The notes beneath the pieces were generated by a model, which saw only the letters and a list, made by a program, of their open reading frames with translations, did no database searches and was not told where the DNA came from. Positions 1 through 53,327 of a DNA stretch of 53,327 nt are shown in pieces. Origin of the DNA: Perkinsus olseni (Eukaryota); assembly GCA_013115125.1 (NCBI GenBank), contig JABANN010000203.1, positions 1 to 53,327 on the forward strand. The letters run 5' to 3'. The translations under genes were made by a program, and so were the position numbers. Within the stretch, counting starts at the first letter, position 1; each line of letters begins with the position of its first letter.

Positions 1-1
1 C

Positions 2-72
<71 letters not shown>
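1..72 (+). repeat. (CAA)n microsatellite, truncated by window start
   Basis: 24 perfect CAA units from base 1. Confidence 0.98.
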
Positions 73-234
73 ATACTGACGGAAATTGAAGTGGCAGGAC
101 TAAGGGAACGCAACACGGTAAGGCTGAGCGGCAGAGAACCTAGGACCTAGCACCCAGGATTCCTGGGCCAGGAAACCGGGCACCATTCACCAATTCTCAA
201 GAAAACCAATCAGTATGAGCTAGACTGAAATACT

Positions 235-2724
235 TCAAGTTTTAGGACTTTCCTTGCCGTAATGATCATCGCCAACTTTATCAATGCCTTGGTCTCGATC
301 CAGAATGAGCTTAGCATCGGTGCAGGTTACCGGAGGACAGCGCTTGGGCCACCAGTTGAGGCGACCGATGACCCTCAGCAGAGACGGTGTTATTATCGTT
401 CTCATGACGAATGTGTCAAACACAACCGCAGTGACCACCAGGACCCCTGCCTGATTGATGAGAGGGACCGAGGAGAAAAAGAGGCCCGAGAAGGCGACGG
501 TCATGATAACGCCTGCCATGGTGATAACAGGCCCAGTCTTCCAAACCCCGACGTGTATCGCTGCCTGGTCGGACAGACCATTGTCGTGTTCTTCTACCAC
601 TCGACCGAGGAGGAAGATGTCATAGTCCAGCGCCAGGCCGAGGATGACTGAGAATCCTAGAGTGGCAACCATCCAGGAAATGTCGGTGCTGACCGCAGGG
701 GATATTGGCTCAGGGTGGAGGAACTTGAACCATCCCAACTGGTGAGAGCCGACCAGCATGCCAAACGCCACAATGACTGTGAGGGCGATGGTAAAGATAC
801 TCCTCAAAGGTATCATCACCGATCGATAGGCTAGCCCAATGACAAGCAAGCATGTGGCAGCAGAAGCAGCAGTGAACTGAGGGATGCTGCTGACCACGGC
901 CGCATTCACGTCGCCGACCAGCGCGCTGATGCCTGTTATCCACACTCTCACCGTACCACCATGGACTTCGTTCAGCTGAGCGACGAGATCTCGCAAGCGG
1001 GCCAAGAAGACGGAAGCGTTGTGAGAAGTAGGGCGTTGATCCGATATGAGAGTGACCATAAGCGCCGAACCGTCCGGGCTCTCGCTCTTGTCAAACGCCG
1101 ACTGGTACGCTAGGCAGATCGGCGACGTACAGGACGGGTCCAGAAGCTGCTCGACGAGAGGCAAGGGGGGACTGAGGGGAGTCTGGCCAGACACCTTAGT
1201 ATACAGGGGCCCGACCAGAGAGCCGTACTCCTGGTCGGCCAGCAGCTGTGTAGCGATGGTTTGACATACTCCCTGGGCGACAGACCAGTAGGGCTCCGAC
1301 AGCACGGGCGCCGACGTCGAAGACTCCAAGATCAACACGTAGGGGCCGGTTATTCCAGGTGGGAAGTCCTGCGATATGACGGTGGAAACCCGTGCCAAGC
1401 TGGAGCCTCGAGGGTCGTAGTGGGAGATATCACCGGTGAGCTGAAGGTGCGCACTGGACCAACCGAAGAAGGCTGCTAGAGCCATTGCGGCGATGAGAGA
1501 CGGGACAAACGCCCATCTGTTGGTCACCATTCGACCCCAGCGAAACCACAAGGGCGGATCGAAATTACAGCATCTTTTACGGTCGCCGCTGACACGCCTT
1601 CCGCAGCAACAGGAAGGACAGTTGGCGAAGTTGGCAAAAAAATTGGGGAATGTTATGATGAAAGTCGGAATGACTGTGAGATTGAGTGATAGTGAGCAAA
1701 AGACCGAGACCATGAAGGCCAATGCTACCGAGGTGAATGATGGTATAAGAAGAATCCATGAAAAACAGGAGAATAAGACGCCCCCTGAGCTGACTATGAT
1801 GATGCCGCTAGAACAGAGCATGTCGATGCAGGCATCCCGCACGCCCTTCTTCCTGACTAGGAGCTCTTCGCGGAAGCGGGTGAGGAGGATAAGGGAGTAA
1901 TCGATGGACAAAGCCAAGACGATCGCGGCCATCATTATCGGAGACGCCGAGGTGGTCCTCAACAACAAACTAATTATGTAAAGCGTTGTGGCGCAAATGG
2001 TTAAGGCCATTACCAATGTACATAATGGTAACAGTAGTAGTCGCCACGACCTCAGGGCAAATGCTAAAACAGCAAAGGCGAGAGGAAGAACGAAGATGTG
2101 GATTAACAACAAATCACGCTCGAGGATCATGGGGGCCTCCTTGAGGAAGGCCCGGGGACCACTGAAGTGGGCCACGAGACCGACCGAGGAGAAACGCCGG
2201 TCGAGCAAATCTACCACATCCTGCTCCTGTTCGTAGACATCATCAATGCTCCAATCAGGCGGGAATATTACGGTAATGATAGACGACCGATTTGATTTGG
2301 ACATAAAAAATGTCGCCACCCCGGGTAGAACCTGTGCGGAAACATAACCTTGGATCTCAACATCTGGCCAATCCTTCCAATGATCTTCGACTGTTTTTGT
2401 GACATCATCTATCAGACCATCAGTGAACAAGTCGCCTTTCGCGTCAGCCGGCAGCTCCACCAAAAGCACCTCAGGCGTGAACTCTTGCTCTCCGCCGTAG
2501 AGTTGTACCATCGCCCGATACGCCTGGGCACTCGGGGAGTCCTCTGGTGGATCTACTCCATTGTCGATATTATCGTAAATATGTAGCGTTCCAACAATAC
2601 AACCACCGAGGAGGACCAACCAAAAGGGCAATAGGAAATAACGAAGCCTTCTCAGCAGGTCGACGTACACCTCGCCACACTTCCTCAGAGTCGGAAAAGA
2701 TATTCGACATCGTGCCGAACGCAT
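235..2724 (-). CDS. MMPL/RND-family multi-pass membrane transporter, intronless
   Basis: 829-aa ORF with two hydrophobic halves. MMPL-type motifs ALSIDYSLILLTRFREE and GLALDYDIFLLGRVVEE...TGPVITMAGVIM, and C-terminal IGRLNWWP. Confidence 0.85.
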   Translation of the reverse strand: MRSARCRISFPTLRKCGEVYVDLLRRLRYFLLPFWLVLLGGCIVGTLHIYDNIDNGVDPPEDSPSAQAYRAMVQLYGGEQEFTPEVLLVELPADAKGDLFTDGLIDDVTKTVEDHWKDWPDVEIQGYVSAQVLPGVATFFMSKSNRSSIITVIFPPDWSIDDVYEQEQDVVDLLDRRFSSVGLVAHFSGPRAFLKEAPMILERDLLLIHIFVLPLAFAVLAFALRSWRLLLLPLCTLVMALTICATTLYIISLLLRTTSASPIMMAAIVLALSIDYSLILLTRFREELLVRKKGVRDACIDMLCSSGIIIVSSGGVLFSCFSWILLIPSFTSVALAFMVSVFCSLSLNLTVIPTFIITFPNFFANFANCPSCCCGRRVSGDRKRCCNFDPPLWFRWGRMVTNRWAFVPSLIAAMALAAFFGWSSAHLQLTGDISHYDPRGSSLARVSTVISQDFPPGITGPYVLILESSTSAPVLSEPYWSVAQGVCQTIATQLLADQEYGSLVGPLYTKVSGQTPLSPPLPLVEQLLDPSCTSPICLAYQSAFDKSESPDGSALMVTLISDQRPTSHNASVFLARLRDLVAQLNEVHGGTVRVWITGISALVGDVNAAVVSSIPQFTAASAATCLLVIGLAYRSVMIPLRSIFTIALTVIVAFGMLVGSHQLGWFKFLHPEPISPAVSTDISWMVATLGFSVILGLALDYDIFLLGRVVEEHDNGLSDQAAIHVGVWKTGPVITMAGVIMTVAFSGLFFSSVPLINQAGVLVVTAVVFDTFVMRTIITPSLLRVIGRLNWWPKRCPPVTCTDAKLILDRDQGIDKVGDDHYGKESPKT

Positions 2725-3024
2725 AGGAAACCGAGGGGCAACTGAGAACCGCCGCCGCCGCCATCAAAGACAATCATTTCTACCAACTACCCACGACAAG
2801 GGTCAAACCAAAGCGAAAAGATCCATTCCGGGTTACCAGCAGCGAAGCGAGAGGTCAACGGACTCTACCAGCCCCCTCAGCCAAAGGTCGTAGCATACCA
2901 GTGATTTAGATCCAACCGAAACAACTACTGGAACGAGCTTGAAACGATCCTCGATAGAGCAATGGTAGTGCCCTCACAATAAAAGAGACCTGTGTAGCAG
3001 CCTCATCGTTATCATATTACGTCT

Positions 3025-4845
3025 TCAATTCACTGGTAAACCATTAACCTTCTTCACAACAGCCACCTGAGGAGATGCAGGGTCGTCCGAGAGGTACGTA
3101 TGGCGCCGAACCCGACCCCACCGCTTTAGACCAATCCTTCCATGCAGCCACTTTGAAGTACACGTCCGGTTTCAGACTGATACCCTTCTTGGTCGCGTTG
3201 CCCCTGAAAATCATCATGACCTGCGCTGGTGGACAAAAGCAGGAAAGCGTACTTGAAGTAGGAGCGTATGTCCACGAGGTACAGGCCCTTGAAAGAGTAC
3301 CTGACATCAGGCACCACCCTGTCCTCGCAAACCCATACGTGTCCATGAGAGCCAGAAGCGCTCGCCAATGCCTCTCACTTAGCGAAGCTAGAGAAGAGGC
3401 GTAAAATGGTAAAGTTGCTTAGTGAATTCCGAAAATTACTACGGACGAATGCTCTGCGGAAAAGCTCAACCGAGATGTATCCGCGGAGTTACGCCGACTG
3501 CTGCGGTTGTACGGTTTGATTACACTTTCACTTTGAGCCCCTTATCAATCTCCATGATGACCGCGCCGTCGGGGTCGATGAAGGTAGAGTCATTTCGGAG
3601 AACTCCAGTAAGGACGGACGACTTAGATCGGCCACCCTCCTCCAACCACCTAAGAAAAGCCAACTTCATGGACTCCACCCGTACCACACCAACCGCAGTT
3701 CTCCGCTCTCTCAACTGTGAATGGAGAATATACCACCACACTTTCGCTTGTCCTCTCACCAATCAGCGAAAGGAATTCACCGTATACGATCCGTGACCCA
3801 TTTTTCACACAAATACAAGCAGAACCCAAGCATGACCGAGGACTCACTTCAGAGCAGCTGTGACCATCTCTTGCCTTGCCATCACCTTCTCGTACTTCTC
3901 CACGTTAAGGAAGACCCCCTTCTGTGTGGGTTTACGGCCTTCATCGTAGTACCTGATAATAGACTACCGGTTGCTGCTGGTGAAGTAGCATAAAACCGCA
4001 CTTTCTTATGTCCATGAATACCATACCCTTCCACAGCTTAGCCTTCACCTTCACGTCATCCGTCACTCGCCACACAAATTCTTTCTGGTCGCCCTCTCCC
4101 GTCGCAGCCACATACCTAACCATCCCGAACTCCTCCAACATTCAACCAAGGCCCACTATATCCTCTTTCAATGGTCACCACTGCACAGGACAAGTCAGGC
4201 CACTACCCCGACTCACATGGCCTTCTCAGGCTCCTCGCCAGGCTGCACCACCTCTACCGTTGCTGAGGAAGGGCGGGTCTTCTTCTTGGTAGGAGAAGCA
4301 GCCTCCTCCGCCTCGGCTTCCGACTCTGATGAGTCCGAGTCGGAATCAGAATCCGAGTCGGATTCAGAGGACGAAGACGATGATGACGACGATGACTCGT
4401 CACTTGATGATGATGAGGCATCTAAAGGAGACGCCACAATCTGCGCCGCCGGCTGGTGGCACTGCCGGGATCCCGAAACGTTCGGGGCGAACGTATCTAA
4501 CCCTCCCACAAGTTCCGATCTTTCCCCTGTAGGTGCGGCGTAAGAAGCGGGGGACGCCGCCTACTGATTTCCGAGGCGTACACTCATAAAACACCTTTGT
4601 CCACTGTAACTACACAGCTGGTAAGAACTCTCTGGCGATCCGAAAGTGCTTCTATGATGATTCCATCGCAGGCCGATACCACAACTCACACACTTCCACA
4701 CCTGGGCCAATACCTACGCCCGGAGGGGCCGCCCTGATCTACCTTCCTCTCCTCGCTTCCGCTTGGTCGGCTTCACCGGTCCTGTTGGAGGCTCCACGGC
4801 CGTCGTGGGCGAAGTATCCTCATCATCAGGGAATATATTATCCAT
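3025..4845 (-). CDS. Multi-exon protein with an acidic/Ser-rich N-terminus and two PC4/Sub1 (p15 coactivator, ssDNA-binding)-like domains
   Basis: Exons spliced by eye give VKVKAKLWKGMVFMDIRK-YYDEGRKPTQKGVFL and KGLKVK-YSFKGLYLVDIRSYFK-GNATKKGISL, both matching the PC4 pattern FKG...DIR.YY...KKGISL. Boundaries approximate. Confidence 0.7.
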
Positions 4846-5087
4846 TCCAATTGACAGACGTTGGGATCGAACCGGGGTCGATAGTACGTAGGCGAAGGCT
4901 GATCGACGGGGACCACACCAGTTGAACAATCAAACTGCCCACCACCGATGGATCACCTACCCCCACCCCAGAGCGCACTCCCGGCGATCGATAAGAAAAT
5001 ATATGCAAGATAATGTACAACAGTTGATGAAGTATTCTGCTATTGCTGATCAGTGAAAGTGCGGCTCAATTACAATACGTCTCATCA

Positions 5088-7892
5088 TTATCCGGTCCAC
5101 TCCTCGTCATCGCTGTTATGCTTCTTTCTGCCATACGAAGGACGACCGCTGCTCTGCGGCCGTGTGTTCATCGTGCTCTCGGCTTCCGACTCAGAATAGC
5201 TGCTGCTCGCCTCGCTCTCAAATTCGCTTTCTGATGCCTGGTCCTCTGACAGAGACAGACTCAACAACATAATCCTGCCAGGAACCCCCTACCAATCCTT
5301 CGGCTCCTCCTAGCGGCTTCTCTGGGTGGTTGATGCCGGACAGGTAGTTGCTGATGCTGGTAGTGAGGTTCACTCCGCAAGGCCACCCCTGCCTGTTGCT
5401 GGAACATCGCCATTGCCGTGGAGGGCATCATGTGCTGTAGTTGGGCCACTAAGGCAGGCCTGCTAGGTGCTGCCGTTGGGGCGGGCGCAGGAGGCTGTGG
5501 TTGGAGGACCTACACGACACACTGTTAACTATACACTACTAGCGTCCTGCTTGAGCGCTCAGAGCCAACGTCCCTGGAATGTCGCGAAAATGGACCCGAG
5601 CCACTATGACCAGTTCAGCAGGTAATGGCCGTCGATAATGGAAACGGAACGTAGCAGCTATCTTCCATCATCTTCATTACTACCCTGGTGAGTATAGCAC
5701 CCGTGAGTTCTCTCGGTATCCAGCTCATAGACTCACGGCACTCCTCAGCAAATCTCATCCACGCCGCCGATGATGCCGCTACCCACTGGAGGACTATAAA
5801 CCACGATCATTATCACCTCATGACCAAAGGACACAACGACCCCACCTGCCGCCTGGCTGAACTTCCCTGTGGCATCATTACACGCAACTATGAGCGCTTG
5901 TGGTGGTCTCCTGAACGAGGACTGTTCCTTCAGTCTCGACCAATTCTCGGTAGCTCACCCTTCAGCTTGGGGTTGCTTGTCGTTCGGGCCACGGGCAAAG
6001 GCCGGATGAGCAATGACCGCTCCAGGGGATCCACTGGCATCGCCAAAAACCAAGCACGAGAGATTCCGTTCAAGATCCTGAGCAAGGCCACAACTGTCGC
6101 GTCGTCATCATTGAGACTTGACTCACCGTCAGAGGCGCCCATGTGGCAGCATAGCAGAAAGTCTGGCAAAAAGTCTTAGCGTTGGGTATGAGGATGAATC
6201 TCTCGTCGACGTTTGAGTCAGCTGGGCCCAGTAGGACGGACATCGGCCCAGCCTAAGGGGAGGAGCAACTTCAGCAGGCTATGAGGAAGGCGATAGGCCC
6301 ACCTTATCACGGCTGAGGTATCGCGGACAGAAGGGGTTTCCATCTCCTTGTGTCAAATACTCGGAGAACCTCTCGGCCAACTCTTTCTCCCACTGAAGAA
6401 GGATTCGGCTGCGTGACGAGACGAGACGAGACGGCGGATTTCAGCCAGGTTCGATTCCCGCACCCTGCACTTTTATCACCTTCATTCCCTGCGACTTTAA
6501 GTAAGCCAGTACATCATTGAGGGCTGCCTGAGTTATCGCGTCGAGCCCACCAGCAGCCACCGACGTTCCCGCGCTAGGCTGAGTGCTTCGCTCCGCCTCC
6601 TTTTCCTCCGCCGGTTTTTGCTTTTCTTCTGCATCTGCCATCTCCACATCACCTCCCTCCTCTTTCCCCTCTCCTCCTTCCCCCTCCTCCTCTTTTGTCT
6701 TCGTTCCCATCTCATCCTTGCTTTCCTCACCACCGCCCTCTTGCTCCGCAGTCCTCCCTTCGGCAGCCTTCTCAGACGTCACCTTCTCAGAGGCCAGACT
6801 GAAACCAACACACCTAGCCAGTCAGCGACAGGACGGTGGCAACGCCCCTCTATAACGGGTTGTGCCTCGGTCTTCCATCCAAAACGATGAGTTACCTGAG
6901 CAGGCAGGCCGCCACCTCTCCCCGTTTGCTGAAGAAGTCCGCTAGAAGCCATGTACCAACCAATCGCTGGCCGAGGTTCAAAAGCGGAATGCTCAGGCCA
7001 CGCTTCGTGAGGACTGTCAGAGCCATGAATCTGGAGGTAGAAACGACACTTCTGGGATTCGAACCCACGACCATTCGATTCTCTAAACTGAAGACTGCAG
7101 CAGGGCCCGACCTGTGCAATTGATCACAGTCCAGAGTCTCCGCAGTAGCCGTCGAAACGTCAGCACAGCCAGATATCTTCTGTGCGATAGCCGAGGCCCC
7201 GCTCGAAGGCGCTGGCCGCCGCGCTGTGCCCTGCTCCCGCTGCTGCTGCTGGAGAGTGGCAGCAGTCTGCTGATGTTGCTGACCAGTAACCATCCTGAGG
7301 GGCAAGAGGGATTCCTTCTGCCGTACCAAACTCGAGCATTCCGTATTCCGCGGAGGCCGGAGTTTGCCACTCACCGTTGTTGTTGCAACTGCCGTAACTG
7401 TGCCAGCCTCAGGGCTTCGGTGCTCCGATCAACCTGACGATGGAGAATACTTGAAACTGATGATGATGCAGATCGGGTATCACCTGTGCCGGTGCTTGCT
7501 CTACGTGAGTTACGGTGTAGGCCTCTTCCGGCACCTTCGCGCCGGCCTTGGCTGCTACCTGTCCAAGACCAATGGTGACACGGTGGACAATCCCTACCCT
7601 CACCTTCAAAACATCTGAACAGTATTCCTCGAACTTCTCTCTATCCCTGACGAAGAGGCCGCTGGAGAAGTCAGACCAGGCCGACAGGAACTGCGCGGCA
7701 AAGGCCGTATTGAGCGGAGGCAGGGGAGGCCGAGGCTGGGACGGTTGGGCCGATCCTGACGGGAGCTCGGCTGCTACCAATAGTATCCTCTCTTCGACGC
7801 CCTCACTCACCGGTCTGTGTAGAGCCATTCACCGGCGCTGAGGGAGCGGTCGGTGACGATGACGACCCCGCGGACGCAGGGGTGGGATTCAT
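5088..7892 (-). CDS. Hypothetical multi-exon protein with low-complexity Q-rich and E/K-rich segments
   Basis: ATG at 7892 (MNPTPASAG...). Chain of ORF fragments (7409-7828, 6892-7374, 6441-6782, 5930-6169, 5261-5449, 5088-5270) separated by GT..AG introns. No recognised domain; could be more than one gene. Confidence 0.5.
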
Positions 7893-8138
7893 AGGGCTGA
7901 ACACTAAGAGGCCCCCAGCACGCGTCGAGGCGCAGTTATAACGCAAGTCCGCAGTGTAATCCTACTGAGCCTACTCGTCTAACGTGGGTAAATGATGGTA
8001 ATCAGCAAGGCAATTTGCTGTCATCAACGACTCCCGTACGCTGGGCCAAGAACCACAATAATGGCGAGGCTGGCCGGCAGCAGCAGCAACAACAGCACTA
8101 CTACGAAGACACGCAATGATAATAAGAGTAAGAAGTAG

Positions 8139-8506
8139 TGTACCGTTCTAGTGTCCGATCCGGTCGCTCCCGTCTTGGCCTCTTTCTGGTTACCACTTTC
8201 AACACTAGGCACAGTCATGGCAATAGAGATAATACAATAATGAATCGGAGGGCGGAGGTCAGATACAGCGTAATCGATCCATAAGACAGCTAAGGGGACA
8301 ATAGTTGTGACACAGGTAGATCAGTCACGAGAAAAACAGCCACCGAGATTTGAACCTTAGCTTCTTGCTTAAGAACGTGCCGCTCTACCACTTGGGCTGA
8401 TCATCCACGAGATGCTCCGATATTTGCTGCCGTAGACCGTAAATAGAAGGCACAGATAATGGCTGCACGTATGTTGCACAACAGGGCGACCGATGAAACC
8501 GTTACA
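8139..8506 (-). repeat. 3' LTR (368 bp)
   Basis: Matches 14158-14526 except for 2 substitutions and a 1-nt A-run indel (by eye). Confidence 0.97.
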
Positions 8507-8520
8507 CGCCCCCCCAGGGA
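8507..8520 (-). other. Polypurine tract (G7) of the LTR element
   Basis: Minus strand reads TCCCTGGGGGGGCG immediately before the 3' LTR start TGTAAC. Confidence 0.75.
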
Positions 8521-8539
8521 GCCCAAAGCTTCTTTGGCT

Positions 8540-11500
8540 TCAACATACAACCCCAGTTTGTTGGAGCCAAGTCTTTACGTCTCGAGGTAACCGTCCACCC
8601 TTAGTAGGTTTAAAAACCTTCTTTCCAACTACTGCCATAATGCTAATGGAGTGTTGAGTTCTCTTTAAATCTGACCTCTTCGGTTTCCGAAAGACCCCAT
8701 TAGGGGCTTCATCTAAGCCTTGCACTCGTATATTTCCATCATCCTCAAATTTGAGGAACTGTGAAATATAAACACGTGTTATCGGCTCAGGGTTATTCGG
8801 CTCTTGTATTACTTCCGAATGAATCAACCAGTACTTATTAGTTGCAGAGGTTATTTCCTCTCCCCATGGCGCCTTTCCTTTAGCAGCATACGCCAACTGG
8901 TCAACTGCCGGCTTAATGGCATCTTCATACTGTTCTCGATCTGTTGCATCAATGAACGGTAAGAGGTGACTTAAAGGCACCGGGTCTTTCCGACCTTCTA
9001 AATAGTATATAAGGTGATTTGAATCACTTATACGTTGGACTCTATACGGTCCCCTCACTTGTCTTTTGTTATCAACCAATCGAGACAGTTTAACTTGGTC
9101 TCCTACTTTAAAACGATGGCGTGGGATCACATCAACTATGCTCTTCATCTCTGCTATCATTGCTTTTTCAGCCTGTGCAAATTGGGAGAAGGCATAGAGA
9201 TCGACCAATTGCTCATTAACAGCGGCCCACATCGTATCAGATGGCGTGTCTGTTCTCATCAAGGCTCCATCTATTCTACTCACGGAGCCAATAGTGAGCT
9301 CCATCGGCGTATATGGGACTGTCTCCGATATCATCGAGGTGTTATGAGCTAGAACAGCTACTTGCGCTGACAGCCACCAAGGTACTGTAGCCTGTCCTGT
9401 ATCAGTTCGTGCTGAACCTATCCGAATTGCTGTTTTCAGGTCTCGAATCACCCTTTCTACTAGCCCTTGTGACTGAACATGCCTAGGGAGCCCGTACTTG
9501 GCCTCAATATCCCAGTACCGCAAGAAGGGCTCGAGATATTCAGCATTCTTATGACCTCCAGCATTATCTAATTGGATATATGCAGGAGGACCATACAGGG
9601 AAATCCATGTTGTCAAAGCATATACCAAATACCTCGCGCTAGCGGAGGGCGTTGGTTAAGCAAGTAGCATGTGGGTTCCCTCACATATAATGACGCAAAG
9701 GTAAGCTGGTGCATCCTTCGCTAATATAGGATGAATATCATCTTGTTTTTCAGGTAGAATGGGACCGGCCCAGTCAATTTGAAGTGTTTCAAATCGTGAC
9801 TGCCATCGACGGCGAACCACAGGTTGGTGATTCTGCACGTCATGAAATTTATTCAATTGACATATTTGGCAGGTCCTTATATGGTGATTAGTGTCAAGTA
9901 CTTGGTTAGGCCACCAGAAGCCTGGTGTATCGTCTCGCATCCATTCCACTGCACGGCGAGTGCCACGATGAGAAGCAAGAGGACTATCATGCGCTCTATA
10001 TAGAGCCCACTTTTGTGACCTTAGTGTAGGTAGTACTACTCTATATTCACTTGTCTGCTTCTTCTCCTGGGGGTCATTCACCCATAACAGGCCATCTTCA
10101 ATTCTATAATACGGCCCATTGGGTGAACCTAGAGCAAGCGCTTGCGCCTTTATTGTTGGTTTATCTATTCCATCATTTCTCAGGGCTACCAACAGTTCAA
10201 GATACGTTACACCTTGGATCACCGAGTGGCCTCCTGTGAATCCTTCATCAGCAAGTGCCTCCCGAACGTGGTCAAGGACGTCATCTTTGGTAAGGCTTCC
10301 TATACCTGCTAATTGCTTGTATGGATCCTCCTCAGGATCTTGCTTTTGAGCAACATTGACATCAAGGGTGACCGGTGCCTCTTCTGGTGGCAATTCTATG
10401 AAGTCTACTGGCGGCGACGCAACGCCTAAGACACCTCTATGAGATGAACCTTTATCCTCTATTATCGTGCATTCGCCACTGTCTATCATAGCAAGAACAA
10501 TTGCTCCCTTTTTGGTCTTCTTGCCATTATACAGCCTCCGTCGAGGTTTCCGGGTCTCTAGCCCGCCAGAAAGTTTTTGCAAAGGGAGTGCAGATGAGCT
10601 TGCTCGACTAAGCTCATCAGCAAACGTGTTGTGTAAGCCTTTTATATGCTTGGTTCTTATATCGATGTCGTACTCTTCTTTAACTAGATCCTTGACATCA
10701 TGGATGGCGTTAATAAGACGCTCTAGGGCTACTCGATCGTAGGATCTACTTACTCCTAGCATTGATTTGCTCATCGACCAACTTACTGCGGTAGAATTAT
10801 CACAATATATAGTGACTTCTTTTATCTTTCCATGTAAGAAGATCTTCAACCAATCCGCAATTTTACAGATCGTTCTTTGGAGCGTGATAGCCTCACGACG
10901 GTTGATGTGATACTTTCTTGATTTCTCATCCCATTCACCGCAGTGTGCTTCTAGCATATTGCTATCACCGATCAGTTTTCTCCTCTGGCCTGGTCTTTTG
11001 AGTAGAGCTAGCATAGAGTAGTAGCCCCCATCCAGTCTCGGATGCGTCACAGTAGCCTATAATTTTATCGGCGTCATCTATCGGTGTGTGATGACAACTT
11101 CCATAGCCGTCTTTAAAGGCGAGCTCAAGCATTTGATTAAGATTCATTTGAGTGTTATGGTCAATAACCCATTCATGATTCCATGCCTCTGGGGTATTTC
11201 CCCCTTCACTACTGCCTCCCCAACGACGGACTCTATCCGCTATGAACCTCGTCATAGGATGTAAGCGCAGAGGATCATGCAGCATCCCGGCTGCTCTGAA
11301 CAGCCTGCGCCGAGTCACTTGGTTAGCAATTTTTATCTCTTCAGGTGATGGAGCCACGCATTCAAGTCGAAGGCCGCCGTCTTCACCCCTAGCTCGAGAC
11401 CAAATACAACCCAAATGTCTATAGCCTGAGTTGTCAGGTATATCAGTCTTCCCTTCTAATGGTCTTAACCAATCTTGTTTAGTTGAGGGGAATTCTGATC

Positions 11501-14237
11501 CGACTATCGGTGCGATTTGAGTGAGAATGCTTGCTAGTTTAACTACCAATTCTTCATCTCCCCAGATCATGACATCGTCATAGTATACGACACAGAAGAG
11601 GTTTGGTACCAAGTTGGTGAACTCCCTCGTGCTCTTGCACATGACAGGTCGTCCTAGAAGGCCGGTGAAGGCAGCATTCAGAATCATCAGAACAAGTCCC
11701 GACAGTGCCGCCGGCCCGAAAACGAGTCCAAACACAACTCGGTTACTACGATACCTATGGCTATCCGTTACTATATGAACATACTTCTTATCACCAAGCC
11801 TCAGCCTATAAAAGGCTTTACTCAGATCAAGGAAAGCCAAGGTATATGAAGAGTCCCACCGGCCTCTCACAAGCGCCGTTGCTTCGAATATGGTATACCC
11901 GTCATATGAAGCTTGGGGGAGGTGCTTATTTATCTCTCTACAGTCCGTACATGGTCGGCACTTAGTGGTTTTAAAGATTGATTGGGCCACTGGGAAAGTG
12001 CACGCAGTCCCTATGGTCAATTTATCCGGCTTAGTGTAGCCATCTATTTCTTCCCACCAATGGTGGCTTTTGTAGTCTTCTATCTCGTTTCTAAATTGCT
12101 GTTGTTGACCTTCCGTTAACTTCTGTAGTAGAGGTACTGAGTAGTCGTATACTGTCAGTTTTGCTGGCTGGCTCGGGCGTAGCTTTTGACTATCCGTCCT
12201 GCCCTGGGTCCAGTGAACCTCGTATACCAGTTTCTGGTTTGGATGGTCCTTAACGTCATCTCGTTGTATCTTCCGTATCCGCCCTATGTACTCTGGAGCA
12301 CCTGGTAAGGGCACATCGTTATCCATACCCGACATGAGAGCAATCTCTGCGGCTCGTTTCATGCTACTCAAGGATCGGTGGATACCCAGCTGGTCGCTGG
12401 GGGCTCTTTGGTCTACCGCACTCCCTGGTATGGTCAACTGTATATGCAACTTGGGGAAACTTGGTCTACCTATCAGTACATTGATGGACGCTGGCAAATG
12501 GGCGCTCGAGCACACCAAACACTGTATCTGCGCTGAATAGCTCCTGAGGGTTAGGTAGACCTCACAACTATCCACAAGCTCCACTTCACCGTTAAGCCCC
12601 TTCACTGTCAATGATTGAGATAGGGGCGAGGTTCGAAGAGACACCTCTTCCACTATCTGATCTGAGATTAAGTTCACAGATGACATACTGTCAATGCCCG
12701 CTCTAACTGGAGTATATTTATGATCCCCAACACTCTGTGAGATCACTCCAGTAACTATTGAAAGAGCATTGCTTATTCGTTTGGGATTTATCCCGACCCC
12801 ACAGTTATTCACTGACTCAACACTTATAGAGTAAGCAGATGAAGCACTAGTGATGTGAATACTCTTAACAGTAGAATCATCATCTTTACTATTCTTGTTA
12901 CTATTACGTGTACTCGTAGTCTTCGGGCAATTCTTGGCCAAGTGGCCCTTTTGCCCACACTTGAAGCACAAGCCATTTCTTTGACGTTCAGTTAACTCTG
13001 CTGAAGGCAGTCTGAACGAGTCATTAGTTCGAGTAGTAGTAGTTCTTGTAGACACCTGGCTCGAAGGCACACTATTGCTAAACTTCTGCCTTTTGGGCGG
13101 CCGCCCATTATCAGTATCATAGACCTTCGGGCCACGCTTCCTCCCATTGTCTTCTGGGGTGATCAGTCCCAAGTAGCCGTCAATGGACTGCTCACCATTA
13201 TTAAGTGCTTGAGTTTGGAGTCGTGATAACAATTCCTGTGGGGTCTTACAGTCAGCTTTCACCGTGGCAATCAACGCACCATAACCACTATCTGACATCT
13301 TAGCCCGAGGACACTGCTGTAGGATGAACTCGTAAAGGGCAGCCCGGAAGCTCCAATCAATCTGGAGCCCTTTGGTACCGGAGAGCTTCCCAGCTAAGTA
13401 CACTTCCTCCTCCACGATTCTAGAGAAATCCAGTCTCCCAGCTTTGCGATACAGGCTTGTCCATCGTCTCAAAAGAACGATAGGATGGCTAGCTTCTTCA
13501 GAACACTCAAGCTTGTCCATCATCGCCTCAGCTTTCACGCAGAGCTCCGCACACTTCGTCGTCCATCTACTATATGCTTCCTTGACTTTCGCCAGAAACT
13601 CAGTAGTATCGACAACATCAGACGACGGCTCTGCAATCTCTTTCCAGGCAAACAACTCAGCCGCTTGATTCAGCGTCTGTTCACCATTAGGGCCAGTTGT
13701 CAGAATATGTTGAGTACAGAGATCTCTCAACTCTCCTACAACGGTCCTAGGGAGAAACAGACTATAACTGAGGAGACGCAGAGGTGAAGTCGTTCCTTGA
13801 ACTCCATTCAATGCGAAGTCCAATTGCCTACGGAAACGACTCCATCTCCATGCCCCTTTGCCATGGAAACGTATACCCTCGAGACCCTCTTCTCTGGGTG
13901 CATCGGGGTGCTGGTATATGCCCCAGCTTGTAGCAAGAGCTTTCAGTGAGATGCCAATGGACCGGCCATCAGCACCTATGAAATTCATCTGTGACATAGC
14001 TGTACAACGAGGTTTGGCGCCTATAGCGTATTCAACCAGTTGCAAGCATGTTAGTTTATCGGAATACCATGACCAACTAGTTTCAGATGTCGAAAGTGCC
14101 GCAGAACTTAGGGCTTTCTTCAAAAGATCAGAAGGACCTTTCCCGGACGGTGCACCATGTACCGTTCTAGTGTCCGATCCGGTCGCTCCCGTCTTGGCCT
14201 CTTTCTGGTTACCACTTTCAACACTAGGCACAGTCAT
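8540..14237 (-). pseudogene. gag-pol polyprotein (CCHC knuckle, aspartic protease, RT, RNase H, integrase) with one frameshift and one in-frame stop
   Basis: Knuckle CFKCGQKGHLAKNC; protease IDSMS; RT DLSKAF and YYDD; TRRRLF...HDPL; RNase H CDASETGWG...HINRRE...YCDN; integrase H-H-C-C (AHDSPLASH...CQIC), DWAGP, LDN, QSQGLVER and GPY. Frameshift near 10976-10979; TAA at 9656-9658. Confidence 0.92.
14140..14157 (-). other. Primer-binding site, probably tRNA-Gly
   Basis: TGGTGCACCGTCCGGGAA directly after the 5' LTR. Its complement TTCCCGGACGGTGCACCA resembles eukaryotic tRNA-Gly(GCC) 3' ends (TTCCCGG...TGCA-CCA). Confidence 0.8.
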
Positions 14238-14526
14238 GGCAATAGAGATAATACAATAATGAATCGGAGGGCGGAGGTCAGATACAGCGTAATCGATCCA
14301 TAAGACAGCTAAGGGGACAATAGTTGTGACACAGGTAGATCAGTCACGAGAAAAAACAGCCACCGAGATTTGAACCTTGGCTTCTTGCTTAAGAACGTGC
14401 CGCTCTACCACTTGAGCTGATCATCCACGAGATGCTCCGATATTTGCTGCCGTAGACCGTAAATAGAAGGCACAGATAATGGCTGCACGTATGTTGCACA
14501 ACAGGGCGACCGATGAAACCGTTACA
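14158..14526 (-). repeat. 5' LTR (369 bp), contains the gag ATG (14237)
   Basis: Direct repeat of 8139-8506. Confidence 0.97.
14351..14426 (-). promoter_or_regulatory. Degenerate tRNA-like Pol III cassette (A box, B box, T6) inside the LTR; second copy at 8332-8406
   Basis: GGATGATCA-GCTC-AAGTGGTA-GAGC-G-GCACG-TTCTTAA-GCAAGAAGC-CAAGGTTCAAATCTCGG-TGGCTG-TTTTTT. Confidence 0.65.
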
Positions 14527-15279
14527 GTAGTACGACACAGACAAGCGAGAAGAGCAGATAGTAGTGCTCGTGCTGCTGATGGCTACCAACGCTGTTGATG
14601 ATATCATGGATCAACGACCCGTGGGGCTACTCCGATAGAGTCTGTGACCATCGGTACACCTATTTAAGGACGGCCTGCAGTAGCCAACACGTACAGCTGA
14701 ACGACCGGGCATCAGCAGAAGAGATAGACCACAAGATGATGATGGAGACGACGTAGACGAGAATTATTATATTAGGAAGATCTCTACTGGTGAAACTAGA
14801 CAAGAATACAACCTCATTACGTTAAGTCAACGAGAGGCTAAGCGAATCCACCTGGCAAGTCGAAGGAACAGCAGGCCAGAGAATGATCGGCTCAGCCACG
14901 GTGTGACTAATAACAATCAAGCAGGTCGTGAGGAACACTTAGGTTAGTGACACGACGTATGCTATAATTCGTCTAAGGGAAGAGAGGAGGAACAACAGGA
15001 AGAATATGGTGTCGCCTGACATGGTGTGTTTGCGTGAATCGTGTCGTCGAGGGACACAAGTTTTACCGGCAATAATGATAACAACAACAGCAGGGCAGTA
15101 GTGGCGAGGTGATGGAAGAGCCCGGAGTGAAGCTCCGGTGGACCGATGAAGGCAAACGAGGAATAATGACTTCAGGCCAGATTGGCCCGTTGGTGACAGT
15201 CCTCGCAGACAATCTGATAGAGCTGATGATGATGATGCCCTCCTAGACGGAAGGTAGACTCGGAATCCGTTAGGGGACG

Positions 15280-17709
15280 TTAGTACTCCCACTGGGCAGG
15301 AGCAGCATGCTTCTCTTCCTCCTCGTCCCTGTCGGATCGAGGACCCCTTGGAGTAACAGCAAGCTCAGCAACACTGACAGAAGAAGTCCGCTGCCTCTGT
15401 TCTCGGTCCTCGACTTCCTTCATACGCTGAAAGTTGTCATCCATCACCTTCACCCTCTCATGGATGCCGTTCAACAGCCCATCGAGCGTGTTCCACAATG
15501 GGCTCACGACGAAGCTTATGAACCCAACCTGTAACTTGGCAAGCTCCAATGTGTCGTCTGGACGATGGGCCATGAAGGGCGCGAAGGGCAGGCCTTCCAT
15601 CCTCTCAGCCTCGGCCTGGCGGTAGTACTCAGAGACCACACGATAGCTCCAGTTGTAGTACTCATCATAGGGCATGAGTGGGTTAGAGATATCAGCAGCA
15701 TGCACGATGCCTTGAAGCAGCGTAGGTCGGCTCTCGGCCAAGGCCCCGTCGATCCACTCCCCTGCTTGCCCGTGCCTCTCCTCGTTGGAGCCGTTGTAGT
15801 CCAGTAGTAGTTCCTGCAGCTTGATGGTTATGTCGAAGTGGACCTTCATGTCCGTAGCCAGAATGACCGCGATAACGGTCTGACGGAAGAGCTCGTAGTC
15901 GCTGGGCTCGCCAGGCTCCTCAGCTGCAGGCCAGGACGAAGTGAAGTCAACAGCACCACCAAGAAGAAGTTCGAACGTCCTCGCAGCATGCATGTTCTCC
16001 AGCACAGCCGTGTCGTTGTATCGCACAGCCAGATGCCTTCTCCCCTTGATGAAGTAGTCGTTGTTGAGGCCAGGGTGATTAACGTCATGGCACAGTGCTC
16101 CGATTAGGAGACTGAACTCCTCCAGAGGAGTGCAAATTACGTCACGCGCCCCAGCGGGTCCCGGTCGGGCAGAGCAACCCGCTTTGTACAGAACGTAGCC
16201 CACGCAGCTCATCACTTGATAGGCGTGGTAGAAGTTGTGGTACGGATTATCAGCATGATAATCAGTGGCGATCAGGTTAATAAACCCCCACAGCTTAGAG
16301 GCCTCCACCAGCTTCCCTTCGCCCACGAAGCCCCATCGGTCGAATACACTGTAGGCCCGACGAACCATCTCAGAATGGTCTATATTGAACAACTTTACGT
16401 CCCAGCTGAGCAGATCCGGCAGCTGCAGGCTCTCCATCACAGGCAGCTCCAGTATCTTAGCCGTGAACTTCGCCTCATCGTACGCTACCGAGTCGCTCGC
16501 CCTTCTCGAGGTGTCGCTGACGGAGCCCCTGCCGGTGCTGGTGCTGTCCCTAGCGCCACCCATGCCATCCCGCATCCACTGCTGGACGAAGGCATAGACA
16601 CTAGGATTCTCATTCTGCAGCTGCCTGGACACTCGTCGGAGTATGATACTCCGAATGGCGGTACTGGTAAGATCATGGCTCCAGCGATGGGACACATGCC
16701 TGGCCACGGTCAACTGCGGTGGAGGCGGGACACTATCGCACTCCTCCTCCTCATCAGCACGATGCACGACGCCGACTAGCCCGACGCCCCTTCGTCCCAC
16801 GCTTGAGCTCAGGAAAGTAGATGTAGGCATCGTCGTCATCCTCATCGCTATCATTGGCTGTGTCGTGGTACTGCGGGCGCCTCTCAGTGAGGTTCTCCCG
16901 GATGTAGTTACACATGAACTCGGCAGGGTTGCAAGGCGTGTGAATACCCAGCTCAATGAGCATCATACAGGGTGTTCCAATTCGATATGCAAATCACTAA
17001 AATCAGTCTAATTCATGCCATATTGCGTGTTTGAAGCTGAAACTTGAGTATGATATGCCCTAATATATTTACGGCAAAGGGTATTAATATCAGCTAATCG
17101 ATCGACCGTTTCGCTTACCCGAGGGCGCGCGAAAAAAATTCTCACCGGGTAGCCGTGCCAATTCGTTATGCAACACAGTTCTTGATCGGTCTAATGGCTC
17201 GTGGAACCTTCCTTCAAACACAGAGTTTCAGCTTCAAACACGCAATATGGCATGAATTAGACTGATTTTAGTGATTTGCATATCGAATTGGAACACCCTG
17301 TAGTGAGGAAGTTCTCCAAGTCAAACCGTCGGAAGTAGGCCAGGACGTCCTTAGAGCAGACCTTGTGACCATTAGGGCTCTCCTCTGCCGCGGCAGCAGC
17401 ACAGGCCGCTACGACCTCGGCAGTTGACGGAGAGGTAGGAGTACCGGCAGCATCGCTCGGAGAACCATGGTGATGATGATGGCGATGGGTGACAGAACTC
17501 GGTGAAGTGACGACAGACTCAGGCCTGGCTACCTGGATGAAAGGGGAGATGGTCGGCGCATCGTCCGAAGCATCATCATCCTCGCAGTCGTCTAAGGTGG
17601 AAGCCGTCGCAGCACAAGCCAGCGCTGACTTGGTGACCACGTCGTCTTCTGTTTTGTTCTTATCGTTCTTGTCATTCTCCTGCGTGGTCGTGGTGGTAGT
17701 AAGGCTCAT
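15280..17709 (-). CDS. Class I cyclic-nucleotide phosphodiesterase with an N-terminal RIIa/Dpy-30-like docking motif; this copy is interrupted by a MITE
   Basis: YHNFYHA, HDVNHPGLNN, LENMHA, ATDM, ADISNP, EYYRQ and QVGFI motifs. The upstream exon rejoins in frame when the MITE is removed. Confidence 0.85.
16968..17300. mobile_element. Non-autonomous Tc1/mariner-type MITE, 333 bp, 77-bp TIRs, TA TSD
   Basis: TIRs at 16968-17044 and 17224-17300 begin CAGGGTGTTCCAATTCG. TA at 16966-16967 and 17301-17302. No transposase. Confidence 0.95.
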
Positions 17710-17743
17710 GTAGGGATTAGCAGGCCAGTGCTTATCGATAGAA

Positions 17744-20700
17744 TTACAACCAACTGAACGAAGACGACAGGAGAATCACTCTGGACCTCCACCCGAACCA
17801 CAGCCCGGCTGGCATCAAGAAACTGCGCAAGTTATAATAAATATTGACGATGTTGATGCTGTTAGACAAATATAGCGGTCCCCGACTATTGCTGCTGTTG
17901 TTGGCCCGACACCGCTCGTTCCGGACTGGAAGGGGAGCTGAACGAGAGAACCACGTGTGGCGGTGTACCGACCCGTAAGCCCGTACTACCTCAGTTGTTG
18001 TTGTTGCCCTTTGGCATCGGCCAAAGGCTGGGCAGGTAGCTGCGAGGCATTCGTATAGGAGCCGTAATAGTAGTACCCCGTCTGTGGTGACGGCCATTGC
18101 TGCTGCTGTTGTTGGTGAGGTTGAACCGTGGGCACCGAGTAAGCGCCAGACTGCTGAGCACTAGGGCTCTGCTGAGGCATCAGCGGTGGGGCACCGTACG
18201 GCAGTGGCGCACCGGTAGGGTACCGGTGTTGGTCGATGGCCCCCTGAGGTCCATAGTATTGGGGCTGTGCCGGTACTGCACTCAACGGGGCAGCCGCCGG
18301 AACAGGCTGTCCTTGATGGACCACAGGGGAAGCGGTGATGGGGATTGACGAAGAAGCGGATAGCTGGCTGGCTGAAGTCTGGGGACCCACAGGGGAGCCA
18401 CGGATGATGGACTGTGGACTACTAGCCTGCTGCAGTGAGGCCACCGATGCCGCCGCCGGCGCCGCCTGCACTACAGGGACTGGGTGGTACGGTTGCTGGA
18501 GATCAGCCTGGGCACCAGGGATCATGCTTGCTGAGCTCATGCCCGCATGTAGAGATCCCACCGGGGATGAGGCGTTGGCGGCCGGCGACGAGGCTCGTTG
18601 TGGCTGAGCCACACCTAACTCATCCCGCCCAGCTAGACCTTGCACAGCCATAGGCGACTGCTGCTGCTGCTGCTGTTGTGGCGGTGCTCCTTGCACGGGC
18701 ATGGGCGACTGCTGCTGCTGCTGTAGTGGCGGTGCTCCTTGCACAGGCATGGGCGACTGCTGCTGCTGCTGCTGTAGTGGCGGTGCCCCTTGTACGGCCA
18801 TAGGCGACTGCTGCTGCTGCTGCTGCTGTTGTGGCGGTGCCCCTTGCACAGGCATGGGCGACTGCTGCTGCTGCTGTAGTGGCGGTGCCCCTTGTACGGC
18901 CATAGGCGACTGCTGCTGCTGCTGTTGTGGCGGTGCCCCTTGCACAGCCATAGGCGACTGCTGCTGCTGTAGTGGCGGTGCCCCTTGTACAGCCATAGGC
19001 GACTGCTGCTGCAGTAGTGGCGGTGCTCCTTGCACAGGCATGGGCGGCTGTTGTTGTTGTTTATAATAATAGGCTTGCTGCTCTCCAGGAGTCCAAGACT
19101 GTTGTTGTTGTTGTTGTCCACTATGAGCCCCATACTGTGTCCCCAGAGCTGGAGGGATATACCCCTGTGGCAGACCATTGGTATCGCCGCCTGCTGTAGC
19201 CAGTGCATCGAACGCCTCGAACGGGTTGCTATCACTTTTGCCACCCATGCCACTCCCTGCCCCCATCTGCCCTTCATTACCACCCATGCCGTCCCCGGCA
19301 CCTCCTTGGCCAACAGCTGCACCAGCACCACCGCCGGCCGCTGCTGACCCCCAGACATCAGGGCTATCGAAAGATATCATGTCCGGTGCGACGGGCTGGG
19401 GCGCACTCGTTGAGGGCTCGTCAGGGAAGGTCGGCATTTGTGTATTAAAAAATGCGTTCTCAGCAGCATCCACTTGTTGCTTATAATCGTCCCGGTGACC
19501 TATCCTAGCCGCCAAATCTGTGGGTGGCGGGATCTGTGGGTTCTCGTCTTCGCTCTGACAGAAGATTGTTCGAAGTTGACCCATTTTGCATCTTGCCAGC
19601 CTCAACCTACAGATTCGTCTTCACTGGAGGAATCATCATCAACTCCAGCCTGAGCTCGAAGCAGCGCTACTTGCTTCTGCATCTCCCGGTACCTATGAGG
19701 CCCCTCGATCCCACAGTATCGCATAATTTGGGGAAATTTTGGTATGAGACTTACTCATCATCATTCGTCTCGTTAGCTTTTCTCTTCTCCGCCATTCGTC
19801 TCTCATAGTACCTGCATAACCCAGTGACCACCAACAAGGGAATCTTAGGTCGACTACTGTCGAAGACGGATAGCCTGCTCCCGCTTTCCCCTGACCGTGT
19901 AAGCGTAGAACGGCACCGTGTCGATGAGCAGGTCCCATCGATCAGGATACCGAGATGGGACTATCTTGAAGTAATGGCCCTGGAACTTGAAGGCGTAACT
20001 GCACAGCGGCCGTTTCCAAAGCCTAATGGTCCGTCCACGCGAGGTCTACCTGAACTTGCCAGACTTCTGAACTTGCATGGTTTGTTCATAGCCATTGAGG
20101 ACGACTCTGTATTTGTCACTGCGCCACGAAACGAACAGATTTACCAGGTAACTCTAAGGATAGCGACTACTGTCTGTACTGAACCAGACCGAGTGGCCCG
20201 TACTGTACTACCTGGCCGCCTATCTCGAACCGCCAAGTGTACCTGCACGGTGCGGTATGAGGGAGGACTCCCAAAGGGCCAGGGCTCTACTTGGTTTTGG
20301 AACTGGATATGACCGACCCGACGTCCTCAGTCTCGTAAGATACCGCCGTTATCTCATCATCGGCGGGATTGGCGGTGGGCGATGACATTGCTGGCCCTCA
20401 AACAGGAACAAAATTGGACCTATCTGAGTTTGGCAAGGACGATGGAAAGATACCCCAACACCTCCGTTGGGTCCGATGAGTTGAAAGCACTACAACACCA
20501 CAATCGTTTAATGGAAACGAGCATCTGTTACACGGCGCGCGGTCAATCGTCCTGCAAGGCTGTCACAGGCAGCCGCCGGTACTACCCCGAACTGGCTTCG
20601 TATTTTACTCCGACCTCTCCTTCAACGGCTACCGGTTTATCGTCGCAGTGGACGCCAACGCCTTACGAACTCCTCTCATAGAAGCGGCCTGTCATTCACC
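17744..20700 (-). CDS. Q/P-rich multi-exon protein; N-terminal beta-rich domain weakly FAIM-like; start and end uncertain
   Basis: 539-aa Q/P-rich ORF at 17986-19605. Upstream exons read WRSDKYRVVLNG...FKFQGHYFKIV...WDLLIDTVPF. Confidence 0.5.
18640..19050 (-). repeat. Coding tandem repeat, about 9 x [SPM(A/P)VQGAPP(L)-Qn]
   Basis: Visible in ORF 17986-19605; CAG tract length varies between units. Confidence 0.92.
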
Positions 20701-20896
20701 TACTGATGGCTACTCAACGACTGCCCAGCCCGCCCTAACCATAGCGACCAGCCCCAACGCCTTTACCCGGTTAGAACCGTTTGGATGACCCAGAGGTAAG
20801 GGTCACAGATAACGATCGCGCCCGCCATTCTGATCGATTATGTTTCACCAGACAGTGAGTGTAGAAATGACTATGGCTTCCCAATAATATGTTATT

Positions 20897-22513
20897 ATGT
20901 CTAGTACAAGTACTAATAAACTTACCCGTCACATCCCTGAGTACATATGGTTCCTGCTGTATCGGATTGTGAATGCTCTATTAATAAGCACCTACAGCAG
21001 CGCTGATGAGTACTGGCAGTCCATAGAGGTGTCGCATTACCTTGTCTTTGGTAAGGGGTACCTCACGTGGGAATGGCGACCTGAAGTGGCCTTAAGGTCC
21101 TCCTTAATGCCCCTCTTCTATGTCCCTTACTACTGGTTGTTGAAGGTAACGGGATTGGACGGGCGTTGGCTGATAGCCTACGGGCCGAGAGTCTTCGTAC
21201 AGGCCCCCTTGGCAGCATTAGCCGACCTTTGCTTCTCTAAAACCGTATCGATTCTCCTGGAGCCAGCACTCGCAAGGACTGCCTTGGTACTGTGGCTCAG
21301 CAACTGGTTCATTCTCTCGATGCTAACCAGGACCTTCGCCAACAGTGTCGAGACCGCCCTTTACTGCATTATAATATTCGCTCTACTCCGATGGACCAGG
21401 CAGCCCAGAAAATACCACTTCCTCTTCCTCTCAACGGTCCTTTCGGCGGCTTCAGTGCTCATTCGCCCGACCAGCGCTACCTCTCTGGCGCCCTTGCTAG
21501 CGTTTAACTGCGTCTACGTGTTGTCCTACACCAGGCAATGGTGGCTGCTTCCGGTATGTGTTGGTATTGGCCTGGGGACCATGGCATGCATAGGATGCCT
21601 CGACAGCGTATTGCTGTATAATGGGAGCCTGCGAGGAGCCCTTACTTGGTTCAATTTTGCGGAATTCAATTTCATCAACGACTTTGGGAAGCTTTACGGC
21701 GATGACCACTCTTGGCTATGGTGAGAAGCCTCTTCGTCTGAGTCCCCCTTTCCCTCATACTGCTTCAGGTACTTCATAGCCGGCATTCCTCTATTACTGC
21801 TCAACCACATGGTACCACTACTTCGATCGTTGTGGGAGGGCACCTACCGGCCCCCTATGGACAAGCGTTTTACGCTCTCACTGGTCCTATCCTGGTTGGT
21901 GTCTTTGCCACTGCTGTCCTTGGCAAGTCACAAGGAGCTGCGCTTTATTATGCCTACTGTGCCAGTATTGTGTCTAGTGGTAGCTCCAGCTGTTGGTCCT
22001 ATTAGAGGTGGCATTCAAGGTCTGTTCAAGAAGGCATGGCCGCACTTAGTGGTGGCCTTGGTAGCTCTTCGATGGCATCAGTATGGTCCTGATGTTGTTA
22101 TGTCGGAGCTGTCGCGGCAGGTGGCCCCTGGCGATAGCGTGAGGTTCCTTACGCCCTGTCACGCGACGCCGTTCACAACGCACGTGCATGGGACTAGGAT
22201 ATCATCGATGGACATACTCGACTGTTCTCCGCCATTAAAGGAGTTGGCTGCAGGGATCGAACCCGGGTTGAATGAGCGGGACGCCTTCTTCGCGGACCCT
22301 CAGGCTCATGTGGAGAACACGACTCGTGGCTACGACTGGCTGGTTGTGTGGGGTGGTGCTGTTCGCCGAGAGGACAACGGTCTGGCGCGGTGGTTGGAGG
22401 AGGACGGCGACTATGACTTCGTAGAGAGCATCGGTGATGGTATGATCAATGATGGTCCTTATGGCTTCGAGTTTTGGCCGACTTTTGAACTATATCATCA
22501 TCATAATGACTAG
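20897..22513 (+). CDS. PIGB: GPI mannosyltransferase 3 (PIG-B/GPI10, GT22 family); exons 20897-21720 and 21769-22513
   Basis: ADEYWQSIEVSH, GYLTWEW, RTFANSVET, IRPTS, HKELRF and LTPCHATP motifs; GT-AG intron 21721-21768. Confidence 0.9.
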
Positions 22514-22966
22514 CAGCAGTAGTAGTCGATGGTCTGTAGGGCTTGTTGTTGACTTTCATGTTTTCCATGATGACAGTGCGGCTTGTAGTGGAGGACGCCA
22601 ATGGAGGGTAGGGAGGGCTGTCGTTTTCAGATGGCGAAGATACACTGCGACTGGTCGGATAGCGCAATACGGGTTGCAGAGATGGTGTTATTATTTAGTG
22701 GATAGGATTTCGATAAGGTGGCTCTTGATGATTCCAGAAGTCAAGATACCATGCCGTAGGTGGGTGTATGGTGAATAGTCCTTCTGTGCGTGTCGGGGTA
22801 GTCTTTCTAGATGCTGTAGGTTCTCCAGCATGTAGGATTTTCCCCTTTTTTCATCAGAATCGGTGTCCATCGCAGTGCATATTACCGACATATGATGGCG
22901 TGATAGGTCGGTTAAATACGACATTGACCTGTTGCTGGGTAGTTTGATTGTGTCCTCTGTCTCCTT

Positions 22967-25900
22967 ATGGATGCATCCGAGGAGACCCCTCCAGCGGAGA
23001 CAGTAGACCAGGTCGTGCCGGAGCGGCCAACGAAGAAGCCGCGGAAGAGTTGGAATGAGTTAGCAGCAAAAACGAAGAGTAATCCGAATGAAGGTGGAGG
23101 CCTTTTGGAGGTAGGTAGATGGATCACTTGTTCTTAGCGGAGCGAAGCAGGATTCTTTTTTTCAGTTCACGGGGCTCATGCCCCATTTATCAGCGACAGC
23201 ATGCGCTGCGACCACTGAATACGTAGTGGGCATGGGCTCTCGTTATTGCCATAGTTGTGGAAGCTTGCTGGCGAGACACCGTGTCGGCGTGAGGGGAAGT
23301 ATGCGACCGGTAGGGGCTTCTTCAATCTCCGGCGGGGTCGGTTTGGTATTCATTGTCGCCTGTTTTCAGCGGCCAGCAGGTGTCGAAAAATTCCTGTCCC
23401 TCTTCTGTCGATTGAGGAATGCTCGGGTGACGCTTATGGCGCTGGCACTGGGCGAGCTTGTGAAGGGCAAGGATGAGTACAAGATACTTAAAGAGGTTAA
23501 GCGTCAACTGAGCGACATCTCACGAGAGGTCGAAGATTTGCCGGACAGTAAGATTCGCTTTCGGCCGCCTTCCTGCTACGACTGAGGTTCTTGTTAGCTA
23601 ATTCCAAGCCGAGGCTGGTGAGTGCGTTGAAGGAGGCCTTGGAGCCTTTGGAAGATATGCCCGTCAAGAAGGAAGATGACGGGGACGAGGAGGAGGAGGG
23701 GTCCGGTGGCGTTGATATTGAATGCGTGAAGAAGTCGGTGGAGGTGGCCCTCAACCTCGATGGAGCTTACTTCTGGATGTACTACATGTGCACTATGGTA
23801 GGGGTGGTTGACGGGGTTTGATAGGGGAGGATGGCTCGTCTGTTAGTCATTCGAGCACGGTCATCGGTTGGCTTCCGGCGGGCCGTCTTTGGCGTTGCCG
23901 CCGCCACTGGAGTACTATACGGTATGGTGTCTTCTGGCCGAGGAGGATGTCGACAGACAGGAGAAGTTGGGTTCGGTGTTGAGCCAGTGGACTGAGAAGA
24001 AACAGCGGCATCTGGGTGATGCCGAGAGGGGTATTATCGAGGAAGCCAATCGTAAGTGGGTGCCTGTTGTATAATACGACGAGGATTTGGACAAGCAATG
24101 AGCTCATGCGTTATCGTCGTTATTGGGCCTCGATATCAGTCGGAGGTTGTGCTGGCAGTCTTTTCTGTTTTGTAGGTATCCTTGATGGCCCGTCGTTCGA
24201 TACAGCGACCTGTAAGAATCCTCTCTGGTCTATCCAGTGCATCCGCTGGGTTGAATCACAACGCGTCTCCCATGCTCTGATGGGAGGCCAGAAGCTGGAT
24301 ACCTGGGACACACTTGTAGGTTTGGGATGTCGACTTGCGAGAGGTGCTAGCAAGATGTTGCCTTGGCTATCAGCCAGAATATGTCGACGCTGCCGTTGGT
24401 CCTCCGGCTCTCGCTATTGTTGCTCAGGTTCCATCTGGTATGGGTACCCGCTCGGGCGAGACACAGACCCTGAAGCAGGGAGATCCTCTCCTGCCTAGCA
24501 AGGTACTACACCAAGGCCTTGGTGACGGCCGGTGACCTCCTTCATGTGTTAGATTCTGTCGGATTGGGTTGATGCTACTCGAGACTACATGTGCCATATG
24601 TAATAGTCAAAGCTGTTGTGCTTCGCTTCGCTAGGTTTCGTTTCCCTCCATGGCCGACCTTAGATACGCCTATGCAACCCCTACTGAGTCAGCTTTGGAT
24701 CTCCTTTCCAACTTCGTGCCCGGAGGTGTCGTCGAGGTTGGCAGTGGCACTGGCTACTGGGCTAAGCTACTACGAGATCGTCAAGTGAGTGCTGCTTTGC
24801 CCGAGGTCTTCGGTAGAGGTGGTCTGTCTAGGTAGAGGTGCTGGCCTTGGATAAGAACCCTCCCGATCATCAGGCCAATGCCTATCACGGTCGATGCAGA
24901 CCTCATACGGAGGTCAAGAAGGGCGTAGGCTCACCAGCACCGGCCTTCCTTCGATCAACGTTTTTCCCTTCAGAACGCTACGGACGTGGAATCCCTGTCG
25001 CCGACGGAGTACCCGAAGCTCATGCTGTGCTATCCGCCTCCTCAGGAGCACATGGCGGCTGAGGCGGTAGGCGGGGAGGGATGACTGGTGGCATCGATGG
25101 AAGTTGTTGTTGCGTGCCAGATTGGCAACTTTAAGGGGGACTACGTCTTCCATATCGGCGAGTGGTTTGGTGACACGGGGTCCTTGGCGATGCAGAAGGC
25201 TTTGGGCCAAAGCTTTAGGATGATCAAAAGAGAGCCTCTTCCCAACTGGCCCAGTAAGGAGGCCACTACTGATATGCGTGATGAAAGGGCATCGGTCATC
25301 AGGCACTAGCTATGAGATGACCATCTGGAAGCGGAGGTCTAAGGACGATCAAGGCGAGAACGCCCTTCCAGCAGTAGCATGTAAGCCCCTTCGTAGCTGC
25401 AAACGACTCACTGATGGCTCTGTCGACAGGCTCCCATTGTGGCGGCAGGGCACAGGTCCGGTGTCGAATCACATGCGAGATAGGGTAGGCTGGGTTGTGT
25501 GGTAGTATCGGGCTACCTGCCTTGTAAGGTACTGTAACAAGGAGGAGTGTCTCGATGCCTGTAGGAGTACGCATCGGACCTTGATGGCGTTTAAGATGGT
25601 GAGGAGGGGGGCGACCATGCTATAAGTAGCATGGCCGTAGCACGTCTCGAGTCCGGCCCTGCAACTAGTGTTGGTGCGATTTCTCCCGATATTAATGCGG
25701 CCATGACTGTTCGTACATTGGCAAGGTCTATTTTCATCTCCTCTGCCTTGTAGATCGGTTGTCGGTTTCCCTTCCTAGGTACCGGTACACAAGAAGCTGA
25801 TGGACAGTCTGAAACTGAGCAACAAGAAAGTACTTCGGAAGCTGAGACGCCGCTGATTCCTCCCTTCCAGTGGGCCGCCTTGATGGGGCTCGCAACGTAA
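22967..25900 (+). CDS. Multi-exon protein with a class I SAM-methyltransferase-like domain and a C-terminal Cys-rich (MYND-like) segment
   Basis: YAYATP...VVEVGSGTGYWA...LALD...LMLCYPPP...HIGE...PLPNW; Cys cluster near 25430-25560. Exon structure approximate. Confidence 0.6.
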
Positions 25901-26024
25901 AAGCAATTTACCATCACCCTATACGATGTACACTAACGATGTTTTCTTCTGAGCCGTGGGAGTCTTCTGCTGCTGTTGGTGGAAGGGCGGTTCGGCAGTG
26001 TCCTGCTTAGTGTTAGCTGCCCAT

Positions 26025-28119
26025 ATGGCCACCAACCCTGCCGACCAACCGCCCAACAAGAAGACTAAGATCATGACGGCTCAAGTCGAACAGCTAGCTA
26101 TTGACACGATCAGGTGAGGGGATGGTACTTGACAGGCGTGTCGGAGACGACGTCCTTCCTTGCAGAGTTACTGCAGCTGAGATGGTCCAGAAGGCCAAGT
26201 CTGGTCATCCCGGCGCCCCAATGGGTTGTGCTCCGATAGGCCACGCCTTGTATGCTCACGTTATGAAGTACAACGCCGCCAACCCCCACTGGTGGAACAG
26301 AGATCGATTCGTCCTGTCTAATGGCCACGGTTGTGCCCTGCAGTACGTGCTCATGCATTTGGCTGGCTACAAGGACGTCGACGTGGACCAGCTGGAGAAC
26401 TTCCGTCAGTTGGGCTCGAGGACGGCTGGCCATCCCGAGCGGCATCTACTGGAAGGGGTGGAGGTCAGCACTGGTCCTCTCGGTCAGGGAATCTCCAATG
26501 CCGTTGGTCTTGCCATTGCCGCTGGGCATATGGCCGCCAGGTACAACCGTGAGGGCTATGAGATCTTCAATAACTACACCTTCGCCATTTGTGGTGATGG
26601 TTGCCTTGAGGAGGGCGTCAGCTCGGAGTCCTGTGCCCTTGCTGGCCATCTTGGGCTCGGTCGTCTTATTGTGTTGTATGATGATAATAAGATTACTATT
26701 GATGGCACTACTGATATCGCCTTTACCGAGGACGTTAGTAAGAGGTTTGAGGGCATGCATTGGCAGGTCCTCGAGGTCGCCAATGGGGACAGCGATCTTG
26801 CCGATATTCTGGCCAAGATTGAGGAGGCTAAGAAGTGCACGGACAAGCCCACCATCATCAAAGTCAATACCACCATCGGCTTTGGCTCCGCTAAGCAGGG
26901 TACCTCCAAGGTCCACGGTGCGCCTCTAGGTGATGATGATTTGGCCAATGTTAAGAAGGAGTTTGGCTTCGACCCCGAGATGCATTTCGAGATTCCTGCC
27001 GAAGTTTTAAGTCTGTATAAGAGTGTTCTTGCTCGCGGTCAGCAGGCCAACCAGGAGTGGGATGCTCTTTTCGCCAAGTATGGTCAGGCTTATCCCGCCG
27101 AGCATGCTGAGCTAGTCAGGCGAGCTAAGGGTGAGCTGCCGATTGACTTGGACGAACACGTGCCGAAGTATCGGGTGGGTGATAAGGCGAAGGCTACTCG
27201 TGTGACCAGTGGTGAGGTCCTGGATGCCCTGATGCAGCGCCTTCCTGAGATCATCGGTGGCTCGGCTGACCTCACCGCCTCTAACATGACCAATATGGGC
27301 AAGCTCCCCATCATGAGCAGCAAGGCTATGCAGAACCGTTACATTGAGTTTGGCGTCCGTGAGCACGGCATGGCGGCCATGCTCAACGGTATCCATGCCT
27401 ATGGTGGCTTCCTTCCCTTTGGTGCCACCTTCGTCAACTTTATTGGGTACTGTTGGGGCGCCATCAGATTGTCCTGTCTCTCGGAGCAGCAGGTCCTCTA
27501 TGTGATGACGCACGACTCCATCGACCTGGGTGAGGATGGTCCGACGCATCAGCCCGTTGAGATCCTTCCGCTGCTGCGTAGTACTCCTAATATGAGCACC
27601 ATCAGGCCGTGTGATGGTCGGGAGACTGTTGGGGCCTACATGGCGTACTTGAAGAACAAGAGTGGTCCGACTACTCTCATCCTCAGTCGTTCCGGCCTAC
27701 CTACTTTCGACCACTCCTCGCCCGAGGGGACTCTGAAGGGGGCTTACATTATTGATGATTTCACTGGTACGGGCGGTAAGAAGGTGATCATCATCGCCAG
27801 CGGCACTGAGGTCCTCCAGGCAGTGGAGGCTAAGAAGATGCTCTCAGAGCAGGGCGTTGATGCTCGGGTCGTCTCCATGCCCTCCTGGAACCTCTTCGAC
27901 AAGCAGATAGACGACTATAAGAAGGTGGTCTTCCCTGATGGTGTTAAGCGTTTGATGGTTGAGGCCAGCAGTCCTCTCGGCTTCGAAAGATACGCTGACG
28001 AGTGGATCGCCATGACCACCTTCGGTGCCTCGGCGCCGGGGAATAAGGTGAAGGCCCACTTCGGCTTCACTGCTGAGAACATCTGTATGAGGGCGAAGAG
28101 GCTTGTCGCCTCCTCCTGA
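26025..28119 (+). CDS. TKT: Transketolase; exons 26025-26113 and 26166-28119
   Basis: SGHPGAPMG, RDRFVLSNGH, TGPLGQG, GDGCLEEG, GSADL, GVREHGM and GEDGPTHQP motifs. Confidence 0.97.
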
Positions 28120-28360
28120 GAACCACCGCGCTGAGAGTATCATGTTGTCAAAGTGTTTACATGTCGTCGAAAGCTTATGATGATGATAACCGACTGAATA
28201 TCCATCACTACTACTGAGTGGCTCAACGCCAGTAATGTTATTTTCAGAGAAATGGTTTTTTTCGTTGGCGAGCTGGGATGATCCCGGTAAGAGTTGCTGC
28301 TACTACCCTCAGTTCCACTTCTGTTGCTGTGTTGCTCTTGTTTATACTACTACCATCATC

Positions 28361-30436
28361 ATGTGCACTGACACTCCTGCTGCGACCGCCTCGGTCTATG
28401 ACCTCTTCGTCAACGACTCAACGTCTTGCGATGTCTGCGAGAAGCTCATAACCTACCTCAGAGCCGTTTCTGGCAAGGTGAGTTGCGGCCGCCCGGAATC
28501 GAACCCGGGTCTTTCAAAGCCTCTCTGTTTGCTCCTACCCATATGATACTGTTCACTACTCCTCACCTTTTCATGAGACGGCATCCCTCCCTGGTACTTG
28601 GCTGTCATTCTTTTCTGAATCAGGGCGCTCGTCCCAGTGGCACGATCATCCGGGCCACGACCAAGCCGGGTAACTCGGCCCTTTCCGCTGCTTTCGACCA
28701 GCGACTACCCGTCTATGCCAGCCAGAAGAGGGAGGAATCTTTCGAGGGCGCCCTTAAGGTGGGGGGGACAGCTGAATTGTGTGTTGGTGTTCTGAATGCC
28801 GTGTGGTTTGTCAGGCACTGAAGGCCATCGCCGAGGACTCCGGTTTTGGTTCCCTTCTCCTTCCCGAGGGCGGTGAGGCTCTTAAGTGGGTCGAGTGGTG
28901 TCTTAATGAGAGCGAGGGAGCGTTCAAGCTGAGCAAGCAAGGCGTGGAGAAGCTCAACAAGACGCTCGAGGACAGAGTGGGTCTCTCGTCGTTTCCGCAC
29001 GGCTGGTTGACGGAGTTCGCGTCACGTAGGTATTCTTGCTTGGCGGCTCGAACATAACCCTAGCAGACTTCGTAGTGGCCCACGCTGCTGAGCGATGGGC
29101 CTCCAAGGCTTCTCAGAAGGAGCTTGCTCAGTACTGCAACATCACTAGGTAACGAAAGCTCGATGCTGGTCGGTGAATGTCGAATCTTCCCTTTAGGTGG
29201 TATCACCATATCAGCACTCTCCCCGGCAGCCCTTATCCTGAGAGCGTTATCGATCTCCATGCGGTGTCGCGGGCTTACACGAACCTTCATAAGGCTGATA
29301 CTGCGGCGCCTGGTGGCAAGGGCAAGGGCGGCAAGGGCTCCCCTAAGAAGGGTGAGCCATCGGGTGGTGACGAGAGGACCCTTGCGGATGTGATCTGGTC
29401 TTAGGCGAGGCAGGTGATGCTGATGCTGCGGCCAAGAAGAAGGCTGAGAGGAAGGCTAAGAACAAGGAGAAGCAGGCTAAGGCACAGAAGGAGACTCGAC
29501 CAGTCGAGGATGTCAGTCGGCTCAATATGATTGTTGGTAAGGTTTGATAGTTGACGGTGGAGAACTTCTGAAGGCATATGTGGTGGCTTGCCTCAGGCAA
29601 GATCAATAAGGTTTGGGAGCATCCCGATGCGGAGAAGCTGTGGTGTGAGGAGATTGACTGTGGCGAGGCTTCTGGTGAGTACCGATGGGAGAATATGGAG
29701 GGATATTTTAGCTCTAATAATTTCGCGGAGGAGCGGCTTTGCCTGGCATTCGCTAGGGTTTGCTACATCTTGGCGTGTCAATAAGTGCCGTGCGCCATCA
29801 GTGCCGGGGCTTCTACGACCTTTGATAGTCGCGGGCGTGTCTCGCTGTCACTTCTGCTCCTGCTTGTTGTCGTCAGGTCCCCGTCAGATCGCATCAGGCC
29901 TCCGCGATTTCTACAAGGAGGCCTCTGATCTCGAGGGCCGCAAGGTTGTCATCCTTGCTAACCTCAAGCCCCGTCCCCTTCGTGGATTCGTCTCCCACGG
30001 TATGGTCATGTGCGCCTCTACCGGCGACCACAGCCAAGTTGAGGTCTTGGACGTGCCCAAGGACGCCAAGCCTGGTACGCTCGCATCAGTATGATATCTC
30101 TTGGCAATCGTGTCTTAGGTGACCGTATCACGATCCCTGGCTTCGACGGTGAGCCTGATGAGGTCCTCCATCCCAAGCATAACCCCTTCGATGCTGTCAA
30201 GGGTAGGATGATCTTGGAATCTTGAGCTCTCTTGCGGTATCTCCACGCTTATGTTTAGGTGATTTGAAGACTGTGAAGAAGGAGGATGGTGTCATTATGG
30301 CGACCTACAAGGTAAGATGAGCTACTGTTCGCGTTCGGACCAGCCAAGGGGCATCTTATTTCAGGGCAAGGCGTTCACTCTCCCTAGCGGTGAGATCGTT
30401 ACCGCCCCTGACCTTGCCGACTGCGAGATCTCTTAA
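28361..30436 (+). CDS. Arc1p/AIMP1-like aminoacyl-tRNA synthetase cofactor with a C-terminal EMAPII tRNA-binding domain
   Basis: HPDAEKLWCEEIDCGE...PRQIASGL...ANLKPRPLRGFVSHGMVMCA; K-rich linker; multi-exon. Confidence 0.85.
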
Positions 30437-30715
30437 GTCGCTGAGGGTGTCTATGATGATGATAATAAGTGCCTGATTAAATTTACAAGATTCACAATCA
30501 CTGTATAACGACTTGATGCTGGTGGTGGAACGTATACCTGTCAACAGTTTCCTCGCGAATTCATCCATACCTTGTGCTCTCCGTATCAATTAGGGGCTCG
30601 GCGGTCATGTAACGACCGCTGTGGATTCATAGAGAACTGTGTAACCCGCGACCCGAGATGCCACTACAGGCAAGTGAGGTGAAGGCTTAATGCTGGGCTA
30701 GTCGTGATTCCTTAT

Positions 30716-31827
30716 ATGGCGGACACAAGTCCCGCGGCCAGCAGCAGTGAAATGGTGGCGGGGTCACATGGTGAAGAGGTTGATGGGGATGATCGAGGTA
30801 ATATGGTCGCTGTATTCGGGGGTAAAGCCTTACCCCGATGTCCACCAGGCTCAGTGGTTGTGAATCCTCTTTCCTCGGGCTCCGGACTGGAGTGCCCGTT
30901 CGGATTTGGTGGTAGCTCGGCAGAGAAGTGGGAGCAGGTGGCGGCTCGGCAGTCATCGGAGGCGGTGAACCCGAGGAATATGATGCCGACCTTCAGTCAG
31001 GAGAGAGCTCCGGATCAGAAGGTTGATCTCAGTGTGGAGAGGGAGAAGAGTAGGTGGCACGACTAAATGTTAAGGCTCAACTCTTAGGGCGAGTGTCCTT
31101 CATTTGTATCGTTCGGAGTTCCCGCCGCGTGTGTATTCTACTACGGCTGTAGTCGTTATCGAACTAGTCCTCTCTCCAGGTACGATACCAAAGACCGGAG
31201 AAGATGCAACTTGGGTGTATCCATCACCGCAGCAGTTTTATCATGCTTTACGGTAATTGAACTCGTGGTGGCAGCGAGGCAGCATCCGGATGGTGTGATT
31301 TTGTAGGCGGCGTAATAAGAGTGCAGAAGCGGAGAGCATGGACGCTGTAGTGTATATCCATAATAGCGTTAATGAGCGTACATGGGAAGGGATACTCGAC
31401 TGGGAGAGAAAGCTCCATCCGGAATGCATTCACCCATCCTTGCAGCGGTAGAGGGCCTACTACACTGCTCTGTGACCATGGATCCTTGCGTCTCTGGCTT
31501 CAGATTTGTCGGCCGATTTAATGATCTTTCACTCCGAGCCCAGCTGCATGGATGGGTTTACAGTCGCGCCCGGCCCTTCGATCGTCACGATTGGTTCATT
31601 GATCGATGTGGGCAGAGGACAGTTCGGTATATAGTGGATTACTACGACGAGCCTACAGAGGAGGCAGACGAGCGAGGCTTCGATGTTGTTATCGAGTCCC
31701 GACCAGCCGCTCTGGACAGCTTGGGGAATTTTTGGGATTGTGTAGTACTGGGGTCTCTCGATGTAGGCAGCAGCTTGATGTCCCTTAGGTACGAATGGGT
31801 GCACGGCGGTTATTCAATATGAATTGA
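30716..31827 (+). CDS. HCCS: Holocytochrome c/c1 synthase (heme lyase)
   Basis: CP motifs, NPRNMMP, WVYPSPQQFY, IHNSVNERTW, PFDRHDWFIDRCG and RYIVDYY. Confidence 0.92.
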
Positions 31828-31949
31828 AAGTCACTGGTCTTACTGTAATTGACGTCTCTTAGCGGTCTCGGGAGTGGTGTTGGTTTGAAGGAGGGGGGTA
31901 GCATACTCGTTACTTTCGCTGAGTTGACTTCTCTTTTGCTTCTTACGGT

Positions 31950-34587
31950 ATGTCAGCGACTGCGGGGAAGTTCGCCTCGTCAGGGCTAACGGCTGCAGGA
32001 GGATTCGGGACGTTACAGAAGCAATGGTTGCTTTATATGGGTCTGCCGTGGTGAGTTACTATGACAGGGCTTTCCGGGTATTTCATGGCTGTGATGTCTA
32101 AGATATTCTCATGGTGGTGCTCCTCCATTGATGTTGATCGACTTGTCGGCCGGGTTTTCCACTTATGCGTTGTTATTGTGGAGGGCTGTCATCTGTTCAG
32201 GGCAGTAGGAGGCATGCAAGCGATGGTCTATGTCTTCGTAGCGACACAGCCCGTGTTAATGATATCGGTGTGCACTCTAGAGACGGCGAGGCTGGGATGT
32301 CGACCGCATCCGATTGACGAGTGCCCAACAGACCCTTCCCTCTATGAGTTTGCTGGCGATATCTACAAGTCTGTCGTCAGCGAATTTGGGCTCGCCTGTG
32401 AGAATAGGTAGGAGGATCATCGTCACCTTGTCGTATTGGTCATTGTTGTTGCAGCTCATGGGCTGTGGCTTTGCAGTCGGAGCTCTTCTTCGGCTTCCTC
32501 GTGGGCGTGTGGGCCATCGGATGGATGGGTGACCGCTTCGGTCGTAAACCAGCATTGTGGCTAAGCGTCGTCACCACGCAGCTCTTCGGCCTCCTGTCGT
32601 TTGTTGCTCCAACATATCTTGCGTAAGTCCCTTCTCCGGCCTCCTTCGCATGACTCGTCGTTGTCCAGATATGCAATCTCGAGGCTAGGAGTTGGGCTGG
32701 GTATCGGTGGTCTGGGCCTTTCCAGCTACGTCCTAGCGACAGAGGTCACAGCTCCGGAGTGGCGTAGTCTAGTGTGCGTAGTGACCAGCTCCATATTTGC
32801 TCTTGGTAGTACGGGATTGTGACGGGGACCACGGCCAACCTCACTCATTCACCTGTCTAGCCCCTTTCTACCACAGCTTAGTAGTAGGGCGGGTTCTCAT
32901 CTATATCGCTGACTTTCATTGGTTGTTATAGCTACGGTGCTCACCCTTAAGAATGATGACCGAGCAGCCAGTTGAGCGAGCCAAGCTTCTGAGGTGTCGC
33001 TTGACATCAGGTATTGTAGCGGTATCCAGTCTAGCGGCTATACCCAACATCCACTGGCGGATGCTGTCGTTCGGCGTAGGTCATCTCCGGTTCATTCGAT
33101 GCAGGCTGATATACAGGCTTTCAGGTTTGGATGTTGAGCTGGGCATGTGTGCTCCCGGCCCTCCTTTTAACTCTATTTTTGGAATCTCCTGTGTGGCTCG
33201 AAGCGCGGGGTCGTCACGCTGAAGCCGAGGCGGGTTTGCGCAAGATCGCCATCGTCAACAACCGACAGGCTGAATTTGATTCTTTTTTGAAGAAGTGGGA
33301 TGATCAGTAAGAGGGGAGTTGGACGTTTTTCGAGCGGCTTTGGTAGTTTTCTTATCAGACACATACCGGCCCCGGACGGTGATTTTTCGATAGAAGATGG
33401 TGACAAGAAAGACTCTTTGCCGGCATCAACGAAGGAGGATGATAGTTTGTGGGGTCTATTGGTGACGAAGAGATTGAATATAATACAAGAATTCGTGGCT
33501 GTGATGGTGGCCGCATGGTAAGCGGGTGGTCTAGAGAGCCGTAGGCCGTGAGTTCGAACCCTTCAGGTTTGCCTCGAGCCTCGGCTATTACGGATTGTCG
33601 ATGAATGTCGGAAACCTCGGTGGATCTATTTATCTGAACTCTATACTTAACGCTTTGGTAAGATTACCGATAAGCTGCGTAGCATCAGCCAGTCAGGCCA
33701 TGCGAGTGACCCTCCTCCCGTGAGGCATGTCCTTCTAGGTTGAGATACCTTCCTACGGTATGATGTACTTCATGGTTGACAATGCCATCACCGGCAGGAA
33801 ACTTACTCTGTAGGCAGGCCCTCTCCCACCTCACTCGGATGTGTCTGATATCAGGACCATATATCTTCTAGCAGGGGGCATTGCTTGTGTCATTGGCCCT
33901 CTATTCACCTGGCTCCATTGGCTTTCCCTCACCATAGCCCTCCTCGGCAAGTTCTTCGTCTCTGCTGCCTTCGGAGTGTGCTATATGTAGGTGTCTCCGC
34001 TGCCTTCACAATCAGTGCCGACGCTCTGCTCTCAGTTACGGTTCAGAGCTATTCCCCACAAGCATCCGCAGCTCTGCGTTGGGCATCCAGTCTCTAGCGG
34101 CTCGTATTGCTGGCATCATCTCGCCACTCGTGCCACCCCTTGGCGAGGTCTGGTCGCCTCTACCGAATCTAGTAAGTTGGCTGCAGTCCCGGCTCAGTGC
34201 CAACGGGTTACTCTGTGCTTGCTCAGATATTTGGAATCCCGTGTATCGTCGCAGCTGTCTTTATTTTGCGTCTCTTACCGGAAACACTCGGGCGGAGCCT
34301 TCCGATGACAGTGGAAGATGTCCGGGCTCTCCGGCAATACTCGGTGGGTAGTGCCGAGCCTCCCCGCCCAGGACACGGGCAGACCGGAAAATACGAGATG
34401 CCTCTTGATGAGTGAGTGGGGCGACTTCTACCCATCTTTTCTCCCATTCGAGGGGTCGTGGACTCGTACTCGTGTCAGATTTGACACCGACTCCTCCAAT
34501 GACTCTGAAGCGGAAGAAGACGAGCGACGCGCTAGAACTCTGCGTGACGTCTTCGGCACTGAGTTCGGCCCAAAGGCCAGTGAATAA
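31950..34587 (+). CDS. MFS transporter (SLC22/organic-cation-like), multi-exon
   Basis: VSEFGLAC, GDRFGRK, ESPVWL, YYGLS, ELFPTSIR and LPETLG motifs. Confidence 0.85.
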
Positions 34588-35366
34588 ACAGGTTTCTTGA
34601 TAAGCATAACCATCTCAATTCACTATATCGCCAGCAACAGCAACAACAGCGGATTTTCATACTTCCTTGGCGTAGTGTTTATGTAGTGGACTGTGGGGGT
34701 GCCGGGGTTTGAACCCTACCTTTCGAATCTCGGAGATTCGTCGTACTCGGCGGTTGTTATCGACGATGCGTTACTGGTGACTTTACAACCGAACAGTGCC
34801 GTCACACTCTGTGACTGACAGAGCCGGCTTTATGGCGAAATAACCGTAGTAGCTTCGATGAGAGCCTGTCGGCAGCTTCCTATCAACTCTACTTACTATC
34901 AAAGCTAACTACCGATCTTCTATCGAGAGACTTGGCGGTAAAATCCTCCCCTGAATACTCTCAAGAAAGAAACTCTGATGACTTGATGTCATGTCATCAA
35001 CTCTCGCTGATAACTCAAAGTCGTAGGCTACGACTCGTAGGCTCTGGCGGACCCGGTTTGCTTAGAGTCCCAAGAATCCCAGTGCTGCCTCGAGGCTACA
35101 AGTGATTTACAGGAATTTCTGCTAGTGGTGACAGAATCTTGTTGCTGCGGAGGCATGGAAATCTGGGCGACGCGCTCGCCAGAGAATCTTCTAAATATCT
35201 TCCAGTTTTCTCGCTTGCATCACAAAGGGTTCAAGATGGATAAACTATAAGCTTGTCTTCGGTCAAGCTGGGGCTCACCGTAAGCATTTAATTCTGTGTA
35301 AGTGTACAGCTCCGCGGTAGGGGATACGGGGTTTCCTATTAGCTCTGCATTGATTGTGATTGCGTG

Positions 35367-36212
35367 ATGTCCTCCTTCCTCGCTTCTGTTCTGCTTGGCA
35401 CTCTCCTGTTAGCGGCCGTTCGGGGACAATCAACCACCGGTCCCGTGACTGCTGTCAGCACCACTACTTCTCCGCCGTCTACCAGTAGCACTCCCACTGT
35501 TACCACGCCTGCCGCTACCACCGTCAGTGATGATGTCGTGCAGCACACATGTGACCTCTACTGCCAAGGCCTAAATGGTCCCGAGTCTTTCTGTAAGGGT
35601 TGGCTCGATAGTGCTGTCTGCCAAATTGGCAATCAGCCTTGCGGTACTCTGGACATCTGTGGCCCCGCTGTGACGACCCAGGCTCCTGTTACGACTGGTA
35701 CTTCTGTCTTCAATCCTCAGTGCGATGAGATGTGCCAGAGCCTTAATGATGCCAACTCTTACTGCAAGTGGTGGAAGGATGTTCCTGTCTGCAGTGGTGG
35801 TGATCAGCCATGCGGTGACGTTTCTATGTGCACCTCCCAGACGTGGCCGCCTGCTAGTACGCCCTCTGCCGTCAACGGTCCCCATCAGTATCACTCGACC
35901 ACCTGCGATGTTCACTGTCAAAGCCTCAACGACGAGGGCTCCTACTGCAAATGGTGGATGTCTGAGCCGGTGTGCCAAGGCGGAAATCAGGCTTGCACTC
36001 CTGATGTTTGTGGTGCCGGGGAGTCCACGCCTGCGGTTACCACTGACATCTTCCATATGGGACAGAACGCTAACTGTGACGCGTATTGTGAAGACATCAA
36101 CCCCAACGTGCCGGGCGCCCACTGCAAGTGGTGGCTCCATATTGCCGTTTGTCACCAGGGTGATCAAGTATGCACTCCTCGTGTCTGCGAGAACTACACC
36201 TTGTCGCCATGA
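35367..36212 (+). CDS. Secreted protein with four 6-Cys repeats separated by Thr/Pro-rich linkers
   Basis: Hydrophobic signal-like N-terminus; 4 x CD..C...N....CK(W/G)W....VC..G.Q.C....C; intronless. Confidence 0.85.
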   Translation: MSSFLASVLLGTLLLAAVRGQSTTGPVTAVSTTTSPPSTSSTPTVTTPAATTVSDDVVQHTCDLYCQGLNGPESFCKGWLDSAVCQIGNQPCGTLDICGPAVTTQAPVTTGTSVFNPQCDEMCQSLNDANSYCKWWKDVPVCSGGDQPCGDVSMCTSQTWPPASTPSAVNGPHQYHSTTCDVHCQSLNDEGSYCKWWMSEPVCQGGNQACTPDVCGAGESTPAVTTDIFHMGQNANCDAYCEDINPNVPGAHCKWWLHIAVCHQGDQVCTPRVCENYTLSP

Positions 36213-37075
36213 TTCTATAGTCCATGTATATTCCTCGTCTTGTCTCAACCAGTAATGGCTGGCTTACTATAGATATATATCTTTCCCGTACGAAATTGGT
36301 GTTCTGTTAAAGAGTAGCGCGGGTACTCAAGATGGAGAGGATGGAAGCTCGGCAATATTACTCTCGCTGTGCCGCTGCCCTTTTGGACTTGGTTTGTGCT
36401 GGTAACGCAGTTTCGATGAACAAGTGCAACTAGACAGGGGATGCGGACAAAAGTGAGGAAGCGTTTTGAGGAGAAAGGATACCGGTGATGGAGAGGGAGT
36501 GGTCATGTCGCCGGATATGCCGTCGAAGCTGCTAGATCTATCAGAGCAGATGAGGTACCGAGTCGTCATCAGCACAAAATGGTCCACAATTACAGTAGTT
36601 ACGTTTACGCGTGCTTCACAACAACCCTGAATGAGTTACGCAAGGGGGTAGTGAGTGAGAGGACACGCGGTTTCGAACCGCTAGAGCGACCAAACGCGGG
36701 GAGCGATCACATGGCGCTTTCTCATTAAGCCACGTCCTGGCGAACCGGATCGAACCCGTTCGATCCATGCTGCTTTCGGATACTGAATCTTGCGCTGGGG
36801 CGTGCGCGAGTGATGGTGGCGGAGCGAAGTGATGCAGGAATGCTACTTTGTAGGAATCGATGCTTTAGCTACGTATGAGCCATGTAGTACAGTACGCAAC
36901 GCAGGGCTAGTCGCTGTTATTGCGCCTTTCGCACAATGGCTTTTGTCGTCATGGACTAAGCGCGTTGTCTCGTTTGTCGTTTGTACTGTTAGAGGTAAAT
37001 ACTTGTGGGGAGGCCGGGCTGCTTTCGAGGATGGCATGGGAGTGACTCAGTTCCCTTTAAGAGTTTCCTTCCACC

Positions 37076-39128
37076 ATGCCTATTGACGTTAATAAGCTTC
37101 GCGCAGAGAAGGGCGGCGACCCGGAGGCTGTCCGCGCTTCTGAGCAGAAGAGGTAATGTAGCAGTGGGCGTTGACCCTTTTGGTCTACTTGACGGTCATA
37201 ATGATTTGAATACAGGTACCGCGACTCTGATACCGTGGGTACCGCAGTTGATCTCGATCAACAGTGGCGGAAGGATATGTTCGCATTGGACAAGCTCCGT
37301 GAGGAACTAGGCAAGGTAATAGGGGCACCTTAAGGTCGAGCGTGGAAGATGCAAGAGAGGTTGAATAGCATCATAATAGCATATGTCCTCAGATTCAAAA
37401 GGAGATCACTCAGAAGAAGAAGGCCTCCAAGGGTAAGGATCCTTGCACTGAGGAGCTCGCCCGCAAGGCCGAGGGTGAGAAGAAGGTCCAGGAGCAGGAG
37501 AAGCTCGTTGCCGAGGTTGCCAAGTCCCGTGATGCGGTAATATCATAGGCCACTGCTTCGGGGGTGATGGTATTCGCCAGGCCGTTCACTCCATCGGCAA
37601 CATCATCCTCCCTGACGTCCCTGTCAGCAGCGATGAGGACAACAACGAGGTTTACAAGAAGTGGGGCCAGCCCAGGTACTAACACTGGTGATGATTTTGA
37701 CCGGACGGGGGAGGCGTTGTGGTTGGCAGGCAAATCTTTGTCGATGGAAAGACCCCTGGTCACCTCTACCACCACCAGATCATGTACATGCTCGGTGCGA
37801 TGGACCAGGAGCGAGGCATCAACATCGTCGGCCATCGTGGATACTTCCTTCGTGGCGTCGGCGTCCTCCTCAACATGGCCCTTGTTAACTACGGTATGAG
37901 CATGCTCGTCAAGAAGTAATAGAGAGTGCCATCTCGGAGCGATTCGCGGTACCCGATGTCCTTCAGGGGATACACCGCCCTCCAGCCCCCCTTCTTCATG
38001 AAGAAGGACATCATGGCCGAGACTGCCGAGTTGGGTGACTTCGATGAGCAACTTTATAAGGTAATGATTACTACGAGTGTCGCGAACTTAACAGTGTTGT
38101 CGTCTAGGTTAGCGAGTACTCTCAACAGAAGAAGGAAGAGAAGGGCCTTAAGGAGAACGATGGCGAGTACTACCTCATCGCCACTTCGGAGCAGCCCATC
38201 TCTGCCTACCACCGCAAGGAGTGGATCGATGAGGACAAGCTCCCTCTCCGTTACGCTGGGTAATAGGAGGCTGCGCCGCTCATGTCATCGCGCTATGCTC
38301 TTCTTCTTCTTCTTAGTATCTCCACTTGCTTCCGTAAGGAGGCCGGCTCTCACGGCAAGGAGACCTGGGGTCTCTACCGTATCCATCAGTTCGAGAAGCT
38401 TGAGCAGTTCTGCATTACCTCTCCTGAGGAGAGCGTTGCCATGCACGAGCACATGCTTGGTAGGACGCGTAACCTCAGCTTCCCTCAAGCCAATGGGCTT
38501 CCCCTCAGACGTTGCTGAGGAGTTTTACCAGTCCCTCGATCTCCCCTACAGGGTTGTCAAGATCGTCTCCGGTGCCCTCAATGACGCGGCCGCCAAGAAG
38601 TAGTGTCATCCTTATGGCCTCGACCCTTCCTTCTCATCCCGCTCCCTCAGGTACGATCTTGAGGCCTGGTTCCCCGGCTACAACATGTACAAGGAGCTCG
38701 TCTCCTGCTCCAACTGCACGGACTACCAAGCTCGTGCCATGGAGACTCGTTGCGGTCATGTGAAGCAGGGCGAGCGCGAGAAGCGATATGTAAGTGAAGG
38801 TCGACCCTTAGCCTTGCTAGTCAGCTGTCGATCAACAGGTACATATGCTCAACTCAACTCTCTGCGCCACCGAGCGTGCCATGTGCTGCATCGTTGAGAA
38901 CTATCAGGAGGAGGATGGCGTCCGGGTCCCCAGGGTTTTGGTAGGTTGTGGTGGGTGGTGATATAACGGTGGGTCTATTATCACTCCTAGGTGCCCTTCA
39001 TGCACGGTATGGAGTTCCTTCCCTACGTTAAGCCTGTCCCTAAGAACCCTGACGAGGGCAAGAAGGTAGTGCTGGGCACCGGCATGATGGGGGATGAACT
39101 GCTGTCTGCTCAGGCCGAGAAGAAGTAG
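37076..39128 (+). CDS. SARS: Cytosolic seryl-tRNA synthetase, multi-exon
   Basis: [47 protein letters not shown] and [12 protein letters not shown] motifs. Confidence 0.95.
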
Positions 39129-39449
39129 AGTAGCGGTCTTTATGGTTGAAGGAGACTCGTAACATTCCTGTTGCTGCAGTTACTGCCCCCTTGAATGACT
39201 ACTGTTTCGTCGCCATAACAGGCTAAGTTCACACAAACTCTCTTCTGTCGTGTTCATCAGTACTACGGGCAGGGGCGGCGGCGGTAGCACTGGTAGTACC
39301 AGGGATGCTGCTACAAGGGCAAGGTTTGATACGTTACGGATACGAATTCTCCCGGCGAGCCAACGACGTCCTCACTAGACTAAAGGGGGCCTGAGTATGC
39401 GACTTGGCCCTAACTTCGCGGTGTGGAAGTCAGATTACATTCTCTTACT

Positions 39450-42248
39450 ATGAACATGCGCCCGGGATCGCACCTGCTGCTCCTGCAGCTGCTTTTACTG
39501 GCGTTCGCTGTCAATGTGCATGCCTGGTCAATACCATGGTTCGGAGGAAAGAAGGTAATTAGATCCTCGCTGGGGTCGCCTGGGCACCTTGGTCTGGGGT
39601 AACGACACCTTCTTTCTCAGAAAGTGCTGGGAGAGGTGGCAGAGTTGGATGAGACGTCCTTGGACGAGCTGCTCGCTACCGAGTCTATCAGCGCTGTCCT
39701 CTTCTATGCCCCTTGGAGTCCCTACTCGCAGCATGTCCTACTCGTCGAGAGGCCTCTGCGTTGCTCAGCTGCCCATCCTCGATCAGGCCCTACCAATGTG
39801 GCAGGTTGTGGCAGAGAAGTTGGCCCTGAGCAATCCTCCCATCCCAGTAGGGCAAATCGATGCCGCCAAGTACCCTGAGGTAAGATTATGGACTTCCCTC
39901 GTGGTACGCTGAAAAATGGGTTCAAGCTCGAGTGGGCTTCCTCACATGGGTGTTGGTGGGGTCTTAAAGCGTTGCCACTTGAACAGGTTCGCGTGAAGCA
40001 CGAGATCATCGCCAACCCGACGATCAAGCTGTTCATTGACGAGGAGGCATTCGAGTTCCCTCTGCAAGAGGAGAGGACGTGGGCTATTCTCTATAGTGGT
40101 GAAGACTGAGCTCTTCGTCTTAGGTGGGCCAACGCGGTGAACTGGATCAACGAGCGGACCAACAGGGAGCAAGTGGTGACCAATACCGAAGAGATGGATG
40201 CCTTCTTGGATGAGAACCCCCTGGCTGTCATCGGCCTCTTCATGTCCGAGCGAGATTCACAGATGTACCACATTAGCCTGGCCTCCCGCTTTCTCTTCAC
40301 CTACCAATCGAGGAGCTCAGCCTTCCTTCTTCTGGGCGCTAATACGTTCGGGTTCGGGTTCGGGCTCGATCGTAGCTGATAACCCGTGTCCGGGTAGCTT
40401 GAGACGACTACGGGTGCAGGTTCAAGAAGACTTCGCGCCACTTTGATGACGTTTCATTCGCCGTCACTTACGGCAGTAACTCTCGAGAGATGGCCCAATA
40501 CTTAGTCAAGCTCGGGTACTACTACCCCTCCGCAAAAGTCTATGGACCGCGAATTCTCTCCTGTGTAGGAAGATCGCGGACACTCCCACTCGGTTCCCAA
40601 CTTTAGTGATGCTTTACCAACACGACGAGAAGGCCGCTGTGTATGACGGTGATATGGGCGACTATCATAAAGTAGGAGGACAAAGGAGGCCTGATGAGAA
40701 GCTTATCTGTCTCCGTCAGGTTGATCAGTTCATCCTTTCCCGTCGAGTACCAATGGTAACGGAGTTCTCCGCTGAGACTGCCGACCAGGTAAAATGCAGA
40801 CTGCTTGGATCGAACCCGCGACCATCTGCAGTAGCGTGCGTGTAGATCTTCTCGAGTGGTATGCCTACGATATTCCTCTTCCGCGACCCCGAGTCTGAGG
40901 TGGGACAGCAGGCTGAGGCTGCCCTAAGAGAGGCTAGCACAACGCTCAGAGGTAATCACCGGGTGGCTGAGCAAATACATCGTCTGGGAAGTCGCCGCTA
41001 AAACCATAGCGACTCTTGAGTGATGTCAGAGATGCATCTCACCATAACGCATAGGAACAGAAATCCAGAAATAGTCGTTAGTCGAAGAAACATACTCTCA
41101 AGCGACTTCACTTAGCACCCCGGACAACTCTGTTGACCAGTACACAGTAGATGCAACAGTTCGAACTGAGCAGGCAAGTTTGACCTCCCCCTCAGGCTCG
41201 GTCGTCTTCGCCCTCGCTAGTGATACGAACGAGCCCATCCAGCAGCAGCTGTTCCATGAGTTGGCACTTGAGAACGTAAGTCCAGTCGATCCTCGCAGCC
41301 TTCAACATCCAACGCTATCAGTTGGAGCCATCGGATTTCCCCACTACGCGTTTGGTGTATCGCTCGACGCGTTCTCATCAACATCGCCAATACATGGACG
41401 TGAAGGCTCGGAAGTACCGTATTGATGCCGGCTACGGCGCTCGAGCGTGCCCACCAGGTGAGGGTCCCATCATGCTGCTGCCAGACATCACAAGTTTTCT
41501 TCTCGCAGTTACTTCTCCTGACCACTACAGATCATTCGTGTATCAATATTCCAAAGGAATGATCAAAGCCTACCAGCGCTCAGAGCCCCTTCCTGTATAC
41601 TATGGCAACGAGCCCGTTGTACAGGTAGGCCGTGTCTCGCTCCTGCCGAATGTGACCCTGAGCCCTCAGGCGGTCGGTAGCAACTTCCAAGAACTTGTCC
41701 TGAATTCACCCCAAGACGTCCTTGTCGACTTTTACGCGCCCTGGTGCGGTCATTGCAGAAAGTTCGAGCCCATCTATCGGTCACTCGGGGAAAGTCTGAA
41801 GCCCCTGAGGAATACGTAGCATCTCTGCACCGCCTTGGACGCGGCGGCTCCAACTGCCTCTCAGGTTGCGAATCGTGAAGATCGATGCGACCCAGAATGA
41901 AGTCCCTGAACAGATCACTGGTTTCCCTACGATTCTCCTTTACCCCGCTGGTAAGTTCCCTCGCCCTTCTCTTACCCCTGTATGCCTACTGCCCCTTCCC
42001 AGGCAAGAAGGATACGCCGGTAGAGTTCCGTCAGCAGCGAACGGTCCCCGTCTTGACGAAGTAGGTCTGGGGCTCCTTTCACTTGGCTCATTAGTGCTGT
42101 CCTCAGGTTCCTCAAGGCTCACTGCACTAACCCTCTCACTCTTTCTCAAGAGGACCCCAACGCTCGGTGGCAGGTGAGGCAAAGTCTGATCATTTCTTTG
42201 TAAATGCCCATCTCATCCTTTTAGGGACTCAGCCCCGATGAGCTGTAA
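39450..42248 (+). CDS. Protein disulfide isomerase-like (a-b-b'-a'), signal peptide, C-terminal PDEL
   Basis: FYAPWSPYS (first site non-catalytic), DFYAPWCGHC, KIDATQNE and GFPTI. Confidence 0.9.
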
Positions 42249-42453
42249 AGGCGCGATAATACTGTGTTGTTTTCCTGTGTATTCTCAGCTGTTCCAGCCC
42301 GCCGAAGGCAATTCACCAGTGAAACCTGAGTGCTCATTTTCGATCTGCTTGCGAGCATTTGCGTTACCCTGAGTGAAAGACTCCATCGCGCAACAGTCAT
42401 CAAACAGGAGCTGCATTGAATGATAAAGGAAACATGAAGGTGCATGTCGAAGT

Positions 42454-44644
42454 TTAACAGGGCGAAGAGAACCCTTCGAAGTGCCACTCGCGATCTGCAT
42501 ATCTGAGCGCCTTGTGTGGCCGTAAAATTGTGAGGAGCCAAGGCTCACTTGATAAGACCAGCCACGGTGACCATGATAGCAGCAAAGGCTATGATCCCGG
42601 CTAGGAGGAATATGAGGAGGGCGGTCAGCCCTCGACGTCTCACGATAGTGTCGATTATGGTCTTGCCCACCAGAGTGCCAACGAAGGCAGCGGAGAAGTA
42701 CACAACCTGAGAAAGTCGAACTAGTGTAATGCACTACTGGTGTGCTCACAGCGTAATCCCAGGGGACAAGCCCCGCCATGATGAAGACCAAAGCGGCAGA
42801 GGAGGAGGTGAAGACGATGAGGGTGGCTGTTGTTGCGGTGGAGACCTGCTCGGGTGTTCCAAGACTCGGATTTATCAGTGGTACTTGCCTGCGGAAGGAC
42901 GCCAAGGTTGAGCATGAGAGGGCCGAGTACCATACCACCACCAATTCCTAGGAGGCCTGCCATAATGCCTGCTGCAAACGTAGCCAGAGAGTAGAAGATA
43001 AAACTAGGGTATGTCCAGATAACATCGCCTAAGGGGCAGTGTTTACTCGTCGTGAGTGGGGAAAAGTGTGGTACCAGACACGAAGGGGTAGTCAACCGTC
43101 GCCTTGGCTGCACTGTCCATCACCGCGGACCGTCCCATGCACAGACCGAAGAGGATGAGCCAAGCCATAACCACCGCGGAGAGGGTCCAGTAGGCCCAGC
43201 CACAGTACGGTACAGCATCAGGGATAACAGACCTTGAAAGGGGCCGGGAATTGGCTACTTCTTAATAGTGTCTGGTAGTAGTAGTACGAGGACCTCACTC
43301 TGTGCCCTTGCCTCCGCGGAGCAGTAGCAGTAGAATTATTGTAGCCCAGACCATGGCAAGCTTCCAGTATTTCTCCAAAGGGTACTGAAGATTGGCGATG
43401 GTGTGGTGTACGGGCGTCTGATCGCAACTACTACCTGCCTTGCATCTCTGTCCTTCCACTGCTCCCTCACAACGGCGCTGTCGCTGGCAGCATCATCAGG
43501 TGGCAGCCTACAAGGAGACGTGCTGACCCCTTCACAACCTCCCCTGCTGCAAGACACTAGAGATGGCAGAGGCCCTTCATCACACTCCTGGGCGGAGGCC
43601 ACGCCATGCTCATTCCTGAATCCTTCTGCCTTCCCATCGCCGTCACACGGCTGGGATCCGTTGGGGGTGTTAACTGATCTCAAAGGGGCATTGAATGGAC
43701 GATGAGCATCCACCGCGCCCACCCTCAGGACCATCCTCTCTTGTCGGAAAAGCTCGACTCTGCCGCTCCTCCCGATACACTCTGATGCCTCTCGCAAAGG
43801 TCTTGGCGGAGGTGAGGCCCAGAACCAGAGACATGATTATTATGACCAGCCAGGTTGGGAGGATCTACGACCGAGGGCGATGTCCGACCAGGGCAGCCGG
43901 GCGAACCCGACCATTTGGATGAGGGCCCCGAGAAGGGCTCCTGCCATCTCCATTGGGGCAAGGAAGAGGGCCATATCGAAGTCGATGAGGGGCCTCGGAG
44001 CCTTGGGGTGCCGGGCACGGGAGTTTAGGATGAACCCAGCCAGGGATGCTCCAAAGATACTCGCCTAACAGAGGCAGCGTGGACTTCATGCGAGGTGGAA
44101 TCTCGTCCTACTTGTGAGAGACCAGTCGAGGCTTTGGTGGAGAAACGTAAGAGGAGTATGCCCAGAGGAACGAAGATGCCACCGCCGCCCACTCCCGCAG
44201 ACACCGCCAGGCCTGAGGTCGACCGTCGCTGAGAAGCTGGTCAGCATCTCTCACCCGAGGAGATGAACCAGATGAAGAGGGCTGGTATGTCGTACTTCCT
44301 CCATTCGTCAAAGATGCGCCTATCGACGCACTTGTCCTCGTGGACGTCCTGCCCACATTGGGCAGTTGATCAAGTTATTGTCTACTCAGGGCCTACCTCC
44401 ACTCGGAGGCCCGGACATTCTTTAGGGCACTCTCCAGTGGCAAGGCAGACGGTAGCGTTTGACGACGGAGCAGCGCAGGCTATTGGGTAACCCTTATCCG
44501 TGCAGACCGAGGTGGCAGCCGCGGATGCCGTCGGTATCTGCTGACCGCCGCGTTGGGTGTCTCCTCGAGAGGTGTGCTCACTGTTGGTATGACGATCAGT
44601 AGGGCGTGTCTTGCCAGGAGTAGCGCGGTGAATCCCAAACTCAT
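42454..44644 (-). CDS. TauE/SafE (sulfite exporter-like) membrane protein, multi-exon
   Basis: GVGGGGIFVP, PLIDFDMALFLAP and AGLLGIGGGMVLGP motifs; ends FEGFSSPC*. Confidence 0.85.
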
Positions 44645-44986
44645 GACCGGGGTGATCAAATTCAACCGTGGTTTCCCGTCGTGCACGACCGTGTGCTTGT
44701 GTATGGTATAGCTGATAATGAACTCAACAACGGCCAAGGTGGGAGAAGGCAGTAGTAAGTGGGCAACCTCGAAGGGAGCGCAACCGGCTGCCGTTTAGTA
44801 ATCGAGGTAAAAAGTGATCTCAATAACTTCAGCGGCAACAACAAGACCTCATACAGCAGAGGAGGACGAGGACGACCGCTGCATTCAACTAGCGGAAGAC
44901 GACGATCAATACGCCACTAAGATGCGGGTTGTTGTGGTCCACATGAAGACTACTCTAGTCTAAGGTCCCCAGGCTAGAAACGGCCA

Positions 44987-46408
44987 TCAGGCTACAAGGT
45001 ACCCGCTACTACTGTCGTCACTACTGCGACGACGACCAGCGTGATTATTACCACCGAGATAGAGTATGGACATCACCAACAGGAGCAGGAGGGACGGAGG
45101 GAAGTCTGAGGGTGATCGGATGACGACTCTGTCCCGAACATCTACCGCCGTATCATCATCCATGGTAGTGGGGAAGATATTGTCCTCGTAGAATCGTTGT
45201 TGCTGTTTTATTACGGGCTGGGAAGGGGAGGTAACGGGCAGAGACACAGCTCCAGACCTCGTACCAGATGAGGAGGCAGAGAACGCAACGCAGGCGATTA
45301 TAGATACCACCAGAAAGAAAGAGGGCCCGAAGGGGCGTCGTAGTAGTAGAAGTCGAGACATTAATAATGGCAACTGAGGGAGAGACGCTTCCGGAAACGA
45401 TGGTGATGATGATGGTGAACTCAACACTACGACGATTCTGAGGAAAATGCCTCGAAATGGATGATGGGTTGACCGATAACCCGCTGATGAGAAGACCTTG
45501 CCATCGACGGCAGGATGTTGAGGGACTTCAACAACCGCTGGACAGACACTGAGTGCCAGAAGGGAGCTTCGGGACGGGTGTAGCCAGATATGGAGCTACT
45601 GAGGTTGTACATTATCAGAGAATGGTACCATCATAGAGCACGGAGCGTATTGCAGCTCATCGGAAGAAAAATATCACCACCGGTAGCGGCAGTACGAAGA
45701 TAAATGTCACATTTGATACTAGACACCCTAGTGTGGGGAAAATAAGAGGAAGGAGATGAAGAAGAACGACAACAGCTATCAAGGTTGAGCTTGCTACTCA
45801 GAGCTTCTCTCCTTCACCTAAAACCCAGGATGATGATGATGATACTTCGACCGATTCCCACACTATTACCATGGCCAAGGACGCTAAAGTATCCGTTACG
45901 TATCTATCCGTGCCTCGGTTGTGGCCGCCAGCTGCCAATCACGGTGGCTGCTGCTGTTGTTGTCGTTACTCCATCCATAGTTACCAGTCCGACTGCCTTC
46001 CCCAGTCGAGTTGTACGTATCACCATCTTGAGCCACACTGCTGCAACTGCTGTCCATCGCCCCCTTCTCCTCCTCTTCCCCATCCTCAGCACTCCCTCTT
46101 GAATAGAGGAGCACCGCCAAGGCCAGGAAGAACATGGAGGGAGGTGTGTTGAGGATACCCCCGGCAGCAGCACTGTAAGGCCCCTCCGGACCCAATCGCC
46201 CGACTGACGTCCCATCCAAGGCATCCGTCGCTGGACCATCATCAGCAATAGATGAGATCAGTGCGATCGCTGGGTCAGCCTCCACGCCCAACCACCCGGA
46301 AGCCGGGGCCACGGCGAGTAGGAGAGTGAGGAAGACCAAAGCGAAGCAAAGAGAAGATCCTCGTTTTCGACTACCACCAAAAATTATTTTGGATGGCGCG
46401 CCGGACAT
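44987..46408 (-). CDS. Hypothetical membrane/secreted protein(s)
   Basis: ORFs 45896-46408 and 44987-45427 carry hydrophobic segments; no recognisable domain. Confidence 0.35.
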
Positions 46409-46908
46409 TTGCGGGGGAACTGTTAAAAATGGAGTCGAAGGCCTATAAAGATCCGAGTATCTTAACTTGATGCGCGCAAGATAGAGAATAGGTCAAGTTC
46501 ATCGTTGAAATCCGCGTCGCATTCATAGCTTTGCACATGCAGCGTCCTCTCCTCATCCGCTCACTGTGTAGCTCATGCTCGGCGAACATATTCTATATGA
46601 ACATCTCCTACAGGTCGTACGGCAATTTCCCATGCGACCAGCGCGAGAATAATCCACCGAGGGGATGCGGTCTCCCGTCCGTGACGGCAGGGAGGGCTGT
46701 GACGTTCACTGGGCGCGCGCTTTTTCTTTTCAGTGCTCACGAAGGAAAGCCTTCACTACGAGCTTTGGTTCTCTGTAAATACTCGTGAGACGAGGGGTCG
46801 TTAAGGTGAATAGTCGCCGGTAGCACCACTTCCATTCTTCCTCGTGCTGCATGGACTGGAAGAAAAGTGCACGCAACCGGGAAGATCGTGTGCGATGAGC
46901 AAGTTGTA

Positions 46909-46985
46909 GTATGATTTGTTCTAGTGGTAGAGCGCCGGACCATATTACCGAAGGTCGTGGGTTCGATCCACGAGAGGTCTATTTT
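46909..46985 (+). pseudogene. Degenerate tRNA-like element (A box, B box, T4)
   Basis: GTTC-TAGTGGTA-GAGC D-arm, AGGTCGTGGGTTCGATCCAC T-arm and TTTT; acceptor stem does not pair and anticodon arm is irregular. Confidence 0.65.
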
Positions 46986-47114
46986 CGAAAAGTTCGAGAC
47001 ATACACCCAGTCAAGAACGGCCTTTATCAGCTTCGACTAAGTCATGTTGGAGATCTCTCCGAGTTAGCATACCGTGCCCCCGTTCAGTTCCCCCTCCTCG
47101 TTGAATCCCTGCCA

Positions 47115-50100
47115 ATGCCAGAAGACCTGTCACCCGCCCCCACCCCTGCAGAGGAAACCAACCTGGATATCCTCACCAAAGTGAATGCAATGTTAGAAAG
47201 TACTACCGTTTTGTAGAAAGGCCGCGGTCAGCGTCGCCGCCGTCCCTGAAAATCGTCGAAGCAATAAGAGCATCTCTAGTGTGCCATGTTGTGGCTCCTT
47301 CAGACTACGTGGCGTCCCTCGATGACCGGCATCATAAGGTTGTCCAATTCAAGAGCCCCGAGGAGATCTCCAGGATATTTTCTGAGAAAGCCTGTGATCT
47401 TTCCCTCAAGGATGGTGAGCCGGCTGGACGAAGGACGTATGCTCGTAATCATCGCGGTACAGGTCAGCCTGCTGGCGAGGAACGAATCCTGAAGGCCTGT
47501 GAGGCTACTCTGGCACTCTCTGTGAGGACCGGTCACCCTCATTTTTTCAACCAGCTCATTGGCCGTGCTGATGTTACTGGTAGTACTTGAGAATTCATTT
47601 CGTAAGGCCGTGGGTTCGATCCCTGGTCTGGATGACCTACGTTTCGCATCCAAACAGTCCGCTGGATTCTGATCTAATTCTATGTTACCTCTGGAGGCTA
47701 TGCCCTCTCGTCCAGTCCCACTCTCCAATCCCTCTAAGCCTCCTCGTCCAACTCCCGGAATTATCCAACTGAAGCTGCCGGGATTCCCCGTCGTGGAACC
47801 CGAGCAGCCATGTGGCCGTCGGTATGATCAATTCTATTAGCCGTTACGCATTGCATTTGGCTTCATAATGTACCTTGAGAGGCCCCCTGAGCAGGTATTG
47901 CCGGTGAAACGCTCGTCGCCGCTACCAACGGTTCGGCATATACGTACGAGGTGGCACCGGTGTTCTTGCTCGTCGAGCAGGAGGTCATGAATAAGACCTT
48001 CGACCTGGTGGGGTTCAGCCGAGATACCGCCGAAGGTGAGTAATCCTGAATGCTCTGTGCGTCGGGAGTCACTGCCACCGGACTCCTGTCGTCCGCTGCG
48101 CCCTATGGGGATCGAGGCTTGTGTTGCCCAGGCCTCACCGTGCCAGGAGGTTCAATCTCCAACCTCTATGCGCTCCAGACTGCGAGATACTATAAGTTCC
48201 CCAAGGTTAAGACCGAGGGCATCTTTGCTATTGGAGGCCAACCTGTTGCGTAGGACTGTTGCCGTCTCATTGGAGTCGGGTGTTGTCGGTACCTTCCCAG
48301 GTACTGCTCGGCAGGAGCTCACTATTCCTACACGAAGGCGGCTCTAGTGGTCGGGCTAGGGTCCAATAATATGGTTGAGGTAGTACCAAGCAGTCGGGAG
48401 AGCTGTCGTGGCGTTCGGAGCGGCCTCCTGTACTTGTCTGAAACGGTTGCTGTCCCGCGCCTGGAGGCTGGATCCTCGAGGGGGCACTGAGTAGCTCGTA
48501 GTAGCCGCTTCCATAGCGCGTTCGGGTGACCTTCTTTCGTTGTGTTATCTGCTTGGGATAGATACCGATGGACTCTCGAGGCCGCATGCGGGCTGATCTT
48601 CTCGAGAAGAGAGTGGCAGAGGACCTGGCGGTCGGCAAGAAGCCCTTCTTCGTTGGCGCCACTGCTGGCACAACTGTCATGGGTAAGGGGCAATAGCTCG
48701 CCAGAGTGGCTTTTCTTTCATAGATTCCCTGTTCTCGCTCCGCCTCGGGAACAGCAGTGCTCTGTGGGGTTTCTATGCTTCTTTTCAGGGGCTTTTGACG
48801 ACATCGAAGCCCTTCGGGAGGTTTGCGATAAATTCGGCTTGTGGTTGCATGTCGATGGAGCTTGGGGTAGTACAAGATTGCCTGACCCGCACCGCTCCGC
48901 TAAGGGGAAATGTTTTTTCCGTCGTAGGTGGTGCCGTATTGTTGTCACCGAAGTACAAGAAGGCTCTGCTGTCGGGTGTTGACAAGGCCGACTCATTCTG
49001 CTGGAACCCCCATAAAATGGTAGCCTCGCGTCCTTACCATCGCCCGTACCGTCTGGTTAGGTGGGAGCTCCGCTCCAGTGCAGTATATTCACGCACAACA
49101 AGGGACATGGGCTGGTAGGTGGTAAGGCACAGTAGTGTTCCTGGATCTTGCTGTCCTGCTGCTAGCTGCAAGCCTGCAATGGTACTTGTGCGACGTACCT
49201 CTTCCAGAAGGATAAGAATTACTCTTCTTATGATAAGGGTGATTGGACCATACAGTGTAATACCAGCACCCGGGCGTGGGGTGGTTGTCGTCGATCCATG
49301 TCCAGCACCTCAGGCGGACGGAAGCCCGATGCTTTCAAGACTTGGTTGGCTTGGAAGAGGCTCGGTGACGATGGCATCAGGCGCAGGGTTGAATACGGTA
49401 GTGAGGATAGGTCGTGACGGTGGTTCTGGTGATTGTGATGTCCAGGGATCGAGCTGGCGAGATATGCCGCTAGTGAAATTAAGAAGTCGTCTGCGGACTC
49501 TAGTCGGTTCGCTGGTAAATTCGTGCTGTATCGAGATCCTGAGTACGCTAACGTGTGCTTCTGGTGAGCTGATGGGAAGAGGATACAGGTTTCATGGGGG
49601 CATCGCAGGATGAATACTGAATGGAAAATCCCAAATGTTCATACCAAATTTTGGTGAACGAGCAGAATAATAAATGAGACAGCAGCATACGAACGTTAGC
49701 AATATACCGACGACTCAGTGAATCGACCTATCACCACCCCTATGTGAAGAAGTGAGACCATGATGGTGGAGTGATGGCGTTTGTGGTGGTGCAGGCTTTC
49801 CGTATTATTCTCAGACCGTTGGGTTACGACAGATTCCTTTGTGGTTGAAGATTTGCTGGGGGAGCTCGCTGCTACTCTCGTTCATGTTTAGGTATCTTCC
49901 GCCCTCTCTTTTCCACTTGGAGCCGTTAGAAGGCCTCAATGACGAGGACGCTGCTAAACTGACTAAGGCGAGAAATTCGAGCATGATAAGAGGATACGGT
50001 GGAAGCTTTCAGGTTACACCTTACATCAAGGACAAGATGCAACGCGTGGGCCTTGCTTTGATCACTTTCACAGGACCCTACAACTTTTTCCGGTACTATT

Positions 50101-50239
50101 GAAATGCCGTCGGTGGGGTTCGAACCCGGGTCTTCTCAGATGGACTTTCACCTCCCCACGAAATGTCCGCTACGATGACGTCGACATAGTGCTGAACGAC
50201 ATCGATCGTATTGGGCGGGATTTCGTGTACTCTGATTAG
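47115..50239 (+). CDS. Group II PLP-dependent decarboxylase (glutamate/cysteine-sulfinate decarboxylase family), multi-exon
   Basis: [45 protein letters not shown] and [11 protein letters not shown] (PLP lysine). Confidence 0.92.
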
Positions 50240-50694
50240 TTTACAACGCCGAGGCCTTCCGTGTCGGTTGTCCCCCTATTCGGATTTTTCCTCAAGAGTT
50301 ACTGTAACACACCTCCTCTGTGTTCCACCCGTTACTAAGGGTCATTAAGACGTTTCTGTACATCTCGCGCTGCGGTCTTTTGAGTTCACGTATGTTCAAT
50401 TCAGCCGTGATGGTGATATGAGGCGATTGTGTCGGACTTCTGTCGTCACACAATCCCTGTGACGTGCACTTGCCTCCGATCTATCTGCTTTAACGTTGCT
50501 ATTGGGGTGAGATCGGTAAATTATTTACCTTGTTCGTACTGATTGTATACGGGCGAACTGCGTCCTGAGACTGCACCAGCGGAGGTGGGCGGGAACGCAA
50601 CGGCCATCTCATACGAGCTACGCGTCGGGAAGAACTCGGCCGGGTTATCGGTGGTCACTTGCCCTCTCTGTGTCAGTGAGGTCTCTTTCCGCTA

Positions 50695-52619
50695 ATGGGT
50701 GCTTATCTATCGGCTCCCAAAACAGCCAAGGTGATGCTGCGGCCTCCGTTCCGTCGCCACTAGAAGTATTGCTGTTAGGAGTCGTCTGACGGCGGAGGAA
50801 GCTTCCATTCTTGGGGATGCTCCGAGATGCAGGGGTGGCGTACGGAGATGGAAGATGCTCATATAGCGATCAGCGACCTGCAGGGTAGTTGGGCCGCGTC
50901 CGCTAACGGAAGTGTCGAGCTTTGCCCATCTCTGTAGGGCAGAATGAGGGAGTCGCCATGTTTGGCGTGTATGACGGCCACGGTGGCTGCGAGGTTGCCA
51001 AGTTCGTTCAGAATCACCTTCCTGAGGAAGTAGTTGAGGCGGTCACGCTAGCAGTTTCTGAGACGTCTGCTGCTGCCGCTCCAGATGTCTAATGGAAGGT
51101 CGGATGCGATCACCAGTGGCGACATGTTAGTGGAAGGGTATCACAAAATGGACGAGCTGCTCCGTGCCTCGCAGTACGCGGAAGAGCTCGCCGGGTATCG
51201 TCGAGCAGGCAGCAGCAATGGTGCCAGCGGTAGTGATGCTAGGCTGCTTGTTACTGTGGGAATGGGAACGACCTCAGGGAAGTCGAGGTTCGTGTCGCTC
51301 CTGCAGAGCTCTATTGAGCAGGATCTAGCCGAGCTGCGTGATAGGAGGGCGGTGTCTCGGCAGGACACGGCACCAGTGAGAAGGGTGCTAGGGATAGTGC
51401 CGCGGGTCGATGCTTGGAGGCAGGTTATGATGAAGATGTTTGTTTTGAAGAAGTTGGAAGCATCAGAAGCAGCGGCTGCTGCTGATGCATCATCGGCCGC
51501 CGAGACTCCTCCCCCGCATCATAATCCATCAGGGGATCTTGCCGGAGCTGATGAGTAGAACTAGCTGGGACGTGGCGTTGATGACGGCGCTCTTCCTCAG
51601 TGGGAGCCAGGGCAGTGGCTCGGAGAGTACCACTACGGAGGGTCGAGCAGCCCTGGTAAGGAGCGCCCTGACGACGTCGCGAAGGGCATTCTGGTTCAGT
51701 TTGGCTCCCCTTCTAGTGGGGTACTGAATGTCGGCTGTACTGCAGTCACTGCACTTCTCACTAAGACCCATCTCGTAGTTGCTAACGCAGGAGACTCGAG
51801 GGCAATTCTTTGTGAGTGCATCCTCACCGCAGTTCTGGGAGCGGTAGAGTGTCGTCAATAAGGAGCAGCAGGTAGAGGCGGACGTGTCGTAGAGCTTTCC
51901 CACGATCATAAACCCAACTCGGATGAGGAGAAGAGGCGGATAGAGGCCGCTGGTGGATACGTTGAAGAGATCACTCTAACGTCCAAGTATGCTGCTGCTA
52001 CCATCGCTGCGTCGTGCGATCTTGCTGCTGCTATCGCTGCGTCGTGTTCTTATGATCAGAACACAGTACCGTGTGAACGGTAACCTGAACTTGTCCCGGG
52101 CAATAGGAGATCATGAATATAAGAAGAGAGATGATCTCAAACCAGAGCAGCAGATTATATGCAGCACGCCCGATATAATTGTCGAGAAGTGAGTGGTCAT
52201 CATCATTATTACTAGTGCTCATGTCGCGAGAATTTCCCTTCTCTGTTTTCAGACTCACTCCGGAGGACGAGTTTTTTGTCTTGGCCTGTGATGGCGTTTG
52301 GGATGTACTCTATTCTATGTTGTTTGAAGGTGGTTATTACTGTGTTTATGTCAGGTGATGAGTAACGAAGATGCCATCGATTTCATCCGCCCGCGTATCG
52401 CTAATGGTCAGAAGAAGCTTTCGGAAATAGTAGAAGAGCTATTGGATCATTGCATGGCTGATGGTAGGCGGCTTCTCAAGGAGGCTCTATATTGATTCAT
52501 TTTTAGATCCAAAATTGTCAGAGGGCATAGGAGGAGACAACATGACTTGTATCCTCGTGAAGTTAGATCATGATGAGCTATCGTCAACCTCAGCATCACC
52601 AGCATCTCGCCGGGTTTAG
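50695..52619 (+). CDS. Protein phosphatase 2C (PPM1G-like, MGAYLS myristoylation-type N-terminus), multi-exon
   Basis: [54 protein letters not shown] and GDNMT. Confidence 0.95.
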
Positions 52620-52846
52620 TCACTTACAGGCATATGCGTTTTTGTATATTTATCAATAGCCGTTAATTCACCCTTTCTGGCTATTGTAATGCAATGTTGT
52701 TAGTGCCGTGACGCCTTTTAGCGTCACTGCTGCTCCCAGTGAGCATCGTGATGCTTCGGTCTGCACATTCCTTGGTCGTCAGTTATTGCAAAGCATATCC
52801 ATCCACCAACGGTGTTTGACTTTGAGTCGGGAGAAAATGCTGCGGA

Positions 52847-53275
52847 TCATGAAGCGGAATTTTCGTTCGGACCACGCGGGATGCTCGGCGGCATCGCTCG
52901 AGCTCGATACCTTCCCACGGCCAGCTTCGGGTTGACCAGCTTAAGTGTGATCAATGCCGCGTTGATGCGAGCTTGCAGTGCCCCACAATGGCCATTCTCG
53001 CGTGGGAAAGTGAGACGGACTGTAACAGATGGTACACAGGAGTCAGTAGGTTCAGATTTCCTGCCTCCCACCCTCTCAGCGCCAAGCGTTGTGTCGACGA
53101 ATCGTTGGGCCGATAGAGATTTCCTATTAGAGACTGATGTCTTTGATAAACCCACTTTCCGGAGACTCCTATTATTCAGGTTTGGCTCAAGTGACTGTTC
53201 TTACCAATACATGCTGATATCCGCCTTCATTGTATTAACGGCAGGTGTTCCGCACCCTTGAGGGTTGTCAGACAT
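52847..53275 (-). CDS. Hypothetical protein downstream of a genomic spliced leader
   Basis: ATG at 53275, 23 nt after the SL. A putative 36-nt GT-AG intron (53169-53204) joins it in frame to ORF 52847-53155. Confidence 0.4.
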
Positions 53276-53298
53276 TGACTGAACCCAACAGTTCAGAA

Positions 53299-53320
53299 CT
53301 TGAGCCAAGATGGCTACGGA
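53299..53320 (-). other. Genomic copy of the 22-nt Perkinsus/dinoflagellate-type spliced leader
   Basis: TCCGTAGCCATCTTGGCTCAAG matches DCCGTAGCCATYTTGGCTCAAG; followed by TT rather than a GT donor. Confidence 0.92.
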
Positions 53321-53327
53321 CTGACTT

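Follow-up and report, generated by a model that had tools for sequence, protein, structure and literature searches.

The window, by which we mean the whole stretch of Perkinsus olseni DNA that was analysed (53,327 nt), carries genes for an Alg9/PIG-B-like mannosyltransferase, a thioredoxin-motif (PDI-like) protein, a glutamate-decarboxylase-like protein and a transketolase, together with a young LTR retrotransposon, and scattered through it on both strands is a short tRNA T-arm or B-box motif, GGTTCGANNCC. The original prediction listed exact copies at 4863(-), 6448(+), 7055(-), 22253(-), 28495(-), 36669(-), 47613(+) and 50116(-)/50117(+), all of which were recovered, giving nine strand matches at eight loci when both strands of the window are searched. 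The excess over chance claimed for them is borne out by 100 dinucleotide shuffles, in which the mean was 0.50, the maximum in any one shuffle was three and none reached nine. With one mismatch allowed, 32 matches were found on both strands of the window (11.7 expected, shuffle maximum 22), and these include the near matches previously noted at 33550/1, 34705, 36746, 40806 and 46960. The words CGGGTTCG (9 against 0.78 expected) and GGGTTCGA (10 against 1.12 expected) are the most over-represented non-microsatellite words in the window. The repetition of the T-arm motif is real. The set analysed below consists of 13 sites, namely the eight exact cores and five one-mismatch cores, which are irregularly spaced, with 12 gaps of 77 to 15198 nt and no period seen.

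Locations of the sites

Introns account for 14% of the window and hold seven of the 13 sites (P=9e-4). The host introns are 47-315 nt long and hold the core in sense or antisense orientation, as had been proposed; five of them (sites 6448, 7055, 28495, 47613 and 50117) were mapped with Perkinsus proteins and two (40806 and 33551) were placed from sequence and frame only.

6393..6479, minus strand: intron of 87 nt; exact core 6448-6458 (+), antisense to the gene
7031..7111, minus strand: intron of 81 nt in the same gene as the preceding one; exact core 7055-7065 (-), sense
28478..28623, plus strand: intron of 146 nt in a plus-strand gene; exact core 28495-28505 (-), antisense, 17 nt from the 5' splice site
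33518..33566, plus strand: inferred intron of 49 nt, from GT..AG ends and an open spliced frame only; one-mismatch core 33551-33561 (+), sense
40789..40845, plus strand: predicted intron of 57 nt in the thioredoxin-motif (PDI-like) gene; one-mismatch core 40806-40816 (-), antisense
47580..47894, plus strand: intron of 315 nt in the glutamate-decarboxylase-like gene; exact core 47613-47623 (+), sense, 33 nt from the 5' splice site
50093..50139, plus strand: intron of 47 nt in the same glutamate-decarboxylase-like gene; palindromic exact core 50116-50127 (repeat D7)

At 6393..6479 the proteins of P. marinus and P. chesapeaki skip 29 codons, and the skipped stretch contains an in-frame stop; at 28478..28623 the exon ends match residues 1-39 and 40-84 of protein P0018. 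The intron at 40789..40845 is based on the gene finder and an open spliced frame, with the strand taken from an RNA spliced-leader tail at 39427/39432, and the flanks of the palindromic core in 50093..50139 fit the antisense orientation best (variable loop, T arm, GCA and TTT). Intron sizes, spliced-leader sites and the stretch without RNA cover were taken from the listed joints of RNA contigs on 31001-51000. The gene finder recovers 13 of the 15 RNA-confirmed introns, and the total of 89 predicted or mapped introns is therefore approximate; its minus-strand predictions overlapping the RNA-confirmed plus-strand gene at 37-39 kb and the transketolase gene were left out. Few exons were placed by Pfam searches of 140 reading frames around the sites. 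Upstream of 33518..33566 there is a weak Sugar_tr match, below the Pfam cut-off. The description of the host introns as tiny does not fit all of them, their median length being 81 nt against 51 nt in the 15 listed RNA-confirmed motif-free introns (one-sided Mann-Whitney, P=0.03).

Five sites look intergenic and one is coding. Sites 36669, 36746 and 46960 are placed between genes by RNA cover and spliced-leader sites, and 4863 and 34705 are probably intergenic.

4863..4873, minus strand: exact core with variable-loop-like bases and CA at +20/21, probably between two minus-strand genes
34705..34715, minus strand: one-mismatch core GGTTCAAACCC with CA at +20/21, ~630 nt upstream of a spliced-leader acceptor site
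36657..36756, minus strand: intergenic pair without RNA cover, made up of a tRNA-Ser-like unit at 36657-36739 (exact core 36669-36679) and, directly 5' of it, a second small palindromic core at 36746-36756
46897..46985, plus strand: best-preserved unit, between divergent genes; A-box-like word 46923-46933, one-mismatch core 46960-46970, TTTT 46982-46985
22253..22263, core on the minus strand, gene on the plus strand: exact core in a coding exon of the Alg9/PIG-B-like mannosyltransferase, encoding part of ..AAGIEPGLNE..

The core at 22253 is explained by the conserved peptide, and is either a chance match or an exonised copy. Near matches had also been reported in both LTRs of the retrotransposon; they are present, but with two mismatches and within a complete tRNA-like unit.

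8332..8405, minus strand: tRNA-like unit in the 3' LTR; A-box-like word 8382-8392, then a B-box-like word (two mismatches), then a T-run
14351..14425, minus strand: tRNA-like unit in the 5' LTR; AGTGGTAGAGC at 14402-14412, GGTTCAAATCT at 14366-14376, T6 at 14351-14356

The same complete unit (A-box-like word, B-box-like word and T6) is found in both, the LTRs holding it being 100% and 99% identical.

tRNA-gene-like flanks and likeness between copies

The variable-loop and T-stem context described in the original prediction is present, with the variable-loop bases W.G.C at -8/-6/-4 found in 8 of the 13 aligned sites against a background of 3.6%. Downstream, a C72-A73-like CA at +20/21 occurs in six sites (background 6.7%), and TTT at +22..24, the position of a tRNA-gene terminator, also occurs in six (2.6%); upstream, a D-loop-like GGTA at -35..-33 is found in four (1.25%). 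These four features were picked after the alignment had been viewed, yet they are predicted by tRNA numbering, which they obey on one strand only. The sites are more than bare B boxes. No CCA was found after the CA in the aligned sites, so that the source resembles a gene or primary transcript and not a mature tRNA. An origin from LTR primer-binding sites was also considered and was ruled out because the copies lack the CCA complement and have a gene-like T-run.

The statement that there is no A box has to be qualified, since the A-box-like word AGTGGTAGAGC is found in the 46960 unit and in both LTR units; it is found only there, and the A-box consensus is not enriched in the window (one found, 3.4 expected). 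That no copy keeps a cloverleaf was upheld. ARAGORN at its default settings finds no tRNA gene in the window, and with Rfam neither the full window nor separate searches of stretches of 851, 161 and 121 nt brought up a tRNA at E<=10. With its threshold set to 85%, ARAGORN reports 4 of the 13 sites, compared with 53 of 480 implanted T-arm controls, which is a marginal difference (P=0.047); its relaxed mode with introns allowed was too noisy and those results were not used.

Likeness between the copies extends beyond the core. When the flanks from -70 to +45 were compared in all 78 pairs, 23 pairs lay above the 95% null and seven above the 99% null, one of the seven being a trivial overlap. The 46960 unit matches 40806 (73% over 52 columns), 7055 (77% over 39 columns), 47613 (85% over 26 columns) and the 5' part of the LTR unit (76% over 38 columns), with E values of 0.002 to 0.03 for the pairwise matches around it. 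Comparison of the 89 introns with one another gave similarity at E<0.05 in only six pairs, all of them among the seven motif-bearing introns and 74-90% similar over 18-38 nt. The family comparison is based on 13-15 copies from this window.

The part that is best kept is a 20-nt block, AWGGYCGYGGGTTCGANNCC, which has six matches at <=3 mismatches against 0.15 expected, and which includes the B box together with variable-loop bases outside it. Five copies of this block show four mismatches in all across 18 specified positions each, a figure to be read with the fact that picking sites by their core inflates apparent core conservation; the 3' strand of the T-stem and the acceptor part are only ~70% alike between copies. 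A conservation edge as sharp as this is not predicted by uniform neutral decay of one family, but would be by mixed tRNA sources or by selection. A search for decayed copies with the variable-loop word AWGGYCG gave 48 matches against ~29 expected, 12 of them in introns, and this excess is no more than suggestive.

Origin of the units

The best explanation, and one that we consider fairly probable, is that the motifs are parts of decayed, tRNA-gene-derived, SINE-like units of RNA polymerase III (Pol III) type, left as old mobile-element debris. The window would then hold about a dozen decayed copies of short tRNA-gene-derived units, of which the motif would be the best-kept part, and each unit would be laid out as a Pol III gene, its A-box region weak, its B box strong and its terminator a T-run. 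Together they would form a repeat resembling SINEs or tRNA pseudogenes and falling into at least two sub-groups. Its copies would have dispersed through the genome, at least one of them carried within a retrotransposon LTR, and would have persisted, in either orientation, only at places that tolerate an insertion well, namely introns and the DNA between genes. Their stems would have decayed, so that no copy remains a tRNA. The B box would be conspicuous partly through the search pattern, which selects for it, and partly as the element common to all source tRNAs, and it may still bind TFIIIC. For such units we infer mobility, transcription by Pol III and considerable age. Libraries enriched for tRNA by LOTTE-seq have been reported for both P. 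olseni and P. marinus (PMC9550989).

An old tRNA-derived SINE had already been suggested, and part of that suggestion stands. It is favoured by the tRNA-numbered flanks with their terminator-like T-run, by the likeness beyond the B box and by the complete unit in both LTRs, but the classical SINE marks that were looked for are missing. No convincing direct repeats that could be target-site duplications were found around six units, and no A-rich tail, LINE-like tail or tRNA-unrelated body was seen, the unit appearing to end at the T-run directly after position 73. The Perkinsus units share with tRNA-derived SINEs and tRNA retropseudogenes their short dispersed copies with a tRNA-related part, a B box that is best kept in a decayed cloverleaf, their occurrence in introns and intergenic DNA in both orientations, and sub-groups apparently from different sources. 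From tRNA-derived SINEs they differ both in these missing marks and in that many copies are only ~40 nt long, corresponding to the 3' half.

An alternative, to our minds unlikely and close to the TFIIIC-type network of the original prediction, is that selection has kept the B boxes in place as TFIIIC sites without a tRNA gene, perhaps starting from old tRNA-like units; such sites would influence chromatin or the traffic of RNA polymerase II (Pol II) in a trans-splicing genome. Orphan B boxes bound by TFIIIC are called ETC sites in budding yeast and human and COC sites in fission yeast. By definition an ETC site is an extended B-box locus to which TFIIIC binds while TFIIIB and Pol III are absent (PMC12409998). 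The Perkinsus sites resemble ETC and COC sites in combining a B-box consensus that is perfect or nearly so with an apparent lack of any functional tRNA gene, and some of them lie between genes. The sharp conservation edge around the block with the B box would fit such selection, as would the decay of the 3' strand of the T-stem, which an RNA would need, and the rank of the motif as the top over-represented word in the window; yet the conserved block runs on into variable-loop bases beyond the B box, the CA and T-run have also been kept although both are dispensable for TFIIIC binding, and choosing sites by their core would itself inflate core conservation. Five copies are in or near intergenic DNA, one of them 126 nt upstream of a spliced-leader acceptor site, and the cores are better in the old relics than in the young LTR copy, whose B box is the poorer; against this, one copy is coding and accounted for by its peptide, and the sites show no period in spacing and occur in both orientations. 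Their density of about one per 4 kb is moreover far above that of the eight ETC sites of yeast, and in contrast to ETC and COC sites most copies are inside introns, and tRNA-gene flanks (variable loop, CA and T-run) can still be seen.

We give rather little credence to a further alternative, in which a tRNA-gene-like Pol III unit would form or remodel introns in Perkinsus in an introner-like manner, its B boxes perhaps still recruiting TFIIIC in Pol II genes, and part of the dense tiny Perkinsus introns would descend from insertions. The 5' splice site would be supplied by the D-loop GGTA in sense copies and by the complement of the T-run trailer in antisense copies. In every one of the seven host introns the 5' splice site and the start of the core are 17-46 nt apart, the introns of 146 nt (17 nt) and 315 nt (33 nt) included, so that the unit may supply splice sites. 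Two of the three sense copies (in 33518..33566 and 47580..47894) have the 5' splice site on the D-loop-position GGTA; the GGTA in 28495 and 46960 is not a splice site. All four antisense copies have the intron GT 6-12 nt past the complement of the GCA end; the first bases of intron 6393..6479 are the T-run and GCA end of the unit in complementary form, and the GTAAAA of 40789..40845 is the complement of the T-run plus AC. The unit nearly fills the introns of 47, 49, 57 and 81 nt (in the last, 7031..7111, a tRNA-like unit called by ARAGORN at the 85% threshold spans 7045-7115), and it is the only sequence common to different introns. This spacing pattern was, however, spotted post hoc, and geometry may suffice to produce it, since an insertion into an intron of ~50 nt must fall near the 5' splice site if it is to spare the branch point. 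The motif is in none of the 15 RNA-confirmed introns listed and in only 7 of the 89 predicted or mapped; splice-site hexamers vary between copies, no duplications flank the introns, and proteins from other species of Perkinsus match the flanking exon ends. The units can be compared with the introner elements of algae, fungi and the dinoflagellate relative Amoebophrya (PMC7789003), in which, as here, several short introns of unrelated genes consist largely of one repeat. The Perkinsus units differ in that no terminal inverted or direct repeats were found, in the limited similarity among the introns (74-90% over 18-38 nt), in host introns with canonical GT..AG splice sites, and in being found outside genes and inside an LTR as well.

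That the motif is an effect of chance or composition, or a palindromic transcription-factor site unrelated to tRNA, is very improbable: several cores are near-palindromic and match both strands, one exact site is explained by coding sequence and ~0.5 exact matches are expected anyway, but no shuffle reaches nine matches, and a palindromic factor site was rejected given that the palindromic NN is found at only one of the eight exact loci and that the flanks follow tRNA numbering on one strand.

Relevance to Perkinsus genomes

No earlier report of such Perkinsus repeats was found in the literature, supplementary files and most subscription journals being outside the search, and no Perkinsus-like locus came up when metagenomes were scanned twice, once with a P. 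marinus protein and once with the transketolase of the window (best match 57% identical); the 24 loci retrieved were left out of the analysis. Should the SINE-like reading be correct, the units would represent repeat biology of an ordinary kind, so far undescribed in this lineage. At about one relic per 4 kb, B boxes would number in the thousands in this compact, trans-splicing genome, and such a density would offer a ready-made system for testing if chromatin or Pol II transcription is shaped by TFIIIC sites beyond yeast and animals. The presence of units in 7 of 89 introns, always near the 5' splice site, also means that comparison of Perkinsus genomes could show whether a Pol III-type repeat has added or remodelled introns, and were the intron-forming reading correct, some of the tiny introns that are so dense in this lineage would come from tRNA-like retroposons. 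For annotation, tRNA finders run at relaxed thresholds are likely to report these units as false tRNAs.

Enrichment and tRNA-gene-like context of the motif

The tRNA T-arm / Pol III B-box motif GGTTCGANNCC (the core) has nine matches over both strands of the whole window by exact search, which represent eight loci and include every exact position in the original prediction, against a mean of 0.50 and a maximum of 3 in 100 dinucleotide-preserving shuffles. With up to one mismatch there are 32 matches in the window (11.7 expected), among them the predicted near matches at 33550/1, 34705, 36746, 40806 and 46960. This striking enrichment is real, being backed by an unbiased word count (one LTR and two repeats masked, third-order background) in which the top over-represented words after codon-repeat words include GGGTTCG (15 versus 3.8 expected), CGGGTTCG (9 versus 0.78) and GGGTTCGA (10 versus 1.12). 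Our working set comprises 13 sites, eight exact and five with one mismatch, each named by its core start.

The sites comprise more than a B box alone. In an alignment of all 13 on the core, whose first base was numbered as tRNA position 52, six flanking columns score above the 99th percentile of random columns (about 0.8 expected). Four context features are those predicted by tRNA numbering.

Table. Context features in the 13-site alignment (sites; background; P). P values are indicative only, as the features were picked after the column test on the same sites.
W.G.C at -8/-6/-4 (positions 44, 46, 48): 8/13; 3.6%; 3e-9
CA at +20/21 (C72, A73): 6/13; 6.7%; 1e-4
TTT starting +22 to +24 (tRNA-gene terminator position): 6/13; 2.6%; 4e-7
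GGTA at -35 to -33 (G18 G19 U20 A21): 4/13; 1.25%; 2e-5

CCA is absent after the CA in the aligned sites, so the source would seem to be a tRNA gene or its primary transcript rather than a mature tRNA; the T-run together with the CA likewise suggests a template of this kind. Near-complete units are of two kinds, one at 46897-46985 and one common to both LTRs of the retrotransposon at 8139-14526, and both carry AGTGGTAGAGC, which is A-box-like, a B-box-like word and a T-run. The earlier statement that there is no A box was therefore too strong for these units, although the window shows no enrichment of the A-box consensus itself (1 versus 3.4 expected).

The sites are not tRNAs. ARAGORN at default settings found none, and Rfam gave no tRNA match at E<=10 for the whole window or for 851-, 161- and 121-nt sub-regions around the best units. 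At an 85% threshold ARAGORN calls degenerate cloverleaves at 4/13 sites, but also at 53 of 480 randomly implanted T-arms (hence P=0.047). By inspection, decay has affected the 3' strand of the T-stem, the 5' strand retaining its sequence, and these strands give no sign of selection on an RNA fold.

Genes and introns around the sites

RNA contigs mapped on 31001-51000 define at least 15 GT..AG introns of 44-77 nt. Some carry non-templated 5' tails ending ..ATCTTGGCTCA, which we take to be the Perkinsus spliced leader, at 35341/35349, 37049, 39427/39432, 47086 and 50675 (+) and at 46421 (-), and these tails mark acceptor sites and thereby gene starts. For Perkinsus, PMC3101222 reports both frequent introns and spliced leaders of 21 and 22 nt. 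In the highly covered gene at 37049-39237 (+), a 475-codon reading frame contains 12 RNA-confirmed introns (44-77 nt), and a poly(A) tail is seen at 39237; by eye the gene looks like a seryl-tRNA synthetase.

Table. Surroundings of the sites. The first five introns were placed by tblastn of proteins from other Perkinsus species, the next two from sequence alone.
6448: intron 6393-6479, 87 nt; minus-strand gene, unit antisense; 29 codons, including an in-frame stop, have no counterpart in the P. marinus and P. chesapeaki proteins
7055: intron 7031-7111, 81 nt; same gene as 6448, unit sense; both species' proteins skip 27 codons
47613: intron 47580-47894, 315 nt; glutamate-decarboxylase-like gene
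50117: intron 50093-50139, 47 nt; same gene as 47613
28495: intron 28478-28623, 146 nt; exon ends match protein P0018 exactly
40806: predicted intron 40789-40845, 57 nt; gene finder and open spliced frame, gene strand from a spliced-leader tail in RNA
33551: putative intron 33518-33566, 49 nt; splice sites and open spliced frame only
36669 and 36746: stretch without RNA cover
46960: between divergent spliced-leader sites (RNA contigs)
4863: between the mapped ends of two genes
34705: perhaps intergenic
22253: coding exon; encodes part of ..ELAAGIEPGLNERDAFF..

As introns make up about 14% of the window, seven intronic sites of 13 is an excess (P=9e-4), and the copies lie in both orientations as predicted, four antisense and three sense. 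The original description of mostly tiny introns needs amending in one respect, since the hosts are longer (median 81 nt, up to 315 nt) than the 15 RNA-confirmed motif-free introns (median 51 nt, P=0.03).

The peptide ..ELAAGIEPGLNERDAFF.. is identical in P. chesapeaki and sits in a linker that is variable among distant homologues. The coding copy, at 22229-22270 (+) with peptide ..AAGIEPG.., may be either chance or an exonised unit; in the 6448 intron the same sequence, taken in the frame of the upstream exon, would give ..GAGIEPG and then a stop. P0018, a homologue of the product of the gene at 28361-30433 (+) that hosts the 146-nt intron, maps over about nine exons, and by eye the C-terminal part of this product looks tRNA-binding-domain-like. 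The window's mannosyltransferase gene is matched at 100% identity by P0006, an annotated protein of Perkinsus olseni.

Likeness between copies and probable origin of the units

Against a null of real cores set on random flanks, 23 of 78 flank pairs exceed the 95% level and seven the 99% level (one a trivial overlap). Alignments of the 46960 unit span 52 columns with 40806 (73%, E=0.002), 39 columns with 7055 (77%) and 26 columns with 47613 (85%); its 5' part matches the LTR unit over 38 columns (76%, E=0.011), and this last alignment extends upstream of the expected tRNA start. Among 89 predicted or mapped introns only six pairs are similar at E<0.05, all within the seven that bear the motif. 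The copies are thus alike beyond the core. Bases 5' of the core divide the sites into two sub-groups, AWGGYCGYG and GACCCG, and a 20-nt pattern of the former has six matches at up to three mismatches (0.15 expected). Over its 18 specified positions in five copies, this block shows four mismatches in all, and similarity in the 3' part next to it is only about 70%. The edge of conservation is sharp; mixed source tRNAs sharing just the 20-nt block would explain it, and so would selection, core and flank conservation being not cleanly separable in one window where sites were chosen by core.

The sites are probably worn SINE-like or tRNA-pseudogene-like copies of tRNA-gene-derived, Pol III-gene-like short units. 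These would have more than one source, with copies retained in DNA where insertions are tolerated, and the copy inside the LTR argues that the unit is able to travel. The closest known kinds are tRNA-derived SINEs and tRNA retropseudogenes, orphan B-box (ETC/COC) sites and introner elements. The original prediction is partly supported, on its SINE-relic side, by the tRNA-gene context, the likeness of copies and the LTR copy, yet the units differ from tRNA-derived SINEs in having neither convincing target-site duplications, which were looked for around six of them, nor an A-rich or LINE-like tail, and these, with the sharp edge, are the weak points of this reading. Ordinary repeat decay is the likeliest reading of the sites. 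In the literature covered, largely outside subscription journals, we found no earlier report of such units in Perkinsus.

That the sites act in situ as TFIIIC sites of the ETC type seems unlikely. They carry the sequence that this would require; PMC12409998 defines such sites by occupancy without Pol III together with boundary activity. A role of the unit in forming introns is somewhat more doubtful. In all seven host introns, the 146-nt and 315-nt ones included, the distance from the 5' splice site to the start of the core is 17-46 nt (antisense copies 17, 17, 21 and 24 nt; sense copies 33, 33 and 46 nt); the D-loop-like GGTA coincides with the 5' splice site in two sense copies, and in all four antisense copies the intron GT is found 6-12 nt past the complement of the GCA end. 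However, geometry may explain the spacing, as an insertion in an intron of about 50 nt would disrupt the branch point unless it lay close to the 5' splice site, and the motif occurs in none of the 15 RNA-confirmed introns listed. The association with the 5' splice site is worth following up genome-wide. Chance, or a palindromic site of an unrelated kind, is hardly credible.

Other repeats

The LTR retrotransposon at 8139-14526 (-) has LTRs of about 370 nt with TG..CA ends, 100% and 99% identical, and a sequence complementary to the 3' end of a tRNA, CCA included, runs from 14157 downwards beside the 5' LTR and resembles a primer-binding site. The P. chesapeaki protein P0005 maps on both sides of the element, which suggests an insertion peculiar to this genome. 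At 16966-17044 / 17224-17302 the arms of a perfect 79-nt inverted repeat lie 179 nt apart, and a tandem repeat at 18610-19119 (period about 48 nt) is rich in GCT/GTT codon-like repeats and lies in a long minus-strand reading frame.

Follow-up and report, generated by a model that had tools for sequence, protein, structure and literature searches.

A tRNA-like unit flanked by a short direct repeat in both LTRs of a Ty3/gypsy-like retrotransposon from Perkinsus olseni

Introduction

Long terminal repeats (LTRs) that hold pieces of small Pol III genes show retroelements gaining host RNA and, sometimes, new promoters. The locus described here raises the question of what such a piece does in both LTRs of a large coding retrotransposon: whether it is a promoter of the element, a small gene of its own, or a relic that is carried along. 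The locus lies in a window of 53,327 bp from Perkinsus olseni (contig JABANN010000203.1), by which we mean the whole stretch of DNA analysed. A preliminary description of this window had noted tRNA-type Pol III boxes in the LTRs and had suggested that the element captured them as a promoter. In the available text of Kojima 2024 (PMC10886601), "not a few LTRs" in Repbase are said to hold part of a tRNA, and it is argued in general that autonomous LTR elements must use Pol II.

The host element

The host is a 6,388-bp Ty3/gypsy-like LTR retrotransposon on the minus strand of the window, with an interior of 5,651 nt (~5.65 kb; Table 1). It has the TG..CA ends, target-site duplication (TSD), primer-binding site (PBS), polypurine tract (PPT) and gag(CCHC)-RT-IN order of a Ty3/gypsy-type LTR retrotransposon. 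The Pfam domains zf-CCHC, RVT_1 and Integrase_H2C2 were found on the minus strand in gypsy order, and since gag-pol is on the minus strand, this is the sense strand of the element. RVT_1 scored 24.4 bits, under the Pfam cut-off of 29.6, so the reverse transcriptase is a divergent one.

Three proteins among 7,997 scored candidates were related to gag-pol at E<=1e-5, and they came from Perkinsus olseni (P0003 and P0004) and P. chesapeaki (P0005); no relative was confirmed in the viral contigs or metagenome contigs searched. The closest one, P0003, is a continuous gag-pol of 1,493 aa which is colinear with the three open reading frames (ORFs) of the window (identities 900/1007, 373/443 and 35/37). 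Relative to P0003, the gag-pol of the window is interrupted twice, near 10965-11050 and near 9628-9656, and these interruptions could be frame or stop breaks, or else assembly errors (indels).

The rest of the window contains intron-poor eukaryotic genes, including a transketolase, an Alg9-like transferase, a phosphodiesterase and an MMPL-type protein. A 337-bp MITE-like unit was found between two genes at 16966-17302, with terminal inverted repeats of 79 nt that are 100% complementary and 179 nt between them. Nine tandem copies with a period of ~48 nt (42-54) occupy 18610-19119, inside a 532-aa ORF (17986-19584) without Pfam match.

Table 1. Features of the element and of the tRNA-like unit in its LTRs (positions in the window)
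Feature	Position	Strand	Remarks
5' LTR	14158..14526	-	369 nt, TGT...ACA ends; direct repeat with 8139-8506; PBS adjoins
3' LTR	8139..8506	-	368 nt; purine-rich tract before 3' LTR; 3 sites differ from 5' LTR
Primer-binding site TGGTGCACCGTCCGGGA	14141..14157	-	directly after 5' LTR; read directly
Polypurine tract CTGGGGGGGCG	8507..8517	-	adjoins 3' LTR
Target-site duplication, 4 bp, GTAG on +	14527..14530; other copy 8135-8138	.	read in sequence
gag-pol, three ORF pieces 10965-14237, 9656-11050, 8540-9628	8540..13997	-	start 13997 set by P0003 homology
Insert, 5' LTR (very likely tRNA-derived)	14352..14418	-	67 nt, LTR positions 109-175; tRNA position 9 to oligo-T
Insert, 3' LTR	8333..8398	-	66 nt; GCCC for GCTC, CTAAGG for CCAAGG, T run one base shorter
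Box A CAGCTCAAGTGG	14419..14408	-	motif read
Perfect D arm GCTC-AAGTGGTA-GAGC	14417..14402	-	motif read
7-nt loop TTCTTAA at anticodon-loop position	14395..14389	-	U33/R37-type, in register; sequence read
Box B GGTTCAAATCT	14366..14376	-	includes GGTTCAAATC at 14376..14367
T6	14356..14351	-	T5 at 8336..8332 in other LTR
Direct repeat DR1 TCTCGTGGATGATC	14419..14432	-	directly 5' of insert; holds supposed 5' acceptor strand (GGATGAT)
Direct repeat DR2 TCTCGTGACTGATC	14338..14351	-	directly 3' of insert; first T = last T of T6
LTR difference, position 112	14415 vs 8395	-	T/C; breaks D stem in one LTR
LTR difference, position 148	14379 vs 8359	-	C/T
LTR difference, position 171	T run	-	T6/T5

Copies and relatives of the LTR

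In run X1, which may be the source of the window, the 369-nt LTR was one contig with a depth of 137.6, against 82-88 in the flanks, and its loose ends led only to the other junctions of this element, 8109-8138 and 8507-8536. We see one element and no further LTR insertions in X1, in contigs that drop rare variants and with some records filtered. In runs X7 and X9, the contig consisted of the left flank (8109-8138), one LTR identical to the 5' LTR and the right flank (14527-14660). This solo-LTR allele against the full element of X1 means that the insertion site is polymorphic between samples. The contigs of all three runs have no variant letters in the LTR and carry no conservation signal. The raw RNA run X21 contributed 0 reads and has no weight either way.

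A 10-kb contig of X1 matched the leader of the element (14039-14109) with 10/71 letters different, then diverged towards the PBS and LTR. This contig shows that the genome also has a second relative, which is diverged and whose LTR does not reach 85% similarity.

A word-index protein search with the 45-aa translation of LTR positions 1-135 found no candidate. Against a representative protein library the LTR peptide had one match, P0006, an unnamed predicted tandem-repeat protein of 822 aa (repeat of 62 aa). The match covered query residues 6-32 (window 14431-14511, LTR 16-96) in 12 weak stretches with 51% identity. We rejected it as a relative: it is probably repeat-inflated, and it stops before the direct repeat DR1 and is irrelevant to the unit.

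The tRNA-like unit

The unit is located in the 5' third of both LTRs (presumed U3). Our reading agrees with the preliminary description on the D arm, the 7-nt loop, box B at tRNA-like spacing and the T6/T5 runs, each at the same place; it also agrees that the unit is in sense orientation, gag-pol being on the minus strand too. Box A and box B are 43 nt apart from start to start. The T6 is the single T run of at least 6 nt on the sense strand of the element, and it is placed exactly at the expected 3' end of a tRNA.

A type 2 Pol III promoter is composed of a box A like TRGCNNAGTGG and a box B like GGTTCGANTCC, about 30-60 nt apart, with oligo-T downstream. The unit has this composition: each box carries 1 mismatch to this consensus, the spacing is the 43 nt given above, and T6 or T5 follows downstream.

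The stems were read by ourselves. The anticodon stem pairs at 0/5, with the non-pairing 5-mers GCACG and GCAAG on both sides of the loop; the acceptor stem pairs at 2/7, counting one G-U; and the T stem pairs at 3/5, or at 4/5 if a 1-nt loop bulge is allowed. The earlier remark that neither the acceptor nor the anticodon stem pairs is therefore correct as a reading of the letters, and the acceptor part of it is taken up again with the insert boundaries.

The two LTRs have exactly three differences and all of them are within 14351-14426, at LTR positions 112, 148 and 171, as had been noted before. They all spare the box consensus positions and the T run stays at least 5 nt long, which has no statistical weight at n=3. 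The clustering in the unit is weakly informative, one of the three being the homopolymer change at the element's single T6; for the remaining two, (76/369)^2 gives ~0.04 by our own arithmetic and with boundaries set post hoc.

Chance, tRNA identity and fold

In a loose test, box A and box B were each allowed at most 1 mismatch at a spacing of 28-55. This gave an expectation of 0.157 sites per window against 2 observed, and 2/300 simulations reached 2. At tRNA spacing (40-47) the expectation decreased to 0.031 per window, with 14 sites in 48 Mb of Markov sequence. When a perfect D stem was also required, 0 sites were left in the 48 Mb, and none of the 14 carried the T5+ run either. The motif combination is not chance. 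The unit is very likely tRNA-derived, and on this point the preliminary description holds: boxes A and B and the oligo-T stand in the right order and spacing, with 0 such sites in the 48 Mb.

The covariance models, which the preliminary description had proposed as a check, gave no support. At gathering thresholds Rfam had no tRNA match, and none appeared at E<=10 either, whether the query was the 501-nt stretch, the 106-nt stretch or the whole window. ARAGORN made 0 calls at default settings, and it picked the unit only at 80% thresholds, as one among 40 such calls in the window. The 88-nt stretch folded at -19.4 kcal/mol, against -20.4 +/- 3.1 kcal/mol for shuffles (z = +0.33), and 124/200 shuffles were as good.

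We therefore rejected a functional tRNA gene, as neither Rfam nor ARAGORN at default detected it and the anticodon stem pairs at 0/5 and the acceptor stem at 2/7. The unit is not a tRNA. It is also no structured RNA, with no better fold than shuffles.

A metagenome scan with the D-arm and T-arm motifs returned 3 loci, all of them bacterial-type tRNA-Thr(GGT). They match by construction and were set aside as uninformative on the donor.

Further tRNA-like fragments with a box B were found in the window at 6448-6457(+), 7056-7065(-), 28496-28505(-) and 46918-46975(+). The motif GGTTCRANTC has 5 matches in the window vs 0.8 expected, and 0/100 shuffles reach 5. Several of these fragments look 5'-incomplete, two are then followed by a T4 run, and none passes ARAGORN default or Rfam. 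For P. marinus, five types of tRNA gene with together over 500 copies are reported, and Dada transposons target them (PMC3706591).

Insert boundaries and flanking direct repeat

The unit is bordered by two copies of a 14-nt sequence, DR1 and DR2, which match at 12/14 and are the sole direct pair of at least 12/14 in the LTR. Any 12/14 pair at a spacing of 40-120 was found in 16/300 shuffled LTRs (5%), and by our own estimate it is far less common for such a pair to adjoin the unit at its two ends as well. Between the two copies are 67 nt (14418..14352), running from tRNA position 9 into the T run. The tRNA-like part reads as a secondary, probably 5'-truncated, insertion into the LTR. The flanking repeat could alternatively be a repeated U3 regulatory motif, as 5% of shuffled LTRs hold some 12/14 pair.

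These boundaries change the meaning of the unpaired acceptor stem. The 5' acceptor strand does not pair because GGATGAT is part of the flanking repeat, i.e. LTR DNA and not decayed tRNA. The preliminary description had concluded that the promoter boxes were kept while the tRNA fold was lost. This stands in so far as the boxes are intact and the anticodon stem pairs at 0/5, and it falls for the acceptor stem, where the apparent loss is an artefact of an insert that starts at position 9. For annotation in general, an "unpaired acceptor stem" may be mere flanking DNA.

The insert has no CCA, so that a mature tRNA was not the template. It also has no A tail, so that a classic LINE-type insertion is not a clean fit.

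The decay within the insert is uneven: the anticodon stem pairs at 0/5 although the D arm, 16 nt long, and the T loop show no damage. From the 2/14 divergence of the repeat, about one broken pair would be expected, and uniform decay from a normal tRNA is unlikely. Either selection may act on the boxes, or the source was perhaps already aberrant or chimeric.

Proposed origin

We consider that the unit is probably a captured, truncated copy of a Pol III transcript or tRNA gene which is passively carried in the LTRs. The anatomy of the unit, its flanking repeat, the exclusion of chance and of a tRNA, and the terminator argument given below stand as observed; the capture route and the present passivity we infer.

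The source would be a tRNA gene or its primary transcript, copied as 67 nt from tRNA position 9 through the oligo-T terminator. The copy would have entered an ancestral LTR, within the 5' third that is presumed to be U3 and in sense orientation, and the capture would have left 14 nt of the LTR duplicated on either side. Two routes may be proposed. In the first, the reverse transcriptase would switch onto a co-packaged pre-tRNA in minus-strand synthesis and return 14 nt behind; such template switching requires the sense orientation of the insert, as is observed. Retroviral particles are reported to package pre-tRNAs, according to the available parts of two papers (PMC4378196, PMC4931115). In the second, a Pol III transcript would be inserted into a genomic LTR by target priming and later be copied to both ends. 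The 14-nt duplication and the 5' truncation are typical of target-primed insertion, and the missing A tail counts against it. Both routes may fit, and the present sequence does not separate them. Neither of them accounts for an anticodon stem of 0/5 beside a perfect D arm.

Read-through from the primer was rejected as an origin, as it would give an antisense tRNA adjoining the PBS and not a sense sequence inside the LTR. In addition, the PBS matches a different tRNA 3' end: the 3' end to which it is complementary, read directly, is unlike that of the embedded unit.

After capture, the unit would now be passive in what appears to be a single, twice-broken Ty3/gypsy-like copy in a Perkinsus-like genome. 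We read it as passive and decaying because gag-pol is split in three, the LTR is seen at one element in run X1, and one D stem is broken. The unit still has the consensus for TFIIIC and Pol III binding and, if transcribed, would give only an ~80-nt RNA ending at T6. If it is a passive relic, "empty" LTRs with a single TCTCGTGnnTGATC would be expected, or substitutions spread evenly over the 67 nt.

Alternative readings

A second reading is that selection keeps the unit because it works on its own, as a Pol III unit or a TFIIIC site, and provides an ~80-nt RNA or a chromatin boundary that shields the element or its neighbours; this we regard as rather unlikely. Boxes A and B with at most 1 mismatch each at tRNA spacing and then T6 would suit such a unit, and so would the intact boxes vs an anticodon stem of 0/5, the three LTR differences that avoid the box consensus positions, and the identical LTR in runs X1, X7 and X9. 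The Pol III small RNAs made from foamy-virus LTRs, as given in the accessible parts of three reports (PMC7104284, PMC7693620, PMC3993851), are a working precedent. However, the LTR was seen as a single element in X1 and the element is broken. The RNA would be without stable fold (z = +0.33), and so has the potential for neither a tRNA-like shape nor a miRNA-like hairpin. Box A has C in place of T at position 8, and one LTR is minus a D-stem pair. In its most definite form, namely an independent tRNA-type Pol III mini-gene in each LTR of an autonomous perkinsozoan element, kept for function as a source of an ~80-nt RNA or as a TFIIIC-bound travelling boundary, the claim appears unlikely to us; a stand-alone Pol III or TFIIIC role taken overall would be unlikely to about the same degree or slightly less so.

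The unit might also be the head of a tRNA-derived SINE that was inserted into the LTR, the origin route published for TRIMp3, which we think distinctly unlikely here. The 14-nt flanking duplication with 5' truncation would fit target-primed insertion, and the window has other tRNA-like fragments with the excess of box-B matches given above (5 vs 0.8 expected). SINE heads also keep the boxes and lose the cloverleaf, as described in the available text of PMC10886601. However, there is no body or tail, and the T run comes directly after the acceptor-like 3' strand, which places the unit outside SINE2. Apart from a D-arm match of 12 nt at 46923-46934, the window showed no other copy, and no SINE family for this organism was found in the literature searched. 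To our knowledge, none has been named for Perkinsus olseni.

It is very improbable that the likeness to tRNA is accidental, or that the boxes belong to an ordinary U3 enhancer repeat: U3 regions commonly hold short direct repeats, the loose test alone expects 0.157 sites per window and covariance-model support was not found, but the 48 Mb gave 0 matches once tRNA spacing, a perfect D stem and a T5+ run were required, U33 and R37 are in register, and the T6 is unique in the element.

The last reading, that the unit is a Helenus- or Cassandra-type Pol III promoter which transcribes the element itself, is close to refuted and seems hardly credible to us. This is also the outcome for the proposal of the preliminary description that a captured promoter drives transcription of the element; insulation and the seeding of B boxes, which it also put forward, are conjectures. 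The unit is in both LTRs on the sense strand, and the use of such promoters is described for TRIMs whose LTRs are tRNA-like or 5S-like (PMC10886601, available text). However, in the 5' LTR the unit is followed immediately by the T6, and the sense strand of the interior has another six T4+ runs, including one T5. Transcription by Pol III from a start 5' of box A would reach the T6 after ~80 nt. Because of the T6 after the unit and the six interior T4+ runs, Pol III cannot make the genomic RNA of this element. Interior T4+ runs are somewhat few, 6 vs 11.2 +/- 3.2 expected, which as a sign of Pol III constraint is a depletion of ~1.6 sd and not significant. The element is also 6,388 bp long vs 311-1,263 bp in Helenus, whose autonomous partners must use Pol II according to the same available text (PMC10886601).

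Comparison with known systems

Passive capture of a truncated tRNA copy can be compared with several published cases. Helenus is a closer precedent than Cassandra, the one brought forward in the preliminary description. According to the available text of Kojima 2024 (PMC10886601), Helenus elements are TRIMs with a tRNA-like sequence in the LTR, in which boxes A and B are conserved and the tRNA is non-functional; they are grouped with Cassandra and Ajax as TRIMp3 and are proposed to have arisen by insertion into an LTR. Like Helenus, the present element has a tRNA-like stretch in both LTRs with recognisable box A (RGCY...YGG) and box B (GGTTC) and a non-functional tRNA, and it shares the PBS, the PPT, a TSD of 4-5 bp and the proposed origin by insertion into the LTR. 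Unlike Helenus, which is non-autonomous, 311-1,263 bp long and multi-copy, it is a 6.4-kb gag-pol element with one copy seen. In Helenus the unit is thought to be its own Pol III promoter, whereas here a terminator comes right after the unit and makes this role impossible. The hosts given for Helenus in the available text (PMC10886601) are fungi, animals and one plant, and not alveolates.

Cassandra is alike in that both LTRs carry a segment derived from a small Pol III gene together with its promoter and terminator. It differs in that it carries 5S and not tRNA, is non-autonomous, is conserved across plants and is reported, in the available text of PMC10886601, as transcribed from the 5S promoter.

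In Culex quinquefasciatus, cqgypsy_1 (PMC3286476, accessible part) is likewise an autonomous Ty3/gypsy element with a captured tRNA flanked by an LTR duplication, which is 26 nt there and 14 nt here. It has tandem full tRNA copies with CCA at the boundary of 5' LTR and PBS, in contrast to the single, 5'-truncated copy with oligo-T, without CCA and inside both LTRs that was found here.

If the unit were a working one, it would resemble the foamy-virus LTR miRNA cassettes (PMC3993851, PMC7693620, PMC7104284; available parts), as a stand-alone Pol III unit in the LTR of an autonomous retroelement, apart from the Pol II genomic transcript. Those cassettes give hairpin precursors and their expression was demonstrated, unlike the present unit, which has no stable fold.

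Some features of the insert are also those of a more ordinary class of sequence. tRNA pseudogenes and tailless retro-copies of Pol III transcripts are truncated, tRNA-like, flanked by a duplication and non-functional as tRNA. The present unit differs from them in being inside an LTR, and hence it is duplicated by retrotransposition.

Significance

In the open-access full text searched, we found no description of a tRNA-like unit in a Perkinsus LTR element. As it stands, the finding is a modest and mostly descriptive addition, since LTRs with tRNA-like parts are already published (Helenus, Kojima 2024). What is new is, first, an autonomous element from Perkinsus-like alveolates, a lineage without such a case in the literature searched. 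Second, the capture footprint, composed of the 14-nt duplication, the start at tRNA position 9 and the oligo-T end, suggests that the insert was copied from a primary Pol III transcript or from the gene.

If the unit were a working mini-gene, it would be the retrotransposon counterpart of the foamy-virus LTR Pol III cassettes and a mobile source of extra TFIIIC sites. If it binds TFIIIC or is transcribed, this gene-dense parasite genome would have a Pol III or boundary element that is mobile.
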